Source: an uncultured Gemmatimonadales bacterium
Lineage (GTDB): Bacteria; Gemmatimonadota; Gemmatimonadetes; Gemmatimonadales; GWC2-71-9
DNA length: 64,000 nt
Direction: 5' to 3'
NCBI GenBank assembly: GCA_963821525.1
Contig: CAWGED010000019.1
Span: forward strand, 256,001-320,000
Part shown: positions 1 through 64,000 of the stretch, one piece after another
How positions within the stretch are numbered: the first letter of the stretch is position 1
How the letters are laid out: every line of letters begins with the position of its first letter
Program-made: the position numbers and the translations under genes
Notes under the pieces: generated by a model
The model's input: the letters and a program-made list of their open reading frames with translations, nothing else
Told to the model about the DNA's origin: nothing
The model's database searches: none

Positions 1-223
1 CGATCGCGCCGAGGATCCGGATCTTGAGGGGATACTCGCCGCCGGCCACGATGATCGAACCCACCACGGCGATGGCGGAGATGGCGTTGGTGATGGACAT
101 CAGCGGCGTGTGCAGCAACCGGGACACCCGGCGGATCACGCCCAGGCCGATGAACGAGGACAGGACGAACACGAAGAGCATCGACCAGAAGTCGAGGGCG
201 GGAGGTGCCGCTTCGGGCGTCAT
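1..223 (-). CDS. pntA: NAD(P) transhydrogenase alpha subunit part 2 (membrane part), 5' portion; runs off window
   Basis: Manual translation from ATG at 223: MTPEAAPPALDFWSMLFVFVLSSFIGLGVIRRVSRLLHTPLMSITNAISAI; HTPLMSxTNAIS is the PntA membrane motif; ATGA overlap with upstream gene. Confidence 0.9.
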   Translation of the reverse strand, partial: MTPEAAPPALDFWSMLFVFVLSSFIGLGVIRRVSRLLHTPLMSITNAISAIAVVGSIIVAGGEYPLKIRILGAI

Positions 224-1368
224 ACCGGCGCTTTCTCCAGGGCTTCCCTGGTCCGGGCGTTCCGCACCTCACCCTCGTGGGTGATCAGCGCGCCCTGCTG
301 GATGTCGTCGTTGAAGTCGAGCTGAAATGCCTTGTCTTTGGTGAAGGCCTGGATGAAGGCGGTCAGGTTCCGGGAGAAGAGCAGGCTCGCATGATTGGGC
401 ATGCTGGCCGGCAGATTGAGTGGGGCCATGATCGTGACACCGTTGACCGAGACGGTCTCTCCCGGGCGGGACAGCTCGCAGTTGCCGCCGCCGTCCGCCG
501 CGAGGTCCACGACGATGGAGCCCGGCTTCATCGATTGCACCATGGCGGCCGTCAGCAGCTTCGGAGCGAAGACGCCGCCGATCAGTGCCGTGGTGATGAC
601 CACGTCCGACTGGGCACACTGTTCGGCCAGGAGCTGGCGCTGGCGGTCGCGGTCTTCCTGCGAAAGCTCCTTGGCGTAGCCGCCACCCGCCGCCGCACTC
701 TCCTTGAGCTCGATGCCGACATACTTGGCGCCGACGCTTTCGATCTGCTCCTTCACCTCGGGCCGCACGTCGGTGGCCAGCACGTTGGCGCCGAGTCGCC
801 GCGCGGTGGCGATGGCCTGCAGGCCGGCGACGGCGGCGCCGATCACGAACACCTTGGCGGGGAACACCATCCCCGCCGCGGTCGTGAGCATGGGGAAGTA
901 GCGATTGAGCTGGGATGCGGCGAGCAGGACACCCTTGTAGCCGGCGATGCTGGCCATGGACGACAGGGTGTCCATCGACTGGGCTCGGGTGGTCCGCGGG
1001 ATCGCGTCGGTGGAGAAGGCGGTCACCTTGCGCGCGGCGAGCGCCCGCACCGCGGCGAGATTGCGCAGCGGCATGAGCGAGCCGAGGTAGATCGAGCCGG
1101 GCCGGAGCCAGGCGGCTTCGTCAGGCCCGGTGAGCGCCGGTGGAGTCACTTTGAGCAGCAGGTCGGCCGAGCCGAAGAGTGTCGCGGCATCGCCTACGGG
1201 AACGGCACCGCTGTCCCGGTAGGCGGCATCGGGAAATCCGGCCGCCACCCCAGCGCCGTTCTCGACCGCCACCTCGTACCCCAGCTGCACCAGCTTCTTG
1301 CACGACTCGGGCACCAGGGCAACACGAGCCTCGCCCGGCTGAACTTCTCTGGGCACTCCGATTCGCAT
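220..1368 (-). CDS. pntA: NAD(P) transhydrogenase alpha subunit part 1 (NAD-binding dI)
   Basis: MRIGVPRE..E.RVAL, RAQSMDTLSSMASIAGYK, GGYAKE, DLAADGGGNCE motifs. Confidence 0.95.
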   Translation of the reverse strand: MRIGVPREVQPGEARVALVPESCKKLVQLGYEVAVENGAGVAAGFPDAAYRDSGAVPVGDAATLFGSADLLLKVTPPALTGPDEAAWLRPGSIYLGSLMPLRNLAAVRALAARKVTAFSTDAIPRTTRAQSMDTLSSMASIAGYKGVLLAASQLNRYFPMLTTAAGMVFPAKVFVIGAAVAGLQAIATARRLGANVLATDVRPEVKEQIESVGAKYVGIELKESAAAGGGYAKELSQEDRDRQRQLLAEQCAQSDVVITTALIGGVFAPKLLTAAMVQSMKPGSIVVDLAADGGGNCELSRPGETVSVNGVTIMAPLNLPASMPNHASLLFSRNLTAFIQAFTKDKAFQLDFNDDIQQGALITHEGEVRNARTREALEKAPV

Positions 1369-1453
1369 TCGTCCTCTGGGATAAAACGGAAGCGGGAAAT
1401 CTACAGGAGCCCGGGACGCCCCGTGAGGGGCGTTTTGTCACATGAAGCGCAGC

Positions 1454-3280
1454 TCACAGTTTCGGCAGCTTGATGCCGCCCGGAAGGCCGCCAGTGTAGC
1501 GCTTGAGTTGGGCCTCGAGCAGCTTCTGCGCGTCGTCCAGCTGCTTCCTGTCGAGTCCGAGCTGTTGCGCTGCCTGACCCTTCGCTCCATCCAACTTGGC
1601 CTGCAGCGGCGCCACCTTGTCGGCGACGATCTTGTCCACCGCCGCCTTGGCCTTGGCCTCGCCTTTGGCCAGCTCTTCACCGGCGATGGCCCGAAGCTGG
1701 TTCGAGATCGCGTTGTCCAGGTTCGAACTGACTTTGAGAGTCGGCGCGCTGATGGTTCCGCCAAGCTCCGCGTTTACCGTGAGCTGGTTCAATCCCGAGA
1801 CCACTCGCCAGATGGTGTTCTCCACCAGGCCGAAGCTCGCCTGACTCGCGGAGTCGGCGGACCATTCTGCGTGATTGGCCTGGATACTCCATTTACCGGA
1901 GATCCGGTCACCGGAGAGAGCGAAGCTGAAATCGGCATTCCCGACTCCCGGGGTCACCGAGAACGGCAGGCCGGGAACGCTCAACTTGGGCAAAGGGACG
2001 CCTTGCAGCTGCGCCTCCGCCTGATCCTTCGGGACGCCACCGACGTGATCCGAAAGGCCTTTTATCTCGACCACGAGCGGTGTGGCGAGCGCGATCTTCC
2101 CGCTCGCGGCGAGAGTCGCAGGCTTGCCGTAGAGCGCCGGTTGGGTGGTAAGACCGGTAAGCGCAGCCTTGAATTGTCCCTTGGAAGTATCCGCGCCGAA
2201 GGCGAAATCGATGTCGCCCCGCTCGAGAAGGAACTTGGGATACTCGTGTTCCCTGGGAAAATCCACCGTGGTACCCGCCATGCGGAGACGCCTGGGACCC
2301 GGCCGATTGAGCGGCCGCAGTCCGGGCGGCAGATACCGCTGGGCGAGTTGGGCGTAGTACAACGCCTTCTGGAAGTAATCCAGGCTCGGTTGACCGAAGA
2401 GGGCCTGGCTGATCTCCGGAGCGGAGACCAGCGGAAGATTGAGAAGCCCCTTGGCGAACGCGTAGTCCCGCTGACGCGCCTCGTCCACATCTTTCAGTCC
2501 CTGATTGAGCACCGTCAGCGAGCTGTTGACGTTCTTCTCCAGGTCTTCCAGCTGCTTCTCGGTCTGCTCGATCTGATCGATGTTGCGCTTGACGTCAGTC
2601 ACCGCACCCGCGACACCGGTGACGCCCAGCTTCCCCGGATCGGTCTTGGCCAGCCGGTTCGCGAGCGCGGTTGCCGAATCGACGACCGGCTTCACCTGGA
2701 TGGATTGGAGGGTCTGGGTAAGCGCCTGCCGGGTTGAATCGGCCTTTGCGGCGAGCGCCTCCGCCGCCTTCACCGTGCCGAGCTGGGTGGGATCGAGGAC
2801 GAGGCTCTTCACGGTGTCCACTCGCTGCATCGCGATCTTGGGCAGCGCGAAGTTCTGTTTAACCCAATCCTGCGTCTGCTCCCACAGCTTGCGGGAGGGG
2901 CTGTCCTTGGGGGCGGGACGTGCGGGGTGCTCGCGAGTCGTCCCGAAGCGAAGCCCCGACAGCGTCAGTCGTTCGATGACGACCTTTTTTTCTGCCGCCG
3001 GCAGCGCCACCAGGTCCGCGGTGATGGTCTTGGCCTCGATGAGGTTCTTCTTCGGGTCACTGGGATTGGCGATCTGCAGCCCTCCCATGTCCATCGCCGC
3101 GTCGCGCTCTCGAAGCTGGAATGAGGCCAGGTCGAGCTCGGTGCCCAGGGTCGAGGAGCCGATGCTCTCGATCTGAGAGCGGAGGATCCGGTCGGCGAAG
3201 ATGATCCAGAGAATCGTCACCAGGGCCAGGAACAGCACCACCGGGACGATCGCCTTCCAGCGGAAGATCTTCTTCGCCAT
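1454..3280 (-). CDS. TIGR03545 family protein (N-terminal membrane anchor, AsmA-like)
   Basis: 608 aa, N-terminal TM (IFRWKAIVPVVLFLAL), LQIANP, C-terminal VSSNLDNAIS; coupled to TIGR03546-like gene. Confidence 0.8.
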   Translation of the reverse strand: MAKKIFRWKAIVPVVLFLALVTILWIIFADRILRSQIESIGSSTLGTELDLASFQLRERDAAMDMGGLQIANPSDPKKNLIEAKTITADLVALPAAEKKVVIERLTLSGLRFGTTREHPARPAPKDSPSRKLWEQTQDWVKQNFALPKIAMQRVDTVKSLVLDPTQLGTVKAAEALAAKADSTRQALTQTLQSIQVKPVVDSATALANRLAKTDPGKLGVTGVAGAVTDVKRNIDQIEQTEKQLEDLEKNVNSSLTVLNQGLKDVDEARQRDYAFAKGLLNLPLVSAPEISQALFGQPSLDYFQKALYYAQLAQRYLPPGLRPLNRPGPRRLRMAGTTVDFPREHEYPKFLLERGDIDFAFGADTSKGQFKAALTGLTTQPALYGKPATLAASGKIALATPLVVEIKGLSDHVGGVPKDQAEAQLQGVPLPKLSVPGLPFSVTPGVGNADFSFALSGDRISGKWSIQANHAEWSADSASQASFGLVENTIWRVVSGLNQLTVNAELGGTISAPTLKVSSNLDNAISNQLRAIAGEELAKGEAKAKAAVDKIVADKVAPLQAKLDGAKGQAAQQLGLDRKQLDDAQKLLEAQLKRYTGGLPGGIKLPKL

Positions 3281-3801
3281 CAGCTCTCGGGATCGAACAA
3301 GCGGTAGAGGTTGTACAGCCTGGAGGCGGTAACCGCCTGGTAGAGCTTGGAGCGGCGGACCATGTCACCGATCGTCGCGCGGTATTTCGCTATTCCCCAT
3401 CGGGCCAGGAAGTAGATCGGTATCGCCAGGACGAGCCACGAGACGAAGCTCCCCAGGACGACCGAGTTGTTGAAGTTGGTGAAGGGGACGATCGGGGTGT
3501 TGAACCAGGTGGTCCACAGCGATCGCAGTCCCGGCGAGTTCAGGAGACCGAGTCCCACACGATGGAAGATGGGATCCAGCGCGAACCCGAACGGCGTGAA
3601 GAACGCAATGCCCAGCATGCCTCCGCCGAAGGAGACATTGAGCAACGCGATCAGCGAGATGATGACCAGGTTGTGCAGGTTGAGGAGCGGAGTGAGCCCG
3701 ATGCAGGCTCCGAGTGCTATTCCCACGGCCACCTGGCGGGGCGTCCCCTCCGAATGGAGCGTCTTGAAGATGGACTGAATCAGCTTGAGAATCGCGAGCA
3801 T
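3280..3801 (-). CDS. TIGR03546 family membrane protein (DUF2062-like)
   Basis: LHSEGTPRQVA.G, FTNFNNSVVLGS motifs; 1-nt overlap with downstream gene. Confidence 0.85.
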   Translation of the reverse strand: MLAILKLIQSIFKTLHSEGTPRQVAVGIALGACIGLTPLLNLHNLVIISLIALLNVSFGGGMLGIAFFTPFGFALDPIFHRVGLGLLNSPGLRSLWTTWFNTPIVPFTNFNNSVVLGSFVSWLVLAIPIYFLARWGIAKYRATIGDMVRRSKLYQAVTASRLYNLYRLFDPES

Positions 3802-3804
3802 TGG

Positions 3805-3930
3805 GGAAGGTAGGCGGGGATGGCGGGAGGGCGGTAGGGCGATCAGGCGGTAGGGGTTGTGGGTGGTGGGTGGTCGATGGTCGATGGTCTTGTGCTTACC
3901 GCCTTACCGCCCTACCGCCTTCCCGTCCAA
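3805..3930. repeat. Inverted 8-mer arrays (GGCGGTAG-type / TTACCGCC-type) enclosing a short TGGTCGA 7-mer array
   Basis: Left GGCGGGAG GGCGGTAG GGCGATCA GGCGGTAG; middle TGGTCGA TGGTCGA TGGTC; right TTACCGCC TTACCGCC CTACCGCC. Confidence 0.7.
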
Positions 3931-5539
3931 CCCCGAAAGACACCCCTCATCCCGCGACACCCGGAATCGAAGCGGAAAGTTCCCCGATTCGGCGCCCACC
4001 CACGTCAAAACCGCGGGGCATTGCTTCCGAACCGCTTCCAGATCCCGAATGATCGGGCTTCCGGGAACTCCCACGACGACCACGCTTATCGAGTCCTCCA
4101 GGATGTGATGGGCCAGGTAGCGGCCCGGCACTTCGAAGGCCGAGGGGAGCACCGCGCTCTCCGCCGGATTGGCCGGCACGGTCTTGCGGCCCGTGTAGAG
4201 GTAGATAGCAGCCGGATAGTCGATGAGGAGGTGATCCTGCTCACCGGTATTCGCCATGACCCAGCGTGAAGCTGAAGCGAGATAGCGGCTGGTGAGTGGC
4301 AGCAGATGACTCGGTGAATAGAACGGGGCGGGCTTGCGATCGGCGAAGGCCGCTGAGCGCCTCGCGATGCACCGTCACCTGTCGAAGAAGTACCAGACCG
4401 GTCGCGAGACCGAGGACGGGAGCGAACCAGCGAGTTCGAACCGCCGGGAGTCGCTCGAAACTGACGCAGGCCGCGAGGCCGAGAAAAGGTAACGCCGAGA
4501 GGAGCAGGCGATCCTGGGCGAAGGGCCATGCCAGGATGACCGCAACACCGCCCAGGGCGGATCCCGCGAGCAACGGATAGCGTCGCAACGCAGCAAGGGC
4601 TCCTCCCAGCAGGACGAGCAGCAGGAGACCGACCAGGACTCGTCCCCCGCTCGCATTCCCGATCAAGTACGGGCCCAGCTGCTCCAGGTACTTCGCCGCA
4701 TTCGAGGCCACGCCTAACACGACCGACTTGAGCGATCCCACGACGCCGGCTCCGGCAAACCATCCCAGGTAGCCACCCTCGTCCGGCAGATCAGCAACGG
4801 GACCGCGATGGACCATGACGACGTGCAGAAGTTTCCACGCGATCAGGGGCCCAAGTGCAGCCACGGTCACGATTGCGCGATGCGCTGCACTTCGTTTCCG
4901 GAGCCAGGCCCCCGCGAGCACCGCGACCACCAGCACGATGGCCTGGGTGCGGAAGAGGGTGGTGACGGAGGCGAGGAGGGCGGAGAGGGCGGTTCGGCGG
5001 TTCGGCGGTTCGGCGGCGATCACACTCGACGGCTCCGCGTGATACCAGCTCACCAGAACTGCGGCCCAGCCCAACATGAACCAGGGTTCCGACAACGGAA
5101 TGGTGAAGTACTGAATCGACGCGTCGAACAGGAGCGGTGCGACCACAAACGCACCGAGGAGAATCCGGGGAATTCCGAATCTTTCGCGTCCAAGCCACCA
5201 GAGCAGTCCCGCGACGGCCCCGATGACAATCGGATGGAGCAGGCTGACCAGACGCTGCACTCCGTCTACCGAACCGGTCAACCGCCACAATAGGGCAAGA
5301 AGAACCGGGAAGCCGGGGGGATACTTCACCTGCACCGGATCACCCACCAGGTGGAGCGAGTGATAGCCGTGGCCTTCGGCCAGCGACTTACCGAGGACGG
5401 TGTAGACCCCGTCGTCATTCCAGGCTCCCACCAGCAACGCGGTGGAAAGGCTGGCGGCGAGATAGATGGTCGCGATCAGCACCCCGGCGAGGAGGGCTTC
5501 GCGACCGGGTGAGGGAGAGATTGATGGCCTTTCAGGCAC
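3904..5539 (-). CDS. Polytopic membrane protein, GT-C fold glycosyltransferase-like; frameshift near 4330-4350
   Basis: WNDDGVY..LGKSLAEG.GY, KYPPGFP.LLA, LSEPWF motifs; ORFs 4241..5581 and 3904..4257 join; probable GTG start 5539. Confidence 0.65.
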
Positions 5540-5591
5540 GGTGGATAATAGCCTTCCCGCCTCTAGGGGCATGGGGTACACTTCCCGCCCT

Positions 5592-8111
5592 ATGCCCTCA
5601 ACAAGACAGCCGCTCGAGGTTCACAAGTTCGGCGGCGCCTCGCTGGCCGACCCAGCGGCGATAAGGCGCGCCATCGCCATTCTCGCCGAGCGGCCGGGAC
5701 GGCGGGTCGTCGTCGTTTCGGCGATGGCCGGGGTCACTGACATGTTGCTGACGGCGGCCGCCAAGGCCCAGCGTGGCGATGTCGCGAGCGCGCTCGAGAC
5801 CGCGGCGTCGCTTCGGGAGCGGCACCGGGCGGCGGCGCGCGCATTGATCCGTACCGGCGTCGAGCGGAATGAGCTGATCGCGTTCATTGACGCACAGAGC
5901 GCGGAACTGGAGGGCCTAGTCCGCGGTCTCGCCATCCTCCGAGAACTCACCGCCCGCACGGCAGACTTCGTGGTTGCCCGGGGTGAGCGTCTCAGCGCGA
6001 GACTCGTCGCCGCAGCTCTTGCCGCAGCCGGCCAGCCGACTCGCTACGTGGACGCCCTCGAAGTGGTCCGCACCGATGGGCATTTCGGGAATGCATCCCC
6101 CGACCTCGAGGCGACGGACAAGGCGATGGCCAAGGCGTTCCGCCCGCTCATCGCCAAAGGGATCACCCCCGTGGTACCCGGCTTCCTCGGCGCCACTCCC
6201 GATGGGGAGGTGGTCACCATGGGGCGTGGAGGCTCGGACCTGACGGCCGCGCTGGTGGGCCGAGCCCTGGGTGCGACGCAGGTGAATCTCTGGAAGGATG
6301 TTCCTGGTCTGTTGACCGCCGATCCCAAGGTGGTGCCGGACGCACGGGTGATGCCCCAGCTCAATGTGAGAGAGGCCGCAGAGCTGGCCTATTACGGCGC
6401 CCGGGTGCTGCATCCGAGAGCGTTGATTCCGATCATCGGACGCAAGCTCCCGATCTGGGTGCGCCCCTTCAGCAATTCAGCCTTCCCGGGCACCGAGGTT
6501 TCCGAGCGGGAAACCGGACTCGAGGTGCCGGTAAAGGCGCTCTCCGGGGCACCGGGCCAGGCGCTGCTCACGGTCGAAGGGAACGGGATGATCGGAGTGC
6601 CGGGTGTCGCGGCACGGACCTTCGCCGCTCTGCAGCGGGAGCGGATTTCCGTCTCGCTCATCTCTCAGGCATCCTCGGAGCATTCGATCTGCCTTACCGT
6701 GCCGCAGGCGAGCGGAGAGCGGGCGAAGCTCTGCCTCGAGGCGGCGTTTCGCGAGGAGATCGCTCACCGGGAGATCGATGGCGTCCAGCTGCACCCGGGG
6801 GTGGCCACGATTGCCGTCGTCGGTCTCGGCATGCACGGGACTCGCGGTGTCGCCGCCCGGGTCTTCTCCGCCCTCTCTGCGGCCGGGATCAACGTGATCG
6901 CGATCGCCCAGGGATCGTCCGAGCTGAATATCTCCGTCGTCGTGGAAGACGCCGATGCGGCGGCGGCACAGCGCGCAATCCACTCGGCGTTCCAACTTTC
7001 GAAGGTGGGAGGCGGCTCCGCGGCCCCGCGCGACCGGATCGATGTCTTTATCCTGGGATTCGGGCAGATCGGACGCGCGCTGGGACAGATGGTCGCGGAT
7101 CTTCCGGAGAGAGGGCCCAGAATCCGGGTAGTCGGTGTCTCGGATCGCAGCGGATACGTATTCGATCCCGAAGGGATCAGCACCCGGCGGCTCGATGCCA
7201 TCGCTCGAGAGAAGCGCAACGGGCATTCTCTGCGCCGGCTCGAAGGCGGGCGGTCTGGCTCCGCGGAGGAAGCGGTCGAAGCGGTGAGCCGTCATGCGCT
7301 GTCACATCCGGTTTTGGTAGATGTGACCGCCGATGATACCGGACCCGCGCTCAAGGCCGCACTCACTCATGGGATGGATCTGGTGCTGGCGAATAAACGG
7401 CCGCTGGCAGCCTCTACCGACGAGGTAGACAAACTGTTCGCCCTGGCGCGCAGTCAGGGCCGGCGGGTGCGCTACGAAGCGACGGTGGGGGCCGGACTGC
7501 CGGTGATGGACACTCTGGCCAAGCTGGTGGAGACTGGCGATTCGATCGTCCGTATCGAAGGCTGCGTCTCGGGAACGCTGGGATTCCTGCTCTCGGGAAT
7601 GGAGCGGGGGCGGCGCTTCTCCGAGATCCTGAGAGAAGCGGTCGTGAAGGGTTACAGCGAACCCGATCCCCGGGATGATCTGTCCGGCGCCGATGTCGCG
7701 CGAAAGGCGCTCATCCTGGGGAGATTGATCGGCTTCCGAGGCGAGCCTCGTGCGGTCGGAGTCGAATCGCTGGTGCCAGCGGCCGCCCGAAGCATGGACC
7801 TCAAATCGTTCCTCGCCCGTCTGGAGAACTGGGATGCGGAGTGGCAGCAGCGCATCGCGGCCGCCCGTTCCCGGGACCGGGTGCTGCGCTACGTGGCGAG
7901 CGTCTCGCCGGAGCGCATTCGCGTGGCCCTGACGCCGGTTCCCCGTGAAGGTCCGTTCGGATCGCTTCAGGGTACCGACAACCAGATCGTGTTCACTACC
8001 GCGCGCTACACCGATCATCCACTGGTGATTCGCGGGCCCGGCGCGGGTCCGGTTGTAACCGCGGCCGGAGTGCTGAACGACATACTCGCGCTTGCTCGAA
8101 GGTCGAGATGA
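5592..8111 (+). CDS. thrA: Bifunctional aspartate kinase / homoserine dehydrogenase
   Basis: VHKFGGASL, GRGGSD, two ACT domains, GFGQIG, YEATVGAGLP, GYSEPDPRDDLSG, GPGAGP..TA. Confidence 0.95.
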   Translation: MPSTRQPLEVHKFGGASLADPAAIRRAIAILAERPGRRVVVVSAMAGVTDMLLTAAAKAQRGDVASALETAASLRERHRAAARALIRTGVERNELIAFIDAQSAELEGLVRGLAILRELTARTADFVVARGERLSARLVAAALAAAGQPTRYVDALEVVRTDGHFGNASPDLEATDKAMAKAFRPLIAKGITPVVPGFLGATPDGEVVTMGRGGSDLTAALVGRALGATQVNLWKDVPGLLTADPKVVPDARVMPQLNVREAAELAYYGARVLHPRALIPIIGRKLPIWVRPFSNSAFPGTEVSERETGLEVPVKALSGAPGQALLTVEGNGMIGVPGVAARTFAALQRERISVSLISQASSEHSICLTVPQASGERAKLCLEAAFREEIAHREIDGVQLHPGVATIAVVGLGMHGTRGVAARVFSALSAAGINVIAIAQGSSELNISVVVEDADAAAAQRAIHSAFQLSKVGGGSAAPRDRIDVFILGFGQIGRALGQMVADLPERGPRIRVVGVSDRSGYVFDPEGISTRRLDAIAREKRNGHSLRRLEGGRSGSAEEAVEAVSRHALSHPVLVDVTADDTGPALKAALTHGMDLVLANKRPLAASTDEVDKLFALARSQGRRVRYEATVGAGLPVMDTLAKLVETGDSIVRIEGCVSGTLGFLLSGMERGRRFSEILREAVVKGYSEPDPRDDLSGADVARKALILGRLIGFRGEPRAVGVESLVPAAARSMDLKSFLARLENWDAEWQQRIAAARSRDRVLRYVASVSPERIRVALTPVPREGPFGSLQGTDNQIVFTTARYTDHPLVIRGPGAGPVVTAAGVLNDILALARRSR

Positions 8112-9058
8112 ACGCGAAAACCGCGGTCCGCGCCTTCGCCCCGGGATCGGTGGGGAATATCGGTCCGGGACTCGACATCATGGGGCTCGCCCTGACCGGC
8201 CCGGGAGATACCGTCGAGGCCAGAGTCGGTGCCGCCCCGGGTGTCACAGTCGCAGACGCCGGTCATCCCGATCTGCCCCTCGACCCGACGCTCAATACCG
8301 CAGCACTTGCCGCGGCTGCCGTGGCCAAGCTCGCCGGAAGGCCCGAGGCATCGATCGAGATCCGAATCCGCAAGGGCCTTCCGCTCTCGGGAGGACAGGG
8401 AGGAAGCGCCGCATCGGCCGTGGCCGGAGCGGTCGCGGCGAACGCGCTGCTGGGTGCCGGTCTGTCTCACCTGGGCCTGCTCGAGGCGGCGCTCGCGGCC
8501 GAAATGGTCGTGGCCGGTACCCATCTCGACAATATCCTCCCGTCCCTGCTCGGCGGCATCGTCCTCGTGCGCGACGAAGCGAGCCGAGACTTCATTCGGC
8601 TCCGAGTGCCCGACCAGCTTCGGGTCGTTCTCGCCCATCCAGCGCAGCAACTCAAGACCAAAGAAGCCCGGTCTGTGCTCCCGGCGTCGCTGTCGCGTGC
8701 CGATGCCCTGTATCAGGCGGCTCAGGTTGCCGCGATGACGGCCGCGTTCGTGAGCGGGGAGCTTGGGCTGCTGCGCCGCGCGGTGGACGATCGCATCGCC
8801 GAGCCGGCAAGGGCGGTGTTGCTACCCGGGTTCAGGGAAGCGAAGGCGGCTGCACTCGGTGCCGGTGCCCTGGGGTGTTCGATCTCGGGGAGTGGTCCGA
8901 CCAGCTTCGCCTTTGCCGACAGCGACCCCCAGGCGGCGCGAGTCGCCCAGGCCATGGCGGACGCGTACCGGAAGGCCGGCGTCGCCTGCTCCACTCGAGT
9001 CGAGCGAATCAGCGTCGAGGGGGCGCGGGTGCTGCACGGGACGGAACCCGGAACATGA
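8108..9058 (+). CDS. thrB: Homoserine kinase
   Basis: PGSVGNIGPGLD, GHMP motif PLSGGQGGSAAS, HLDNI, ISGSGP. Confidence 0.93.
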   Translation: MNAKTAVRAFAPGSVGNIGPGLDIMGLALTGPGDTVEARVGAAPGVTVADAGHPDLPLDPTLNTAALAAAAVAKLAGRPEASIEIRIRKGLPLSGGQGGSAASAVAGAVAANALLGAGLSHLGLLEAALAAEMVVAGTHLDNILPSLLGGIVLVRDEASRDFIRLRVPDQLRVVLAHPAQQLKTKEARSVLPASLSRADALYQAAQVAAMTAAFVSGELGLLRRAVDDRIAEPARAVLLPGFREAKAAALGAGALGCSISGSGPTSFAFADSDPQAARVAQAMADAYRKAGVACSTRVERISVEGARVLHGTEPGT

Positions 9059-10326
9059 CCACCTGGCAGCAGTGCTCGACATGCGGGACCCGCATGAGCG
9101 AGCTGGATCCCCGAGTGCGCTGCGATTGTGGTGGCCTCCTCGAGGTCCACCACGATGCTCCAGCTCTCCGAGCAGCCGAGCTTCGCGCGCTCTTCGACGA
9201 GCGCTGGAACCTGCGGGTGGACGTCAACCTCTCGGGTGTCTGGCGCTATCGAGAGCTGGTCCTGCCGGGCGCGGCACCGCACGCCGTGACCCATCCCGAA
9301 GGGAACACTCCCCTGCTCCGCCGTGCCGCTCTCACGGAGTGGGCCGGGCTCGATGAGCTGCTGCTCAAGCACGAAGGGCACAATCCCACCGGGTCGTTCA
9401 AAGACCGCGGGATGACGGTCGGCGTGACCCAGGCGCGCCGGATCGGCGCTTCCGCCGTAGCGTGCGCCTCGACCGGGAACACCTCTGCCTCTCTCGCGGC
9501 GTACGGGGCACAGGCCGGGATTCCCGCGCTGGTGTTCGTTCCCGCCGGCCAGGTGGCGATGGGCAAACTGGCGCAGTCACTCGCCTACGGAGCGAAGACC
9601 CTCCTGGTCCGCGGCGATTTCGACGCCTGCCTCCGGCTCGCCGAGGAGGCCGGTGCCCGCCTCGGTGTCTATCTCCTGAACTCGATCAATCCATTTCGGG
9701 TCGAAGGGCAGAAGACGATCGTCTTCGAGCTGCTGCATCAGCTGGACTGGGAACCGCCCGACTGGATCGTGCTTCCGGCGGGCAACCTCGGTAACACTGC
9801 GGCATTCGGCAAAGCGCTGGTCGAGGCTCGATCGCTTGGCCTGATAGACCGGCTGCCACGGCTCGCCGCGGTGCAGGCCGCAGGCGCTGCTCCCTTTGCT
9901 CAGGGATTTGCCGAGGGATTCACGACTCGCCACCGGGTCAAGGCGGAGACCGTCGCCACCGCGATCAAGATTGGAGATCCGGCTTCATGGGACCGGGGCG
10001 TCAAATCGATCCGGGAGACGAATGGCGTGGTCATCGCCGTCGAAGATGGGGAAATCCTCGAGGCGAAAGCAGTAATCGACGCGGCGGGTGTCGGCTGCGA
10101 GCCGGCCAGTGCCGCGAGCCTGGCGGGAACCCGGCAACTCGCCGAGCGCGGGATCATTCGGCGCGATGAGCGAGTGGTCGCGGTTCTCACCGGCCACCTG
10201 CTCAAGGATCCAGGGATTCTGCTCGACTATCACCAACGTGATCCTGCACCGCCTGGCGCGAACAGACCGATAGAAATCGAGGCGGATATTCGAGAGGTGG
10301 AGAGGGTGGTGGGGAGTGGGGGGTAG
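9055..10326 (+). CDS. thrC: Threonine synthase
   Basis: EGNTPL, NPTGSFKDRG, CASTGNTSAS, GNLGN; start at ATG 9055 overlapping thrB stop. Confidence 0.95.
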   Translation: MTTWQQCSTCGTRMSELDPRVRCDCGGLLEVHHDAPALRAAELRALFDERWNLRVDVNLSGVWRYRELVLPGAAPHAVTHPEGNTPLLRRAALTEWAGLDELLLKHEGHNPTGSFKDRGMTVGVTQARRIGASAVACASTGNTSASLAAYGAQAGIPALVFVPAGQVAMGKLAQSLAYGAKTLLVRGDFDACLRLAEEAGARLGVYLLNSINPFRVEGQKTIVFELLHQLDWEPPDWIVLPAGNLGNTAAFGKALVEARSLGLIDRLPRLAAVQAAGAAPFAQGFAEGFTTRHRVKAETVATAIKIGDPASWDRGVKSIRETNGVVIAVEDGEILEAKAVIDAAGVGCEPASAASLAGTRQLAERGIIRRDERVVAVLTGHLLKDPGILLDYHQRDPAPPGANRPIEIEADIREVERVVGSGG

Positions 10327-10382
10327 GACGGGAGACGGGAGACGGGAGACGGGAGACGGGAGACGGGAGACGGGAGACGGGA
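10327..10382 (+). repeat. Perfect tandem repeat (GACGGGA)x8
   Basis: 56 bp read directly, beginning immediately after the thrC stop. Confidence 0.97.
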
Positions 10383-10440
10383 GCACCGCGAGGGTACGGC
10401 TACTGCTGCGCAAATAGCCATTGGCTGCGTCCTGGTAGCA

Positions 10441-10489
10441 GCTAATGGCTAATTGCTAACAGCTTATGGCTTACGGCCTACAGCTTATG
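10441..10489 (+). repeat. Degenerate 7-mer array, consensus GCT(A/T)A(T/C)G x7
   Basis: GCTAATG GCTAATT GCTAACA GCTTATG GCTTACG GCCTACA GCTTATG. Confidence 0.8.
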
Positions 10490-11060
10490 GCGTTCCCTTC
10501 ACCGAGTCGACCGCCGCACCCAGCGCGACGTACGCCTGCGGATCCACCTCCTGGAACTCCGCCGCGACGTAACTGATCTTGCCACCCGGAGCGATCACGT
10601 AGAGGGTCCGGTTGTCCAGCTTGTACTTGCTATCGAAGGCCCCGTAGAGCTTGCCGACCTTGCCATCGGGATCGCTCAGGAACCGGAACGGATAGTTGCG
10701 ATCCTTGGCCCACGAGGCGAGCTCGGTGATCGGATCTACACTCACCGCCAGCAGCGTCACCTTTTTTCCATCGTTAAACAGCTTCGCGTACTGATCACGG
10801 TACGCGTCCATTTGGATGGTTCAGCCGCTGGTCCGTGCCTTGTAGAAGAAGGCAATCACCACGGTCTGATCCTTCAGGTCAGTAAGCCGCACCGAATCAG
10901 GCTGAACGCCGTCGCGCGTGGCGCTCTGCAGAGTGAAATCGGGGGCGGGATCGCCCACCTTGAGCGGACCGGATTGCTGAGCCGGCACCACCGACGTCGC
11001 GCCCAGTAGCAATCCTCCTACCAGGAGGAAACGAGTCAAACGGGAATTACGCTCTGCCAT
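10485..11060 (-). CDS. Exported AhpC/TSA (BCP-like) peroxiredoxin-fold selenoprotein, UGA at 10821-10823
   Basis: ORFs 10821..11060 and 10485..10811 are in frame: signal peptide, LKVGDPAPDFTL, FFYKARTSG-UGA-TIQMDAYRD, FLSDPDG, R.LYVI..GKI. Confidence 0.85.
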
Positions 11061-11087
11061 AGCTGCTCTCCCGCGAAAGAAGACGTC

Positions 11088-12311
11088 CTACTTTGCCACC
11101 TCTACCCGCCAGATCTTGCCGTTGGCGTCGGCAGAGATATAAAGCGATCCCTCAGGTCCCACCGCAACACCCGAGGCGCGAAGGTCGGTCGGTCCCTTAC
11201 TACTCGTCGCGAACGTCGTGTATTGCCCCGTCGGACGGCCCGAGGCGAACGGTACGAAGACTATCCGGTATCCCTGCTGGGGCAACGGCGCGCGATTCCA
11301 CGATCCATGAAACGCGATGAAGGCCCCTTCCCGATAGGATGCAGGGAATTGATTCCCGTGGTAGAAGGCAATGGCCATCGGGGCCCAGTGGCCGGGGAAG
11401 CCAATCAGCGGGTCTTTCTTCGTCGAGCAACGACCGACGGCCTTCCCGTCTCCGCCGTACTCGGGAGCCAGGACCTTTTTCTTTTGCTGCCAGTCGTAGT
11501 AGCAGTATGGCCAGCCGAAATCGTCCCCCGCCTTCACCTGCATGAACTCCTCGGCCGGCAACTCGGCGTTCTGAGCATCGCTGAAACCCCAGTTGGCACC
11601 CAGCTGGTCTCGCCCGTGGGGAGCAGCGTACAGGTTGCCGCTTCGATCAACCGCCGTCGCCATCGCATTGCGAAGGCCGGTCGCATAGCGGACGCCGTCC
11701 TTCGCGGTCTGCCCCGTGCGTGACGCGCTGAACCGCCACAACCCGGCGCGGGTCTCCAGCTCGGTGCAGGGATCGTGTCCAGGCGACTGGGCGGTCCGGT
11801 CCCGCTCCTGACAGCTGTTGGTGGCGGAGCCGATGTTGACGATCAGGGTATCCCCTCCCAGCAGCACCAGCGTCTTGGCCCGGTGTCCCCCCGTGGGCAA
11901 TCCGTCCACGATGGTTTCCGGTTGACCGGGCGGAACCAGCTCACCCGCGGGCAACCGCCACCGGACCACCTTGGTCGCGGTCGCGAAGTACAGATTGTCT
12001 CCCCTCAGCGCGATGCCGGTTCCGCCTCCGGGGCCGAAGGACTTCTTCACATCGGCGACGCCGTCGCCGTTGGTATCCCTCAATGCCAGCACACCTTCGC
12101 CCCCCTCGACAGCGGCGAAAATGTCTCCGTTGGGAGCGACGGTGATGTGGCGGACCTCACCCAGGTCCGACCCAACCAGCACCGCGCAAAAGCCGTCGGG
12201 AAGGTCGAGACCACTGGTGCGGGTGCAGGCATCAGAGGGGCGCAGAGGGGAAACTGCAGAGACCGGCAGGCCTGCGAGGAGGCCAAGAGAAAGCAATAGA
12301 ACGAGACGCAC
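11088..12311 (-). CDS. PQQ-dependent sugar (glucose/sorbosone) dehydrogenase, exported
   Basis: Signal peptide, LPDGF, IGSATN, YATGLRN, FGWPYCY, HWAPM, AFHGSWNR. Confidence 0.88.
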   Translation of the reverse strand: MRLVLLLSLGLLAGLPVSAVSPLRPSDACTRTSGLDLPDGFCAVLVGSDLGEVRHITVAPNGDIFAAVEGGEGVLALRDTNGDGVADVKKSFGPGGGTGIALRGDNLYFATATKVVRWRLPAGELVPPGQPETIVDGLPTGGHRAKTLVLLGGDTLIVNIGSATNSCQERDRTAQSPGHDPCTELETRAGLWRFSASRTGQTAKDGVRYATGLRNAMATAVDRSGNLYAAPHGRDQLGANWGFSDAQNAELPAEEFMQVKAGDDFGWPYCYYDWQQKKKVLAPEYGGDGKAVGRCSTKKDPLIGFPGHWAPMAIAFYHGNQFPASYREGAFIAFHGSWNRAPLPQQGYRIVFVPFASGRPTGQYTTFATSSKGPTDLRASGVAVGPEGSLYISADANGKIWRVEVAK

Positions 12312-12485
12312 GGGACACTCTCGAGATCGGTTTCAGAGGGAAAATAGCCCGCTTTATCCCGGATTCCAGAGGGAAAATCACGATTTTCCCTCTTGCAACT
12401 GGGAAGCGATGCCTTACTTTGGGTGCGGACGGCTCCCGCCTTGTAGCGCGTGACCGCCTCATTTTCCCCCTCACGGAGGCTCTCG

Positions 12486-12770
12486 ATGGCCAAGAAAGCA
12501 GCGAAGAAAAAGTCGAAGCGGAAGCCGAACGCGGCGTTCATGCGCCCGGTAACGCCCGACGCGAAGCTCGCCGAAGTCGTTGGCTCAAAAGGCCTGCCGC
12601 GGACTGAACTCACCAAGAAGCTCTGGGCGTACATCAAGAAGAACGGCCTGCAGGACAAGAAGAACCGGCGGATGATCAATGCCGATGGCGCACTCATGGC
12701 CGTCTTTGGCGGCAAGAAGCAGGTCTCGATGTTCGAGATGACCAAACTGGTCAGCCGTCACGTGAAGTAG
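12486..12770 (+). CDS. Stand-alone SWIB/MDM2 domain protein with basic tail
   Basis: KRKPNAAFM.P, RTELTKKLWAYIKKNGLQD, VSMFEMTKLVS. Confidence 0.92.
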   Translation: MAKKAAKKKSKRKPNAAFMRPVTPDAKLAEVVGSKGLPRTELTKKLWAYIKKNGLQDKKNRRMINADGALMAVFGGKKQVSMFEMTKLVSRHVK

Positions 12771-12833
12771 TCCGCAGGAGAGAGAAAGGCGGCCCGCCAG
12801 GGTCGCCGAGGCAGCAGTAATGCGGTAACAAGA

Positions 12834-12857
12834 GGGGCGCGCCCGTCGGCGCGCCCC
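12834..12857. terminator. GC-rich hairpin after SWIB gene (possible terminator or processing stem)
   Basis: GGGGCGCGCC-CGTC-GGCGCGCCCC, 10-bp perfect stem; weak U tract. Confidence 0.45.
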
Positions 12858-12896
12858 GTGCCGTTTCTACCGGGCCCGGCTATCTTAATCCGCCCT

Positions 12897-14573
12897 ATGG
12901 CCGGCGAATACATCTTCACTATGCGCGACCTGCGAAAGGTCGTGCCTCCCTCCCGAGAGATCCTCAAAGGCATCTACCTCGCCTTCTATCCCGGCGCCAA
13001 GATCGGCGTCCTGGGTGCCAACGGCGCGGGGAAAAGTTCGCTGCTGCGGATCATGGCGGGGGTGGATAAGGACTTCATCGGCGAGGCCAAGCCGCTCGCG
13101 GGCACTCGCATCGGATACCTGCCGCAGGAGCCGCAGCTCGATGCTGCCAAAGACGTGCGAGGCAACGTCGAGGAAGGCGTGCGGGAGCTGCGCCAGCTAC
13201 TCGACGATTTCAACACCATCTCGGCCCGCTTCACCGAACCGATGAGCGATGACGAGATGAATCGGCTCCTGGAAAAGCAGGGCCGGCTCCAGGACCAGAT
13301 CGATCACCTCGGCGTCTGGGACCTGGACCACAAGCTCGACATCGCGATGGACGCGCTCCGCCTGCCCCCGGGCGATGCCTCGGTCAGCACACTGTCGGGT
13401 GGAGAGCGCCGCCGAGTCGCGCTGTGCCGCCTGCTGCTCGAACAACCGGAGATGCTGCTTCTCGATGAACCGACCAACCACCTGGACGCCGAAAGCGTCG
13501 CGTGGCTGGAGAAGTATCTCGAAGGGTTTCCGGGAACCGTTGTGGCTATCACCCACGACCGCTACTTCCTGGACAACGTTGCCAAGTGGATCCTGGAGCT
13601 GGATCGCGGCGCCGGGATTCCCTGGGAAGGCAACTACTCGAGCTGGCTGGACCAGAAGCGCAAACGCCTCGCCACCGAGGAGAAACAGGCCTCCGCGAGG
13701 CAGAAGACCCTGGAGCGGGAACTGGAATGGGTACGGATGGCTCCCAAAGCCCGGCAGGCCAAGAGCAAGGCACGTCTGCAGCGCTACGAGGAGTTGCGCC
13801 AGGAAGCAGATCGCCAGACCGAAGGCTCGGTCGAGATCCTCATACCGGTGCCAGAGCGACTGGGAGACGAGGTAGTGGTCGCGGAGAAGCTATCCAAGGG
13901 CTATGGCGACCGCCTGCTCTTCGAGAACCTCAACTTCGCGCTGCCCCGCGGCGGGATCGTCGGGGTGATCGGGCCCAATGGCGCGGGCAAGACGACGCTG
14001 TTTCGCATGATCGCGGGTCAGGAAAAGCCCGACAGCGGGAACCTGACGATCGGCAAGACCGTCAAGCTGGCCTACGTGGATCAGAGTCGAGATTCGCTCG
14101 ACGGCACCAAGACGGTGTACGAAGAGATCTCCGGAGGAGAAGACGAGTTGATCTTCGGTTCCCGCAAGGTGAACGCGAGAGCCTACTGTGCGGGCTTCAA
14201 CTTCAGGGGATCCGACCAGCAGAAGAAGGTCAAGGATCTCTCCGGCGGCGAGCGGAACCGGGTCCATCTCGCCAAGCTGCTCAAGAGCGGGGGCAACCTG
14301 CTCCTGCTTGACGAACCTACCAACGATCTGGACGTTGACACCCTGCGGGCGCTGGAAGACGCATTGGTGGCCTTCGCAGGATGTGCGGTCGTCATCAGCC
14401 ACGACCGCTGGTTCCTCGACCGGATCGCAACCCATATTCTCGCCTTCGAAGGGGAGAGCGAGGCGTACTGGTACGAGGGGAACTATCAGGACTACGCCGC
14501 GGATTTCAAGAAGCGCAAAGGAGTCGATGCCAATCAGCCGCACCGGATCCGGTACAAGAAGCTCCACCACTAG
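12897..14573 (+). CDS. ettA: Energy-dependent translational throttle protein (ABC-F)
   Basis: [23 protein letters not shown], two ABC domains, [18 protein letters not shown] linker, [10 protein letters not shown]-terminus. Confidence 0.95.
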
Positions 14574-14594
14574 CGCTCCTCACACTCCGCTCCG

Positions 14595-16734
14595 ATGACC
14601 CACCCCTCGCGCATTCCCTACCTGCCGGCCCGAATCGAGCATCTGGCCGATCTGGCGGAGAATCTCTGGTGGAGCTGGCAGCTGGATGCCCGTGGCCTGT
14701 TCCGGACGATCGACGAGCCCCTCTGGCATCTGGTGAAGCACAATCCGCTCGCGCTGCTCCGGCGGGTAGATCCCTCCCGGCTCGCCGGCTGCGCGAGCGA
14801 CCCGACCTTCCTCGCCCGTTACGACCGGGTGCTGGAACGGTACCGCCTCGCGCTCGAGAGCAACGAGACCTGGTTCCACAACAACTATCCCTCGGTCGAC
14901 CGGCCGATCGCCTACTTCTGTGCCGAGTTCGGTCTCCACAACTCGGTCCCCATCTACTCGGGCGGCCTCGGCATTCTGGCCGGCGACCATTGCAAGGCAG
15001 CGTCGGATCTCGGCGTGCCCCTCGTCGGCGTTGGGCTCTTCTACACGAAGGGCTACTTCGACCAGCAGCTGAGGTTGGATGGCTGGCAGGAGGACAGCGA
15101 TGTCCTCTTCGATGTGAGCCTGACGCCGCTCGAGCGGGTCGCCGGACCGGGAGGTGTCCCCTATCTCGCCGTGGTGGAGACCTTCGGGCGGCCGGTGCAC
15201 ATCGGCGTCTGGCGGATGAAGGTCGGACGGGTGCCGGTTTACCTCCTGGACACAAACCTGGAACAGAACGACCCTGCCGACCGTGACCTTTCCGGAAAGC
15301 TTTACGCGGGCGGGCCGGACATGCGGCTCCGCCAGGAATGGATCCTCGGCGTTGGCGGCGTGCGGGTGCTGCGGGCCGTGGGACTCGATCCGGCCGCCTG
15401 GCACGCCAACGAGGGACACGCCGCGTTCATGCTCGTCGAGCGGCTGCGCGAGCTGACCACCGGAGGAATGCCGCTCAAGGACGCGGTGCGAGAGGTGCGG
15501 GCCCGGAGCATCTTCACGACCCACACTCCCGTCCCGGCGGGTCACGACCGCTTCAGCCGGGAGGAGGTGCAGGCCTGCGCGGGCCCGATCTGGACCGAGT
15601 TGGGCATCGGTCCCGAAGAATTCATGGCGATCGGTGCGCTGCCCGAGGATGACCTCTTCCACATGACGGCCACCGCGCTTCGGCTCTCCCGGCGGGTCAA
15701 CGGCGTCGCGAAGCGGCATGGAGAGGTCTCCCGCGAGCTGTGGCAGCCACTCTGGCCCGGCAAAGCAGTTGAGGACGTTCCCATCGGGCATGTGACCAAC
15801 GGGGTTCACGTCGCTACCTGGATGGCGAGCCGGATGCAGCGACTGCTCGACAAACATCTCGGCGATGGCTGGCTCGACCGGGTGGATCAGCCCGGCTTCT
15901 GGGACCGGGTCGCTCGAGCTGGACGATCAGGAACTCTGGAGCCAGCATCTCGAGATGAAGCGAGGCCTGCTGACTTATATCCGCGAAGAAGCGCGCCGGC
16001 GCTGGGCCGACCGATGGAAAGAGGCGGCCCATGTCGTCGGAGCGGGCACCCTGATCAATCCGGACCCGCTCATCATCGGGTTCGCGCGGCGCTTCGCGAC
16101 CTACAAGAGGGCCTACCTGCTATTCGAGGACTTCGACCGGCTGCACGAGATGCTGGTGAATCCCTGGCGGCCGGTCCAGCTGATTTTCGCGGGGAAGGCG
16201 CATCCCGAGGATGCGCCGGGTAAAGAAGTCCTGCAGCGGGTCTACACCATGACCCGCGACCCCCGCCTCGAGGGGCGTGTAGCATTCATCGAGGACTATG
16301 AGATGCACCTCGCCCATCGCCTGGTGCAGGGGGTGGACCTCTGGCTCAATGTCCCGCGGGCGCCGCTCGAGGCATGCGGCACCAGCGGCATGAAGGCCGC
16401 GCTGAACTCAGTCCCTCAGCTGAGCACACTCGACGGATGGTGGTACGAGGGCTATATGGGAGTGAACGGCTGGGCCCTGCCGCCATCCGAACCTGGGGAT
16501 CAGGATGCAGTTGATGCCGGACACCTTTACACCCTGTTGGAGGAGCAGGTCATCCCGCTCTACTACAAGCGCGATGCACGTGGCCTGCCGGTCGAATGGC
16601 TCCAGAAGATGAAACACGCCCTCCGTATCGCCGGCGAGAAGTTCGACGCCCGTCGGATGGTGCAGGAATACGTGAACCAGTACTACGTACCCGCGGCGTC
16701 GGGAGACCTCTCCGACCCCAACCCCCCGGTGTAG
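14595..16734 (+). CDS. glgP: Alpha-glucan (glycogen) phosphorylase; frameshift near 15910
   Basis: NLWWSW, YSGGLGILAGD, HANEGHAAF, GFARRFATYKR, EACGTSGMKA split over ORFs 14595.. and ..16734. Confidence 0.92.
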
Positions 16735-16798
16735 CCCGGATGGACCGGCCTCCCAGCCAGTCTCGACGCTGCTGGCCCCCGACGGCTCGCCGGTAGGC

Positions 16799-18232
16799 GT
16801 GGTGCATGTCGCCGCGGAATACGGCTGGCTGGCCCGGACCGGTGGACTCGCGGAGGCGGTAGCAGGCCTGGCCACGAACCAGGCGCGCTCGGGCATTCCG
16901 GTCGCCGCGGTGATTCCCCTCCACCGATCGGTGCGAAGCGCGGCGAACGGACTCGAGCGGATGGGGGGACCCTTCACCGTTCAGGTCGGACCTCGTACCG
17001 AAGAAGGGCGACTCTACCGCATTCCCGCCGGCCCGGGCGAGCCGCGGGTCTACTGCATCGAGCACCCCTATTTCGACCGGAACGGCCTCTACGGAGAGTC
17101 CGGCGGTGACTACGCCGACAATCTCCAGCGGTACGCATTCTTCTGCCGCGCGGCTCTGGAGATCCTCCACCGGATCACCCGGACACCCTGCGTCCTGCAT
17201 TGCCACGACTGGCACGCGTCGCTCGCCCCGGTGTATCTGCGGACCTATTACCCGGACCAGGCCTTCGCCCAGAACGTGCGGACGGTCATGACGGTCCACA
17301 ACGCGGGATTCCAGGGACATTTCCCGCCATCGGCCATGCCGGAGATAGGGCTCCCCTGGGAGCTGTTCAACTACAAGGTCATGGAGTGGCATGACAAGGT
17401 GAATCTGCTCAAGGGCGGGCTCGCCTTCACGGATGCCGTGACCACGGTGAGCCCGACTCACGCGCACGAGCTGCGCACCGCGGTAGGCGGGTTCGGTCTC
17501 CACGACGTGTTTCTCTCTCTGGGAGACCGCTTCACCGGCATCGTCAACGGGATCGACATGGACGAGTGGAATCCCGCGACCGACCAGCACATCACCTCGC
17601 ATTACTCGGTGCACGATCTCTCCGGCAAGGCGCGCTGCAAGGCCGCGCTGCAGCGGAGTGTGGGTCTGCCGCAGAAGCGCCGGATCCCGGTCTTCGCGAT
17701 GACCGCGCGGCTCACCCACCAGAAGGGTCTCGAGCTGATCGTGGGAGACTACACCCTCTTCATGCTGGAGGCGCAGTTCATCTTCCTGGGCACCGGAGAG
17801 CCGAAGTACGAGGCGATGCTCAAGATGTACGAGGCGCGCTGGCCCGGACGGATCGCCGTGCACCTGGGCTTTTCGGAGCGGCTGGAGCATCGGCTCATGG
17901 CGGGCGCCGACGTCTACCTCATGCCCTCACTCTATGAGCCGTGCGGGCTGGCTCAGCTCCGCGCGGAGCGCTACGGTGCGGTGCCGATCGGCCGCCGGGT
18001 CGGCGGTCTGGCCGACACCATCGAGGACGGAACTACCGGGTTCCTGTTCGACGAGTACAGCTCCGAGGATCTGCTCCGGGTCGCACGGCATGTGATGGAC
18101 CGCTACTACGACCCGCCGGCCTGGGAATGGATGATGAAGCAGGCAATGTCCAGGGATTTCGGCTGGCCCCGTTCCGCCGAGAAGTATCTGCAGGTCTACC
18201 GCCGCGCCCTCGAGGCGTTGCGTCACGCCTGA
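16799..18232 (+). CDS. glgA: Glycogen synthase (GT5); start uncertain
   Basis: ARTGGLAE, HCHDWH, TVHNAGFQG, MPSLYEPCGL.Q, VGGLADTI. Confidence 0.92.
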   Translation: MVHVAAEYGWLARTGGLAEAVAGLATNQARSGIPVAAVIPLHRSVRSAANGLERMGGPFTVQVGPRTEEGRLYRIPAGPGEPRVYCIEHPYFDRNGLYGESGGDYADNLQRYAFFCRAALEILHRITRTPCVLHCHDWHASLAPVYLRTYYPDQAFAQNVRTVMTVHNAGFQGHFPPSAMPEIGLPWELFNYKVMEWHDKVNLLKGGLAFTDAVTTVSPTHAHELRTAVGGFGLHDVFLSLGDRFTGIVNGIDMDEWNPATDQHITSHYSVHDLSGKARCKAALQRSVGLPQKRRIPVFAMTARLTHQKGLELIVGDYTLFMLEAQFIFLGTGEPKYEAMLKMYEARWPGRIAVHLGFSERLEHRLMAGADVYLMPSLYEPCGLAQLRAERYGAVPIGRRVGGLADTIEDGTTGFLFDEYSSEDLLRVARHVMDRYYDPPAWEWMMKQAMSRDFGWPRSAEKYLQVYRRALEALRHA

Positions 18233-19914
18233 TGCCCCGCCCCGCCGTCGATTTCGTACTGGGACTCCACAGCCATCTCCCATACGTCCTGAATCACGGG
18301 AGGTGGCCCCACGGGAGCGACTGGATCTGCGAGGCGGCGATCGACACCTACCTGCCGCTGCTCGAAGCGCTGGAGAAGTTGCGCCACGAGGGAGTGCCGG
18401 CGCCGGTCACCCTCGGCATCACTCCCATCCTCGCCAGCCAGCTGGCGAGTCCTGTCTTCGTGGAAGAGCTCGAGGCCTACTTCGCTCAACGCCTCGCGAG
18501 CTGTGACGAGGCGGCAGCCTCACTCACTTCGACTGGCGACCAGCACCTGATTCCTCTCGCCGATTTCTGGAGGGAGCGACTCACCCGGCTTCGCGCGCGG
18601 TTCCGTGCCCATGGTGGTGATCTGATCAGCGCGCTGCGCGCGCTCGAGCGGGAGGGCAGGCTCGAGATCATGAGTAGCGCCGCCACCCACGGTTTCCTCC
18701 CCCTGCTCTCTCGCGACGAGAGCATCCGGCTCCAGCTTGGGCTCGGTCGTGCCGAACACCGGAGGCTCTTCGGTAAGGAGCCCGCCGGATTGTGGCTGCC
18801 AGAGTGCGCCTACCGCGTTCGAGGCCCCTGGGCGCCGTTGCCTGGGGCCCCTGCCACCGGGCCTCGACGCGGCATCGAGGAGCACGTGGCGGATGCGGGG
18901 TTCAAGTATTTCTTCACCGACGCGCACATGGCCGGCGCGGGACAGGTCTTCAAGCTGTACGGTGCGGAAGAGCTCGAGGAGACGGGCACTGCGGAAGGCA
19001 AAGGCAAGCACTCGCCCTATCGCGCGTATCGAGTGACCTCGAACCGGAGCGGGCGCGAGGTCGCGACGCTGATTCGCGATCCGCTGACCTCGCGCCAGGT
19101 CTGGAGCCGGCAGGAGGGTTACCCGGGCGACCCGTGGTACCTCGAGTTCCACAAGATCCGCTGGCCGGGTGGACTCAAGTACTGGCGGGTGAGCGCTGCC
19201 GGCTCGGACCTCGGCGCCAAGCTGCCATACGATCCCGCGCAGGCACTGGCCCACGCAGACGGCCACGCGGGACACTTCGTGAGCCTGCTCGAGCGGGCCG
19301 CTACCGAGAAGGAAGTCCAGTCCGGCGGGTTGATTGCGGTCCCCTTCGACACCGAGCTGTTCGGCCACTGGTGGTTCGAGGGAGTGGATTTCCTCGCGGC
19401 AGTCTACCACCGGCTGGGTGGAACCAAGACGATCCGCCCCTACACCGCTTCGGCGGCGCTGGCCGCGCGGCCTCCACGTCGCGGGATCCATCTCTCGACC
19501 GGATCGTGGGGCGCCAACGGCGACTTCTCGATGTGGCTCAACAGCGGCACCGAATGGACCTGGCGCAAGTTGTGGGAGCTGGAAGAGAACTTCTGGGACG
19601 TGGCGCCCGCGGCGCTCGAGCGCGGAGACCAGCATCTGGTGCTCGCGCAGGCAGCGCGGGAGCTGCTGCTTGCTCAATCATCGGACTGGCAATTCATCAT
19701 GACGACCGGTCAGGTGACCGACTACGCTGTGAAACGGTTCACCGAGCATTGCGCCGACGCCGAGTCCTTGATCGCGGCAATGCAGCCTGGAGCAGGGGAC
19801 CAGGATGCTGCCAGGTCGCGCGCGGAGAAACTCTGGCAGCGGGACCATGTGTTCCCCGAGATCCTGCCTGCAGTGCGGGCTGCGATGGAAGGCAGCCGGG
19901 CGGTAGTCGTGTGA
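18232..19914 (+). CDS. GH57 1,4-alpha-glucan branching enzyme (DUF1957)
   Basis: LHSHLPYV, TYLPLL, ATHGFLPL, WLPECAY, PFDTELFGHWWFEG, AQSSDWQF. Confidence 0.9.
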   Translation: MPRPAVDFVLGLHSHLPYVLNHGRWPHGSDWICEAAIDTYLPLLEALEKLRHEGVPAPVTLGITPILASQLASPVFVEELEAYFAQRLASCDEAAASLTSTGDQHLIPLADFWRERLTRLRARFRAHGGDLISALRALEREGRLEIMSSAATHGFLPLLSRDESIRLQLGLGRAEHRRLFGKEPAGLWLPECAYRVRGPWAPLPGAPATGPRRGIEEHVADAGFKYFFTDAHMAGAGQVFKLYGAEELEETGTAEGKGKHSPYRAYRVTSNRSGREVATLIRDPLTSRQVWSRQEGYPGDPWYLEFHKIRWPGGLKYWRVSAAGSDLGAKLPYDPAQALAHADGHAGHFVSLLERAATEKEVQSGGLIAVPFDTELFGHWWFEGVDFLAAVYHRLGGTKTIRPYTASAALAARPPRRGIHLSTGSWGANGDFSMWLNSGTEWTWRKLWELEENFWDVAPAALERGDQHLVLAQAARELLLAQSSDWQFIMTTGQVTDYAVKRFTEHCADAESLIAAMQPGAGDQDAARSRAEKLWQRDHVFPEILPAVRAAMEGSRAVVV

Positions 19915-21921
19915 GGGTCGTCATCCACGGCCACTTCTACCAACCGCCGCGCGAAGATCCGTGGATCGAGCAAGTCGAGACCGAGCCGTCAGCCGCTCCC
20001 TTCCACGACTGGAATGAGCGAATAGAGCAGGAGTGCTACCGCGCCGTGGCCGCGGCCCGAATCCCCGGGCACGAAGGCCGGATCCTCCGCATCGTCAACA
20101 CCCTCGAACAGATCAGCTTCAACTTCGGCCCTACCCTTCTCGAGTGGATGGAAGGGCAAGCGCCCGCGACCTATGCCGCGGTGCTGGCGGCCGACCGTAA
20201 CAGTGTCGCACGGCTGGGTCACGGCAATGCCGTGGCGATGCCCTATCACCACGCGATTCTCCCGCTCAGTACCAGGCGGGAGAAGGTGACCGAGGTGCGC
20301 TGGGGCATCGCCGATTTCCGCCGCCGGTTCGGCCGGGAACCGGAGGGGATGTGGTTGCCGGAGACGGCGATGGATGAGGAGACGCTCGAGGTTCTCGCAG
20401 GCGAGGGCATTCGCTTCACGATCCTGGCGCCACACCAGGTAACCGGCGCTCCCGCTTCCGGCGCGCCGGGTCTGTACCGCTGCCCCGGCGGGGAAACCAT
20501 CGCGCTCTTCGTGTACGACGGCCCGATGTCGCACGATGTCGCCTTCGGACCGCTGGTGCGTGACGCTGACCAATGGGTGCGTAGAACGCTGGCGGCCGCG
20601 GACAGCGTCGCCCAAGCGGGAGTTGGTTTCGGTCGCCACCGACGGCGAGACCTACGGCCATCACCATGTCTTCGGAGAAATGGCGCTGGCTCTCGTCCTC
20701 GACCGGTTACAGGAAAGCGCGGGGATCAGCCTGGGCAACTTTGCCCAACACCTGGCCGACTCGCCGGCGACCAAAGAAGTGCAGCTGGTGAGTCCCAGCT
20801 CCTGGAGCTGTCCGCACGGAGTGGAGCGGTGGCGTTCCGACTGCGGCTGCCGCATGGCGACCGAGCTTCCACCGCAGCAAGCCTGGCGCGCGCCGCTCCG
20901 CGAAGGATTGGCATGGCTGACGAGCCAGCTGCACGAGATCCACGACAAGGAGGCACCGCTCCACCTGAGGGACGCCACCGCCGCACGGGAAGGCTACGGT
21001 GCCGTGGTGGGTGCGAGTCCGGAGGTGATTCGGGCCTACGTGCTCTCTCATGCTCTCAAGCCCGACGACCCTGGATCGGTGGTCCGAGCGGCGGAATTGC
21101 TCGAACTGGAGCGCGGGGCCCTCCGCTCGCTGACGTCCTGCGCCTGGTTCTTCGACGACATCGGTGGGATCGAGACCCTCCAGGTCCTGCGCTACGCGGC
21201 CTGGGCGGCGGCGCTCGCGGGAGAGGAACAGACGCGCCTGGAAAGCGGATTGATCGAGCGTCTCGCGCCCGCGAGAAGCCGAGACCCCACCATGGGCACA
21301 GGGGCAGATATCTACCGCCGGAAGGTTCGGCCGAGGCTTCCACCCGATGCACGCATCGCCGCGGGGCTCGGTGCCGTTCAGTCCCTCGTGCCTGATCCCG
21401 CGGACGACCCGGCCTATACCCTCGAAGCCCATGGCGATTCGAAGGTGCTCCGCCACAAGCGAACGGGTCGAGGTGTGCCCTGCAGGGTAACGATCGAGCG
21501 GAACGGTCTCGATCTGGCCGTTTCGGTGACGATCGAAGAGCGAACACCGCTTCGGGTGAGAGTTGATCAGCTGCCTGAGCGCTCCCGCCTCACAGTCGCC
21601 GATACGCTGCGCCGCGGTACCCTGTCCCGCCTGCTGTCGAGCAGCGATCTGGCCGCGCTTTCCACCGGAGAGGAAACCAAGCCGGTGGTGCGGCGCGCTC
21701 TGCTCAGGGCGGCGCAGTCACTCGAGACCGATCACTCGGCCGCTGCCTGCACCCACGTAGCCGACCTGGCCGAGCTGCTGGCACACCTTGGGCAGGCGGT
21801 GCCGTTCGATGTACAAACTGTTTTCTATCGGATCTGGTCTTCAGGCGAGCAGCGAGATCCGGCCATGCTGGATCTCGCCGTGAAACTGGGCTTCGACGTC
21901 ACCCACCTGCGGCAGCGATGA
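19911..21921 (+). CDS. GH57 family protein with DUF3536; frameshift near 20610
   Basis: VVIHGHFYQPPREDPW, GMWLPETA, ATDGETYGHH, SWSCPHGVERWRSDCGC, TSCAWFFDD. Confidence 0.88.
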
Positions 21922-22651
21922 AGGCGCGGAAGAGGTGGCGCGTGTGAGGGTCGGCCATTTCGAAGACCTCCGGATGCCACTGCACGCCGATCAGGAAGTG
22001 GTCCAACGCCCCCTCGAGTGCTTCAATGAGTCCGTCCGGCGCGGTAGCACTTACCATTAGTCCGGTCCCAACCTGCTTCACCCCCTGATGATGCATGCTG
22101 TTCACAATCAGGTTGGGTTGTTCCAGGGCACCGCGGAGCCGAGACCCCGAGGCGAGAGCCACCTCATGGGCCGGATGGTCCCGCTCGAAGCCCTGAGTAG
22201 GGAAATAATCGTGCTTGATAGCCCCCGGCAGTTCCGACCGGACGTCCTGGTAGAGTGAACCTCCCAGCGCCACGTTGATTACTTGGATTCCACGGCAGAG
22301 TCCGAGGATAGGCTTCCGGTCTTCAATGGCCCACCGGGTCAGTTGCAACTCCACACGATCCCGGGCGGGGTCAACGCGGCCGCACTCCGGCTTCGGTGCC
22401 TCGCCATAAGTCCTCGGGTCCATGTCCACGCCTCCGGGAAGCAGGATCCCGTCCAGCCGGTCATAGATCTCGCGCAACGTGTCCGGATCGTCGTCCAGAA
22501 GTGGAATCATCCATGGTACCCCCCCGACGATAGTCACCGCCAGGAAATACCGCTGGTTCATGACCCAGGACTGCGGCAGCGCCTCGGGAATTCCGTCCAT
22601 GGCGTGCAGCGTCTGGGTGGGGATGCCGATGACCGGTCGGGGAGACTTCAT
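21899..22651 (-). CDS. Gamma-glutamyl-gamma-aminobutyrate hydrolase family (peptidase C26, class I glutamine amidotransferase)
   Basis: [34 protein letters not shown]. Confidence 0.9.
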
Positions 22652-22665
22652 TCAGTGTCGAGTAA

Positions 22666-22689
22666 GAGGACTGGGGACTGAGGACCGAG
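22666..22689. repeat. Short 7-mer array G(A/G)GGAC(T/C)
   Basis: GAGGACT GGGGACT GAGGACC GAG. Confidence 0.6.
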
Positions 22690-22720
22690 TGAAGCAAATT
22701 TAATCAAATTTTGGGCCAAC

Positions 22721-23856
22721 TCATCCCTTCGTCGCCGCGGCTCCCGCCGGCACACGACGCCCTCTGCCGTCTCCCGTACCAGCTGGTCCACCACGGCCTT
22801 CAGGTCACCAGTCTTCTGGAACGTCGCAATCTGGCGGTCGGCGCTGGTGCCTTCGCCCAGGATCCGGAAGGCGTACTCCACCTCCTTCCGGCTGCCCAGG
22901 TCATCCAACACGTCATCGACGAACCATTCGAGGAGCTCCTTGATCAGCTCCCGGGCGGGCAATTCCTGCCGCTTTCCGAAGTCGATCAGCTTGCCGTCCA
23001 ACCCGTAGCGAATCGCCCGCCACTTGTTCTCGTCGATCAGGGCCTGCGGGTAGAGCCGGAAGGTGAGGTTGTCCCGCCGCAGCTTCCACAGCTTCGCGAT
23101 GATAGCCTGGAAGATGGCGCCGATGCACACCGCCTCGTCCACCCTGGTGCAGACGTCGCACACCCGGAATTCCAGGGTCGGATAGCTCCAGCTGGGGCGG
23201 ACGTCCCACCAGAGCTTCGAGGCGTTGGGAATGCAATTGGTGCTGACCATCGTGTTCACCAGGCCCTCGAACTCGGCCCAGGATGCGAGCGTCCGCGGGA
23301 TGCCGGTGCGGGGGAAGTCCCTGAACACGATGCTGCGGTACGATTTGAGGCCAGTCATCCGCCCCATCCAGAAGGGCGAGCTGGTGGAGAGCGCGAGGAC
23401 GTGGGGCAGGAAATAGCGCGACACGTTCATCGCATCGATCAGGAATTCCTTGTCTTCGATCCCGATGTGGACGTGGGTGCCGAAGATCAGCAGGCGCTGC
23501 GCCAGGTCCTGGAGATCTTCCTTCACTCCGATGTAGCGGTCGAGCGGAGTAATCTTCTGCTGCATCCAGGAGGAAAACGGATGACTTCCCGCCGCGGCGA
23601 CCACCAATCCCTGCTTCGCGGCGAGGCCCATCACCAGTTTGCGGAGCCGGACCAGCTCTTCGCGCACCTCCGCGGGTGTGCGGCAGACCTTGGTCCCCAC
23701 TTCGACCATCGACTGGTGCAGTTCCGGCTTGACCTCCCCCAGCACCATCGAGTCTTCGTTCAGGATCTCGGTAATGTACGACCGAAGCTCCCGGGTCTCG
23801 GGGTCGATGATCTGGTATTCCTCTTCGATGCCGATGGTGAGGGTTGGCTCTGCCAT
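22721..23856 (-). CDS. ybdK: Carboxylate-amine ligase (glutamate-cysteine ligase GCS2 family); C-terminal indel near 22752 likely
   Basis: [48 protein letters not shown]; as-read ORF runs on to 22648. Confidence 0.88.
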
Positions 23857-23867
23857 GGGTGGCGAAC

Positions 23868-23947
23868 TCGATGGTCGATGGTCGATGGTCAATGGTCGAT
23901 TGGAGTAGTCGTTGAAGGACCATCGGACTACCGACTATCGACTATCG
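23868..23947. repeat. Inverted 7-mer arrays (TCGATGG)n ... (GACTATC)n
   Basis: TCGATGG x3 TCAATGG TCGATTG, spacer, GACCATC GGACTACC GACTATC GACTATC. Confidence 0.85.
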
Positions 23948-23954
23948 CCTTCCC

Positions 23955-25301
23955 TTAACGCTTCTCCACAACAAACGTCGGCACCGTCGATCCGCCGCCC
24001 GCCGTCACGTTGAGCAAGGCCGCGGTCGAGAGACGGGTCAGCAGACCTTCCATGTATTCGCCGTGTACCACAAACGGTGCCGTATCCAGCATCCGGTCCA
24101 GAATATGAACCGAGCCATCTACCAGGCTGGGATAGGGCTCGCTCGGAATCGGAACGCGCTGCTGTACGATGTACGGCTCGCTCAAGGCCCGCGCTATCCC
24201 CTGACGCCATTCCTCGGCGTTCACGGTCCAGCCCAACACGATGCCAGCCCCACCGTAATCGTCGTTCGGCTTGAGCACGAGACGGGCCTGATTGGCCTCG
24301 ATGAACGGCAGCAGGTCGACTTTCGAGCCGTTATGGACCGTGGCTCGCTCCTCGACCACGCGAGTCCACGGCACGTGGGCCGCGATCGCCGCCTGGTCCG
24401 CCGCATCAAAGAGTCCCGCGTTCCGCTCGTCGCTCAGTACCGCGAGGCTCGCCTTCTTGTGCAGGATCTTGCAGCGGAAGGGATTCACCATACAAACCGC
24501 TCGTTCCCGCACCGCGCGAATCAGCGGGTGCTGGAGGCCACACCGCTCCACCAGCTCATGAATCAGCACGCGCTTGTAGACCACGTCGATGGGGCCCGCC
24601 GGACCCGTCAACTGACTCCTGCGATACTCGAGCGCCTGCGGCGTCGTGATCTCGCAGCTCATCCCCAGCCCGCGGAAGTATTCCTGAAAGAGCACGAACT
24701 CGGTTCGGGTCGGGACGTCATCCCAGTCCACGATGGCGACGCGCGGGAGTGCCTGGCGTCCCGAGAACTGGTGCCAGGCCTCGAGCAGCGCGTGCCCGAC
24801 GTGGTGCCGAGCGGGCAATGGCCTGACGGCATAGTGCCGGGCGAATGCCCGCATCACCGGCAAATCGGCGAACGCATCAGTGAGTGCGTCGTTGTAAGCC
24901 GCCCCCGCCGGAGTCTCGGCGTTGTATTCGGTGAGGGCGAAGGTACCGGCGTCTTCCATCAGGAATCCATCGAGCCGCGAGGAAGGACTCGCGGCCCGGA
25001 AACCCGGGTCATCCCTGATCAGCTCCTCTTCCCAGTCGGCCAGACGGAATTGCGCTCGCAGAGCGGTGTCTCGCACCGCCGCCTCACCGGCCTTGCGGAA
25101 GGCTCGGGTAATCGCGGCAACCCGACGTTCGAGCAGGCCCAGCTGCTCCGGCGACATGAGCCTGGGGCGCAGCACCGTGGCCAGGGCCCGCTCGCCAAAG
25201 ATCAGTCCCCGCGCCCGCAGCTGATCCTCCAGCATCACGTGGGAGGCTTCCGCGATGTCGGGCGTCAACAGACTGTGATAGAAGTCGATGGCGGGGTTCA
25301 T
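23955..25301 (-). CDS. Circularly permuted ATP-grasp amidoligase (glutathionylspermidine synthetase-like)
   Basis: RLDGF, EYNAETPAG, VYKRVLI.E, VLKPNDDYGG.G, LLNVTAGGG. Confidence 0.75.
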   Translation of the reverse strand: MNPAIDFYHSLLTPDIAEASHVMLEDQLRARGLIFGERALATVLRPRLMSPEQLGLLERRVAAITRAFRKAGEAAVRDTALRAQFRLADWEEELIRDDPGFRAASPSSRLDGFLMEDAGTFALTEYNAETPAGAAYNDALTDAFADLPVMRAFARHYAVRPLPARHHVGHALLEAWHQFSGRQALPRVAIVDWDDVPTRTEFVLFQEYFRGLGMSCEITTPQALEYRRSQLTGPAGPIDVVYKRVLIHELVERCGLQHPLIRAVRERAVCMVNPFRCKILHKKASLAVLSDERNAGLFDAADQAAIAAHVPWTRVVEERATVHNGSKVDLLPFIEANQARLVLKPNDDYGGAGIVLGWTVNAEEWRQGIARALSEPYIVQQRVPIPSEPYPSLVDGSVHILDRMLDTAPFVVHGEYMEGLLTRLSTAALLNVTAGGGSTVPTFVVEKR

Positions 25302-25327
25302 GGTCAGTATCAGGTGAGACCGTCGAC

Positions 25328-26275
25328 TCAGTACTTCAACCTATTCCTCCCCTTAAGAAACATCTTGTCCCATTTCAAATCCTTCACCTGTCGCCTCGGC
25401 TTCTTGGCCAGCGCGATCGCGAGGTCGGTCATGTGCTGAACCACCCAGTCGAAATAGGTCGGGGTCAGGGAGTTGATGTCCATGTCCGGGGCTGGATTCA
25501 TGAAGTCGATGGCGTACGGGACCCCGTCCCGAATGGCGAATTCGATCGAGTTCATGTCGTAACCCAGGGCGCGACAGATCGTCAGGGCGTCGTTGATCAC
25601 CCGGGTCCGCAGCTGCGGCGCCAGGAAGTCGTCCCCCGGGATGTAGCGGCGTTCCCTGGGATCGTACTTGATCGGGAGGATGTCTTCCTGTCCGATGCAG
25701 AGGCAGCGTACGAACTCGTCCCAGTCGATGAATTCCTGGACGATCATCGTGAGCAGGCCGGACTGATCGTACCGGGCGATCAGCTCCTCCAGCGAGCGGC
25801 AGACGTGGACCTCCTTCCACCCGCCGCCGTGGGCATCCTTGAGGATGCAGGGCATCCCGATGTTGCGCGCGATGCCCTCCCAATCGAGAGGGAACTGGAG
25901 GTTGCGCAGGCTCTCGTCGTGCTTGATGCCGGGGATGTAGTCCTTGTTGGGCAGGAGCATCGTCTTCGGACTGGCCAGGCCGAGCTTGGTGATGAGCGAG
26001 GCGCCGAAGAACTTGTCGTCCGCGGTCCACATGAAGGGATTGTTGATGACCGGGACGCCCTGCAGCACCGCGTGCTTCAGATAGCTCCGGTAGAACGGCA
26101 CCTCGTGGGAGATGCGGTCGATCAACACATCATAGGGAACCGGATCGGTCATGCTCAGGGCGCCGGTCAAGACATACTCGGCGACCACGCCCGCGTTCCG
26201 CTGACTCACCGCTTCCATGAATGCCGGCGGGAACGACCATTCCCGACCTACGAAGAGACCAATTCGTTTCGTCAT
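25328..26275 (-). CDS. ATP-grasp ligase (RimK-like fold), uncharacterised
   Basis: IDRISHEVPFY, INNPFMWTADDKFF, LKDAHGGGWK.V, QEFI, AIDFMNPAPD. Confidence 0.82.
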   Translation of the reverse strand: MTKRIGLFVGREWSFPPAFMEAVSQRNAGVVAEYVLTGALSMTDPVPYDVLIDRISHEVPFYRSYLKHAVLQGVPVINNPFMWTADDKFFGASLITKLGLASPKTMLLPNKDYIPGIKHDESLRNLQFPLDWEGIARNIGMPCILKDAHGGGWKEVHVCRSLEELIARYDQSGLLTMIVQEFIDWDEFVRCLCIGQEDILPIKYDPRERRYIPGDDFLAPQLRTRVINDALTICRALGYDMNSIEFAIRDGVPYAIDFMNPAPDMDINSLTPTYFDWVVQHMTDLAIALAKKPRRQVKDLKWDKMFLKGRNRLKY

Positions 26276-26291
26276 TGCCTGGTTGTGTGTG

Positions 26292-26356
26292 TTAGGCGGC
26301 TAGGGGGTCCGGCCATGTAATTGCCGAGCCGCCGAGCCGCGGTGCCGCCGAGCCGC
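26292..26356. repeat. 8-mer array (GCCGAGCC)n with degenerate inverted partner
   Basis: GCCGAGCC GCCGAGCC GCGGTGCC GCCGAGCC at 26323-26354; GGCGGCTA GGGGGTCC GGCC upstream. Confidence 0.65.
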
Positions 26357-27075
26357 TAGTCGTGCCCGCCGATGTAGGTCCGCACCATGTCCTCCCAATG
26401 GGGCCAGTCGTGGGCGTGACCGTCCCAGATGCGCAGCGCGTTCCCGATGCCCTTGCCCCACAAGAGCGCGGAGAACTCCCGGTTGTTATCGCATACCGGG
26501 TCGCCGCCTCCGATCGCGAAAATGATGTCCTGCCGGCGGAAGGCGTCGAGCCGGAGAGGATCATGCTCGTGGCGCATGAAGTCCATGGGATTGCAGCGAT
26601 ACAGATTGGCGTCGCTATACCCACCGATCAGGCGCTTGAGGTCGTAGAGGCCGCTCATGCCAAGGATCCGATTCACCGACTCCGGATAGCGCAGGCCGAA
26701 GGCGGCGGCATGGGTCGCCCCCAGGCTGGCACCGGTCGTGATGACGTATGCGTTGCTGTTCTTGCTCGCCGTAAAAGGGAGCACCTCGTCCCGAACATAG
26801 CTGTAGTACTGCAGGTGGACCCACGCGCGATGCCCGGCGTCGACCGCCTCGTTGCCCCAGTTCTCGTGATGCGGCTGGTCGAGGCAGAACAGCTGAATCC
26901 AGCCCTGGTCGATGTGGTCCTGCAGTACCTGGTGCATCCGCCGGTCCGGCCACTCCGAGTGGGTCCCCATGCTGGTCGGGAACGCCAGCACCCGGGCACC
27001 GGCGTGGCCGATCACCTGCAGGGTCATCTCGCGGCCCAGCACGGGGGAATGCCAGGTGTGGATTTCGTGGTTCAA
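26356..27075 (-). CDS. Alpha/beta-hydrolase, putative esterase
   Basis: WHSPVLGREM, FPTSMG, nucleophile elbow GASLG, HDWPHW; TTG start. Confidence 0.85.
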   Translation of the reverse strand: MNHEIHTWHSPVLGREMTLQVIGHAGARVLAFPTSMGTHSEWPDRRMHQVLQDHIDQGWIQLFCLDQPHHENWGNEAVDAGHRAWVHLQYYSYVRDEVLPFTASKNSNAYVITTGASLGATHAAAFGLRYPESVNRILGMSGLYDLKRLIGGYSDANLYRCNPMDFMRHEHDPLRLDAFRRQDIIFAIGGGDPVCDNNREFSALLWGKGIGNALRIWDGHAHDWPHWEDMVRTYIGGHD

Positions 27076-27077
27076 GA

Positions 27078-27247
27078 GGGTCTTGGGTCGTGAGTCTTGG
27101 GTCTTGGGTCAACGTCTCTAGCGATGTCGCTGGGGGGTGGAGAATCTACTCGGCATCTCAGCTTCAGGCATCCCCCAGAGGCATAGACCCAAGACGTCAT
27201 GGCTCAAGACTCACGACCCACGACCCATGACCCACGACCAACGACCC
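27078..27247. repeat. Inverted 7-mer arrays (GGGTCTT)n ... (ACGACCC)n bracketing a divergent intergenic region
   Basis: Left 27078-27110 GGGTCTT GGGTCGT GAGTCTT GGGTCTT GGGTC; right 27206-27247 AAGACTC ACGACCC ACGACCC ATGACCC ACGACCA ACGACCC. Confidence 0.9.
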
Positions 27248-27261
27248 TCTACCTTTCGCCC

Positions 27262-29214
27262 ATGCCCCAACCCATCCGCTTCATCTTCGGACTCCACCTG
27301 CATCAGCCGGTGGGGAATTTCGGGTCCGTCTTCAGCCAGCACTTGGACGAGGTCTACCTGCCCTTCCTGCAGAAGGTGGACGAGCGGGAGTTCTTCCCCC
27401 TGGTGCTCCACATCTCCGGCCCCCTGCTGGAGTGGCTGGAATCGAACGGCAAAGCCTATCTCGATATGGTCGGCCGTCTGGTTGATGCCGGCCGGCTGGA
27501 ATTGCTGTGCGCCGGCATGTACGAACCGGTCCTCGCTGCTCTCCCTCGGCAGGACCGCATCGAGCAGATCGGCTGGATGCGGGAGAAGCTCAGGAAACGG
27601 TTCGGGATCGATGCGCGGGGGCTCTGGCTCACCGAGCGGGTGTGGGAACCGGAGCTTGCTGCCGACTTGGCCGACGCCGGGGTACAGTATGCCCTGGTGG
27701 ATGACCGCCATTTCCTGGTGACCGGGTTTGAGCGAAACCAGCTGCACGCGCCGTGGATGACCGAGAGCGACGGCCGGCGAATCGCCCTGTTCCCGATTGA
27801 CGAGCGGCTCCGCTACCTCATCCCGTTCCGGCCTCCGGCCGAAACCGCCACCTATCTCCGAGAGCTGGCGAACGAAGGTCACCGCATGGCGGTGCTGGCG
27901 GACGACGGGGAGAAGTTCGGCGGCTGGCCCGGCACCCGCGAATGGGTCTACGAGAAGGGATGGCTGGATCAGTTCGTGACCACGATCTCGGCGCTGGTTG
28001 ATAACGGCGAGGTAGTGCTCTCGACCTTCGCCGAGACTCTTCCGGCAGTGCCGATCGCGGGGCTCGCCTACCTGCCAACCGCCTCCTATCGGGAGATGGA
28101 GGGTTGGTCGCTGCCGCCACTCGCGGCGCAGCGGCTCATCAACCTCGAGACCGAGTTGGGAGAGGAGCGGTTGTCGGGACCCGAGAGCGGGCTGCTCCGG
28201 GGCTCGCACTGGCTCAACTTCCTGGTCAAGTACGTCGAGGCCAACCGGATGCACAAGAAGATGCAGGCACTATCCCTGCTCTGCCGCGATCGAGGCGATC
28301 CCGCGGCAGCCCGCGTCGCCATTGGACGGGCCCAGTGCAACGACGCCTACTGGCACGGCGTCTTCGGCGGACTGTATCTCCCCCACCTGCGTGATGTGAT
28401 CTGGCGCGAGCTTGCGATTGCGGAGAGGGCGCTGCGTGTCCGGGAACCGCTGGAAGCCGAGGTCTTCGACATCGACGCGGATGGCCATCGGGAGATCTGG
28501 GTCCACAGCTCCGACTTCAGCGCGATCGTGAGTCCCGACCGTGGCGGAGGCATCGAGGAGTTCACGCTTTTCGGATCGGGGATCAACTTCGCGAACACGC
28601 TGACTCGGCGGAGGGAAGCCTACCACCTGGTAGTCGCGAAGCCAGGAAACCACGGTGAGGGCGACGAAAAAGGGACGCCGAGCATTCACGATCTGGAGAG
28701 CCGCATCCGGCTGAATGAACTGCCGCCGGTTGACGCGCTTCCGCGGGTGTTGCTGCACGAGCGGGGACTCCCGTCGGCGCTGGATCAAGAGAGTTACGAG
28801 CGAGGCGACTTCGACAGCCTGGATGTACCGGGTGACGGTCCCCTTCCCTACACCATCGAATCCTCGGCGGATCGCCTGATGCTGAGCTTCAAACTGGTTG
28901 AGACCGGGATCACGACCTTCGAGAAACACTACAGCTTTGCGCCGGACGGCAGACTCACGGCGACCTACCGCTGGTCGCCGGCCGCCCTCGCACCCGAAGG
29001 ATTGTTTGCCGTGGAAGTGTCGTATCGGGGGCCGCTCGAAATCACCGCCAGCCCGGCCGCAGACACCTGGAGCTTCGACATCACGACGGTGGCGAAATCA
29101 GAGAAGGGACTGGAAGAAACGGTGCAGGGCCGGTCGGTCACGTTCCGGTGGCCCGGCAACGTGGGGAGTGCGATGCTGGAGTTGTTGCCGGCAAGCGGAG
29201 TCGAAAGTCGATAG
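27262..29214 (+). CDS. GH57 4-alpha-glucanotransferase / alpha-amylase
   Basis: HLHQPVGNF, GLWLTERVWEP, DDGEKFGGWPGT, SYREMEGWSLP, AQCNDAYWHGVFGGLYLPHLR. Confidence 0.9.
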   Translation: MPQPIRFIFGLHLHQPVGNFGSVFSQHLDEVYLPFLQKVDEREFFPLVLHISGPLLEWLESNGKAYLDMVGRLVDAGRLELLCAGMYEPVLAALPRQDRIEQIGWMREKLRKRFGIDARGLWLTERVWEPELAADLADAGVQYALVDDRHFLVTGFERNQLHAPWMTESDGRRIALFPIDERLRYLIPFRPPAETATYLRELANEGHRMAVLADDGEKFGGWPGTREWVYEKGWLDQFVTTISALVDNGEVVLSTFAETLPAVPIAGLAYLPTASYREMEGWSLPPLAAQRLINLETELGEERLSGPESGLLRGSHWLNFLVKYVEANRMHKKMQALSLLCRDRGDPAAARVAIGRAQCNDAYWHGVFGGLYLPHLRDVIWRELAIAERALRVREPLEAEVFDIDADGHREIWVHSSDFSAIVSPDRGGGIEEFTLFGSGINFANTLTRRREAYHLVVAKPGNHGEGDEKGTPSIHDLESRIRLNELPPVDALPRVLLHERGLPSALDQESYERGDFDSLDVPGDGPLPYTIESSADRLMLSFKLVETGITTFEKHYSFAPDGRLTATYRWSPAALAPEGLFAVEVSYRGPLEITASPAADTWSFDITTVAKSEKGLEETVQGRSVTFRWPGNVGSAMLELLPASGVESR

Positions 29215-29233
29215 TCGAAAGTCAAAAGACGAT
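29197..29233. repeat. 7-mer array (AGTCGAA)n; left arm of a 28-bp inverted repeat
   Basis: GG AGTCGAA AGTCGAT AGTCGAA AGTCAAA AGACGAT; contains the GH57 stop codon. Confidence 0.88.
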
Positions 29234-29263
29234 TGACACCGACCAGCGACCCTGCTGCCTCAG

Positions 29264-30979
29264 CTACTCGATGAAGTCCACCCAACCGGCTTCATTGGTG
29301 ACGACCGCAACGGTCCCTGCGGCGTTGACTCCGACCCGGCGCGGCGTTCCCCAGTATTGAGCAGAGTCCGCTGCTGTAAGGTTGTCCGGTCGAGAATCTC
29401 GATGGTCGCAAAAGTTTCGACCACGATGAGCTCGTTGGTTGTGACGCCCAGGCCGAAGCCAGGACCGGCCAACGGGACGCTCTTCACCTGCAGGCCCGAA
29501 CTGATGTTCCACACCTGCAGGTAGCCCGACTCGTTGGAGACGTAGAGTTCGGTTCCCGCAGGGGACAGCCCCAGACCCATGGGAGAACCATTTGTCATGT
29601 AGGTGCGGATTATCGTGCGGGTTACCGTGTTCACCTCCACTGCCGTGCCCGCCCCCGCCATGCTCACGTACAGCCGAGGCAACGTGGGATGAACCACCAT
29701 GAAGTTCGCGAAGCTTGCCGGGCAGCGAGTCCGTGAGTTGGTTGGTCGAGGCGTCGGCGAAGTACAGTCTCTCGTTCGTCCCGATGAAAATCGTCTTGTT
29801 GTCTGGGGACACCCCGACGGAGTAGGGGGTACTCCCAAGACCAGTGATTGGAGGAAGAACCAGATTGGTGGCCACATCAATCACCCCAACGGCGCCGTCG
29901 TTGTTCAGGGCTACATAGGCCCGGGTACCCGCGGGTTGATCGCCATGCCAAGTGGGAGGTTCCCCACCGTCACCGGCGATCGGAGAGTGTAGCCCGGGAG
30001 GGTTCCCCGTACGAAGCTCGACGAGTTCAACAGCCCCACGTATGTCTCGCCACCGGGCCCGACGGCGACTCCATAGGGATTTCCGGCGACCGGAGTCGTC
30101 GCTGCCCGGACCCCCTGCATCCCCGTGGTAACGAACACCGGGACCAAAAAGGTGAGACTGCCGCTCTTTGCGTTAAGGCTACCTGTGCCGGTACCGCCGA
30201 TTGAGGTAACCAACCCCGCCGCCGACAGGGAGAAGAGCGAAGGATCATGATTGACGTAGGTTACCGACCGCCGCGCAATTGGATTCCCCAGACTGTCCAG
30301 TACCTCAGACACGAGTTGTTTGGTTCCCCTGGCCGAATCACCACGCTGCTGGGCGTGGTCGGAACGCTCGTGGCAACGAGATAAACGGTGACCGGCACCT
30401 TGATTTGAATGGCGTCCACCACGACGGTGATCGTGGCGGTACCGGTCGGCCCGACGGCGATCACCTCTCCAGGACTGGCTGACTGTTACAACTGATGGCT
30501 TGCTGGACGTGAAGCTGAACAGTCCGACGTTGAAAACGGGATTGCCGAGGAAATCTGTGGCATCAAACGACAGGATCCTGGTGGTGTTCCGGTGCATCTG
30601 AATCGAGGTGGGCGTTACGGTGAGGTGCATCACCCGTTGCCGGACCAGTACCCGAACCGTATGAGTGAGACCATCATCTTCTGCCGTAATGAACGTGCTT
30701 CCCAGCGGCCCCACCGAGGTCATCAGGCCCGTAGCCGTGATGGTGACGACACTTGGGTTGTCGGAAGAGAACCTCACCGACCGGCCGGGGATGGAACGCC
30801 CAGCGGCATCCACTACGGTTCCCGTGAGCTGCAGGGTGAGCCCCCCTGTCGATGACCGGCTGATTGGGAATGAGAATGATGTCAGCTGGCACCCGGACTC
30901 AGGTGCTATCGCCCCCGCAGGACACGCCCAGGGCGAGGAGCGCAAGCAGACACAAGACCGCCCGCGTCGAACGAGTCAT
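29264..30979 (-). pseudogene. Lipoprotein with three Ig-like (Big_2) domains and YVTN-type beta-propeller; nonsense codon plus several frameshifts
   Basis: MTRSTRAVLCLLALLALGVSCGGDST-TGA(30899-30901); FSSDNPSVVTI, SSKPSVVTVS Ig repeats; GNPYGVAV, GSTPYSVGVSPD, GSPMGLGLSP blades in different frames. Confidence 0.7.
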
Positions 30980-31086
30980 TGCCGGATTTTCTTGTAGAGA
31001 GGGGTTTCGCGAATCTACTTCGGACTTGGGAAAACGGTAGCGGTGCCTAATAATTTGGCGGAGTGTTCAAAAGTTGACGGTATTCT

Positions 31087-31182
31087 AGTCGAGAGTCAAA
31101 AAGTCGTGGGTCTTGAGTCTCCCAAACTGAAGACTCAAGACCCACGACTCATGACTTTAGACTACCGACTCTCGACTCCCAA
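31087..31182. repeat. Inverted 7-mer arrays with perfect 19-bp stem
   Basis: AGTCGTGGGTCTTGAGTCT (31102-31120), 10-nt loop, AGACTCAAGACCCACGACT (31131-31149), then TGACTTT AGACTAC CGACTCT CGACTCC. Confidence 0.92.
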
Positions 31183-33150
31183 CTACGGCGTCAACGTCTC
31201 CTGCTTCGGCTCAACCTTCAGAATCCAGAGGCCGGTATTGATGTCCGGCACGTAGATGTTGCCATTATTCACCACCGCGCCCCAGGCGAAGGTCGAACGG
31301 GGACGGAAGCCCAAGGAATCCGCAGTAAGAATCCAGCTGATCTCCCGGCCCTGCCGCATCAGGTCGCCCTTCAACTCGCCGGAGATATCCAGCACCCGCG
31401 CTCCGCCCTGATAGTTGCCGAGGTAGAGCGTGTCGCCCACGACCCAGACGTTATGGACACCGCCGTCAGTGGGCTCGTACCAGGCCACTTCCTTCGGGTG
31501 CTCGATGTTCGAGACGTCGATCACATGCAGCCGGCCGAAAGTGAGATCGTTCCCGTCCTGCAGGCCCTTCGCGTCCTTCGCCGCGTAGACCTCGTCTCCC
31601 ACGAACACATACTTGCCGGCCTTCCACGCGGTGTGGGTACCGCGCGCGGAGAGTCCCCAGATCCCTTCGACCCGGGCGTAGAGCGAGCTGAGATCGTACT
31701 TGAACTGGGAGACGAGCTTGGGAGACTCGGGACTGCCGCCCTTCATGCCATTCCCCACGTCGAGAATGACCAGGCCATCGTTCCAGTACGCGAGATAGGC
31801 CAGACCATCCACCACCATGATGTCGTGCAGATAGCGGCCAGCCTCGGTCTGCTCGGTCTGCCAGCGAGCCACTTCCTTGGGCGTCTTGGGATCCCGGATG
31901 TCGATGACCCGCATCGAGCCGGTCGCGTCGTCGGTGAGATACACGTGGCCCTGGTACACATAGCTCGAGTGCACTCCGCCCGAGACGGTAGACGTGTACT
32001 CCGAGATCGGCTTGGGATGACACGCGTCGCTGGCATCGAACACCACGATGCCGTTCTTCCGGTCCGAGGCACCCTCACGGGAGAAGACGCCGTACTTGCC
32101 GTCCTCGGTCGTCATCACGTCGTTCACGATCCGGGAATTGGTCATCATCGAGTCAACGATGGCCGGCTTCTTGGGATCGCTCACATTGATGGCATAGACC
32201 CGGTCCGCGATCGTAGACATGTAGACGCACTGTCCATTCGGATGCACCCACGCTTCGGCGCCCCGGAACGCCAGCGGAACCCGGCCCTGCACCTCGAGAC
32301 CCCGGCGCACCTCGCGCTGGGTCACCTGAACCACCGCTTCGGCGTTCTGTCCACCCAGCGTGGCCGTTACCGTGTACGTCCCCGGAGTCTCGGCGACGAA
32401 CGCGCCGTCTCCATCGACCTGGGCGACGCCCGGAGTCTCCGCGACCGCCCAGCGCACCACGACGCCTTCAACCGCCTTCCCCGCCGCATCCTTTCCGGCC
32501 GCCTTGAAGCGAATGACGTCTCCGGTCCGCACGTTCGAGGTAGCCGGATCGATGCTGAGTCGCGCCACCCGATTGGCCGATACCTGGATATCGAACGGAT
32601 GAGTCGCGGCACCAGCCTTGGCGGTAATCGTGGCCTTCCCCGGCGCCACCGCCGAGAGACGGCCGTCCGCGCTGACGGTGACGATCTTGGAATTGCTGGA
32701 AGTGAAGCTGACCGCGTCGTCGCGCTGGTCTCCCTGCTTGCTGTAGGCGACGCCGGTGAGGGTGAGCCGCGATCCCACCATCAGGTGGCTCAGCGCGGGC
32801 GTGACCTCGATCTTCGAGGCGGCAAGGGGCTTCACTTTGATGATCGCCTCACCGAACGCGGGCTTGGCGCCCTTCACCGATGCCACCACCGCCACCCGCA
32901 TCTGGCCCCGATATCCCGCCGTCACCAGACCGGTCGAATCGACCGTGCCCTCATCGCCATTGATGAAGTACTGCAGCGTCGCGCTTGGAACCACGCTGCC
33001 GGCGGAATCAAGCGCCTTGGCGCTGAGCTGGATCGTCTGCCCTACTTCGACTTCGGCGGCAGGCGGGGTAACCTCGACGTGGGCGACCGGGGAAGGGGCC
33101 GGCGCCTGGGCGGGTTGCTGCTGCAACGCAAGCAGTAGACTGAGCAACAT
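31183..33150 (-). CDS. Secreted Ig-like (Big_2) domain / LVIVD-repeat protein
   Basis: Three Ig repeats then MRVIDIRDP..PKEV, LVILDV, LHVIDVSNIEHPKEV repeats. Confidence 0.85.
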   Translation of the reverse strand: MLLSLLLALQQQPAQAPAPSPVAHVEVTPPAAEVEVGQTIQLSAKALDSAGSVVPSATLQYFINGDEGTVDSTGLVTAGYRGQMRVAVVASVKGAKPAFGEAIIKVKPLAASKIEVTPALSHLMVGSRLTLTGVAYSKQGDQRDDAVSFTSSNSKIVTVSADGRLSAVAPGKATITAKAGAATHPFDIQVSANRVARLSIDPATSNVRTGDVIRFKAAGKDAAGKAVEGVVVRWAVAETPGVAQVDGDGAFVAETPGTYTVTATLGGQNAEAVVQVTQREVRRGLEVQGRVPLAFRGAEAWVHPNGQCVYMSTIADRVYAINVSDPKKPAIVDSMMTNSRIVNDVMTTEDGKYGVFSREGASDRKNGIVVFDASDACHPKPISEYTSTVSGGVHSSYVYQGHVYLTDDATGSMRVIDIRDPKTPKEVARWQTEQTEAGRYLHDIMVVDGLAYLAYWNDGLVILDVGNGMKGGSPESPKLVSQFKYDLSSLYARVEGIWGLSARGTHTAWKAGKYVFVGDEVYAAKDAKGLQDGNDLTFGRLHVIDVSNIEHPKEVAWYEPTDGGVHNVWVVGDTLYLGNYQGGARVLDISGELKGDLMRQGREISWILTADSLGFRPRSTFAWGAVVNNGNIYVPDINTGLWILKVEPKQETLTP

Positions 33151-33352
33151 GCGGGCTCCAGGGATGCAGAGTATTGGTACGGTGAATTGGGCCGGGGAAT
33201 CTACAGCACGGACTGCAAACTGAATACTGCCTGATCTACGGCGGTTTCAGGCGCAAGATTCAGCGCCAAGGTCGTGGCGTCGCGCTACTTCACAGTTCAT
33301 TCCGGAACCAGACGCTTACCGCTTGCGCCATAGTGATTTACATTCCCGCCCC

Positions 33353-34243
33353 ATGACGAATCCGCTTCCCGCCAAGGTGGTCCTGGGCCTGGTGCAGATG
33401 GCCATGTCGGACGACAAGCCCGACAACATGCGCCGCGCGGTCGCCGGCGTCAGGGAGGCCGCAGCCAAGGGCGCCAAGGTCATCTGTCTGCCCGAGCTGT
33501 TCCTGAGCCGGTACTTCTGCCAGGTCGAGGACCACCGCTTCTTCCAGCTCGCCGAGCCGATTCCGGGACCGAGTACCACCTCGCTCGGCGCCCTGGCCAA
33601 GGAGCTTGGTGTCGTCATCATCGCATCGCTGTTCGAGAAGCGCGCCGAAGGTCTGTATCACAACACCACCGCGATTCTCGATGCCGACGGGAAATACCTC
33701 GGCAAATACCGGAAGATGCACATTCCGGACGACCCCAACTATTACGAGAAGTTCTATTTCACCCCGGGCGATCTCGGTTTCCGCTCCTGGGACACGCAGC
33801 ACGCCAAGGCCGGCGTACTCATTTGCTGGGACCAATGGTACCCCGAGGCCGCAAGGCTCACTGCGCTGACCGGGGCGCAGATCCTCTTCTATCCCACTGC
33901 GATCGGTTGGCTCATTCCCGAAAAGGCGGAGTACGGCGCGGCCCAGCAGGCCTCGTGGGAGACGATCCAGCGAAGCCACGCGATCGCGAACGGCGTCTAC
34001 GTGGTGGCCGTCAACCGGGTCGGCGTTGAGCCGGGGCCCAACCAGGGGATCGAGTTCTGGGGCGGCAGCTTCGTCGCGGCTCCCAACGGCGAGATCATCG
34101 CGAAGGCGGGCACCGGCGAGGAGACGATCGTGGTCGAAGTGGACACTGGTCGAGTCGACGTCGCGCGCACGCACTGGCCGTTTCTGCGGGACCGGAGAGT
34201 CGATGCGTATGGGGGGATGACGAGTCGGTATTTGGATGACTGA
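33353..34243 (+). CDS. aguB: N-carbamoylputrescine amidase (carbon-nitrogen hydrolase)
   Basis: CLPELF..YFCQ, YRKMHIPDDP.YYEKFYFTPGD, ICWDQWYPEAAR, WPFLRDRR. Confidence 0.92.
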   Translation: MTNPLPAKVVLGLVQMAMSDDKPDNMRRAVAGVREAAAKGAKVICLPELFLSRYFCQVEDHRFFQLAEPIPGPSTTSLGALAKELGVVIIASLFEKRAEGLYHNTTAILDADGKYLGKYRKMHIPDDPNYYEKFYFTPGDLGFRSWDTQHAKAGVLICWDQWYPEAARLTALTGAQILFYPTAIGWLIPEKAEYGAAQQASWETIQRSHAIANGVYVVAVNRVGVEPGPNQGIEFWGGSFVAAPNGEIIAKAGTGEETIVVEVDTGRVDVARTHWPFLRDRRVDAYGGMTSRYLDD

Positions 34244-34244
34244 C

Positions 34245-34641
34245 CTATTGCCGATTGCCGATTGCTGATTGCCGATTGCGGCTCACTCGCTCCACACTCT
34301 TTTCCGCAGTTCGACGAGCTGCGATTACGATCGAGAGCAGTTCATTGCCCTCAACTAGAAGCGCCTCAATCCGCTCGCGGGATGCCGATCCGAGATCTCT
34401 GAGCAACTCCAACCAGAAAAGGGTTTCGTCGCATTCCTCAACGACGATACTGAGCTTCGCGACGAACTCGCGCCGGGACCGGGCTCGGCAAACAGCTCGA
34501 TAGTTTGCCCCGACAGACGTTGCCGACCGCGTGAGTTGATCGCAGATGATCTGCGCATTCTCTCGATCGAGGCAGACTGCGACAGACCAACACAACTTGA
34601 AGGGCGAACGCCTTTGTCCGCCGCTTCATTTGAGAGGTCAT
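34245..34641 (-). CDS. Four helix bundle protein (TIGR02436 / 23S rRNA IVS / Avd-like); 1-nt frameshift near 34558
   Basis: MTSQMKRRTKAFALQVV..CRSLP joined to QLTRSATSVGANYRAVCRARSRREFVAKLSIVVEECDETLFWLELL. Confidence 0.9.
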
Positions 34642-34784
34642 CCCGCTTGTGTCAGGCCTGTGATCGAGCTCCATGGCGGGCAAGTTGTGGCATCAGGGTG
34701 GGTGAAACGGCACCCAAATGTTTCATCCACAGCCAAAGGAAACGCCGTACAATCAGCAATCGACAATCGGCAATCGTCAATTTT
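34247..34784. mobile_element. Putative cassette: inverted 7-mer arrays (ATTGCCG)5 / (CAATCGN)5 enclosing a four-helix-bundle gene
   Basis: Left arm 34247-34281, right arm 34750-34784; fills the aguB-aguA gap almost exactly; mobility inferred only. Confidence 0.55.
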
Positions 34785-34785
34785 C

Positions 34786-35873
34786 ATGTCTAACCCGACT
34801 CCGGCTACGCTCGGCTACCAGATGCCGCCAGAATGGTGGCAGCACCGGGGCACCTGGCTGAGCTGGCCTCACAGAGAATCATCGTGGCCCGGGAAGTTCC
34901 AGCCCGTGCCTCATGTCTTCGCCGAGATGGTGCGACTTCTCTCTCCGCACGAGGAAGTGCACATCAACGTCACCGGCCAGGAGATGGAAGACGCGGTACG
35001 GGCAATTCTGGTGGAACATGGCATCGCACCGTCGGCAATTGGCCGAGCCGCGAGCGCCGAGCCGTCGAGCGTTGTTGTTTCCACCACAACCCCACCAACG
35101 ACGCCTGGTGCCGCGACCACGGCCCCTGCTTCATCCAGCGCAACGTGAATGGCCGGCGCGAGGAGGCCATTGTGGACTGGGGGTACAACGCGTGGGGCGG
35201 GAAATATCCGCCGTTCGAAGATGACGACGTGATCCCCACGAAAATCGCCGAGGAGTTTGGGATTCCGGTCTACCACCCGGGCATCGTGATGGAGGGAGGC
35301 AGCCTCGATGTGAACGGAGCGGGGACCCTGCTGACCACCGAATCCTGCCTGCTCAACCCCAACCGCAATCCCTCGCTCACCCGGGAGGAGATCGAGCGTT
35401 ACCTGATGGACTACCTGGGCGTTCGCCACATCCTCTGGCTGGGCGAGGGGATCGTGGGCGACGACACCGATGGCCACGTGGACGACCTGTCTCGGTTCAC
35501 CGATCCCTCCACCATCGTCACCGCGGTGGAAATGGATTCGAGCGACGAGAACTACCGGCCGCTGAAGGAGAACCTCGATCGTCTCCGCGGCATGCGGGAC
35601 CAGGACGGCAATCCCTTCCGAATCGTCACCCTGCCGATGCCGCCGGCGGCGTACTACGAAGGACAACGGCTCCCGGCGAGCTACGCCAACTTCTACATCG
35701 CGAACGGCGTCGTTCTCCTGCCGTCTTACGACCCGACGACCGACGAGATCGCCCGCCAAACCCTGCAGCGCTGCTTCCCGACCCGCCGGGTCACCCTGCT
35801 CGATTCCCGGGACCTGATCTGGGGACTGGGGTCATTTCATTGTGTGACGCAGCAGTGGCCGGGGGTGGGATAG
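34786..35873 (+). CDS. aguA: Agmatine deiminase; frameshift near 35075
   Basis: MPPEW..H.GTWLSWPH, NDAWCRDHGP, MEGGS, DDTDGHVDD, ASYANFYI, GSFHCVTQQ. Confidence 0.93.
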
Positions 35874-35904
35874 GCGAGATCTTGGTGATTGAAGATTGAG
35901 GATT

Positions 35905-36279
35905 TCAGATTGAAGATTTTCGGCTCGCGACCTTCCGCTCGAGCGTCAGCTTTGTCGCGGCTACAATCGCGACAAGCTCGCTGGCCTCTTTCAAAAGCGG
36001 ACTGATAGCCTCGATCTTTGCGACGCCCGACTCCGCCGCCAGTTCGAACCAGAACACCGACTCGTCCGCCTCCTCGAGAACAATCCCAATTTTTGCAGCA
36101 AACTCGCGGCGTGACCTCGCTCGACAGGCGGCACGGTAATTGGCCCCTATCGAGGAAGAGCTCCGTATCAATTGTCCCGCAATGACCCTGCCCTCAACCG
36201 TAGCCGGCAAGGTTCGGCAGAACCGAATCGCACCTGCGGCGAAAGCTCTGGTTCGCCGCTTCATTTCTTCCGGGGTCAC
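35905..36279 (-). CDS. Four helix bundle protein (TIGR02436 / 23S rRNA IVS / Avd-like)
   Basis: MKRRTRAFA, QLIRSSSSIGANYRAACRARSRREFAAKIGIVLEEADESVFWFEL; start GTG 36279 or ATG 36264. Confidence 0.92.
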   Translation of the reverse strand: MTPEEMKRRTRAFAAGAIRFCRTLPATVEGRVIAGQLIRSSSSIGANYRAACRARSRREFAAKIGIVLEEADESVFWFELAAESGVAKIEAISPLLKEASELVAIVAATKLTLERKVASRKSSI

Positions 36280-36320
36280 ACCGAACAATTACCCTGCCCT
36301 GGGCCCGGTAGCCCCGCCAT

Positions 36321-36362
36321 AGAAACGCAAGCCGGGTCCTCCGCACGCGCGAGGAACCCGGC
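36321..36362 (-). terminator. Probable intrinsic terminator of the glutamine synthetase gene
   Basis: GCCGGGTTCCTCGCGCGTGCGGAGGACCCGGC hairpin followed by TTGCGTTTCT on the minus strand. Confidence 0.55.
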
Positions 36363-36427
36363 CCTTACTGTCCAATACTTCTGATTTCAAATCTTCAATC
36401 TGAAATCTTCAATCTGAAATCGCCTCC

Positions 36428-38577
36428 CTACTTCAGAAACAACATCTCCCGATAGGTTGGCATTGGCCACAAACTCGACTCCACGTGCAGCTCGATCGTG
36501 TCGGCCAGGGTGCGGAGGTCGGCCATGGCGGGCTTGACCTTCTCCTTGATCCACTGCGCGTGCTTGATCGGGTCGCCATCCTCGTGAGCGACCGCCTTCT
36601 CCAGGCTGCCCAGTGCTTCCCGGAACCGGGAGACCAGGTTGACGAACTCGCCCAGCGCCTGGTGGGTATCCAGGCACTTGACCCCGGCCGCCTCGGTCAC
36701 CGACACCGCCTGCGCCACCTTCGCCTGATGCTGCAGCGCCGCGGGCAGGATCATCGTGCGCGCCATGGTGATCATGGTCTGCGCCTCGATGTCGATCTGC
36801 TTGACGTACTTCTCGTACGCGATGTGGGTCCGCGAATCGAGCTCGGCCTTGTTCAGGACGCCGTACTTCTTGAACAGGTCCGCGATCTTCTTCTGGCGCA
36901 GGACCGCGAACGCCTCGACCGAGTCCCGGAAGTGCGGCAGGCCGCGCTCCTCGGCCTCATCGTGCCACTCGGCGGAGTAGTTGTCGCCCTCCGAAGATCA
37001 CCCGCTTGTGCTGCCGGATCACCTTCTTGAGCACCGAGAGCACCGCGGCCTGCAGCCGGGCGGGCGTCGGGGTCTTCCCCGCAGCCTTCTCCAGCTCCGT
37101 CGCCATGTAGTCGAGCGATTCGGCGGCGATCGTGTTCAGCACCGTGTTGGGCCAGGCGATGGTCTGGCTCGAGCCCACGGCGCGGAACTCGAACTTGTTC
37201 CCGGTGAAGGCGAAGGGAGAGGTCCGGTTCCGGTCTCCCGAGTGCCGGGGGAGCTGGGGCAGCGTCCGGGCGCCCAGATTCAGCGTCCCGCCCCGGATGG
37301 TGCGCTTGGGCAGGCCCTTCTCGACCTGGTCGCAGGATGTCCTCGAGCATGTCGCCCAGGAACATCGAGATGATCGCCGGAGGCGCCTCGTTGGCGCCCA
37401 GACGGTGATCGTTCGGCGCCGAGGCGATCGAGGCCCGCAGCAGATCGGCATGGAGATCCACGCGCCCGGATCACGGCGCAGAGGAACACCAGGAACTGCA
37501 TGTTGGTGTGGGTCTCATCCTGCGGGTCGAGGAGGTTCACCCCGGTATCGGTCGCCATCGACCAGTTGTTGTGCTTGCCCGATCCATTGACGCCGGCGAA
37601 CGGCTTCTCGTGCAGCAGAGCCGCGAGGCCGTGCCGCTCCGCCACCCGCTTCAGCGTCTCCATCATGAGCATCTGATGGTCGCTCGCGATCTGGCTCATT
37701 TCGAACAGCGGAGCAATCTCGTACTGCGCGCGGGGCCACCTCGTTGTGCCGGGTCTTGACCGGCACTCCCAGGCGATAGAGCTCCCGCTCGCAGTCGGCC
37801 ATGCAGGCCAGAACGCGCTGGGGGATCACCCCGAAGTACTGGTCCTCGAGCTGCTGACCCTTGGGAGGCCGGGCGCCGAAGAGGGTCCGCTCGCAGGTGA
37901 GCAGATCAGGCCGCTGGAAGAAGTACTCCCGGTCGATCAGGAAGTACTCCTGCTCCGGGCCCACCGTGGTGTAGACCTTGGTGACCCCCTCGTCGTTGCC
38001 GAAGATCTTCAGGATCCGGAGCGCCTGCTTGGAGAGCGCCTCCATCGAGCGGAGCAGCGGGATCTTGGTGTCCAGCGCCTCGCCGGTCCAGGAAACGAAC
38101 GCGGTGGGGATCACCAGGGTCGTGGCGCCGTTCGCCCCGCATGAGAAACGCCGGGCTGGTAACATCCCACGCCGTGTAGCCGCGGGCCTCGAAGGTGGCC
38201 CGAAGGCCGCCCGACGGAAAACTCGAGGCGTCCGGCTCGCCCTGTACCAGCTCCGATCCCGAGAAGTTGTAGATCACCCCGCCCTGCCCGTCGGGCTGAA
38301 CCAGCGAATCGTGCTTCTCCGCGGTCAGCCCGGTCAGCGGCTGGAACCAGTGAGTAAAGTGCGTGGCGCCATTCTCGATGGCCCAGTCCTTCATGGCCGA
38401 AGCGACGACATCGGCCACCTTGGGATCGAGCGGCTCGCCCCGATCGATGGTCCGCAGCAGACTCCGGAAGACATCCTTGGGGAGGCGCTGGCGCATGACG
38501 TCACGGGAGAAGACGTCGGCGCTGAAGATGGTGTCAATGCGGACGGGCGTACCGTTGGAAACGGCAGGAATCGTCAC
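36428..38577 (-). CDS. glnN: Glutamine synthetase type III; about five frameshifts
   Basis: [100 protein letters not shown] across fragments. Confidence 0.92.
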
Positions 38578-38778
38578 CGGATCGAAGCCTCAAGCTGGGG
38601 TTGCGCGGAGGTGCGGCTGACGCGGCGGGAAATTAATGAGGAGTCAGGCGGATGGTAGGGCGCCGGGGATTCGCGGCCAGGCGGATCGACGGCTCGGCAA
38701 AGCTAAACGGCTCCAGACGAGATCGGGCCCGGCGCTTTTCGATCCGCCGAGCCAACCAGCCGCTGAGCCGTGCTAGGA

Positions 38779-38979
38779 CTACTTCTCTGCTGCCTTGCGG
38801 GCGGTCTTCCGCTTCCGTCGACGCGCTTCGGCCGCCTTCAAGGCCTTGGCCTCGCTGGGCTTCACGTAGTACCGCTTCTTCCGCAGGTCCCGGAGGATGC
38901 CCGACTTCACCATCTTCCGCTTGAACGCCTTGAGGGCCACATCCAACCGATCGTCCTCTCCCAACCGAACTTCGATCAT
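38779..38979 (-). CDS. rpsU: 30S ribosomal protein S21
   Basis: ALKAFKRK..KSGIL.DLRKKRYYVKPSE. Confidence 0.93.
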   Translation of the reverse strand: MIEVRLGEDDRLDVALKAFKRKMVKSGILRDLRKKRYYVKPSEAKALKAAEARRRKRKTARKAAEK

Positions 38980-39071
38980 GAATCACTCCCGTGGGCCGTC
39001 GGCCCGAGAAGCCGACGGGGCCACCTCTTCCGGGGCGGCCCCGCCTGCGCTGACTGTGTCCAGAAGTGGAT

Positions 39072-39284
39072 TTACTTCTGGATCTTGGCGACGTTCTGCG
39101 CGGCCGGGCCCTTCGGGCCCTGGACCATGTCGAACTCCACCAGGTCGCCTTCCTGAAGCGACTTGAATCCGCTGCCCTGAATGGCCGAATGATGGACGAA
39201 GCAATCCTTCTGCCCGTCGGCCGGCGTCACAAAGCCAAAGCCCTTCGCATCATTGAACCACTTCACGGTACCGGTTGTACGCAT
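39072..39284 (-). CDS. cspA: Cold-shock protein
   Basis: [33 protein letters not shown]. Confidence 0.95.
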
Positions 39285-39432
39285 CACCTGCTCCTTGCTG
39301 AACATGTTGTATGGTCGGCCGGAGCATGGTGTCACCGTACCTACCAAAAATGGGGGACCCGGCTTGAGCCAGATCCCCGAGAATGCCCCGCTGGCCGAAT
39401 GCTCAGCGCAGATCGGCCGCCGGGCGGAGGTA

Positions 39433-39461
39433 ACAGTACAAGCCAGAGGGGTTTCGGTCAA
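39433..39461 (-). promoter_or_regulatory. Sigma70-type promoter of cold-shock gene
   Basis: TTGACC-17 nt-TACTGT on minus strand. Confidence 0.65.
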
Positions 39462-39486
39462 CAGTCCGGCCCTTCCCCACCCAGTC

Positions 39487-40608
39487 TCAGTCCGCCGGGA
39501 CCAGCCGCCCCCCACGCGCCATCCCTATCCGGACCCCAAGGCTGGGCACGTCCCCGTTGGAATCGAACACGATCCGGCCAACCACCCCGTCGAAGGAAGG
39601 CTCCTCATTCCCGACTCGGGCCAGCGCTCGTCTGACGCCCGACCGGCTGGCACCGCCCCCAGCAATAGCGGCGGCGATGAGTCGAACGGCGTCGTAGGTC
39701 GCGGCACCCCCTTGGTCCGGCAAGCCCGCGTCCGGAAAAGCGCGACGGTAGGCATTCACGAAGGTGCGGTTGGTGATCCCGATGGCCGAAGGCAGGTACC
39801 CCGATGAGATGTAGACCCCGTCGGCCAAGGTGTCCCGGCTCTCGATTCCGACAAACCCGTCACCCGCCAGCAGTGGCAACCCGAGCTTGGCGCCGCGGAC
39901 CTGACTCAGGACCGGAATACCCTCGGCCTGATTCGCCGCGATCAGCAGCAGTTGAGCCCTCGCCTCCTTCCGGATCCGGTCCAGATAGGGCGAAACGTCG
40001 GGCTTCTCGAACAGGAACGGGTCGGCCTCTACGACCTCACCGCCCAGTCGCTTGAACTCCTCAGAGAAGGTGATGCGGATCCCTCGCCCGTACTCGTCAT
40101 TCACGTAGAGCACAGCCGCCCGGGTGAGCCGCAGCTTGTTGTAGGCGAACTGGGCCAGGGCGGCTCCATAGGCCAAATCGGTCGCACAGATCCGGAAGGT
40201 GTAGTCCCCGGCCCCGCTGAGGACGGGAGATGACGCCGAGGGAGACAGCTGCACCAGGGGACGGCGACCGCCGTTGTAAACCGGGGCGGCGGTAATTGTG
40301 GCGCCGGAGTAAGCGCTGCCGATGACCGCCACAACGTCAGAGGCGTATAACTCGGCCGCGACCTGCACCGCTGAATCCGGCTCACCAAAGTCATCCCGCC
40401 GGAGCAGCTCCAACGGCCTCCCATTTACCCCACCCGCCTCGTTGATCTGTCGCAGCGCGAGATCGGCACCCCGTATCATGGGAAGGACGGCCGGATCGGT
40501 TAACGGCAGCGAGAGACCGATCCGGATCGGTTTTTTCCCGCCGCAAGCAGCGACGACAAACCCGGCGCCAATCGCCAGGGTGAGCACGGAAATCCCTAGC
40601 CTCCTCAC
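39487..40608 (-). CDS. LivK/LivJ-family substrate-binding lipoprotein
   Basis: Lipobox [53 protein letters not shown] start inferred. Confidence 0.85.
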
Positions 40609-40884
40609 CGTCCTGCTCCCGTGGGCGGGATAGTCTTGTCGGCGGCGGGCACGGCACTGAGGACCAGCGCATGACGCATGACAGGGATTTCCGGATGGGG
40701 ATGGAGGCGTGAACTGTCCGGAAAAATGGCGGGGCCTGTCCCCAGCCACCAGAGGACTACAAGCGGCTTCCGTTTTGTCTGACAGACTGATATCGGCGCG
40801 AACGCCAGATTGGCCTCCGCATCGGGCCGCTATCCTCCGGCGGGGCCCGACGCTGCAGGACGACAATTGTCTTGGAGCAGGTCT

Positions 40885-41622
40885 ATGTGTGCCCGTATCG
40901 GTAGTAACCCGAGCTCAGAATGGGGTCAGCTCGGCCGCATTACGCTTTTCGTCCTACCGTTTCTCCTTGCATCTTGTTCAGACAGCAGTTCCCCCGCCAA
41001 CAGCATGAACCCTTCCAATGGCCGGACCTACGCCGGCAGGCTAGGCCACCGCAGCACGGTATCCGACAGCGGCGCCACCGAACCGGCCGAAATAGAGCTG
41101 TTCGCACCCGATGACGGCGACCGAGCGGGAACCGACGGAGTCGGCTGGTTCGTAGACATCGCGGTGGAGTTCGATGGGAATCTGAAGAGCACAGGTTTCA
41201 AGGGTAACCAGCTGACTGGCGGCGGAGTTCACAACAACGCCCCACCGTTCCCCGGCAACTTTGGTGTTGGCGCGGATGACAAATTCCCCGGACTAGTCGT
41301 CCTGATCTCGACTACCAGCCCAGCGATAGGCGGATCCTGTCAGAACCTGGCCGATGCCTTCAACCTCACTGGAGTTACCAACCGGGGCGAGGGAGGGACG
41401 GAGATCTGGGATACCTGGATTATTGGCGCGCCATTGTTCGGGCGTAACACGCCGAGCACGATTTGGGTCGCCGAGGTCGCGGACCTCAACCAGAACGGGA
41501 TTCACGACGATGCTCCGGACGTAGTTCCGGACGTGAACCACGACGGAATCTGCGACGCGACCGACATAGACGCGCTGGGATTGGATTCGGAGATTGCAGT
41601 CAGGAATTTCTTCATCCGGTAG
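40885..41622 (+). CDS. Hypothetical lipoprotein, acidic, with DxNxDG-type loops
   Basis: Lipobox LLASC; DLNQNGIHDD and DVNHDGICD; start uncertain. Confidence 0.65.
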   Translation: MCARIGSNPSSEWGQLGRITLFVLPFLLASCSDSSSPANSMNPSNGRTYAGRLGHRSTVSDSGATEPAEIELFAPDDGDRAGTDGVGWFVDIAVEFDGNLKSTGFKGNQLTGGGVHNNAPPFPGNFGVGADDKFPGLVVLISTTSPAIGGSCQNLADAFNLTGVTNRGEGGTEIWDTWIIGAPLFGRNTPSTIWVAEVADLNQNGIHDDAPDVVPDVNHDGICDATDIDALGLDSEIAVRNFFIR

Positions 41623-41660
41623 GCTTCCGCAGGATCCTGCGGGTTTGCTGCAGGAACAGG

Positions 41661-41705
41661 TCGGCCGTCAGCCTCAGGAGGAAGGGCTGACGGCCGAACC
41701 TTTTT
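41661..41705 (+). terminator. Intrinsic terminator between convergent genes
   Basis: 13-bp perfect stem TCGGCCGTCAGCC/GGCTGACGGCCGA followed by ACCTTTTT. Confidence 0.8.
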
Positions 41706-41708
41706 CAG

Positions 41709-42539
41709 TCAACTGCGCGCTTTACGGATCGTCAGAGGTCCGTTGGTTGTGACCACTCGGACTGGAGCGCCTCCCTTGCCCAGGGTCGAATGGATCCGGT
41801 CTTTCATCGAACCCTGGATCGTCACGGTCAATGGCATCGCCACGTCGTACGGTCCATTGACGGTTCCGGTCTCCAACTCTGCGTTGTAGTTCTCCGGCAC
41901 AGCCAGGTCCACCGGTCCGTTTACCGATTCTGCATCCAGACCCTTTCCGTCCCATTTGGTTCCGGCAAGCTTCACACTCAGGGGACCGTTCTGGACCCGG
42001 GCCACGACATCGCCGCCTACGCCAGTGAGGGAGACGGGGCCGTTTTGGGCCCGCAGGTCCATCGTACCGGTCACGCCGTCAACCGAAAGAGGGCCGTTTA
42101 CGGTTTCGGCGGTCAAATTGATCTTCCTGGGAACCCAGACCACGAGTTGGGCTCCCCAATTCTGCCGCCGCCCGGGAGACGGGCCGGTCACTCGAATCGT
42201 GGAACCCGAGATCTCGGTCTTTATGCCCTTTGCCAGTTCTTGTGCCGCCTCGAGAGTGCGCCCACCGGCCTGAACCCGTGTCGTCACCGCAACCGAGTCC
42301 TTGTCCCACCCAATGATTTCGGCTCCCCCGTTCATGTCGGGATCCAGGGTGAGGGAGTTCCCGCTGAGCCGAAACCCGGTTTGGCGGACTTCGCAGACCT
42401 GCTCCCGACTGTCGGAGTCCCAGGTGTTGTGTTCGCAGTCCCTGAGCCAGCGGTTGTCATCCTGGTCCTGGGCAGGGAGAACCGCCGGACTCAGGGCCAG
42501 AGCAAACAGGCCCAGCATACCCCTCGCATTCAATGGCAT
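41709..42539 (-). CDS. Exported beta-strand repeat protein (DUF4097 / putative adhesin family)
   Basis: Signal peptide; repeated TVNGP/AQNGP/VQNGP/SVNGP/TTNGP. Confidence 0.8.
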   Translation of the reverse strand: MPLNARGMLGLFALALSPAVLPAQDQDDNRWLRDCEHNTWDSDSREQVCEVRQTGFRLSGNSLTLDPDMNGGAEIIGWDKDSVAVTTRVQAGGRTLEAAQELAKGIKTEISGSTIRVTGPSPGRRQNWGAQLVVWVPRKINLTAETVNGPLSVDGVTGTMDLRAQNGPVSLTGVGGDVVARVQNGPLSVKLAGTKWDGKGLDAESVNGPVDLAVPENYNAELETGTVNGPYDVAMPLTVTIQGSMKDRIHSTLGKGGAPVRVVTTNGPLTIRKARS

Positions 42540-42804
42540 GGCCTCCTCCTGAGTGATCTCGTGAGAGTGTGGCGGTTGGACACCTGAGGCCCGGAGAGGG
42601 TTGGCTACTCGGGGTCCGGGATCGATGATGGGAACCTCAGGGGGGACGGGGCGGGTTCGGGCGGCCAGGAGGGGCTGCCGGAAAGCGCTCACCCACCCTT
42701 GTCAAGGCGATCCGGGGGATTTGCGGGCTGGCCGTCACGACTCTTGCGGCTGGGGGGCGCCAGGTGATCTTGCTCCGACCCGTTTTCCAGCCTGGAGGCC
42801 GCAG

Positions 42805-44457
42805 TTGACCCGTTGGGAACAGACTACGTCCAAGCTGCTCCAGGTCCTGCGGCTGGAAACAATTCGAAGCAAGCTGCTCGCCTTCGCCGTGCTGGCGAGC
42901 CTCATTCCATCGGTCAGCACCGGTTGGCTCTCCTACGTCCAGAACAAGCGCGCCCTTACCGAGAAAAGCGGCCAGGAGTTGCAGAACGCCGGATCCCAGG
43001 CCGCCCGGGAACTCGATCTCTGGGTCAAGGAGCGGCTGTACGATCTCCGGGTCTTTGCCAGCTCCTATGAGGTTTCCGAAAACCTGGCCCGGCTCCCCGT
43101 CTCGAGCGGCCGTGCCATTCGTGGAAGCCAGACCCAGGAACGGCTGGCCGACTACCTGAATTCGGTCCGGGAGCGGTTCCAGGATTACGAAGAGCTCCTG
43201 GTGCTCGACCCTCAGGGCCAGGTCGTGGCCAGCAGTTCCAGGAGCCGGCGGACGATATACCTCGCAGCCGGTTGGCAGGACGACATTGAGAATGACCGCC
43301 CGGTCGTCGGCGTGCCGCACTGGGATGATTCGTTGAGCAAGCCGGTCATGGTCGTCGCCGTGCCGATCCGTGCCACCGATAGCAGGCTCCTGGGTGCGCT
43401 CTCCGCCCGGCTGAGTCTCGAGCGGGCGGATAACATCCTGCGCCGCTTCGCCCCGGGCGATTCCGGTCAGGTCTATCTCATCGGCGCCAACGCCAACGTC
43501 ATCACCTCTACCCATGCCAGCTCGGGGGCCGTCATGGCGCAGAGCCTCACCAAGGAGGCGATGGATCGGCTCACCGAGAAAGAGGGCGCCGCGGTCGAGT
43601 ATCAGAACTACGACGGCAACGAAGTTGTGGGGACGCTCAACTCGATCGCCGGCCTCGGCTGGGCGGTAGTCGCTGAAATTCCCTCCACCGAGGCCTTTCG
43701 TCAGGTCAATCGGCTACGCAACCTTACGATCCTCATGGTGCTGGCGCTGGTGCTGGGCATCGGCCTGATCGCGTGGCTCCTGGGACTGCTCATCGTCCGT
43801 CCGCTCACTCGCCTGGCCCAGGGTGCCGCGGAGGTCGCGACCGGCAGTCTCGCGGTGGATCTGCCCGAAGTAGGCGGCGGTGAGGTTGGCGACCTCACCA
43901 AAGTCTTCAACAACATGGTTGACCGGTTGCGGGAGAGCCGGGAAGAGCTGGAGCGCCTTTCCACCCTCGACGGACTCACCGGCCTCGCCAACCGGCGCCA
44001 TCTGCTGAGCCGGCTGGCGCTGGAATCGAGCCGGGCCAAACGGGGACATCACATCTTCGCCGTGTTGATGGTAGACGTAGACCACTTCAAGGAATACAAC
44101 GATTCCTACGGTCACCTGGCGGGAGACGAAGTTCTGGTACGAATTGCGGAGATTCTGCGGGAATCCTGCCGGGAGGTGGACTGCGCCGCGCGCTACGGGG
44201 GCGAGGAATTCCTGGTCCTGCTCACCGAGACAGGGATGGAAGGGGCGGTCGAAGTAGCGGAGCGGGTCCGAGCCAGGCTTGCCAGCGAGACTTTCGCCGG
44301 GGGAACGATCACGCTGAGCGTGGGCGTCGCATCATATCCCGAATTTGGAGAGACTCCGGAGGCCGTCATCATGAGCGCCGACGTGGCGCTCTACCAGGCG
44401 AAGCACATGGGTCGTGACCGGGTCGTTATGGCCAGCCTGAACAAGGTGGAGGACTAG
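42805..44457 (+). CDS. Membrane diguanylate cyclase (Cache-HAMP-GGDEF); start uncertain
   Basis: Two TM segments, HAMP (RPLTRL..EVGDLTKVFNNM), DGLTGLANRR, REVD.AARYGGEEF. Confidence 0.88.
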   Translation: MTRWEQTTSKLLQVLRLETIRSKLLAFAVLASLIPSVSTGWLSYVQNKRALTEKSGQELQNAGSQAARELDLWVKERLYDLRVFASSYEVSENLARLPVSSGRAIRGSQTQERLADYLNSVRERFQDYEELLVLDPQGQVVASSSRSRRTIYLAAGWQDDIENDRPVVGVPHWDDSLSKPVMVVAVPIRATDSRLLGALSARLSLERADNILRRFAPGDSGQVYLIGANANVITSTHASSGAVMAQSLTKEAMDRLTEKEGAAVEYQNYDGNEVVGTLNSIAGLGWAVVAEIPSTEAFRQVNRLRNLTILMVLALVLGIGLIAWLLGLLIVRPLTRLAQGAAEVATGSLAVDLPEVGGGEVGDLTKVFNNMVDRLRESREELERLSTLDGLTGLANRRHLLSRLALESSRAKRGHHIFAVLMVDVDHFKEYNDSYGHLAGDEVLVRIAEILRESCREVDCAARYGGEEFLVLLTETGMEGAVEVAERVRARLASETFAGGTITLSVGVASYPEFGETPEAVIMSADVALYQAKHMGRDRVVMASLNKVED

Positions 44458-45236
44458 CGCATAGCCTCCGGGCCCCGGCCCACCAGGTTCCGCATCACCC
44501 ATCCTGCCCGGCCGTTCTCTGCAGTCACCCGAATCCAGTTGTCGGTGTAGGAGTATCCGGTTACCGAGATTCCCGCTTCCACCGTGAAGAGGACTTTGAA
44601 GTTGGTCCCCGGTCCCTCCCGGACATTGCTGCGGCGGACCGTCTGCAACCGAACCGGTGCGGTGAAGGTTGATTCTCCCGGTCTCGCCCCGTTGCCGTTA
44701 CCGCTAAGTCTTCCTTTCGCAGCGCTGGCGAGGCGCTTGGTCTGGGTCGCGAGGTAGAGCGAACCGGCATAGTTCTGCTTGTTGAATTCAGCGCCGCTCT
44801 GCTTCAGCAGTTTGGTCGCCTGCGCCAATTCAGGGGTCGCGCGCTGACCACCCGCGGTTTTGAGCGACTGAACCGCGACTTCTGCTTCGGCGAGTCCCGA
44901 TGCGGCTTCGGCCTTGGTCGCGAGAGTCTGCAATTTGGCCATCGCACGCACGACTTCCTGCCGAGTTTCATCGAGCCGGGTCTGCAACTCTTCGATCTGC
45001 GCGTCCCGCTCGAGCAGAGCCAGCTCTAATCGCTGGGCCCGCTGCTCCAGCTCGACGTCGCGAATCCGGACCGTGTCAGGGGGGAGAGTCACGGGAGGGG
45101 GAGCAGGAGTCGGCCCTACTGGCGGACTGCTTTCTACCGGAGCTACCGCGACCTCGGGCTTCTTACTGGCGCAGCCAGCAAGAGCGCCGAGAGCCAAGGC
45201 GAGCGAAGCGCGTAACCCCAAGAGAGAGTGTGACAT
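44454..45236 (-). CDS. Lipoprotein with coiled coil and C-terminal SH3b domain
   Basis: Lipobox LAGC; NVREGPGT.F.V, W.RV....GRAGWV. Confidence 0.8.
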   Translation of the reverse strand: MSHSLLGLRASLALALGALAGCASKKPEVAVAPVESSPPVGPTPAPPPVTLPPDTVRIRDVELEQRAQRLELALLERDAQIEELQTRLDETRQEVVRAMAKLQTLATKAEAASGLAEAEVAVQSLKTAGGQRATPELAQATKLLKQSGAEFNKQNYAGSLYLATQTKRLASAAKGRLSGNGNGARPGESTFTAPVRLQTVRRSNVREGPGTNFKVLFTVEAGISVTGYSYTDNWIRVTAENGRAGWVMRNLVGRGPEAMR

Positions 45237-45333
45237 GGATCCACCCTCCTTCCCACTCGGGTGGGCGCTGCTCGTTTAAGGTTCTGGGGGAAAGGCCTTT
45301 CCAGACCCGAAATGAGCAAGAGGGGTGCCGCAA

Positions 45334-45702
45334 CTACCTGTTGTGCTTATAGATGAGATCTACCAGCTCATCATACATCGCCTCGGCCTCGTCATCGCCT
45401 GCCCGGATCGCGGATGCGGCGCAGTGCTTCAGATGATTCCGCATCAGTTCCCTGCCCACCGAGCGGAGTGCTTCCTGCACCGAGGAGATCTGGGTGAGGA
45501 TATCGGCGCAATAGCGATCCTCCTCCACCATCTTCTGCAGCCCGCGGATCTGGCCCTCGATCCGGCGGAGGCGCTTGCCGTTCCGCTCCTTGATGTCGGG
45601 ATCTACTCCGCGGGCCTTGCGATACGTCGTTTCATCACCGGGCAGAGGGCAGCTGCACATGATGTTCCCGTCGTCGCGAGAGTGATTGCGTGAATGAGAC
45701 AT
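45334..45702 (-). CDS. csoR: Copper-sensing repressor
   Basis: RLRRIEGQIRGLQKMVEEDRYCADIL.Q, NHLKHC. Confidence 0.92.
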   Translation of the reverse strand: MSHSRNHSRDDGNIMCSCPLPGDETTYRKARGVDPDIKERNGKRLRRIEGQIRGLQKMVEEDRYCADILTQISSVQEALRSVGRELMRNHLKHCAASAIRAGDDEAEAMYDELVDLIYKHNR

Positions 45703-48055
45703 CAGGCTACCCGTGCCTGGCGCAGCCGGAGGCTGTTGCTGACGACACTGACTGAGCTGAAGGCCATCGCGGCACTCGCCAGCACGGGGCTCAAGAGGAT
45801 TCCCAGGCCGGGATACAGCACGCCGGCCGCTACCGGAATACCGATCACGTTGTAGATGAAGGCCCAGAACAGGTTCTGCTTCATGGTGCGCACGGTCCGC
45901 CGGGAAAGCTCGATCGCCTGCACCGCGCCACGAAGGTCGCCCCGCATGAGAACCACATCGCCGGCCTCGATCGCGACGTCGGTCCCGGTCCCGATGGCAA
46001 TACCGACGTCGGCCTGCGCCAGGGCCGGCGCGTCGTTTATCCCGTCTCCTACCATCGCGACGACCCGGCCGGCCGCCTGAAGCCGCTTGATCTCCTCCAC
46101 CTTCCCTTCCGGCAAGACTCCGGCGACCACTCGCTCGATCCCTGCCTGTTTCGCGATCGACTGCGCGGTCCCGGCGTTATCGCCGGTGACGAGAACAACC
46201 TCGATCCCCATCCGCCTCAGGCCGGCGACTGCTTCTCGAGAGCCTTCCTTGATCGGATCGGCAATCCCGATGAGACCCAGGAGTTTCCCTCGGCCCGCGA
46301 CGAACATCAGGGTCCTCCCCTCGCTCGCGAGCCGGATCGCGGCCTCCTGCATCGCGACGGTCTCCACTCCACGCTCCTTGAGCAGGGCCTCGCTGCCGAC
46401 GAGGAGGGAAATCCCATCCACGGTTCCCGAGGCGCCGCGTCCGGTCACCGAGCTGAACTCACCAGGATCACTCAGGGTCAAGCCACGATCGCGCGCGGCC
46501 CGCACCACGGCGGCCGCGAGGGGATGCTCGCTCAATGTTTCGAGGGAGGCCGCGAGCCTCAGCAGATCGGTTCCATCCTGGGCGCCTCCGCCGACCACGA
46601 GAACGTCCGTAACCCGCGGCTGGCCTTCGGTGACTGTCCCCGTCTTGTCGAGCACCGCCATGTCCACCATCCCGGCGCGCTGCAGGGTCTCTCCTCCCTT
46701 GATCAGTAAACCGAGCTGGGCTGCCCGGCCGGTCCCAACCATCACCGCCGTGGGGACCGCGAGACCCATGGCGCAGGGACAGGCAATGATGAGCACCGAC
46801 ACCGCCGCGGCGAACCCGCGCACCGCAGGCGCCGTGTCGGCGGCAACAAACCAGATCACGAACGTCGCGATCGCAATCGAGACCACGATCGGCACGAAGA
46901 TCCCGCTGATCCGGTCGGCGAGCGCCTGGATCGGTGCGCGTGAGCCTTGGGCCTCGCGCATCAGCTTAACGATCTGGGAAAGGACGCTGTCAGATCCGAG
47001 CGTCGTGGCTCGATAGCGGAACGCCCCGGTGCCATTGAGGGTCCCGCCGATCACCAGCGAGCCGGTTTTCTTCTCCACCGGAAACGATTCGCCGGACAGC
47101 ATGGACTCATCCACCGCACTATGGCCCGAGAGGACCTGACCATCCACCGGGATTCGCTCTCCGGGACGGACCAGGACGGTGTCGCCCTGAACCACCTGAT
47201 CGATGGGGATCTCGCGCCCCAGCTCGCCTTCCCGCGCCACTCGCGCAGTCCTGGGCTGGAGGTTCACCAGGGCGCGAAGCGCGTGGGCCGTCTGCCGCTT
47301 GGCCCGAGCCTCGAACGCGCTGCCGGTGAGGATCAGTGCGATGATGATGACAACGGCCTCGAAATACGTATCGGGTGAGAGACCCGCGCGCGAGGAAGAA
47401 CCGCGGCGTAAGCACCGCCAGGCAGGAATACACGAACGCCGCTGCGGTGCCCAATGCGATGAGCGTGTTCATGTCCGCGGTGTGATGCCGGAACGCAGTC
47501 CAGGCCCGGACATAGAACTGCCGCCCGCCCCAGAGCATGACACTGACCGTCAGAAGTAACAGCGCGTAGGCCAGACCCCGCGGAGGCAGCGTGTAAAGCC
47601 AGGGGAACAGCGCTTTGAAGCACCGGACTCAGTGAATGCATGACCCAGCGCATGAAGGGATCCGCGACCACGGTCTCGTGTCCTGCGGCAGCTGGTGCCA
47701 TCAGAGGCAGCGACAGGATCATCGCGACGACCGCGGCAATCCCACTGACCATCGCCTTGAGGCGCAGACCCCGAAACTCCTCGTCGATGGCCCGGTCACG
47801 TGCCGCCTGCTCCTCGAATGCCGTGTTCGCCGAACCGGGGACTTCCGAGTCGTATCCGGTTTCCCTGATGGCCTGCACCAGTCTCTCGGGCGTGGTTGCG
47901 GTCGGATCGAAGGTCACCGCGGCGGTGTTCAGAATCAGGTTGACCGACGCATCTACGACCCCCGCCTGCTCGGCCAGCGACCGCTGCACCCGTGACTGGC
48001 ACGAGGCACAGTGCATCCCCGTCACTCGGAGCTCGATCGTTTCGGTGGCTGCCAT
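45702..48055 (-). CDS. copA: Cu(+)-translocating P1B-type ATPase; frameshifts near 47375 and 47605
   Basis: [44 protein letters not shown]. Confidence 0.93.
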
Positions 48056-48059
48056 GGGC

Positions 48060-48467
48060 TTAGCGGGCTGAGTCGGAGATCGATGCCGAAGGCTCGGCGA
48101 TGATGCTGCCTCGCAGCATGCTCATGCCGCACATGAACTCGTACTTCCCCGGTTTGGGCGGGGTGATCTCAATCGGCGTGGTCTTGCCGGTGGGAAGAAA
48201 TTGCCGGATACCGAAATCGGGGAAGACAACTTCTTCGGAGCAGGGAGACGTGTCGCGCCGGTCGAAGAGCAATCGGACCGGTTCTCCTGCAGGAACCTTG
48301 ATTAACGCCGGTTCGTAGCCTCCATCGACCGTGATCCTCACCTCGCGGCTTCCGCCGGAGCCGGCCGAAACCGCCACCCGCCTCCGCCCCGCGACCAGGA
48401 AATACCAGTTAACCCATGTGATGGCCGCCAACCCTCCTGCCACCACCAGCCACTCGTTGCCTGACAT
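48060..48467 (-). CDS. Membrane-anchored cupredoxin-domain protein (CupA-like)
   Basis: TM helix, ITVDGGYEP, CSEEVVFPDF, YEFMCGMSMLRG. Confidence 0.88.
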   Translation of the reverse strand: MSGNEWLVVAGGLAAITWVNWYFLVAGRRRVAVSAGSGGSREVRITVDGGYEPALIKVPAGEPVRLLFDRRDTSPCSEEVVFPDFGIRQFLPTGKTTPIEITPPKPGKYEFMCGMSMLRGSIIAEPSASISDSAR

Positions 48468-48497
48468 GTACCCTATCCTGAAAAGCTGACCTGACGG

Positions 48498-48526
48498 ATC
48501 TTATATACCCCCTCCCCCTATGTCAA
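48498..48526 (-). promoter_or_regulatory. Sigma70 promoter with probable CsoR operator in the spacer
   Basis: TTGACA-TAGGGGGAGGGGGTATA(17 nt)-TAAGAT upstream of cupredoxin-copA-csoR. Confidence 0.78.
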
Positions 48527-48548
48527 CGAGCCCGAGACTCTGCCGAAA

Positions 48549-49557
48549 TCACGGCATTGATCGTATAAACCTCTGGGAATTCTTGGGTGGCGTCCGTGGG
48601 CTCAGCTGCTGGACGTCCCGCGAACCATGAACAGCGACGCCGCCTACTAGACCAGTGATGAGATTGGCGGCAAAGTAGAGCAGGCTGAAGGTCACGATCT
48701 CGGCCGGCGGAATACCCGAGCCGCTCAGGAGGAGCAGCCACGCGCCTTCACGAACGCCGAGGCCGTTGAGAGTGACGGGAAGCATCGCGAACGCGGTCAC
48801 CACGGGAACCGCGAAGAACAGAGTCACCGGCGCGATCGGGAGGTGCATCGCCCCAGCCAGTACCAGCCAGAGCAGGATGTACAATCCCTGCACGACGAAT
48901 CCGAGCGCGATCGCGGCCATCAAGGAGCCCGGAGTACGGGCAAGCTCCCGTACCAGGTGAACCGCGTCGTTCACACCCTGCCGCAATTGCGGTGACTTCC
49001 GCCCGAACCAGACCGCCGCCACTATCGTTACCGCTACTGCAACACCAACGAAGGAGTAGGCCCTCCCCAGGCAATTTGAGCCGCGCCGCCTCGAACAGAT
49101 GCTGTGCGAAGATCGGAGCCAGGGCAGCGGCAATCAACGCATAGCAGACCATCGCGAACATCCCCATCGCTCGATCGAGTAGCACACTCGCCACGACCCC
49201 GCCTGGCCGGGATGTCTCACGCGCCGCCGCCAGTGCGCGTACCGCATCTCCCCCAACTGCTGTGGGTAGAAAGAGCGAGAAGAAGCCACCGATCACATAG
49301 AGCCGGGCGAGATATCGCCAGGGCGGGCTCCCCGGGCCCAGAATCACCTTCCACCGCAGGGCCGCGATCGACTGGCCGCTGAGCAGCAACAGGGCGGCAC
49401 CGAATACACCGGCCAGAGTGCCGGGACCCAATCCGCGGCCGATCGTCGGGAGTCCCATCCGGCTCAGGATGAGCGCGAGTAGACAGACCCCGACAACCAG
49501 CCGGAGGGCAAAACGTGCTCCGGGAGTCAGTCGCGATCCGCCCGCGGATCCACTCAT
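48549..49557 (-). CDS. Lysylphosphatidylglycerol-synthase-TM (flippase-like) membrane protein; frameshift near 49050
   Basis: ALRWK, FFSLFLPTAVGGDAVR, LDR, MLPVTLNGLGVREG. Confidence 0.85.
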
Positions 49558-50513
49558 CCGGAGGAATCGTTGCTGTCGGGGGAATCCAGTCGAGCCAGGC
49601 GGTAGGGACGCCGGGTTGGCGCGCTCAGGTGTACGATGATCTCCGCGACCAGTCCGAGGGCGATGGATTGGATCCCGAGTGCGAGGAAGAGCGTGCCGAG
49701 CAGCAGCGCAGGCCGGTTGGCGATGCCCACGCCGCCGATGCGTTGCACCAGCAGGATTGCGAGCAGGATTGCCCCGATGCCGCCCAGCACCAGTCCGATC
49801 AAGCCGAAGAACCGGAGCGGGCGCTCGGTAAACCGAGCCAGGAAGTAACTCCCGAGCAGGTCCACCGCCGCGCGCAGGTAGGCGGCCGGCCCATAGAAGC
49901 GAAGGCCCACGTCCTCCGGATGCTGCTGGGCCGGCAGCTCCACGACCTCGAATCCTTCGCGCTGCATCAAGGTTGGGAGGAAACGGAAGAAGTCTCCGTA
50001 GATCGGGGTGTCGAGCAGCGCATCGCGACGCAGCGCCGCGACTCCGCAGCCCAGATCGTGAAACCGGTTTCTCGTGACCGGCCGAGCGAGCGAGTGAAAG
50101 AGCCAGCGCCGAGCCCGGTTGGGGAGCGGCTCTCGCCGCCCCACTCGAGCCGCGAACGCCGCATCGGCGCCCTGATGTACTCTCTCGACGAGACCGGGGA
50201 GGTACTGAGCTTCGATACGCCGGTAGGCCGGGAGCACCAGCAGGAGGTCGTTCTTGGCCTCAGTTGCTCCTACCCGGGTCAGCATCGCGGGTCCCGCGGG
50301 CTGGGCCAGTCGCAGCACTCGTACCGGTTCCCCGCTCTTCCGCAGGACCTCCGCCTCATCCGCTTGTGCCGCGTGAGATGGCGCCGCGACGAAGAGGAAT
50401 TCAGGATCCAGGCCCGCCGCGCGGAGCGGATCCAGATATTCCTTGCATAGAGGGCCGAGAGGATCGCACCGTTCGTGCAGCGGGATGATGACCGACACGC
50501 CGGTCGGTTTCAT
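49554..50513 (-). CDS. GT2 glycosyltransferase (degenerate ArnC-like) with C-terminal TM helices
   Basis: VSVIIP, HDLGCG, YGDFFRFLP, RPLRFFG. Confidence 0.8.
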   Translation of the reverse strand: MKPTGVSVIIPLHERCDPLGPLCKEYLDPLRAAGLDPEFLFVAAPSHAAQADEAEVLRKSGEPVRVLRLAQPAGPAMLTRVGATEAKNDLLLVLPAYRRIEAQYLPGLVERVHQGADAAFAARVGRREPLPNRARRWLFHSLARPVTRNRFHDLGCGVAALRRDALLDTPIYGDFFRFLPTLMQREGFEVVELPAQQHPEDVGLRFYGPAAYLRAAVDLLGSYFLARFTERPLRFFGLIGLVLGGIGAILLAILLVQRIGGVGIANRPALLLGTLFLALGIQSIALGLVAEIIVHLSAPTRRPYRLARLDSPDSNDSSG

Positions 50514-51481
50514 GCCGCTTCCCGGGCCAGAGGAATCTCCCGCGCCACTCGACGCCCGTAGCGGCGGACCGCGCCTTCCGCCATCAAGCCGAGGATGAGC
50601 AGGTAGACTGCAAGCCCGAACCAGACGATGGCGACACTGGGGAAGACCAGTGCCTCGGCCTTGACCGGACGGAATGCGGCAACAGCGATGACCTCCGCGA
50701 CGAGCGCGGCCAGGCTGAAGAACAGAGCAACGAGCGCCGCTCCGGCGAAAAGGTGCAGTGGCCGGCCTCTGAAGGATCGAATCATCACGATGACCAGGAG
50801 ATCCGCCAGGACCTTCGCGATGCGGGAGAGACCGTACTTGCTCTGGCCGAAGCGACGGGCATGGTGCCGAACCGGCATCTCGGTAATCCTGGCCCCTGCG
50901 GTGGCCGCGGCGACAGCCGGAATGAAACGATGAAGATCGGAATAGAGATGAAGCCTCTCCACGACCGGCCGGCGAAAAGCCTTGAGCGAACATCCGTTGT
51001 CCCTGATGGGCACTCCGGTGGCTTTGCGAATCAACCAGTTGGCGATCATCGAGGGGAAGCGCCGGGTGAGCCAGACGTCCTGACGGCGTTCGCGGTATCC
51101 CGCCACGAGGTCGTACCCCTCATCGAGACGAGCCACCAACAGCGGGATGTCGGCGGGATCATTCTGCAGGTCGCCGTCCATGGTGACTATGACGTCGCCG
51201 CGAGCGCTCGCGAAACCAGCCTGCATCGCCGGGGTCTGTCCGTAGTTCCGGGCCAGTCGCACCAGGCGTACCCTCGAGTCCTGCGCCACGGCGGCACGGG
51301 CGCGGTCTACGGTGCTGTCGCGGCTTCCGTCGTCAACCAGGACAAGCTCCCAGTCGTGCTCGGGGCCGAGAGCCTCCTGCACTGCCTGCACCAGCCGCTC
51401 TACCGATCCCTCTTCGTTGTACAACGGCACGACCACCGAAAGGCGAGGCCGGTCCAGGTCGTCGTTACTGGACGACTTCAT
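50510..51481 (-). CDS. GT2 polyprenol-phosphate glycosyltransferase (ArnC/Ppm1-like)
   Basis: LSVVVPLYNEE, VDDGSRD, TMDGDLQNDP, DNGCSLKAFR, LHRFIP, GQSKYG. Confidence 0.9.
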   Translation of the reverse strand: MKSSSNDDLDRPRLSVVVPLYNEEGSVERLVQAVQEALGPEHDWELVLVDDGSRDSTVDRARAAVAQDSRVRLVRLARNYGQTPAMQAGFASARGDVIVTMDGDLQNDPADIPLLVARLDEGYDLVAGYRERRQDVWLTRRFPSMIANWLIRKATGVPIRDNGCSLKAFRRPVVERLHLYSDLHRFIPAVAAATAGARITEMPVRHHARRFGQSKYGLSRIAKVLADLLVIVMIRSFRGRPLHLFAGAALVALFFSLAALVAEVIAVAAFRPVKAEALVFPSVAIVWFGLAVYLLILGLMAEGAVRRYGRRVAREIPLAREAA

Positions 51482-53038
51482 GTATCCGCACCTCGTAATC
51501 GCCGTCCTCGAACTTCTTCACCAGAGGAAACCGGTCGAACAGCGCCTGATACTCGGCGACCTCCTGGGGATATCGCTTCGGGTCGCGGAAATAGCGGGAG
51601 TACATTCCCTGGCCGAACACCAGGTACTGGTAGCCCTTCACGAAATACCACTGGGGTGGATGCTCCGTCATCCGAAGGGTGGTATCGACCTGAAATTCAT
51701 CGGGGCGCACGAAGGGCGTATAGGACTCGATCATCACCCGGCTGCCCTTGGGGATGTTCTCCTCGATCCAGACCCGCGCCGTCTCCCTGCTGTCTACCCG
51801 GCTCAATCTCAGGTCGAAGTCAATCGCTTCCTTGAGAGGAACCGCGATGCAGACCAGCGTGAGCAACGCCAAACCGGTACCGGCCCAGGCACGCCGACCG
51901 GATGGTGCGGCATCCCGCACCCGGTCCGCCAGCTCCACGACCAGCCACGCGCCCAGCAGGAAGAGGAAAGGCGTTATCGGGAGGAAGGTGCGGCTGTTGC
52001 GCACCTGGAAGCAGGAGATGAACACGTCGTACGCCACCACGAACACGCCCATGAGCACGATCCGGTCGAGCTTGCGGATGTACCCCCAGACCATGGCCAG
52101 CACTGCAAGAATCGTGAGGGGCCCTTCGTACCGCGCGGCGTATTGCAGGTACCAGAGCGGCGCCATCCCTTCCAGCCCCTCGTGCCCGCTGGCGTAGTGA
52201 TACGCCTCTGAGCCGGCGCCGAGCAGGAAACTCACCGGATCGAGAATGGCGAACGGAGTAAAGAGGAAAAACCCGACGGGCATGGCCAGAAAGCACTGGG
52301 TAAGGAAGCCGAACGGCTTGAGGCGCCGGCCGGAACGGAGCCAGTGCGCGGCCACGGGCATGATCGCCACGACGGCGCCGGGATATTTGCAACTCACGGC
52401 GACACCAGTAGGAACCCCGCGAGGAGGTAATCGCGCCGGCGGCCCAGGTCGTAGATCCCGAGGCAGTACCAGCCGACGCCCAATAGCGCTGTACCCAGGA
52501 AGGTGTTCACTTCGATATAGTGGCTTTGGGTGACATTCACCGGAGAAACAGCCGTGGCGAGTGCCGCGAGCAAAGCCGCTTCGGGACGGCCGAAGAGTCG
52601 CTTGCCCAGAAGCCAGGTGAACAGCACTCCGAGCACGCCAACCACAACGGTCAGCGAGCGTCCCATGACCACCGCGCCTGGTGCCCCGATGTGCCCTACA
52701 CCCATGGTCAGTCGCTCTGGGCCCGGGATGTCCGCTGGCGATGAGTAGACGCCACGAGCCTTTTCCACCGCGTAGTAAGGCAGGTAGAGCAGGGCGTTGG
52801 CGTAGATGAGCAGGGTCGGTTTCCTGAAATAGTGCGGATTCAGGTCCCCCGTCTTCACGATGTTCTGGGCGATTTCGATCTTGTTTGGCTCGTCCGGGTG
52901 ATAGAGATAGGGCAGCCCGAAGTCGAGAGCCCAGGCCCGAAGCCCGAGAGCAATAACCAGGATGGCAGCGAGCAGACCCAGCTCGAGGCGACCCGCGGGC
53001 CGCACCTCGGGCCGGGACACTGTCAGTGAAGCACTCAT
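51465..53038 (-). CDS. GT-C membrane glycosyltransferase (ArnT/PMT-like); frameshift near 52410
   Basis: DFGLPYLYHPDE, LNPHYF.KP, SHY, CKYP; many TM segments. Confidence 0.8.
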
Positions 53039-53121
53039 GAACGCCGCATTAGGGGTTTAAGACGGTTAGAATGTAAACTGTATGGGTGCGAAGTTGAGCG
53101 CCGGCAGCGACCGGGCCGGCG

Positions 53122-53979
53122 ATGAGGATCTCTATGGATCTCAAACAGATGCAGGACCCGCTGGGCTTGCTGCGGCTGGGCTACGCCAAGCCGTTGCTCG
53201 AGCTTCAGGTGCGGCGCTGGCGGGACGGGATGGTTGAGGAACGGACGGAGCCGGTGGTGGAGGAAACCCCGGTGGCGGTGGTGTACAATGGGGTGCCACA
53301 CGTGGTCATGATGGCCACCCCGATCGATCTCGAAGACTTCGTGCTGGGATTCAGCCTCACCGAGGAATTGATCCGCACTCCGGCCGATCTGCTTTCGCTC
53401 GAAATCGTGCGCTATAGCCAGGGGATCGAAATCCAGGTCACGGTCAGTCCCGAATGCGACGCGGTGATCGCGGGGCGCACCCGCCGGCTTACCGGACGCA
53501 CCGGATGTGGCATCTGCGGCAGCGACAGCATCGCAGTCGTGCTGAAGGAACCTCGACAGGTCCCGGCGGGAACTCCGGTACCGCCGGCCTCGATTCAGAC
53601 GGCGCTTGAAGCGCTGACCGAGCGGCAGGATCTGAATGCGGCGACCGGCGCGGTCCACGCCGCGGCGTGGGCCTCGGCCAACGGCTCGATCGAACTGGTT
53701 CGGGAAGACGTGGGTCGGCACAACGCGCTCGACAAGCTCATCGGCGCCGCAGTGAAGCAAGGGGTTGATCCGGCGACGGGCTTTGTGGTGGTCACCAGTC
53801 GCGCGAGCTTCGAAATGGTTCAGAAGGCCATGATCCTGGGTGCCCCGCTCCTCGCCGCGATCTCGGGACCCACTGGACTCGCGGTGCGGGTAGCGGAGCA
53901 GTCAGGGATGACGCTGGTGGGGTTTGCGCGGAAGGACAAACTGACGGTGTACACCCACCCCGACCGGGTGGTGAGCTAA
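53122..53979 (+). CDS. fdhD: Formate dehydrogenase accessory sulfurtransferase
   Basis: VMMATP.DLEDF.LGFSLTE, TGCGICG, TGAVHAAA, REDVGRHNALDKLIG, SRASFEMVQK. Confidence 0.95.
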   Translation: MRISMDLKQMQDPLGLLRLGYAKPLLELQVRRWRDGMVEERTEPVVEETPVAVVYNGVPHVVMMATPIDLEDFVLGFSLTEELIRTPADLLSLEIVRYSQGIEIQVTVSPECDAVIAGRTRRLTGRTGCGICGSDSIAVVLKEPRQVPAGTPVPPASIQTALEALTERQDLNAATGAVHAAAWASANGSIELVREDVGRHNALDKLIGAAVKQGVDPATGFVVVTSRASFEMVQKAMILGAPLLAAISGPTGLAVRVAEQSGMTLVGFARKDKLTVYTHPDRVVS

Positions 53980-54944
53980 CCTCGTTGCACTCCCTCGGCC
54001 TGACGCACCGGGCCGCGACTCTGCACGTACTTCCAGCCGAATCTCCCCTTGATACAGAGATTACCGCGAGTCACCTCGTGGTCCAGCGGGGAGGTGACCT
54101 TCACGATCTCGTTGTCCTGCACGTGGAGTTCGAGGGTGCAGCCCACTCCGCAGTAGGGACAGATCGTCGGGGTAACGGATTGCCGGGACTCATCCCAGGT
54201 TCCCGCCGCACGGTGGTCGTGCTCCGACTTGAACATCAAGGCTCCGGTAGGACACACCGCGATACAGTTGCCGCAGTAGACACACGCCGAGTCGGGGAGC
54301 GGGACCGCGAATTCAGTCGAGATGCGGGCATCGAAGCCCCGGCCCGCTACCGTCAACGCGTAGGTGTTCTGGAAGTCTTTCCCGCAGGCTTCGACACACT
54401 TGTAGCAAAGGATGCACTTGCCGTAGTCCCGGACGTAAAGCTCGTTGTCCACTTTCGTCGGCTGGGCGACGGTCGCGCGATAGGCCGGATCGGGTGGCGC
54501 ATGGTGACCCGGCTGCAGGCTGTCGCGCAGCCCGGCGGGCGAGGGTGGAGCGGCGGGCCCGTAACGCTCCCGGTCGGCGTGATATTCCTCTTCCCACCGT
54601 TCCGCGTCCGGCGTGGTGCTCAGATCCACCGAAGACGAGAGGAATTCCAGAACCATCTTCCGGCTGTGCCGGACCCGTTCGGTGTTGGTCCGCACCACCA
54701 TTCCCGGTTCCACCTTCCGGGAGCAGGATGGCACCAGCACTCGCGACCCTTCGACCTCTACCACGCAGACCCGGCACACATTGACCGGATGCAGGGTTTC
54801 GAGGTAGCAGAGCGTCGGGATTTCCTTGTCCCGCTGCCGGCATGCCTCGTAGATCGTGGTGCCTTCGGGGACCTGGACCGTTTCGTCATCGATCTTGAGG
54901 TCGACGGTACGGCGCAAAGGCTCGAGCTGAACGAGCGGGGTCAT
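53976..54944 (-). CDS. FDH iron-sulfur subunit (2Fe-2S, 2x4Fe-4S, plus Mo-bisPGD-type Fe4S4 module)
   Basis: IPTLCY, CRVCVVEV, CILCYKCVEAC, CVYCGNCIAVCP, CPYCGVGC...LCIKGRFG. Confidence 0.88.
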   Translation of the reverse strand: MTPLVQLEPLRRTVDLKIDDETVQVPEGTTIYEACRQRDKEIPTLCYLETLHPVNVCRVCVVEVEGSRVLVPSCSRKVEPGMVVRTNTERVRHSRKMVLEFLSSSVDLSTTPDAERWEEEYHADRERYGPAAPPSPAGLRDSLQPGHHAPPDPAYRATVAQPTKVDNELYVRDYGKCILCYKCVEACGKDFQNTYALTVAGRGFDARISTEFAVPLPDSACVYCGNCIAVCPTGALMFKSEHDHRAAGTWDESRQSVTPTICPYCGVGCTLELHVQDNEIVKVTSPLDHEVTRGNLCIKGRFGWKYVQSRGPVRQAEGVQRG

Positions 54945-56825
54945 CGGGTGGATCCGTTGAACAGGTGAAGGCGTTTGACCGCCGACTCGACGGCGCTATA
55001 GGCGGTCTGCCCCAGACCGCAGATGGACGCGTCCTTCATCGCAACGCCGATCTCCTCGAGCAATGCCAGCTCCCCGGCTGTTCCACCACGAGTCTTGGCC
55101 GACTTGAGCCGGTGGAGCGCTTCCTCCTGGCGGACGGTTCCCACCCGGCAGGGCACGCACTGGCCGCAGGACTCGTCCCGGAAGAAGGCGGCGACCCGCA
55201 GGATGATGTCCATCATGTCGATCGTGTCGTCGAAAACCATGATGACGCCGGAGCCCAGGGTCGCTTGCGCCGCGCGCGCTCCCTCGAACGTCAGCGGCAT
55301 GTCGAGCTCGTCAGGACGCACGAAGACGCCGGCTGCACCGCCCAGCAGAATCGCCTGGAGCTTGCGTCCCCCGGCGACGCCGCCGGCCATTTCCAGCAGC
55401 TGGCGCAGGGTCGCCCCGAAGGGCACCTCGTAGGTTCCGGGCCGGGTCACATTGCCGGAGAGGCAGAAGAGCCGAGGGCCAGCGGAACCTTCGGTACCGA
55501 TCTTGGCATAAGCGGGTCCGCCGATGCGCAGGATCTCGAGCACGTTGACCAGCGTTTCAACGTTGTTGATGACCGTGGGTTTGCGGAACACACCGGACTG
55601 CACCGGGAACGGAGGCTTGTTCCGCGGCTCGCCGCGGAAACCTTCGATCGAGTTGAAGATCGCCGTCTCTTCCCCGCAGATGTACGCGCCCCCGCCTTTG
55701 CGGATCTCGATGTCGAAGTGGAAGCCGTGACCCAGGATGTCTTCTCCGAGGAACCCGCGAGCGCGTGCCGTGTCGAGGGCATTCATCAGGCGCTCGTAGG
55801 CCAACGGATACTCACCGCGCAGGTAAATGAAGCCTTCCTCGCAACCGGTAGCATAGGCCGCGATGGTCATCGCCTCGACCAGCCCGAAGGGATCTCCTTC
55901 CATCAGGGCCCGGTCCTTGAAGGTGCCAGGCTCCGATTCATCCGCGTTGCAGATCAGGTAATGAGGCCGCACCGGCTGGCGCGCCACCGCGTCCCACTTC
56001 CGCCCGGTGGGAAACGCCGCGCCTCCCCGCCCCATCAGCTTCGCGTCGTTGACTTCGCGGATCACGCCTTCAGGACCCAACTCGATCGCCCGCCGAAGGG
56101 CCTGGTAGCCGCCGTTCGCGCGATACTCATCCAGACTCGTGGGATCGATGGAGTCGACCCGCCGGAGCAGCCGCAGATTCGCGTCACCCGCCTGCGGGAC
56201 CCGGGGATGGGGAGCGGTGGTCGCCTTGAGATCACCCGACAGCACCTCACCCACCGATGCGGCGGTCACTCCCCCGAACAGCCGGTCCACCGGGTTCTCT
56301 CCGGCGATCTGCAGCAGCGCAGCCGGCGCCTGATCGCAGAGGCCGAGGCAGGGACTACGGAGCCATACGGCGCCGTCGTCGGGAATCACGTGGTGATCAC
56401 CCTCCGGCCCATGGTGGTACGCGGGCCCGACCGTCCGCTCCAGCTCCTCGCACAACTCGGCCGCGCCCTTGCAACGGCACCCGATGTCATCACAGACGTG
56501 CAACACCCGGCGGGGGCGCGGCACGGTGGAGAGCAAAGCGTAGAAGGTCACAACGCCGTAGGCGTCGGCGGGCGGAACTCGTCAGCCGCTCGCAGACGTA
56601 GTTGAGCGCGCCCTCGCTGATCCAGCCCACGCGGGACTGAACCGCCTGAAGCGTTGGTAGCAGGAGATGCCGCTGGCCTCGAGCCGCATGGCCTCCGGCC
56701 GCGGTATGAGCATCCCGCTTCTGTCGCTCACCCCCCTCCCAACCGGAGGTGGGCTGACCGAGGAACGCGTCAACCGCTTCGCGCTCTTCGTCGGTCGGGT
56801 CGGCCTGCAGGAGATGGAGATCCAC
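54941..56825 (-). CDS. NuoE-NuoF fusion diaphorase subunit; 1-nt frameshift near 56579
   Basis: LLLPTLQAVQ..GWIS, CDDIGC, CLGLC, GRGGAAFPTG.KW, NADESEPGTFKDR, GAYICGEETA, ESCGQCVPCR. Confidence 0.9.
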
Positions 56826-56844
56826 TGAGATTTCGTGAGAGGAA

Positions 56845-58782
56845 TCAGGACTCGGGGGAGCGCTTGACGGTCGGACGATCCGCCGCCGCCCGCACTGGCA
56901 CGACACTAATGGCGCAGGCCTTGAACTCGGCGGTGCCGGACTTCGGATCGGTGTAGTCCACCGTGAGGACGTTGGTCTTCACCAGATCCTGGAAGTGGAG
57001 GGTCATGAAACAGAGGCCTTTGCGCAGCGACCGGTCGATACGCACTGGTGCCACCACACTGCCTCGACGCGAAGCGATCCGCACCGGATCCCCGTCCATC
57101 AACCGCAGCTCCTTGGCGTCCTCGGGCGACATGTCCAGCGTCTCACCCCGCCGCAGTGGCGAGGAGTATCCGCCGGTCTGCACTCCGGTGTTGTAGGAAT
57201 CCAGCCGTCGGCCGGTGGTGAGCAGGAAGGGATACTCATCATCGGGTTGCTCGAGCGGCGGATCGTGCTCCACGACCGAGAACGGCGCCGGCGGTCCCTC
57301 GATCGGGTCCTTCCACAGGCGGCTGTGGAGGAATAGCTCTCCGGGATGGTTCTCGTCATAGCAGGGCCAGTGCAGGCCGCCTTCCTTCTCCAGTCTGGCG
57401 TAGCTCATGCCCGCGAAGTTGGGCGCCAGGCGACGCACTTCGTTCCAGACGGTTTCGGCCACCGGGGGACCCAGATCCACCCCCAGACGCTTCCCGATCT
57501 CGCAGATGATCCACATGTCATCGCGGGCTCCGCCGGGCGGCTCCAGCGCCTTGCGCAGTCGCTGCACCCTCCGCTCGCTGTTGGTGACCGTGCCCTCGGC
57601 CTCGCACCAGCTCGATGAGGCCGGGAAGACCACGTGTGCCAGCTCGGCGGTACGGGTAAGGAAGATGTCCTGTACCACCAGATGGTCGAGACCCTTCAGC
57701 AGCTCCTCGGTCCTGGTCTGGTCCGCCTCGGACTGGGCCGGGTTTTCCCCGATGACGTAGAGCGAACGCAACTCGCCGTGCTCCATCGCCTCGAACATCT
57801 GGGTCATGTGCTTCCCGTACTGCGGCTTGAGCGACACTCCCCACGCCTTTTCGAATTTTTGCCGGACCGCGGGGTCCGTGGTCCAGTCCTGGAAGCCGAC
57901 GAGGCGGTTGGGAATGGCGCCCATGTCGCCGCCGCCCTGGACGTTGTTCTGGCCGCGCAGCGGATTCACTCCCGATCCGTAACAGCCCACGTGGCCGGTG
58001 AGGAGCGAGAGGTTGATCAGCGAAAGGACGTTATCAACCGCATTGTGGTGCTCGGTGATCCCGAGGGTCCAGCAGATGACGGCCCGGTCGGCTCGCGCGT
58101 ACGCATGCGCCGCGCGCTGGATCACGTCCGCCGGAACACCGGTTTCCTGCTCGGCATACTTCAGCGTGTAGCGCTCCACCGCGTCGCGATAGTCGTCGAA
58201 ACCGGTCGTCGCCCGGCGGATGAACGCTTCGTTGGCGAGGCCCGCGTGGATGATCTCCCGCGCCATCGCATTGGACAGCGCAATGTCGGATCCGACATTC
58301 AGTCCGAGCCATTCATCGGCCCACTGCGCGGAGCTGGTACGACGCGGGTCCATGACATACATCCGGGCCCCGCGGTGAATCGCCTTCAGGACATGGTGGA
58401 AGAAAATCGGGTGATTCTCACGGGCGTTCGCTCCCCAGAGGAAGATGACGTCCGTCTCTTCCACCTCACGGTAGGAGCTGGTTCCCCCACCGACACCGAA
58501 CACCGTCGCCAGACCGACGACGCTAGGAGCGTGTCAGGTCCGGTTACAGCTGTCGATGTTATGGGTCCCGAATCCCACCCGCGCCAGCTTCTGGGCCAGG
58601 AAATTCATTTCGTTGCTGGCCTTCGAGCAGCTGAACGTGCCGATGGCGTCACCGCCATGCTTGTCGCGCACGGTGCGGAACCCCTCGGCCGCGAAGTTGA
58701 GCGCCTCGTCCCATGAAGCGGGACGCAGGCCGCCATTATCTCGGATCAGGGGCTCGGTGAGTCGGGTGAACTTCATCGCCAT
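56845..58782 (-). CDS. fdhF: Formate dehydrogenase catalytic Mo/W-bisPGD subunit, selenocysteine at UGA 58534-58536
   Basis: ORFs 58534..58782 and 56845..58503 in frame: NIDSCNRT-UGA-HAPSV; PLRGQNNVQGG, LTTGR, TAEFKACA. Confidence 0.92.
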
Positions 58783-58930
58783 GAGAGACTCTTTCGAGGT
58801 GGTTGAGCCACAACCGGTAGACGTTCGGTTGTCACCTCAAGCTACATCGAACAATGGTATTCCAGAATAGAGGGCTGACACCGGGATAGAGGCCTGCAAT
58901 CGGCCGATAGGCCTGACCGATGGAGTTCGG

Positions 58931-59860
58931 CTAACTCCGCTCCGGGACGAGGGGTTTGCCCTGCTCCAGGGACGCGGCGACGTCGATCGTGGTGCAGATT
59001 CGGGCCAGTTCGCGAGCGGAGGGGGTTAGCGGCTCCCGATCCGGCATCACCAGGCCTACCGTGTGGATCGCCTTGGGGTGCTCGATGGGAATGGCCCGCA
59101 GGCCCTCCGGCTCCCCAAAGAGATAAAGGAAGGTTTGCGACAATACGCTGGAGTATGCCAATGAACGCAGGTGCGACCACAACGTGAGGACGGAATTGGT
59201 TTGAATCGCGGGGTGCACTTCGGCGTCGGCGGCCCGGAAGTGGCCATCGAGAATCCGCCGATTCTGCATATCCGGTGTCAGCAGGCACAGGGGAACGGTC
59301 GCGGCTTCCGCCCACGAAATGCTGTCCCGGTGCGCCAGCGGGCCGTCCGCCGGCGTGAACAGGAAATAGCTCTCCCGGTACAGCGGGATGGTCCGCACGT
59401 TGGAGAGCGGCTCGTTATCGAGATAGGTAACCCCGACGTCGAGGGTGAAATCGTCGAGGCCCCGCTGAATCTCGATCGAGGCGAGCGACCACACGGTAAT
59501 CGTGACGTGCGGATGCTGGCGCGAGAACGGCAAGGTGAGGAGCGACACCATGGGCAGCGCCGTGGGGATCGCTCCGATGTGGAGCCGCCCGCGCAGCCCT
59601 CCCCGCAACTCGCTGGCTTCCTGTTCCAGACTCTCGCAGTCGGCGAGGATTCGCCGGGCCCATTCGAGCACCCGCTCGCCCTCCGGAGTCAGTCCCTCGA
59701 ATCGCTGTCCCCGTCTCACGATCAGCAATCCCAGCTCTTCCTCGAGCTGTTTGATGCCGGCAGAGAGGGTAGGCTGAGTCACCGTACACGCGGCTGCCGC
59801 GCGGGCGAAGTGCTTCTCATGCGCCAGCGCGGTCAGGTAGCGAAGGTTGCGGAGCAGCAT
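58931..59860 (-). CDS. LysR family transcriptional regulator
   Basis: HFARAAAAC.VTQPTLSAGIKQLEEELG, LTPEG. Confidence 0.93.
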   Translation of the reverse strand: MLLRNLRYLTALAHEKHFARAAAACTVTQPTLSAGIKQLEEELGLLIVRRGQRFEGLTPEGERVLEWARRILADCESLEQEASELRGGLRGRLHIGAIPTALPMVSLLTLPFSRQHPHVTITVWSLASIEIQRGLDDFTLDVGVTYLDNEPLSNVRTIPLYRESYFLFTPADGPLAHRDSISWAEAATVPLCLLTPDMQNRRILDGHFRAADAEVHPAIQTNSVLTLWSHLRSLAYSSVLSQTFLYLFGEPEGLRAIPIEHPKAIHTVGLVMPDREPLTPSARELARICTTIDVAASLEQGKPLVPERS

Positions 59861-60046
59861 GAGAGAGAAGCTACCCGGGGGGAACAGGGTCCGACAGCCC
59901 GCGACGCCCGTCCCATATCGTTATGATTTAGCAGACCGTCGCCTCGGGCGACGGAGCGAACGGAGCCGCAACGCGGCTCGTGGAGGTATAGATCGTAACG
60001 ATGAAGACGTCGCGCCTTCCGTACCCGCGCGCCGGCATTGCTGGTC

Positions 60047-63000
60047 ATGCCTGAGGCGCGCCTCTCTCCCCACCGCCGGTTCAAGAACCGCAGGCACAGT
60101 CGCGTCGAAAAACCGCTCCGCGCCGAGCTGCTGAGCATCGAGCGACTGGAAGAGCGGGCTCGCGCCCTCGCGGGAAGCTTCACCCTCGCCCGCCAGACGC
60201 AGATCGGCGACCGCCGCTTCTTCCGCCGGCTCGATGACAACGCCCGGGTTCTGCGCCAGACCTACAAGATCCTGGCCGAGGCGGTGCACCGCGAGGAGTT
60301 CGTGGCACCGGCTGCCGAGTGGCTGCTCGACAACTTCCACCTGGTAGAGGCAGAGATCCGGGGAGTCCGGCACGACCTGCCCCGGGAGTACTATCGCGAG
60401 CTCCCCAAGCTCGCTCCACGGGACATGACAGGCATGGCGCGAATCTACGCCATGGCGCTCGAGCTGATCAGCCATACCGACGGACGGTTGGACCGCGTCC
60501 AGCTGGTGCGGTTCATGACCGCCTACCAGAGCGTGGCCCCGCTCACCATCGGCGAGCTGTGGGCGTGGCCCAGCATGCTCAAACTGGCCTTGCTGGAGAA
60601 TCTCCGCCGCCTGGCCGACGAGACCCTGCAAAGCCGAGAGGCACGGCTTCTGGCCGAGAGGCATCTCGCTTCGCTCGATGGGCGCTCGCGGCAGCGAGGT
60701 CAACCGTCTCTCCCTGATGTCCTCGGTTCCGCCTATGTCGTGCACCTGCTGCAGCGAATGCGGGAGTACGGTGCCGGTGCATCCCGGCTCCAGGCCGCCG
60801 TTACAGAACGGCTGGCCAATGAGGGGACCACGGCGGAAGAAGTGATTCGGACCGAGCACCAGAATCAGGCGAGCGCGCAGGTGTCGGTCGCGAACGCCAT
60901 CACCAGTCTCCGACTCTGCTCCACCCTCGACTGGTCGCAGTACTTCGAGACGGTGAGCCTGGTGGAGCAGGTGCTGCAGCGCGACCCCTCCGGCGTGTAC
61001 GGGCGCATGGATTTTCTGAGTCGTGACCGCTACCGGCAGGCGGTCGAGGAATTGGCGGAACCGAGCGGCGAAGCACAGCTCCGTGTGGCGCTCCGCAGCG
61101 TCGAGAGCGCTCGGGCCGCCGCGGCGGCAAGCTCGGCCGAGCATCGGTCCGCGCACGTAGGATGGCATCTCATCGGGCGGGGCCGTCCCGACTTCGAAAC
61201 CGACGTCGCGTATCACCCGAAGTTCACCGCCCGGGCACGGCGCTTCGTCTTCGCCCACGGCACCGCGGTCTATCTCGGCGCGATCGGGCTCTGGACACTG
61301 GGACTGGTCGCCGGGGCAGCCGCCTATGTGCGAGGCTCCGGAGGAACCTTGGCCGGTGCGCTGTGGACGGCGGCGCTGCTGCTCCTCCCCGCGAGCGAAC
61401 TCGCGATCGCGGCGGTACAGCGTCTGGCTGCGCACCTGGTCCCGCCGCGGCGGCTGCCACGGCTCGATTTCCTGAACGGGATTCCTCAGGAAGCTCGGAC
61501 CATGGTCGTGATCCCAACACTGCTCACCAGCCCGGACGGAGTGGCACAGCTCCTGGAACACCTCGAGGTGGTGGCACTCGGGAATAGCGATCCTTTCATC
61601 CACTTCGCCCTCCTCACCGACTTCGCGGATGCCCCGGAAAAGGAGATGCCGGGAGATGCCGAGCTGCTGGAGGCGGCGCGCGCGGGGATCGCTGCCATGA
61701 ACCGGCGCCTGGGGGACGGGCGCGGCGATCTCTTCCATCTCTTCCATCGGGTGCGCCAGTGGAACCCTGGTGAAGGAGCCTGGATCGGCTGGGAGCGCAA
61801 ACGCGGGAAACTCGAGGAATTCAATCACCTGCTGCGCGGAGCGGGGGACACCAGCTTCATGGTTCATGAAGGGGATGCATCGGTGCTCCCCAATGTCCGC
61901 TACTGCATCACCCTCGACAGCGATACCCTGCTTCCTCGCAACGGCGCGCGAAAGCTCATCGGCATCATCGCCCATCCGCTGAACCGGCCGCACTTCGATC
62001 CACGGCTCCGCCGAGTCACCGAGGGTTACGGCATTCTCCAGCCGCGGGTGAGCGTGACGCAGGCCAGTGCCGCCGGTTCGCTGTTCGCGCGGGTATATGC
62101 CGGGCATACCGGGGTGGATCCCTATACCACCGCGGTGTCAGACACCTACCAGGACCTCTTCAACGAGGGGATCTACACCGGGAAAGGTCTCTACGACGTC
62201 GATGCCTTCATGGCGGCGCTGGATGGTCGGGTCCCTGAGAACGCCCTGCTCTCTCACGACCTGTTCGAGGGTCTTCACGCCCGTCCCGCGCTGGTGACCG
62301 ATGTGGAAGTGGTGGACGACTACCCCGCCAGCGTTCTGGCCTTTGCCCGGCGCCAGCACCGGTGGGCGCGAGGCGACTGGCAGATCCTCTTCTGGCTCTT
62401 CCCCGTGGTTCCCACCCGCAAGGGATTGGAGCGGAACACCCTTCCGACCATCTCCCGCTGGAAGATCCTGGACAATCTGCGGCGTACGCTGGTGGCGCCC
62501 GCAACAGTCGCCGCACTGGTGTGCGGGTGGCTGATCCTGCCCGGACATCCGCTGGCCTGGACGATTGGCATTGTCGCCACGCTCGCGTTTCCGCTCTATC
62601 CCCTGCTGTTACATCTGCTGGCCGGCCCGGGTCCCCAGGAGCCGAATCGGGTGTTCTTCCGGATTCTGATCGAGGATCTGAAGACCGGCGCGGCGCAGGT
62701 GCTGCTCCAGCTCACTTTCCTGGCGTATAACGCGTACCAGATGGTCCACGCCATCGCGCTGACCCTGGTTCGCCTCATCGTTACTCAGCGTCGTCTGCTC
62801 GAGTGGGAAACGGCCGCCTCCACAGCGAAACGCGCCGCCGGCATCTCGGGCCAGAGCGGGACCCGGTTCTTCTTCGGCCAAATGGTGGCGAGTCCGGTGA
62901 TCGCCGTCGTCATCCTCCTCCTGGTCGGAGGAGCGCGGCCCAGCGCGGTTCCCGCCGCGGCCCCGATCCTGATTCTGTGGGCGGCCGCTCCGGCCGTGGC

Positions 63001-64000
63001 CTACTGGCTGAGCCGGCCGGTCCCGGTACGGAGGCGTATTCCTTTGAGCGCCGAGGACCGGCTCCTTCTTCGGAACATCGCCCGAAAGACCTGGCGCTAC
63101 TTCGAGACCTTCATGGGTCCGGAGGACAACGGCCTCCCGCCGGACAACTTTCAGGAAGTCCCCGAGCCGGTCGTGGCGCACCGGACCTCGCCCACCAACA
63201 TCGCGATGGGCCTGCTCTCCACCCTCGCCGCGCACGACCTGGGCTACATCCGTACTCGCGAGCTGGTGGGGAAGCTCGAGGCGCTGCTCGATACCACCGA
63301 GGGCCTGGAGCGGCACGAGGGCCACCTGCTCAACTGGTATGACACTCGCACGCTGGCTCCCCTGCTACCGCGATACGTGTCCACCGTGGACAGCGGCAAT
63401 CTTGCCGGAGCTCTGCTTGCCCTCGCGGAAGGCCTGAGGCAGCTCGCAACCACACCTCAATCGGACGATCAGATCTGCCACGGACTGGGCGACACGGCGC
63501 GCCTTGCCTCACAGTCGGTTTCCCGTCTGAGTGAGGCACCGCAGCACCCCAACGAACCGGTATCGGCGCTGGGAACGGTCCTGGCCGCAATCGGGCGCGA
63601 GTTGGATGGAGGTGAAACGGCCGCAGCGTGCCTGAATGCCGCCGCGAAACTGGCGCCGGAGCTGAGCGGAGCGCTCGAACGGCTGAGTGCGAACCAATCG
63701 GCAACGCCGGACCTGAGCGAAGCGCTCTGGTGGTCACGGTCCGTGGAGAGCGCGCTGAAGGGATCAGCCATCAACGAGGATGGCCTGGCGAGCAAGCTTG
63801 AGGACCTGTCTGATCGCGCCCTGGCAATGGTCGAGAGCATGAACTTCGCGTTTCTCTACGACCGCCAGCGCCAGATCTTTTCGATCGGGTACCGTCTGCC
63901 CGACGCCGAGGGGCCCGGCCGGCTCGACACCTCCTACTACGATCTGCTGGCGTCCGAGGCGCGGCTCGCGAGTTTCGTCGCCATCGCCAAGGGCGATGTT
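60047..64000 (+). CDS. cgs: Cyclic beta-1,2-glucan synthase (Cgs/NdvB), 5' portion; runs off window
   Basis: Manual translation: PLRAELLSIERLEE, AEWLLDNFHL, GELWAWP, GWERKRGKLEEFN, ITLDSDT, LLSHDLFEG, RQHRWARGDWQ, LPPDNFQE, RTSPTNI, YDLLASEARL. Confidence 0.9.
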   Translation, partial: MPEARLSPHRRFKNRRHSRVEKPLRAELLSIERLEERARALAGSFTLARQTQIGDRRFFRRLDDNARVLRQTYKILAEAVHREEFVAPAAEWLLDNFHLVEAEIRGVRHDLPREYYRELPKLAPRDMTGMARIYAMALELISHTDGRLDRVQLVRFMTAYQSVAPLTIGELWAWPSMLKLALLENLRRLADETLQSREARLLAERHLASLDGRSRQRGQPSLPDVLGSAYVVHLLQRMREYGAGASRLQAAVTERLANEGTTAEEVIRTEHQNQASAQVSVANAITSLRLCSTLDWSQYFETVSLVEQVLQRDPSGVYGRMDFLSRDRYRQAVEELAEPSGEAQLRVALRSVESARAAAAASSAEHRSAHVGWHLIGRGRPDFETDVAYHPKFTARARRFVFAHGTAVYLGAIGLWTLGLVAGAAAYVRGSGGTLAGALWTAALLLLPASELAIAAVQRLAAHLVPPRRLPRLDFLNGIPQEARTMVVIPTLLTSPDGVAQLLEHLEVVALGNSDPFIHFALLTDFADAPEKEMPGDAELLEAARAGIAAMNRRLGDGRGDLFHLFHRVRQWNPGEGAWIGWERKRGKLEEFNHLLRGAGDTSFMVHEGDASVLPNVRYCITLDSDTLLPRNGARKLIGIIAHPLNRPHFDPRLRRVTEGYGILQPRVSVTQASAAGSLFARVYAGHTGVDPYTTAVSDTYQDLFNEGIYTGKGLYDVDAFMAALDGRVPENALLSHDLFEGLHARPALVTDVEVVDDYPASVLAFARRQHRWARGDWQILFWLFPVVPTRKGLERNTLPTISRWKILDNLRRTLVAPATVAALVCGWLILPGHPLAWTIGIVATLAFPLYPLLLHLLAGPGPQEPNRVFFRILIEDLKTGAAQVLLQLTFLAYNAYQMVHAIALTLVRLIVTQRRLLEWETAASTAKRAAGISGQSGTRFFFGQMVASPVIAVVILLLVGGARPSAVPAAAPILILWAAAPAVAYWLSRPVPVRRRIPLSAEDRLLLRNIARKTWRYFETFMGPEDNGLPPDNFQEVPEPVVAHRTSPTNIAMGLLSTLAAHDLGYIRTRELVGKLEALLDTTEGLERHEGHLLNWYDTRTLAPLLPRYVSTVDSGNLAGALLALAEGLRQLATTPQSDDQICHGLGDTARLASQSVSRLSEAPQHPNEPVSALGTVLAAIGRELDGGETAAACLNAAAKLAPELSGALERLSANQSATPDLSEALWWSRSVESALKGSAINEDGLASKLEDLSDRALAMVESMNFAFLYDRQRQIFSIGYRLPDAEGPGRLDTSYYDLLASEARLASFVAIAKGDV

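What the first reader, a model, noticed from the sequence alone, without database searches (positions are those of the whole stretch)
3805..38775. Window-wide family of site-specific 7/8-mer arrays, mostly in inverted pairs, tied to four-helix-bundle genes
Seen: at least ten loci carry short tandem arrays (3805-3930, 10327-10382, 10441-10489, 22666-22689, 23868-23947, 26292-26356, 27078-27247, 29197-29233, 31087-31182, 34247/34750, 35884/36389; weakly 38645-38775). The unit usually differs between loci (GACGGGA, TCGATGG, GGGTCTT, AGTCGAA, ATTGCCG, GATTGAA, GGCGGTAG, GCCGAGCC) but the period is always 7 or 8, and at most loci the two arms are reverse complements. Arrays abut start or stop codons and several supply the stop. 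Established: heptamer STRR repeats are known in cyanobacteria; four-helix-bundle proteins occur in IR-flanked 23S rRNA intervening sequences and are related to Avd, the RNA-binding partner of DGR reverse transcriptases. Inference: a single system that writes or maintains locally matched periodic RNA stems, with empty versions (hairpin only) and filled versions (hairpin plus cargo gene), the four-helix-bundle protein being the candidate trans factor. I am not aware of a description of this.
Basis: partly seen in the sequence, partly recalled or inferred. Interest (0 to 1): 0.85.

Follow-up and report, generated by a model that had tools for sequence, protein, structure and literature searches.

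The report
Heptamer repeats matched to four-helix proteins
Hundreds of mirror-image runs of 7-8-base repeats fill the gaps between genes of this soil bacterium, and the repeat's core sequence follows the family branch of a small ring-type protein whose genes sit between such runs, so the protein likely recognises them, which would explain a long-unexplained class of bacterial repeats.

Summary
The arrays are real: 739 period-7/8 arrays genome-wide against 1 in shuffled DNA. About half have an inverted partner, with the G-rich arm first. All 13 distinct TIGR02436 four-helix-bundle (FHB) loci lie between matched arms. One junction is filled, empty or absent in different relatives.

This scan has reported the gene-plus-arms cassette before on other DNA (248 earlier notes hold my search words). 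Units are a conserved 3-4-base core plus variable spacer bases, and core and period follow the protein clade. Homologues of one window protein in at least eight phyla carry ATT-core arms (47 of 55, against 1 of 58 for other clades). Gene-less arrays use their own genome's FHB units, and FHB-less relatives lack arrays.

The layout resembles REP/RAYT, but the protein is an Avd-like basic pentamer-type fold with no evident catalytic site. Binding is inferred, not shown, and how arrays reach new sites is unresolved. Nine literature searches found no description of the link.

The parts
3817..3852 (+). G-rich 8-mer arm (CGG-core family), just before the start of TIGR03546 gene 3280-3801(-)
   Evidence: pairs with 3895-3925, z -7.8
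3854..3889 (+). nested unpaired 7-mer run (GGGTGGT grading into TGGTCGA) in the loop
3895..3925 (+). complementary C-rich 8-mer arm (CTTACCGC)
4988..5016 (+).
10327..10383 (+). unpaired GACGGGA x8 directly after the thrC stop; 7-11 copies in congeners, another unit in G004
10404..10491 (+). AGC-family hairpin and array ending at the stop of peroxiredoxin-like ORF 10485-10811(-)
   Evidence: z -3.65
22666..22689 (+). GAGGACT arm; its partner arm is absent here but present in G001-G004
23868..23947 (+). gene-less GTC-core hairpin; both arms carry another GTC unit in G001-G003; an FHB cassette sits upstream of the same gene in G021; genes overlap without any element in G008
   Evidence: (L011)
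26292..26356 (+). weak CGG-family pair (clear arm 26323-26356); absent in G002
   Evidence: z -1.1
27078..27247 (+). gene-less GTC-core hairpin (GGGTCTT / GACCCAC) between divergent genes
29197..29232 (+). orphan GTC arm at the GH57 gene end; in G002-G004 it is the left arm of one hairpin with the 31087 site
31087..31182 (+). gene-less GTC-core hairpin
   Evidence: z -9.0
34244..34279 (+). ATT-core arm (GATTGCC) after the aguB-like stop; holds the FHB1 stop codon
34245..34595 (-). FHB1, TIGR02436/PF05635 gene antisense between aguB-like and aguA-like genes; 5' end out of frame in this assembly, and short-read contigs differ by single-base indels there
34749..34781 (+). complementary arm, ending 6 nt before an ATG at the likely aguA-like start
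35042..35071 (+). GCCGAGC-type array inside the aguA-like gene, at a stretch with assembly indels
35884..35918 (+). ATT-core arm (GATTGAA/GATTTCA); holds the FHB2 stop codon
35905..36288 (-). FHB2, intact TIGR02436 gene (likely start near 36270), four helices, 2RLD/2GSC/bAvd fold, dN/dS about 0.1
36389..36421 (+). complementary arm abutting the stop of the GSIII-type gene
38690..38775 (+). degenerate CGG-family pair, clearer in G003/G004
   Evidence: z -1.65

Best explanation
The arrays are a dispersed repeat family whose core sequence and period follow the clade of the neighbouring TIGR02436 protein, and they are most likely rows of binding sites that this predicted pentameric ring recognises, probably on the G-rich arm of nascent RNA at gene ends.

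Shown: each unit is a conserved 3-4-base core plus 2-3 variable bases; arms hold about 4-5 units; each FHB gene sits between inverted arms of its cognate family; gene-less copies use the same families; junctions persist while units turn over.

Inferred: (1) one ring covers one arm, about one core per subunit. (2) Because the G-rich arm comes first on either strand, a transcript would present the site before its complement, so binding would compete with hairpin closure next to the following gene's start or at the 3' end. (3) Slippage supplies unit variants and recognition filters them, which keeps core and period fixed. (4) Cassettes are swapped at junctions by host recombination and lose the ORF by deletion, leaving empty hairpins served in trans.

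It works like REP/RAYT, with a non-catalytic binder in place of a transposase. How new sites are seeded is the weakest step.
For: Flanking: 13 of 13 distinct G000 FHB loci have matched arms by inspection; 66 of 91 loci with full flanks in this order pass score 14 on both arms.

Clade and unit: the tree groups them together. A Mantel test on pairs sharing neither flank nor genus gives rho 0.165, reached by 0 of 1000 permutations; the nearest protein predicts period class in 54 of 66.

Prospective test 1: FHB2 homologues (45-58% identity) from at least eight phylum-level groups have paired arms in 55 of 76 loci (control windows 1 of 66), with an ATT core in 47 of 55 against 1 of 58 for other clades. 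Prospective test 2: homologues of a CGG-clade protein have period 8-10 in 33 of 44, CGG in 33 of 44 and ATT in 0 of 44.

Core constraint: ATT positions vary 1-4% against 12-26% at spacer positions.

Trans pattern: 314 of 714 gene-less G000 arrays match own-genome FHB arms (null 6%); 527 of 714 match the genus pool (null 15%); the same holds in G007, G011, G014, G023 and G026. Array density against FHB count gives rho 0.65 over 19 genomes; five FHB-less genomes give 0, 0, 0, 0 and 3 GC-only arrays in 305 kb. ATT arrays (>=5 hits) occur in 7 of 8 genomes with the ATT-clade gene and 1 of 32 without it (G018 left out).

Protein: dN/dS about 0.06-0.35; median pI 10; fold matches the five-chain entries 2RLD and 2GSC and bAvd 4DWL. 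All five Avd protomers contact one RNA stem-loop (10.1101/2023.10.23.563531, section read).

Placement: 223 of 733 arrays start within 12 nt of a stop (random intergenic 5.6%), 176 of them G-rich on the mRNA strand; only 20 of 222 hairpins lie in divergent spacers, against 482 of 2538 spacers.
Against: No binding or expression data exist: the one RNA run laid was contigs only and did not cover the FHB genes.

Nothing marks the RNA strand: sense duplexes are more stable in 40 of 98 and antisense in 54, and there is no bias in 66 or 55 cassettes. DNA binding fits equally well.

Exceptions: G031 (8 FHB genes) and G014 (6) have almost no arrays in 60-80 kb samples; G011 has an ATT-clade gene but no GATT 7-mer hits; G013 has 8 hits without the gene (90% complete); 25 of 91 loci fail the arm cut-off. 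The Mantel rho is modest. Kin are not independent, and includes near-duplicate contigs of unknown taxonomy.

Co-inheritance of gene and arms explains part of the clade signal. Selection for binding alone does not explain how about 500 clusters were seeded. Gene calls come from my own simple caller.
Confidence: 0.5

Rival explanations
1. A DNA-level mobile system: the arms are repeated DNA-binding sites at element ends, FHB recruits a host recombinase or polymerase, and the gene-less hairpins are MITE/REPIN-like copies moved in trans.
For: Fixed arm polarity (first arm G>C in 95 of 121); no strand bias; filled, empty and absent alleles; high or saturated dS between FHB genes at one junction suggests replacement; clear presence/absence at a few sites, e.g. 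both sides of a tRNA gene in G004; close parallel to cognate REP classes and 'orthoswitch' (PMC3686654, passages). All clade-unit evidence fits this as well.
Against: Loops are not copies of each other: only 6 of 130 have a non-periodic homologue. Sites are stable: arrays are kept at 48 of 53 and 56 of 68 orthologous sites. No target duplication was seen by eye. Only Q, N and E are invariant in 71 proteins, with no recognisable catalytic motif. One phage hit in 50,697 records.
Confidence: 0.27
2. Neutral microsatellites: polymerase slippage makes 7-mers, template switching copies one arm to the other, and FHB genes are passengers inherited with their arms.
For: Copy number varies freely between congeners; heptamer excess is a known genomic oddity (PMC4692102 introduction); slippage and quasi-palindrome correction are established processes (recalled).
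Against: The core is kept across phyla while whole units change between genomes 90-95% alike; variant order is not mirrored between arms (83 higher, 91 lower, p 0.70); FHB-less genomes lack arrays; polarity and period by clade are unexplained.
Confidence: 0.1
3. mRNA-borne intervening sequences: the arms form an RNase III stem that cuts the cassette out of operon transcripts, as in 23S rRNA IVSs.
For: The Coxiella IVS has the same protein family and tandem GACAGAT heptamers at its RNase III-cut stem (PMC4990558, passages); stems of about 30 bp fold well.
Against: RNase III was not found with two models in 8 genomes of this order, 6 of them 98-100% complete; here the ORF faces its 3' neighbour head-on (13 of 13 in G000; 45 of 53 called elsewhere in the order), whereas the IVS ORF is sense; about half the arrays have no partner.
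Confidence: 0.07
4. An RNA-templated writer: FHB partners a reverse transcriptase, as Avd does, and adds periodic units in place.
For: Fold similarity to Avd; both arms change unit around a conserved loop; a unit absent from G000 occurs at three G004 sites and around a G004 FHB gene.
Against: PF00078 was found in only 7 of 41 genomes and not in array-rich G000, G001, G003, G004, G011 or G022; no template locus was seen.
Confidence: 0.06

Closest known systems
REP/REPIN-RAYT systems (PMC3686654, passages read; PMC3116915 and PMC3337134, search listing only)
   Same: Gene flanked by inverted cognate repeats; hundreds of gene-less inverted doublets between genes; several paralogues each with its own repeat class; class switches at orthologous genes; repeats scarce where the gene is missing.
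   Different: The protein is a four-helix bundle, not an HUH tyrosine transposase; arms are tandem 7-10-mers, not single GTAG-tagged palindromes; loops are unique rather than copied.
ORF-bearing 23S rRNA intervening sequences (S23p/PF05635; PMC4990558, passages read)
   Same: Same protein family in the loop of an inverted repeat of about 30 bp; tandem heptamers in the Coxiella stem.
   Different: Here the elements lie between protein genes, are mostly antisense, mostly gene-less, and RNase III was not found; the paper notes the heptamers but makes no genome-wide link in the passages I saw.
Intergenic heptamer repeats: GGGAATC of Xanthomonas/Nostoc (PMC4692102; abstract, introduction, passages and a supplement search read) and TAACTGA of Beggiatoaceae (PMC4679880; abstract and passages read); cyanobacterial STRR (recalled)
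   Same: Period 7, about four units, intergenic, near stop/start codons, often convergent pairs, scarce between divergent genes. Supplement file 2 row 27 lists a GGGAATC array overlapping the start of XCC0516, the gene of structure 2GSC.
   Different: Described as one unit per organism and read as G-quadruplexes or unknown regulator sites; term searches found no mention of helix-bundle or S23 genes. Here about ten core families coexist, many unable to form G4.
Avd of diversity-generating retroelements (10.1101/2023.10.23.563531, passages and section 8 read; PMC10053308, passages)
   Same: Basic pentameric four-helix barrel (TMq 0.75 to 4DWL) that binds an RNA stem-loop with all five protomers.
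   Different: No reverse transcriptase or template/variable repeat pair seen beside these genes.
TRAP attenuation protein (recalled, no call)
   Same: Ring protein reading repeated short cores with variable spacers on RNA and competing with a hairpin.
   Different: Unrelated fold, 11 subunits, a few target operons; an analogy only.

Membership tests
TIGR02436 / PF05635 four-helix-bundle proteins | HMM score above the curated cut-off | tested here: met
   69.9 and 73.2 bits against 24; PF05635 51.9 and 49.3 against 33.8
TIGR02436 / PF05635 four-helix-bundle proteins | four-helix fold like 2GSC/2RLD | tested here: met
   pLDDT 97.7, four helices; TMq 0.77-0.80
TIGR02436 / PF05635 four-helix-bundle proteins | homopentamer | not tested
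   inferred from five-chain homologues and PMC4990558
23S rRNA IVS | inserted in an rRNA gene | tested here: not met
   neighbours are protein genes; no Rfam hit in the window
23S rRNA IVS | terminal inverted repeat forming a stem of about 30 bp around an S23p ORF | tested here: met
23S rRNA IVS | excision by RNase III | tested here: inconclusive
   enzyme not found in 8 genomes searched; no raw RNA reads to map cuts
REP/REPIN-RAYT | cognate gene encodes an HUH Y1 transposase | tested here: not met
   the flanked genes are TIGR02436; the four PF01797 genes have other, non-periodic palindromes
REP/REPIN-RAYT | repeat is a tagged palindrome copied with its spacer | tested here: not met
   tandem 7/8-mers; 6 of 130 loops have a non-periodic homologue
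REP/REPIN-RAYT | repeat class tracks presence of the cognate gene | tested here: met
Diversity-generating retroelement | reverse transcriptase with template and variable repeats | tested here: not met
   no PF00078 in G000 (81% complete) or in G001, G011, G022 (98-100%)
Intergenic heptamer SSRs (GGGAATC/TAACTGA/STRR kind) | over-represented period-7 arrays, intergenic, about four units | tested here: met
   (median 4.3 units; 112 of 733 mostly inside called genes)

The most novel reading that the evidence does not exclude
TIGR02436 proteins are a widespread family of ring-shaped, sequence-specific readers of periodic nucleic-acid repeats, with a decodable clade-to-core-and-period code. They maintain and help spread their own arrays at hundreds of gene junctions without a transposase or reverse transcriptase. 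They are the missing cause of the bacterial heptamer-repeat excess, with rRNA IVSs and DGR Avd as offshoots.
Probability: 0.35. Interest if true: 0.88.

Novelty: new variant of a known kind. Interest (0 to 1): 0.74.

Why it matters
Two old open questions meet here: why many bacterial genomes are full of 7-base tandem repeats, and what the S23p/TIGR02436 protein family does. The clade-to-core code turns both into one simple binding experiment with explicit predictions (ATT-core 7-mers for one clade, CGG-core 8-10-mers for another). If it holds, it defines a REP/RAYT-like system run by a non-enzymatic ring protein, suggests where DGR Avd and ORF-bearing rRNA IVSs came from, and offers a set of small orthogonal repeat-binding proteins.

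Tried and rejected
Base-calling artefact: rejected.

Long loops as general cargo: of 32 pairs with loops of 200 nt or more, 10 hold FHB genes; the rest hold unrelated ordinary genes or look like chance pairings, so no second cargo family was seen.

Mirror copying of arms: no signal. G-U / strand asymmetry: no support in three sets, and a weak opposite trend in gene-less hairpins (p 0.037). RT and RNase III: not found. Rfam: no hit. Target-site duplication: none seen by eye in 5 + 12 sites lacking arrays, several of which are only degenerate. Phage carriage: 1 weak record.

Expression: RNA run X15 holds a small share of the stretch as contigs; its lack of cover over the FHB genes is not evidence. 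Arm-to-arm joints have short sides and probably come from other loci or organisms, so they were not used.

Head-on orientation outside this order: a crude longest-ORF call gave 31 same-strand, 6 head-on and 18 unclear, so the bias may be lineage-specific.

The tree is the quick tree (92 rows, 103 columns), used for display only; the statistics use pairwise identity. The 53% identity split was chosen after seeing the data; unsplit counts are quoted. No complex prediction was run.

Literature: nine searches found no paper linking this protein family to genome-wide heptamer arrays. The library lacks most subscription papers, and bioRxiv supplements were closed.
Full report
OBSERVATION. The window lies in G000 (4.33 Mb, 81% complete). 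A 96%-identical homologue of FHB2 comes from a record titled Gemmatimonadales. A periodicity scan finds 622 period-7 and 121 period-8 arrays against 1 and 0 after shuffling; 739 arrays fall into 130 unit classes and about 519 clusters. This is a lower bound. Inverted pairs are enriched (139 against 19+-4) and direct pairs hardly (33 against 20); the first arm is G-rich in 95 of 121 pairs. 51% of 733 arrays have a partner within 1.5 kb (null 1%), with loops mostly under 200 nt and a second group at 400-700 nt. In the window, 10327, 22666 and 29197 are unpaired, and 26292 and 38645 are weak. Contigs of public soil runs and four congeneric assemblies exclude a base-calling artefact.

LINK TO THE GENE. 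G000 has 14 TIGR02436 copies at 13 distinct loci. All lie between inverted arms of one unit family. Across the order, 66 of 91 loci with full flanks pass a two-arm cut-off. The genes are under purifying selection (dN/dS about 0.06-0.35) and basic (median pI 10). FHB2 folds as a four-helix bundle matching 2RLD, 2GSC and bAvd. Only Q, N and E are invariant among 71 proteins.

JUNCTION HISTORY. The aguB-aguA junction (34247/34750) is filled in G000, G004 and G011. It is an empty ATT-core hairpin in G002 and G003, and has no spacer in the FHB-less G008 and G009. At 23868 both arms carry different GTC-core units in G001-G003; an FHB cassette sits upstream of the same gene in G021. Over 400 kb each of G003 and G004, 53 site comparisons gave 24 same unit, 24 other unit and 5 none. 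The reverse mapping kept arrays at 56 of 68 sites. Sites therefore persist and units turn over, usually within a family and often around a conserved loop. Loops are not copies: apart from 19 that hold a nested REP-like family, 6 of 130 have a homologue. Variant order is not mirrored between arms, so the arms pair because they use the same family, not because one was copied from the other.

THE CODE. Units are a fixed core plus free bases: ATT positions vary 1-4% and spacer positions 12-26% in G000 and in other phyla. Protein clades carry unit families (quick tree). Excluding shared junctions and same-genus pairs, protein identity still predicts unit similarity (rho 0.165, 0 of 1000 permutations). 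Two predictions were then tested on new data. FHB2 homologues from at least eight phylum-level groups had paired arms in 55 of 76 loci (control 1 of 66) and an ATT core in 47 of 55, against 1 of 58 for other clades. Homologues of a CGG-clade protein from metagenome contigs had paired arms in 44 of 59, period 8-10 in 33 of 44 and no ATT core (taxonomy unknown, some near-duplicates). A 3-4-base non-coding core is unlikely to survive about 50% protein divergence by hitch-hiking when whole units change between genomes 90-95% alike. I infer recognition by the protein or a tightly co-evolving partner.

ACTION IN TRANS. Gene-less arrays use the host's own FHB units: 314 of 714 in G000 (null 6%), 527 of 714 against the genus pool (null 15%), and likewise in five other genera. 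Density tracks FHB number (rho 0.65, 19 genomes, 20-80 kb samples except G000). Five FHB-less genomes gave 0, 0, 0, 0 and 3 GC-only arrays; G031 and G014 are FHB-rich but array-poor exceptions. ATT arrays reach 5 or more hits in 7 of 8 genomes with the ATT-clade gene and 1 of 32 without it (G018 left out). Kin are not independent, so these are patterns, not probabilities.

RNA OR DNA. For RNA: 223 of 733 arrays start within 12 nt of a stop (5.6% expected), 176 of them G-rich on the mRNA strand; divergent spacers are under-used; Avd binds an RNA stem-loop with all five protomers. Against a selected RNA stem: no strand or G-U advantage and no RNase III found in 8 genomes. Against an RT writer: RT in only 7 of 41 genomes and in none of six array-rich ones. 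FHB genes face their 3' neighbour head-on in 13 of 13 G000 loci and 45 of 53 called elsewhere in the order, but apparently not in other phyla (crude call). No RNA reads could test expression.

MECHANISM. I commit to the following. Each FHB ring reads about 4-5 cores of its family, most likely on the G-rich arm of nascent RNA, in competition with hairpin closure at gene ends. Slippage makes variants and recognition filters them. Cassettes are exchanged by host recombination and decay to empty hairpins. The architecture, the code and the trans pattern are shown; the pentamer, the binding, the substrate, the effect on expression and the seeding of new sites are inferred. Confidence 0.5. A DNA-level mobile version of the same code is the main rival (0.27).

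KNOWN WORK. Heptamer arrays of this placement are published (PMC4692102, PMC4679880) without a link to this family in the passages searched. The supplement of the first lists one array overlapping the start of XCC0516, the gene of structure 2GSC. The Coxiella IVS has the protein and heptamers in its stem. REP/RAYT shows the same population logic. The element fails membership of IVS (location), REP/RAYT (enzyme, repeat type) and DGR (RT). Nine searches found no description of the link; subscription papers are largely missing from the library. This scan has noted the cassette on other DNA many times. Three look-ups for the clade-to-unit code or unit switching found no note with all the words. 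TRAP, STRR and template switching are recalled, not checked.

VERDICT. A real, widespread and apparently undescribed protein-cognate repeat system: a new variant of the REP/RAYT kind of arrangement with a different protein and repeat. The mechanism is unproven but directly testable. Interest 0.74.

Noticed in passing
G000 genome-wide, e.g. C19:454953-455191: A second, non-periodic palindrome family (REP-like, about 65 motif hits) nests inside 19 of 149 hairpin loops, whatever the unit.
   Followed up: partly
G000 C12:49440, C12:7145, C1:35924, C19:590173: Four PF01797 (RAYT/IS200-like) genes with their own flanking palindromes.
   Followed up: partly
G000, G001, G009, G011, G022, G025, G026, G027: RNase III not found with TIGR02191 and/or PF00636 in any of 8 genomes of this order, six of them 98-100% complete.
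   Followed up: partly
window 29260-30945: An Ig-domain gene sits between two GTC-core elements in G000 and G001; G002-G004 have a single hairpin there, as if the gene entered at the array. The ORFs at 3935-5581 show a similar pattern against G001/G004.
   Followed up: partly
window 34329, 34556, 34678, 35050-35077, 36301, 36986, 37330, 37464: Single-base indels against short-read contigs; the split aguA-like and GSIII-type ORFs are probably assembly errors.
   Followed up: partly
G000 C9:1-3000 and C4:412000-418000: The same locus occurs twice at 94.5% identity, probably strain mixture in the assembly.
   Followed up: yes
G000, 36 arrays well inside called genes, e.g. window 4988-5016: 21 of the 36 are 8-mers, mostly CGG-family; some may be tolerated in frame, some are probably gene-calling errors.
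   Followed up: no
G004 stretch L184-L203, offset about 296766: ATT-core hairpins on both sides of a tRNA gene, absent from G000.
   Followed up: no
G031 loci L018, L079, L084, L089; G035 L015: One FHB clade has weak or non-periodic inverted flanks, and G031 has almost no arrays: a possible escape from the system.
   Followed up: no

Follow-up and report, generated by a model that had tools for sequence, protein, structure and literature searches.

The window that we analysed, a stretch of 64,000 nucleotides, contains two plus-strand genes that enclose a third gene on the opposite strand. The first, at 33353..34243, encodes an aguB-like N-carbamoylputrescine amidase and ends in a TGA at 34243, and the second, at 34786..35873, begins with an ATG at 34786 and encodes an aguA-like agmatine deiminase. 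These names are those of the best NCBIfam matches, whose scores fell below the curated cut-offs (for aguB, 313.8 bits with TIGR03381, cut-off 410). The space between the two genes is bounded by heptamer arrays. The left arm, composed of five units of the ATTGCCG type (34247..34281, plus strand), is anchored at the aguB stop codon, and the right arm consists of CAATCGN-type units (34750..34784, plus strand). Within these arms, the segments 34247-34278 and 34750-34781, 32 nt each, are complementary at 28 of 32 positions (88%), the latter ending 4 bases ahead of the aguA ATG. The enclosed gene, which encodes a predicted four-helix-bundle protein (PF05635/TIGR02436), lies on the minus strand at 34245..34674. 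It would comprise approximately 142 codons from a putative start at the ATG at 34674; the left arm encodes its C-terminal tail, and its TAG is one base away from the TGA of aguB. A leader of 75 nt (34675..34749, minus strand) separates the right arm from the start of the gene and is the presumed seat of the gene's own promoter; a search of this leader for a minus-strand consensus promoter found none. On the plus strand, one sigma70-like site was found at 34726-34753, overlapping the right arm, where 0.6 would be expected, and its -10 hexamer was not seen in the corresponding copy of a related genome, G004. With aguB and aguA on one strand and the gene between them on the other, the locus has the layout of a noncontiguous operon.

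When the region 34200-34830 was folded in silico, the two arms paired in both the MFE and the centroid structure (z -4.07), and none of 20 shuffled sequences was as stable. If the arms pair as predicted, 7 unpaired bases separate the aguA start from the stop of aguB. The PF05635 protein was all that the insert encoded, with no transposase, and no direct repeat of the kind left by target-site duplication was found around the arms, nor was one found when empty and filled junctions were compared. The first-pass annotation of this DNA agrees with much of the above. Its positions for the aguB stop, the arrays and the aguA ATG were borne out on re-reading the sequence, and the arm alignment confirmed its match of 28 of 32. 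It had also read the C-terminus NRQSAIGNRQ from the left array, which is correct for the sequence of the window, and had noted no transposase and no obvious target duplication, a statement that we uphold. Its proposal that the arms would loop out the insert and bring the stop beside the start holds as a prediction, since the fold that it had called for does pair them.

The four-helix-bundle assignment, likewise made in that annotation, was confirmed by profile scores above both cut-offs, obtained with the C-terminal part alone (TIGR02436, 69.9 bits, cut-off 24; PF05635, 51.9 bits, cut-off 33.8). The assembly splits this antisense gene by a frameshift near 34556, where it has one surplus base. 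This base was absent from the contigs of all four short-read runs, which came from four studies, and the frameshift is thus an assembly error. The same is true of the frameshift in aguA, since three of the four runs add four bases at 35050-35077 (the fourth run had no cover there). The genes at window positions 29260-30945 and 36428-38577 are also broken into several ORFs, probably by assembly frameshifts too. In three of the four runs an extra base follows 34329, which shifts the frame near the 3' end of the antisense gene; the array-encoded tail is therefore allele-dependent, and the variant at 34329 represents a natural allele with an altered tail.

The cassette protein is under purifying selection. 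Comparison of the gene with its G004 copy gave a dN of 0.16 and a dS of 1.27 (dN/dS of approximately 0.13), and a second cassette gene of the window, described below, gave a dN of 0.03 and a dS of 0.19 against its counterpart in genome G003 (dN/dS of about 0.16). The low dN relative to dS in both genes argues that the protein is expressed and selected. Because the gene is antisense to the operon, it would need a promoter of its own, from which it is likely to be expressed. A solved relative is 2RLD (E 1e-10). The relationships of the cassette proteins were taken from pairwise distances in place of a tree, which gave no resolution and had one row in the wrong frame. No match to the reverse transcriptase profile PF00078 was found in the source genome (G000, 81% complete) or among the ORFs adjoining the four-helix-bundle gene, and no catalytic partner of the protein was found.

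A second cassette of the same build, composed of other units, follows aguA at 35884-36424. Its left arm (35884..35919, plus strand), made of GATTGAA/GATTTCA units, comes after the aguA stop, and its right arm (36389..36424, plus strand) ends where a minus-strand gene has its stop (36428); by eye, this gene reads as a putative glutamine-synthetase-like gene. The enclosed PF05635/TIGR02436 gene (35905..36288, minus strand) is 54% identical to the first and lies between convergent genes. At this site, G003 carries an orthologous gene that is 94% identical, and G002 carries a different gene (58% identical, with synonymous sites saturated) together with different arms, despite a dS of 0.22 between its aguB and ours. 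Gene and arms have also been swapped at this site in G004, where aguA and the second cassette are separated by an extra unidentified ORF (locus L033). In another relative, G031, yet another family member follows aguA.

From 61 genomes we took the 30 best-matching aguB loci and compared their aguB-aguA junctions; aguA was adjacent in all 30. Three junctions contained the gene and its arms (G000, G004 and G011), four contained an empty hairpin built of a different unit (G002, G003, G006 and G036), and 23 had no arms; in several of the latter the aguB stop and the aguA start overlap. The insert is thus optional, since 23 of the 30 junctions have neither the gene nor the arms. The precise absence for which the first-pass annotation had proposed to look is not seen in the two closest genomes, G002 and G003, which have the empty hairpin of another unit. 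Both are 98% identical to our genome in aguB, and G004, which has the filled junction, is the outgroup to G000, G002 and G003. These two nearest relatives have therefore probably lost the gene or had it overwritten, with no recognisable trace in the loop, and the copy at this site, common to G000 and G004, is old. Some DNA and RNA contigs did contain joints that skip the insert. In these joints the arms were separated by 7-32 foreign letters, and the sides measured 20-33 nt; given the foreign letters and the short sides, we rejected them as excision products and read them as other empty hairpins.

Replacement of this kind was seen at other sites as well. Orthologous hairpin sites were mapped in 400 kb of each of two relatives (17 in G003 and 13 in G004, of which the script called 15 and 10, respectively). 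At orthologous empty hairpins the loops were unrelated (score of 10 or less) at 9/15 sites in G003 and 8/10 in G004, with flanks that were 80-98% identical. The unit differed by at least 2 bases at 5/15 and 5/10 sites, respectively, including 3 switches in G003 that were clear by eye. Hence a hairpin site is kept while its arms and loop content are replaced. Among the pairs that we compared, we saw no two sites with near-identical copies of a cassette.

Heptamer arrays are abundant in the source genome. We counted 724 arrays of period 7, as compared to 5-136 for periods 5, 8, 10, 11 and 13, and a stretch of 600 kb that contained 95 such arrays contained none after codon shuffling. The arrays form 240 inverted pairs, 223 of which are gene-less with loops of up to 200 nt. 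Among these 223 hairpins, no unit occurred in both orders, and the first arm was G-rich in 182. The left arms alone use more than 60 units, and dozens of unit families coexist within one genome. The empty hairpins start beside stop codons, at a median distance of 1 nt (n=210). They are enriched between convergent genes (50/174, as compared to 172/1493 of all 60-400-nt gaps), divergent gene pairs are depleted in them (14/174, as compared to 245/1493), and only 32/110 co-directional ones are tight to both the stop and the called start, start calls being rough. Within the window, further arrays or empty hairpins, each with its own unit, occur at 3854, 10327-10487, 23868-23950, 27078-27246, 29199 and 31126, and some of them extend neighbouring ORFs.

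The family genes are closely tied to such repeats. All 13 PF05635 genes of the genome lie between inverted repeats (score of at least 16), whereas among 1051 control genes of the size range 270-540 nt only 7 do so; the repeats are mostly of period 7, some of period 8 or mixed. Neither of the window's two cassette genes was picked up by the gene caller, and the control set consequently contains no such genes. Genomes of the source genome's genus hold 12-13 family copies each. Similarly, matched arms were present on both sides of the family gene at 67 of 80 loci in other phyla, and the arrangement of arms plus gene is not special to aguBA. Ten empty hairpins use the unit family of the aguB-aguA cassette, with different loops. 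We considered whether empty hairpins might be deletion remnants, but none of 134 loops matched any of 40 cassette interiors, which leaves this origin unsupported. Among these loops, 100/134 had no other match in the genome and 34/134 had one, mostly by way of a REP-like insert. This REP-like palindromic element, with up to approximately 80 genome matches, lies inside about 20 of the 134 loops (for example C12:247093-247219 and C18:14832-14958), and its presence there would fit loops that serve as tolerant landing places.

RNase III is a nearly universal bacterial enzyme. In a profile search of G000 (81% complete) no RNase III gene was found, and searches with two models gave no match in 60 of 61 genomes, the single match being on a contig of 1.5 kb. 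In a sample of the phylum, RNase III was found in 0/183 genomes of eight related families and in 16/17 genomes of four other families, and 8/14 control genomes were positive. The apparent clade-wide loss rests on profile searches, which a highly diverged enzyme could escape. A literature search, to which subscription journals were largely closed, found no report of RNase III absence in this phylum. The first-pass annotation had suggested that the stem could be an RNase III substrate; processing by this enzyme is unsupported here, because the lineage has no RNase III match. The mismatches in the arms showed no G-U preference either, with G-U and A-C pairs on the host mRNA at 73 vs 80 in the empty hairpins and 27 vs 29 in the antisense cassettes. 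Sense cassettes of RNase III-positive lineages had a mild G-U bias (98 vs 62, p 0.005, n=59; 69 vs 49, p 0.08, n=44), which could also be mutational. We also considered whether the family and RNase III exclude one another and rejected this, given that family f10 has both and families f6 and f7 mostly have neither.

The orientation of the gene relative to its host operon differs between these groups. At the co-directional junctions of G000 the gene was antisense in 8 cases (in one of them a gap of 600 nt lies to one side) and sense in none; three other family genes lie between convergent genes, and two have no orientation call. In five near genomes (30 of 61 loci), 15 co-directional copies were antisense and 1 was sense, and these genomes together with G000 provide at least 11 distinct antisense sites. 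The wider kin without RNase III (30 genomes) had 10 antisense and 6 sense copies. By contrast, all 6 co-directional copies in the RNase III-positive family f10 (21 loci) were sense, as were 45 in other phyla, where 2 were antisense. The latter figures refer to the best 80 of 597 loci, which are matches to one subfamily, and two methods of strand calling agreed at 69/69. An RNase III match was present in 43 of the 45 genomes of other phyla with sense loci, and in both antisense exceptions too. Orientation thus follows the presence of RNase III, with one lineage on one side and two exceptions on the other; because one lineage-wide loss underlies all of the cases, this amounts to a single evolutionary contrast. 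In the simplest interpretation, genomes that have RNase III purge antisense copies, which are tolerated where the enzyme is gone. Loss of the enzyme accounts for this tolerance, and not for the strong antisense excess in the genus. The leader also differs, with a median of 108 nt here (n=29) as compared to 50 nt in sense cassettes elsewhere (n=41, p 2e-6); sense cassettes of this lineage have long leaders as well (median of 122 nt, n=7). A -10-like box was weakly enriched in the leaders (6/28 vs 2.8 expected). In family f10 (loci L149-L170), 11/22 PF05635 matches have internal stops, as compared to few in this genus.

Several known systems share parts of this anatomy. The 23S rRNA intervening sequence (IVS) found in Coxiella burnetii, located in helix 45 and encoding S23p, has a 28-bp terminal stem that RNase III cuts, a 5' arm with heptamers and an ORF in the sense direction (PMC4990558), and the function of the S23p family is called unknown in the accessible text of that report. 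ORF-bearing IVSs resemble our insert in protein family, in size (428-444 nt vs 535 here), in a stem of approximately 28-32 bp and in tandem heptamers of varying number (PMC4990558). However, the insert lies between protein genes and not in a 23S gene, it is antisense to the host transcript, its lineage shows no match to RNase III, it belongs to a set of 13 dispersed copies that have different units, and its protein is under purifying selection. The analogy with rRNA IVSs drawn in the first-pass annotation therefore stands for the family, the stem and the heptamers, but not for location, strand or processing enzyme: the module is IVS-like, in that the stem is predicted to hide the insert, and lies outside the IVS class.

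The heptameric intergenic repeats of Xanthomonas and Nostoc likewise have a period of 7, inverted pairs, fixed polarity and a position beside stop codons (PMC4692102). In two Xanthomonas genomes, 70 and 75 inverted pairs are described, with the G-rich arm on the sense strand no more than 50 bp downstream of a stop, and they are rare between divergent genes (PMC4692102). Unlike these, our genome has dozens of unit families that switch at fixed sites, and the cassette units (ATTGCCG/ATTGCTG) have no run of three G and hence no G-tract of the quadruplex type. Other heptamer systems are the TAACTGA repeats of Beggiatoaceae (PMC4679880) and the paired heptamer sites of Geobacter metallireducens (PMC2700814). 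A term search of the accessible text of PMC4692102, PMC4679880 and PMC2700814 found no mention of S23 or helix-bundle genes, and the design of a gene between heptamer arms was not found in our literature search, which covered few subscription journals.

In excludons and noncontiguous operons, RNase III digests the overlapping transcripts as part of regulation (PMC7154746). The aguB-aguA locus shares with the noncontiguous operon an opposite-strand gene inside an apparent operon and, as predicted here, a fully overlapping antisense transcript (PMC7154746). It differs in that RNase III was not found, that the gene is stem-enclosed and optional, and that co-transcription is presumed from the gene layout. 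REPIN/RAYT systems also combine a gene between inverted repeats with many gene-less extragenic hairpin doublets (PMC3116915), but here no HUH (Y1) transposase lies between the arms and neither units nor loops are shared copies. The four Y1_Tnp genes of G000 (C12:49440, C12:7145, C1:35924 and C19:590173) each have their own non-heptamer inverted repeats, with scores of 27-29, and the regions at C12:7145 and C1:35924 are near-identical, flanks included. With neither a transposase nor a target-site duplication, the cassette is also unlike an insertion sequence or MITE. Finally, PF05635 is reported to be homologous to Avd, a protein of diversity-generating retroelements (PMC10053308) that is shaped like a barrel and has structured RNA lying over it (bioRxiv 10.1101/2023.10.23.563531). 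The cassette protein has this family homology, whereas a retroelement would bring the reverse transcriptase that we did not detect in the 81% complete genome; by analogy with Avd, the cassette protein might bind RNA.

How such modules arise and persist can be explained in several ways. They could be active mobile elements that need no transposase, in which the four-helix-bundle protein, aided by a host enzyme, constructs heptamer-armed hairpins at stop codons or introduces them there. The hundreds of empty hairpins would then be non-autonomous products of this protein, in the way that REPINs depend on RAYT. The family gene is always found between arms, the genus has 12-13 copies per genome, whole modules are replaced at fixed sites, ten empty hairpins share the unit family of this cassette with different loops, and many dispersed copies are under purifying selection, all of which would suit an active element. 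We nevertheless regard this as a rather doubtful possibility: there is no reverse transcriptase match in the genome at its 81% completeness, the pairs compared show no near-identical cassettes at different sites, loops are mostly unique (the 34/134 with another match owe it mostly to the REP-like insert), and the copy at aguB-aguA is old, being common to G004. To our knowledge, moreover, the PF05635/S23 family has no known catalytic role.

Alternatively, there may be no cassette at all, the hairpins being fast-mutating 3'-end structures, such as the mRNA stabilisers or terminators suggested by the Xanthomonas repeats, and the gene an ordinary solo gene between arrays. The start of empty hairpins at stops and their enrichment between convergent and depletion between divergent genes are consistent with this, the same placement is published for Xanthomonas (PMC4692102), and the sigma70-like site at 34726-34753 could transcribe aguA alone. 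We find it unlikely in view of the 13/13 family genes between inverted repeats as compared to 7/1051 controls, the matched arms at 67/80 loci of other phyla, and the joint swapping of gene and arms at the second site. Less probable still, and in our judgement improbable, is the earlier model of an mRNA intervening sequence whose stem is cut by RNase III or a stand-in nuclease to release the loop. In its favour, the insert is like the Coxiella IVS that RNase III cleaves in the length of its stem and in its heptamer arms, the predicted fold agrees, and the model may hold in the RNase III-positive lineages where sense cassettes have the mild G-U bias. Here, however, the lineage has no RNase III match, and an excised loop could not encode the protein, since it would be antisense to the gene. 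In addition, the 23S rRNAs of G000, G003 and G004 are of normal length and have no IVS (the G000 gene, of 2962 nt and on another contig, matches the whole model), and all contig joints across the insert carry the letters and short sides that other empty hairpins would give. In four metatranscriptome runs, searched as contigs of which small shares were sampled, mostly from other organisms, 34370-34690 had no cover, which weighs neither for nor against any of these readings.

The reading that we prefer, to which we would give an even chance, is that the aguB-aguA insert is an optional and swappable heptamer-armed hairpin that is fixed to the aguB stop, holds an antisense gene in its loop and likely persists uncut in a lineage with no RNase III gene. 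It builds on what was seen directly, namely the anatomy, the three junction states, the replacement of arms and loops, purifying selection, the lack of an RNase III match and the switch from sense to mixed or antisense orientation. The arms would pair on the aguBA mRNA and hide a loop of 470 nt, and because they would do so, the insert is predicted to cost the operon little even if it is not excised. The gene would have a promoter to itself in the lengthened leader, and the result would be the noncontiguous-operon layout. Where RNase III is kept, it would cleave the part of the transcript that overlaps the operon mRNA, and this would account for the rarity of antisense copies in RNase III-positive bacteria. 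At the weakest step of this scheme, modules would enter and replace one another at existing hairpins, whose loops would be safe landing places, and the protein, being related to Avd, an RNA-binding pentamer, may help in this turnover. More tentatively, and with more doubt than belief, we suggest that heptamer-armed four-helix-bundle cassettes generally are transposase-free, replaceable elements at stop codons that are hidden in an RNA stem and seed the empty hairpins of many bacteria, with RNase III policing their orientation and its loss in most of the phylum having freed antisense copies with promoters of their own.

Members of the PF05635 family are very common, and for decades no function has been known for them; heptamer repeats, too, are a class of bacterial repeats that lacks an explanation. 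The aguB-aguA junction ties the two together at one site. The anatomy resembles the known IVS and Xanthomonas-type heptamer systems, and what is new is the relation between orientation and RNase III. With three states among close relatives, turnover is directly measurable at one junction, and a large clade apparently without RNase III, in which cassettes change orientation, provides a natural experiment. A simple test follows from it, in which a sense and an antisense cassette are compared with and without RNase III. The same clade raises the question of rRNA maturation and double-stranded RNA clearance where RNase III is missing. Heptamer-armed modules may also carry cargo other than PF05635 genes, as small genes outside this family lie between matched heptamer arms of the usual polarity at three places in G000 (C7:75085-75835, C12:68155-68864 and C4:21810-22563).
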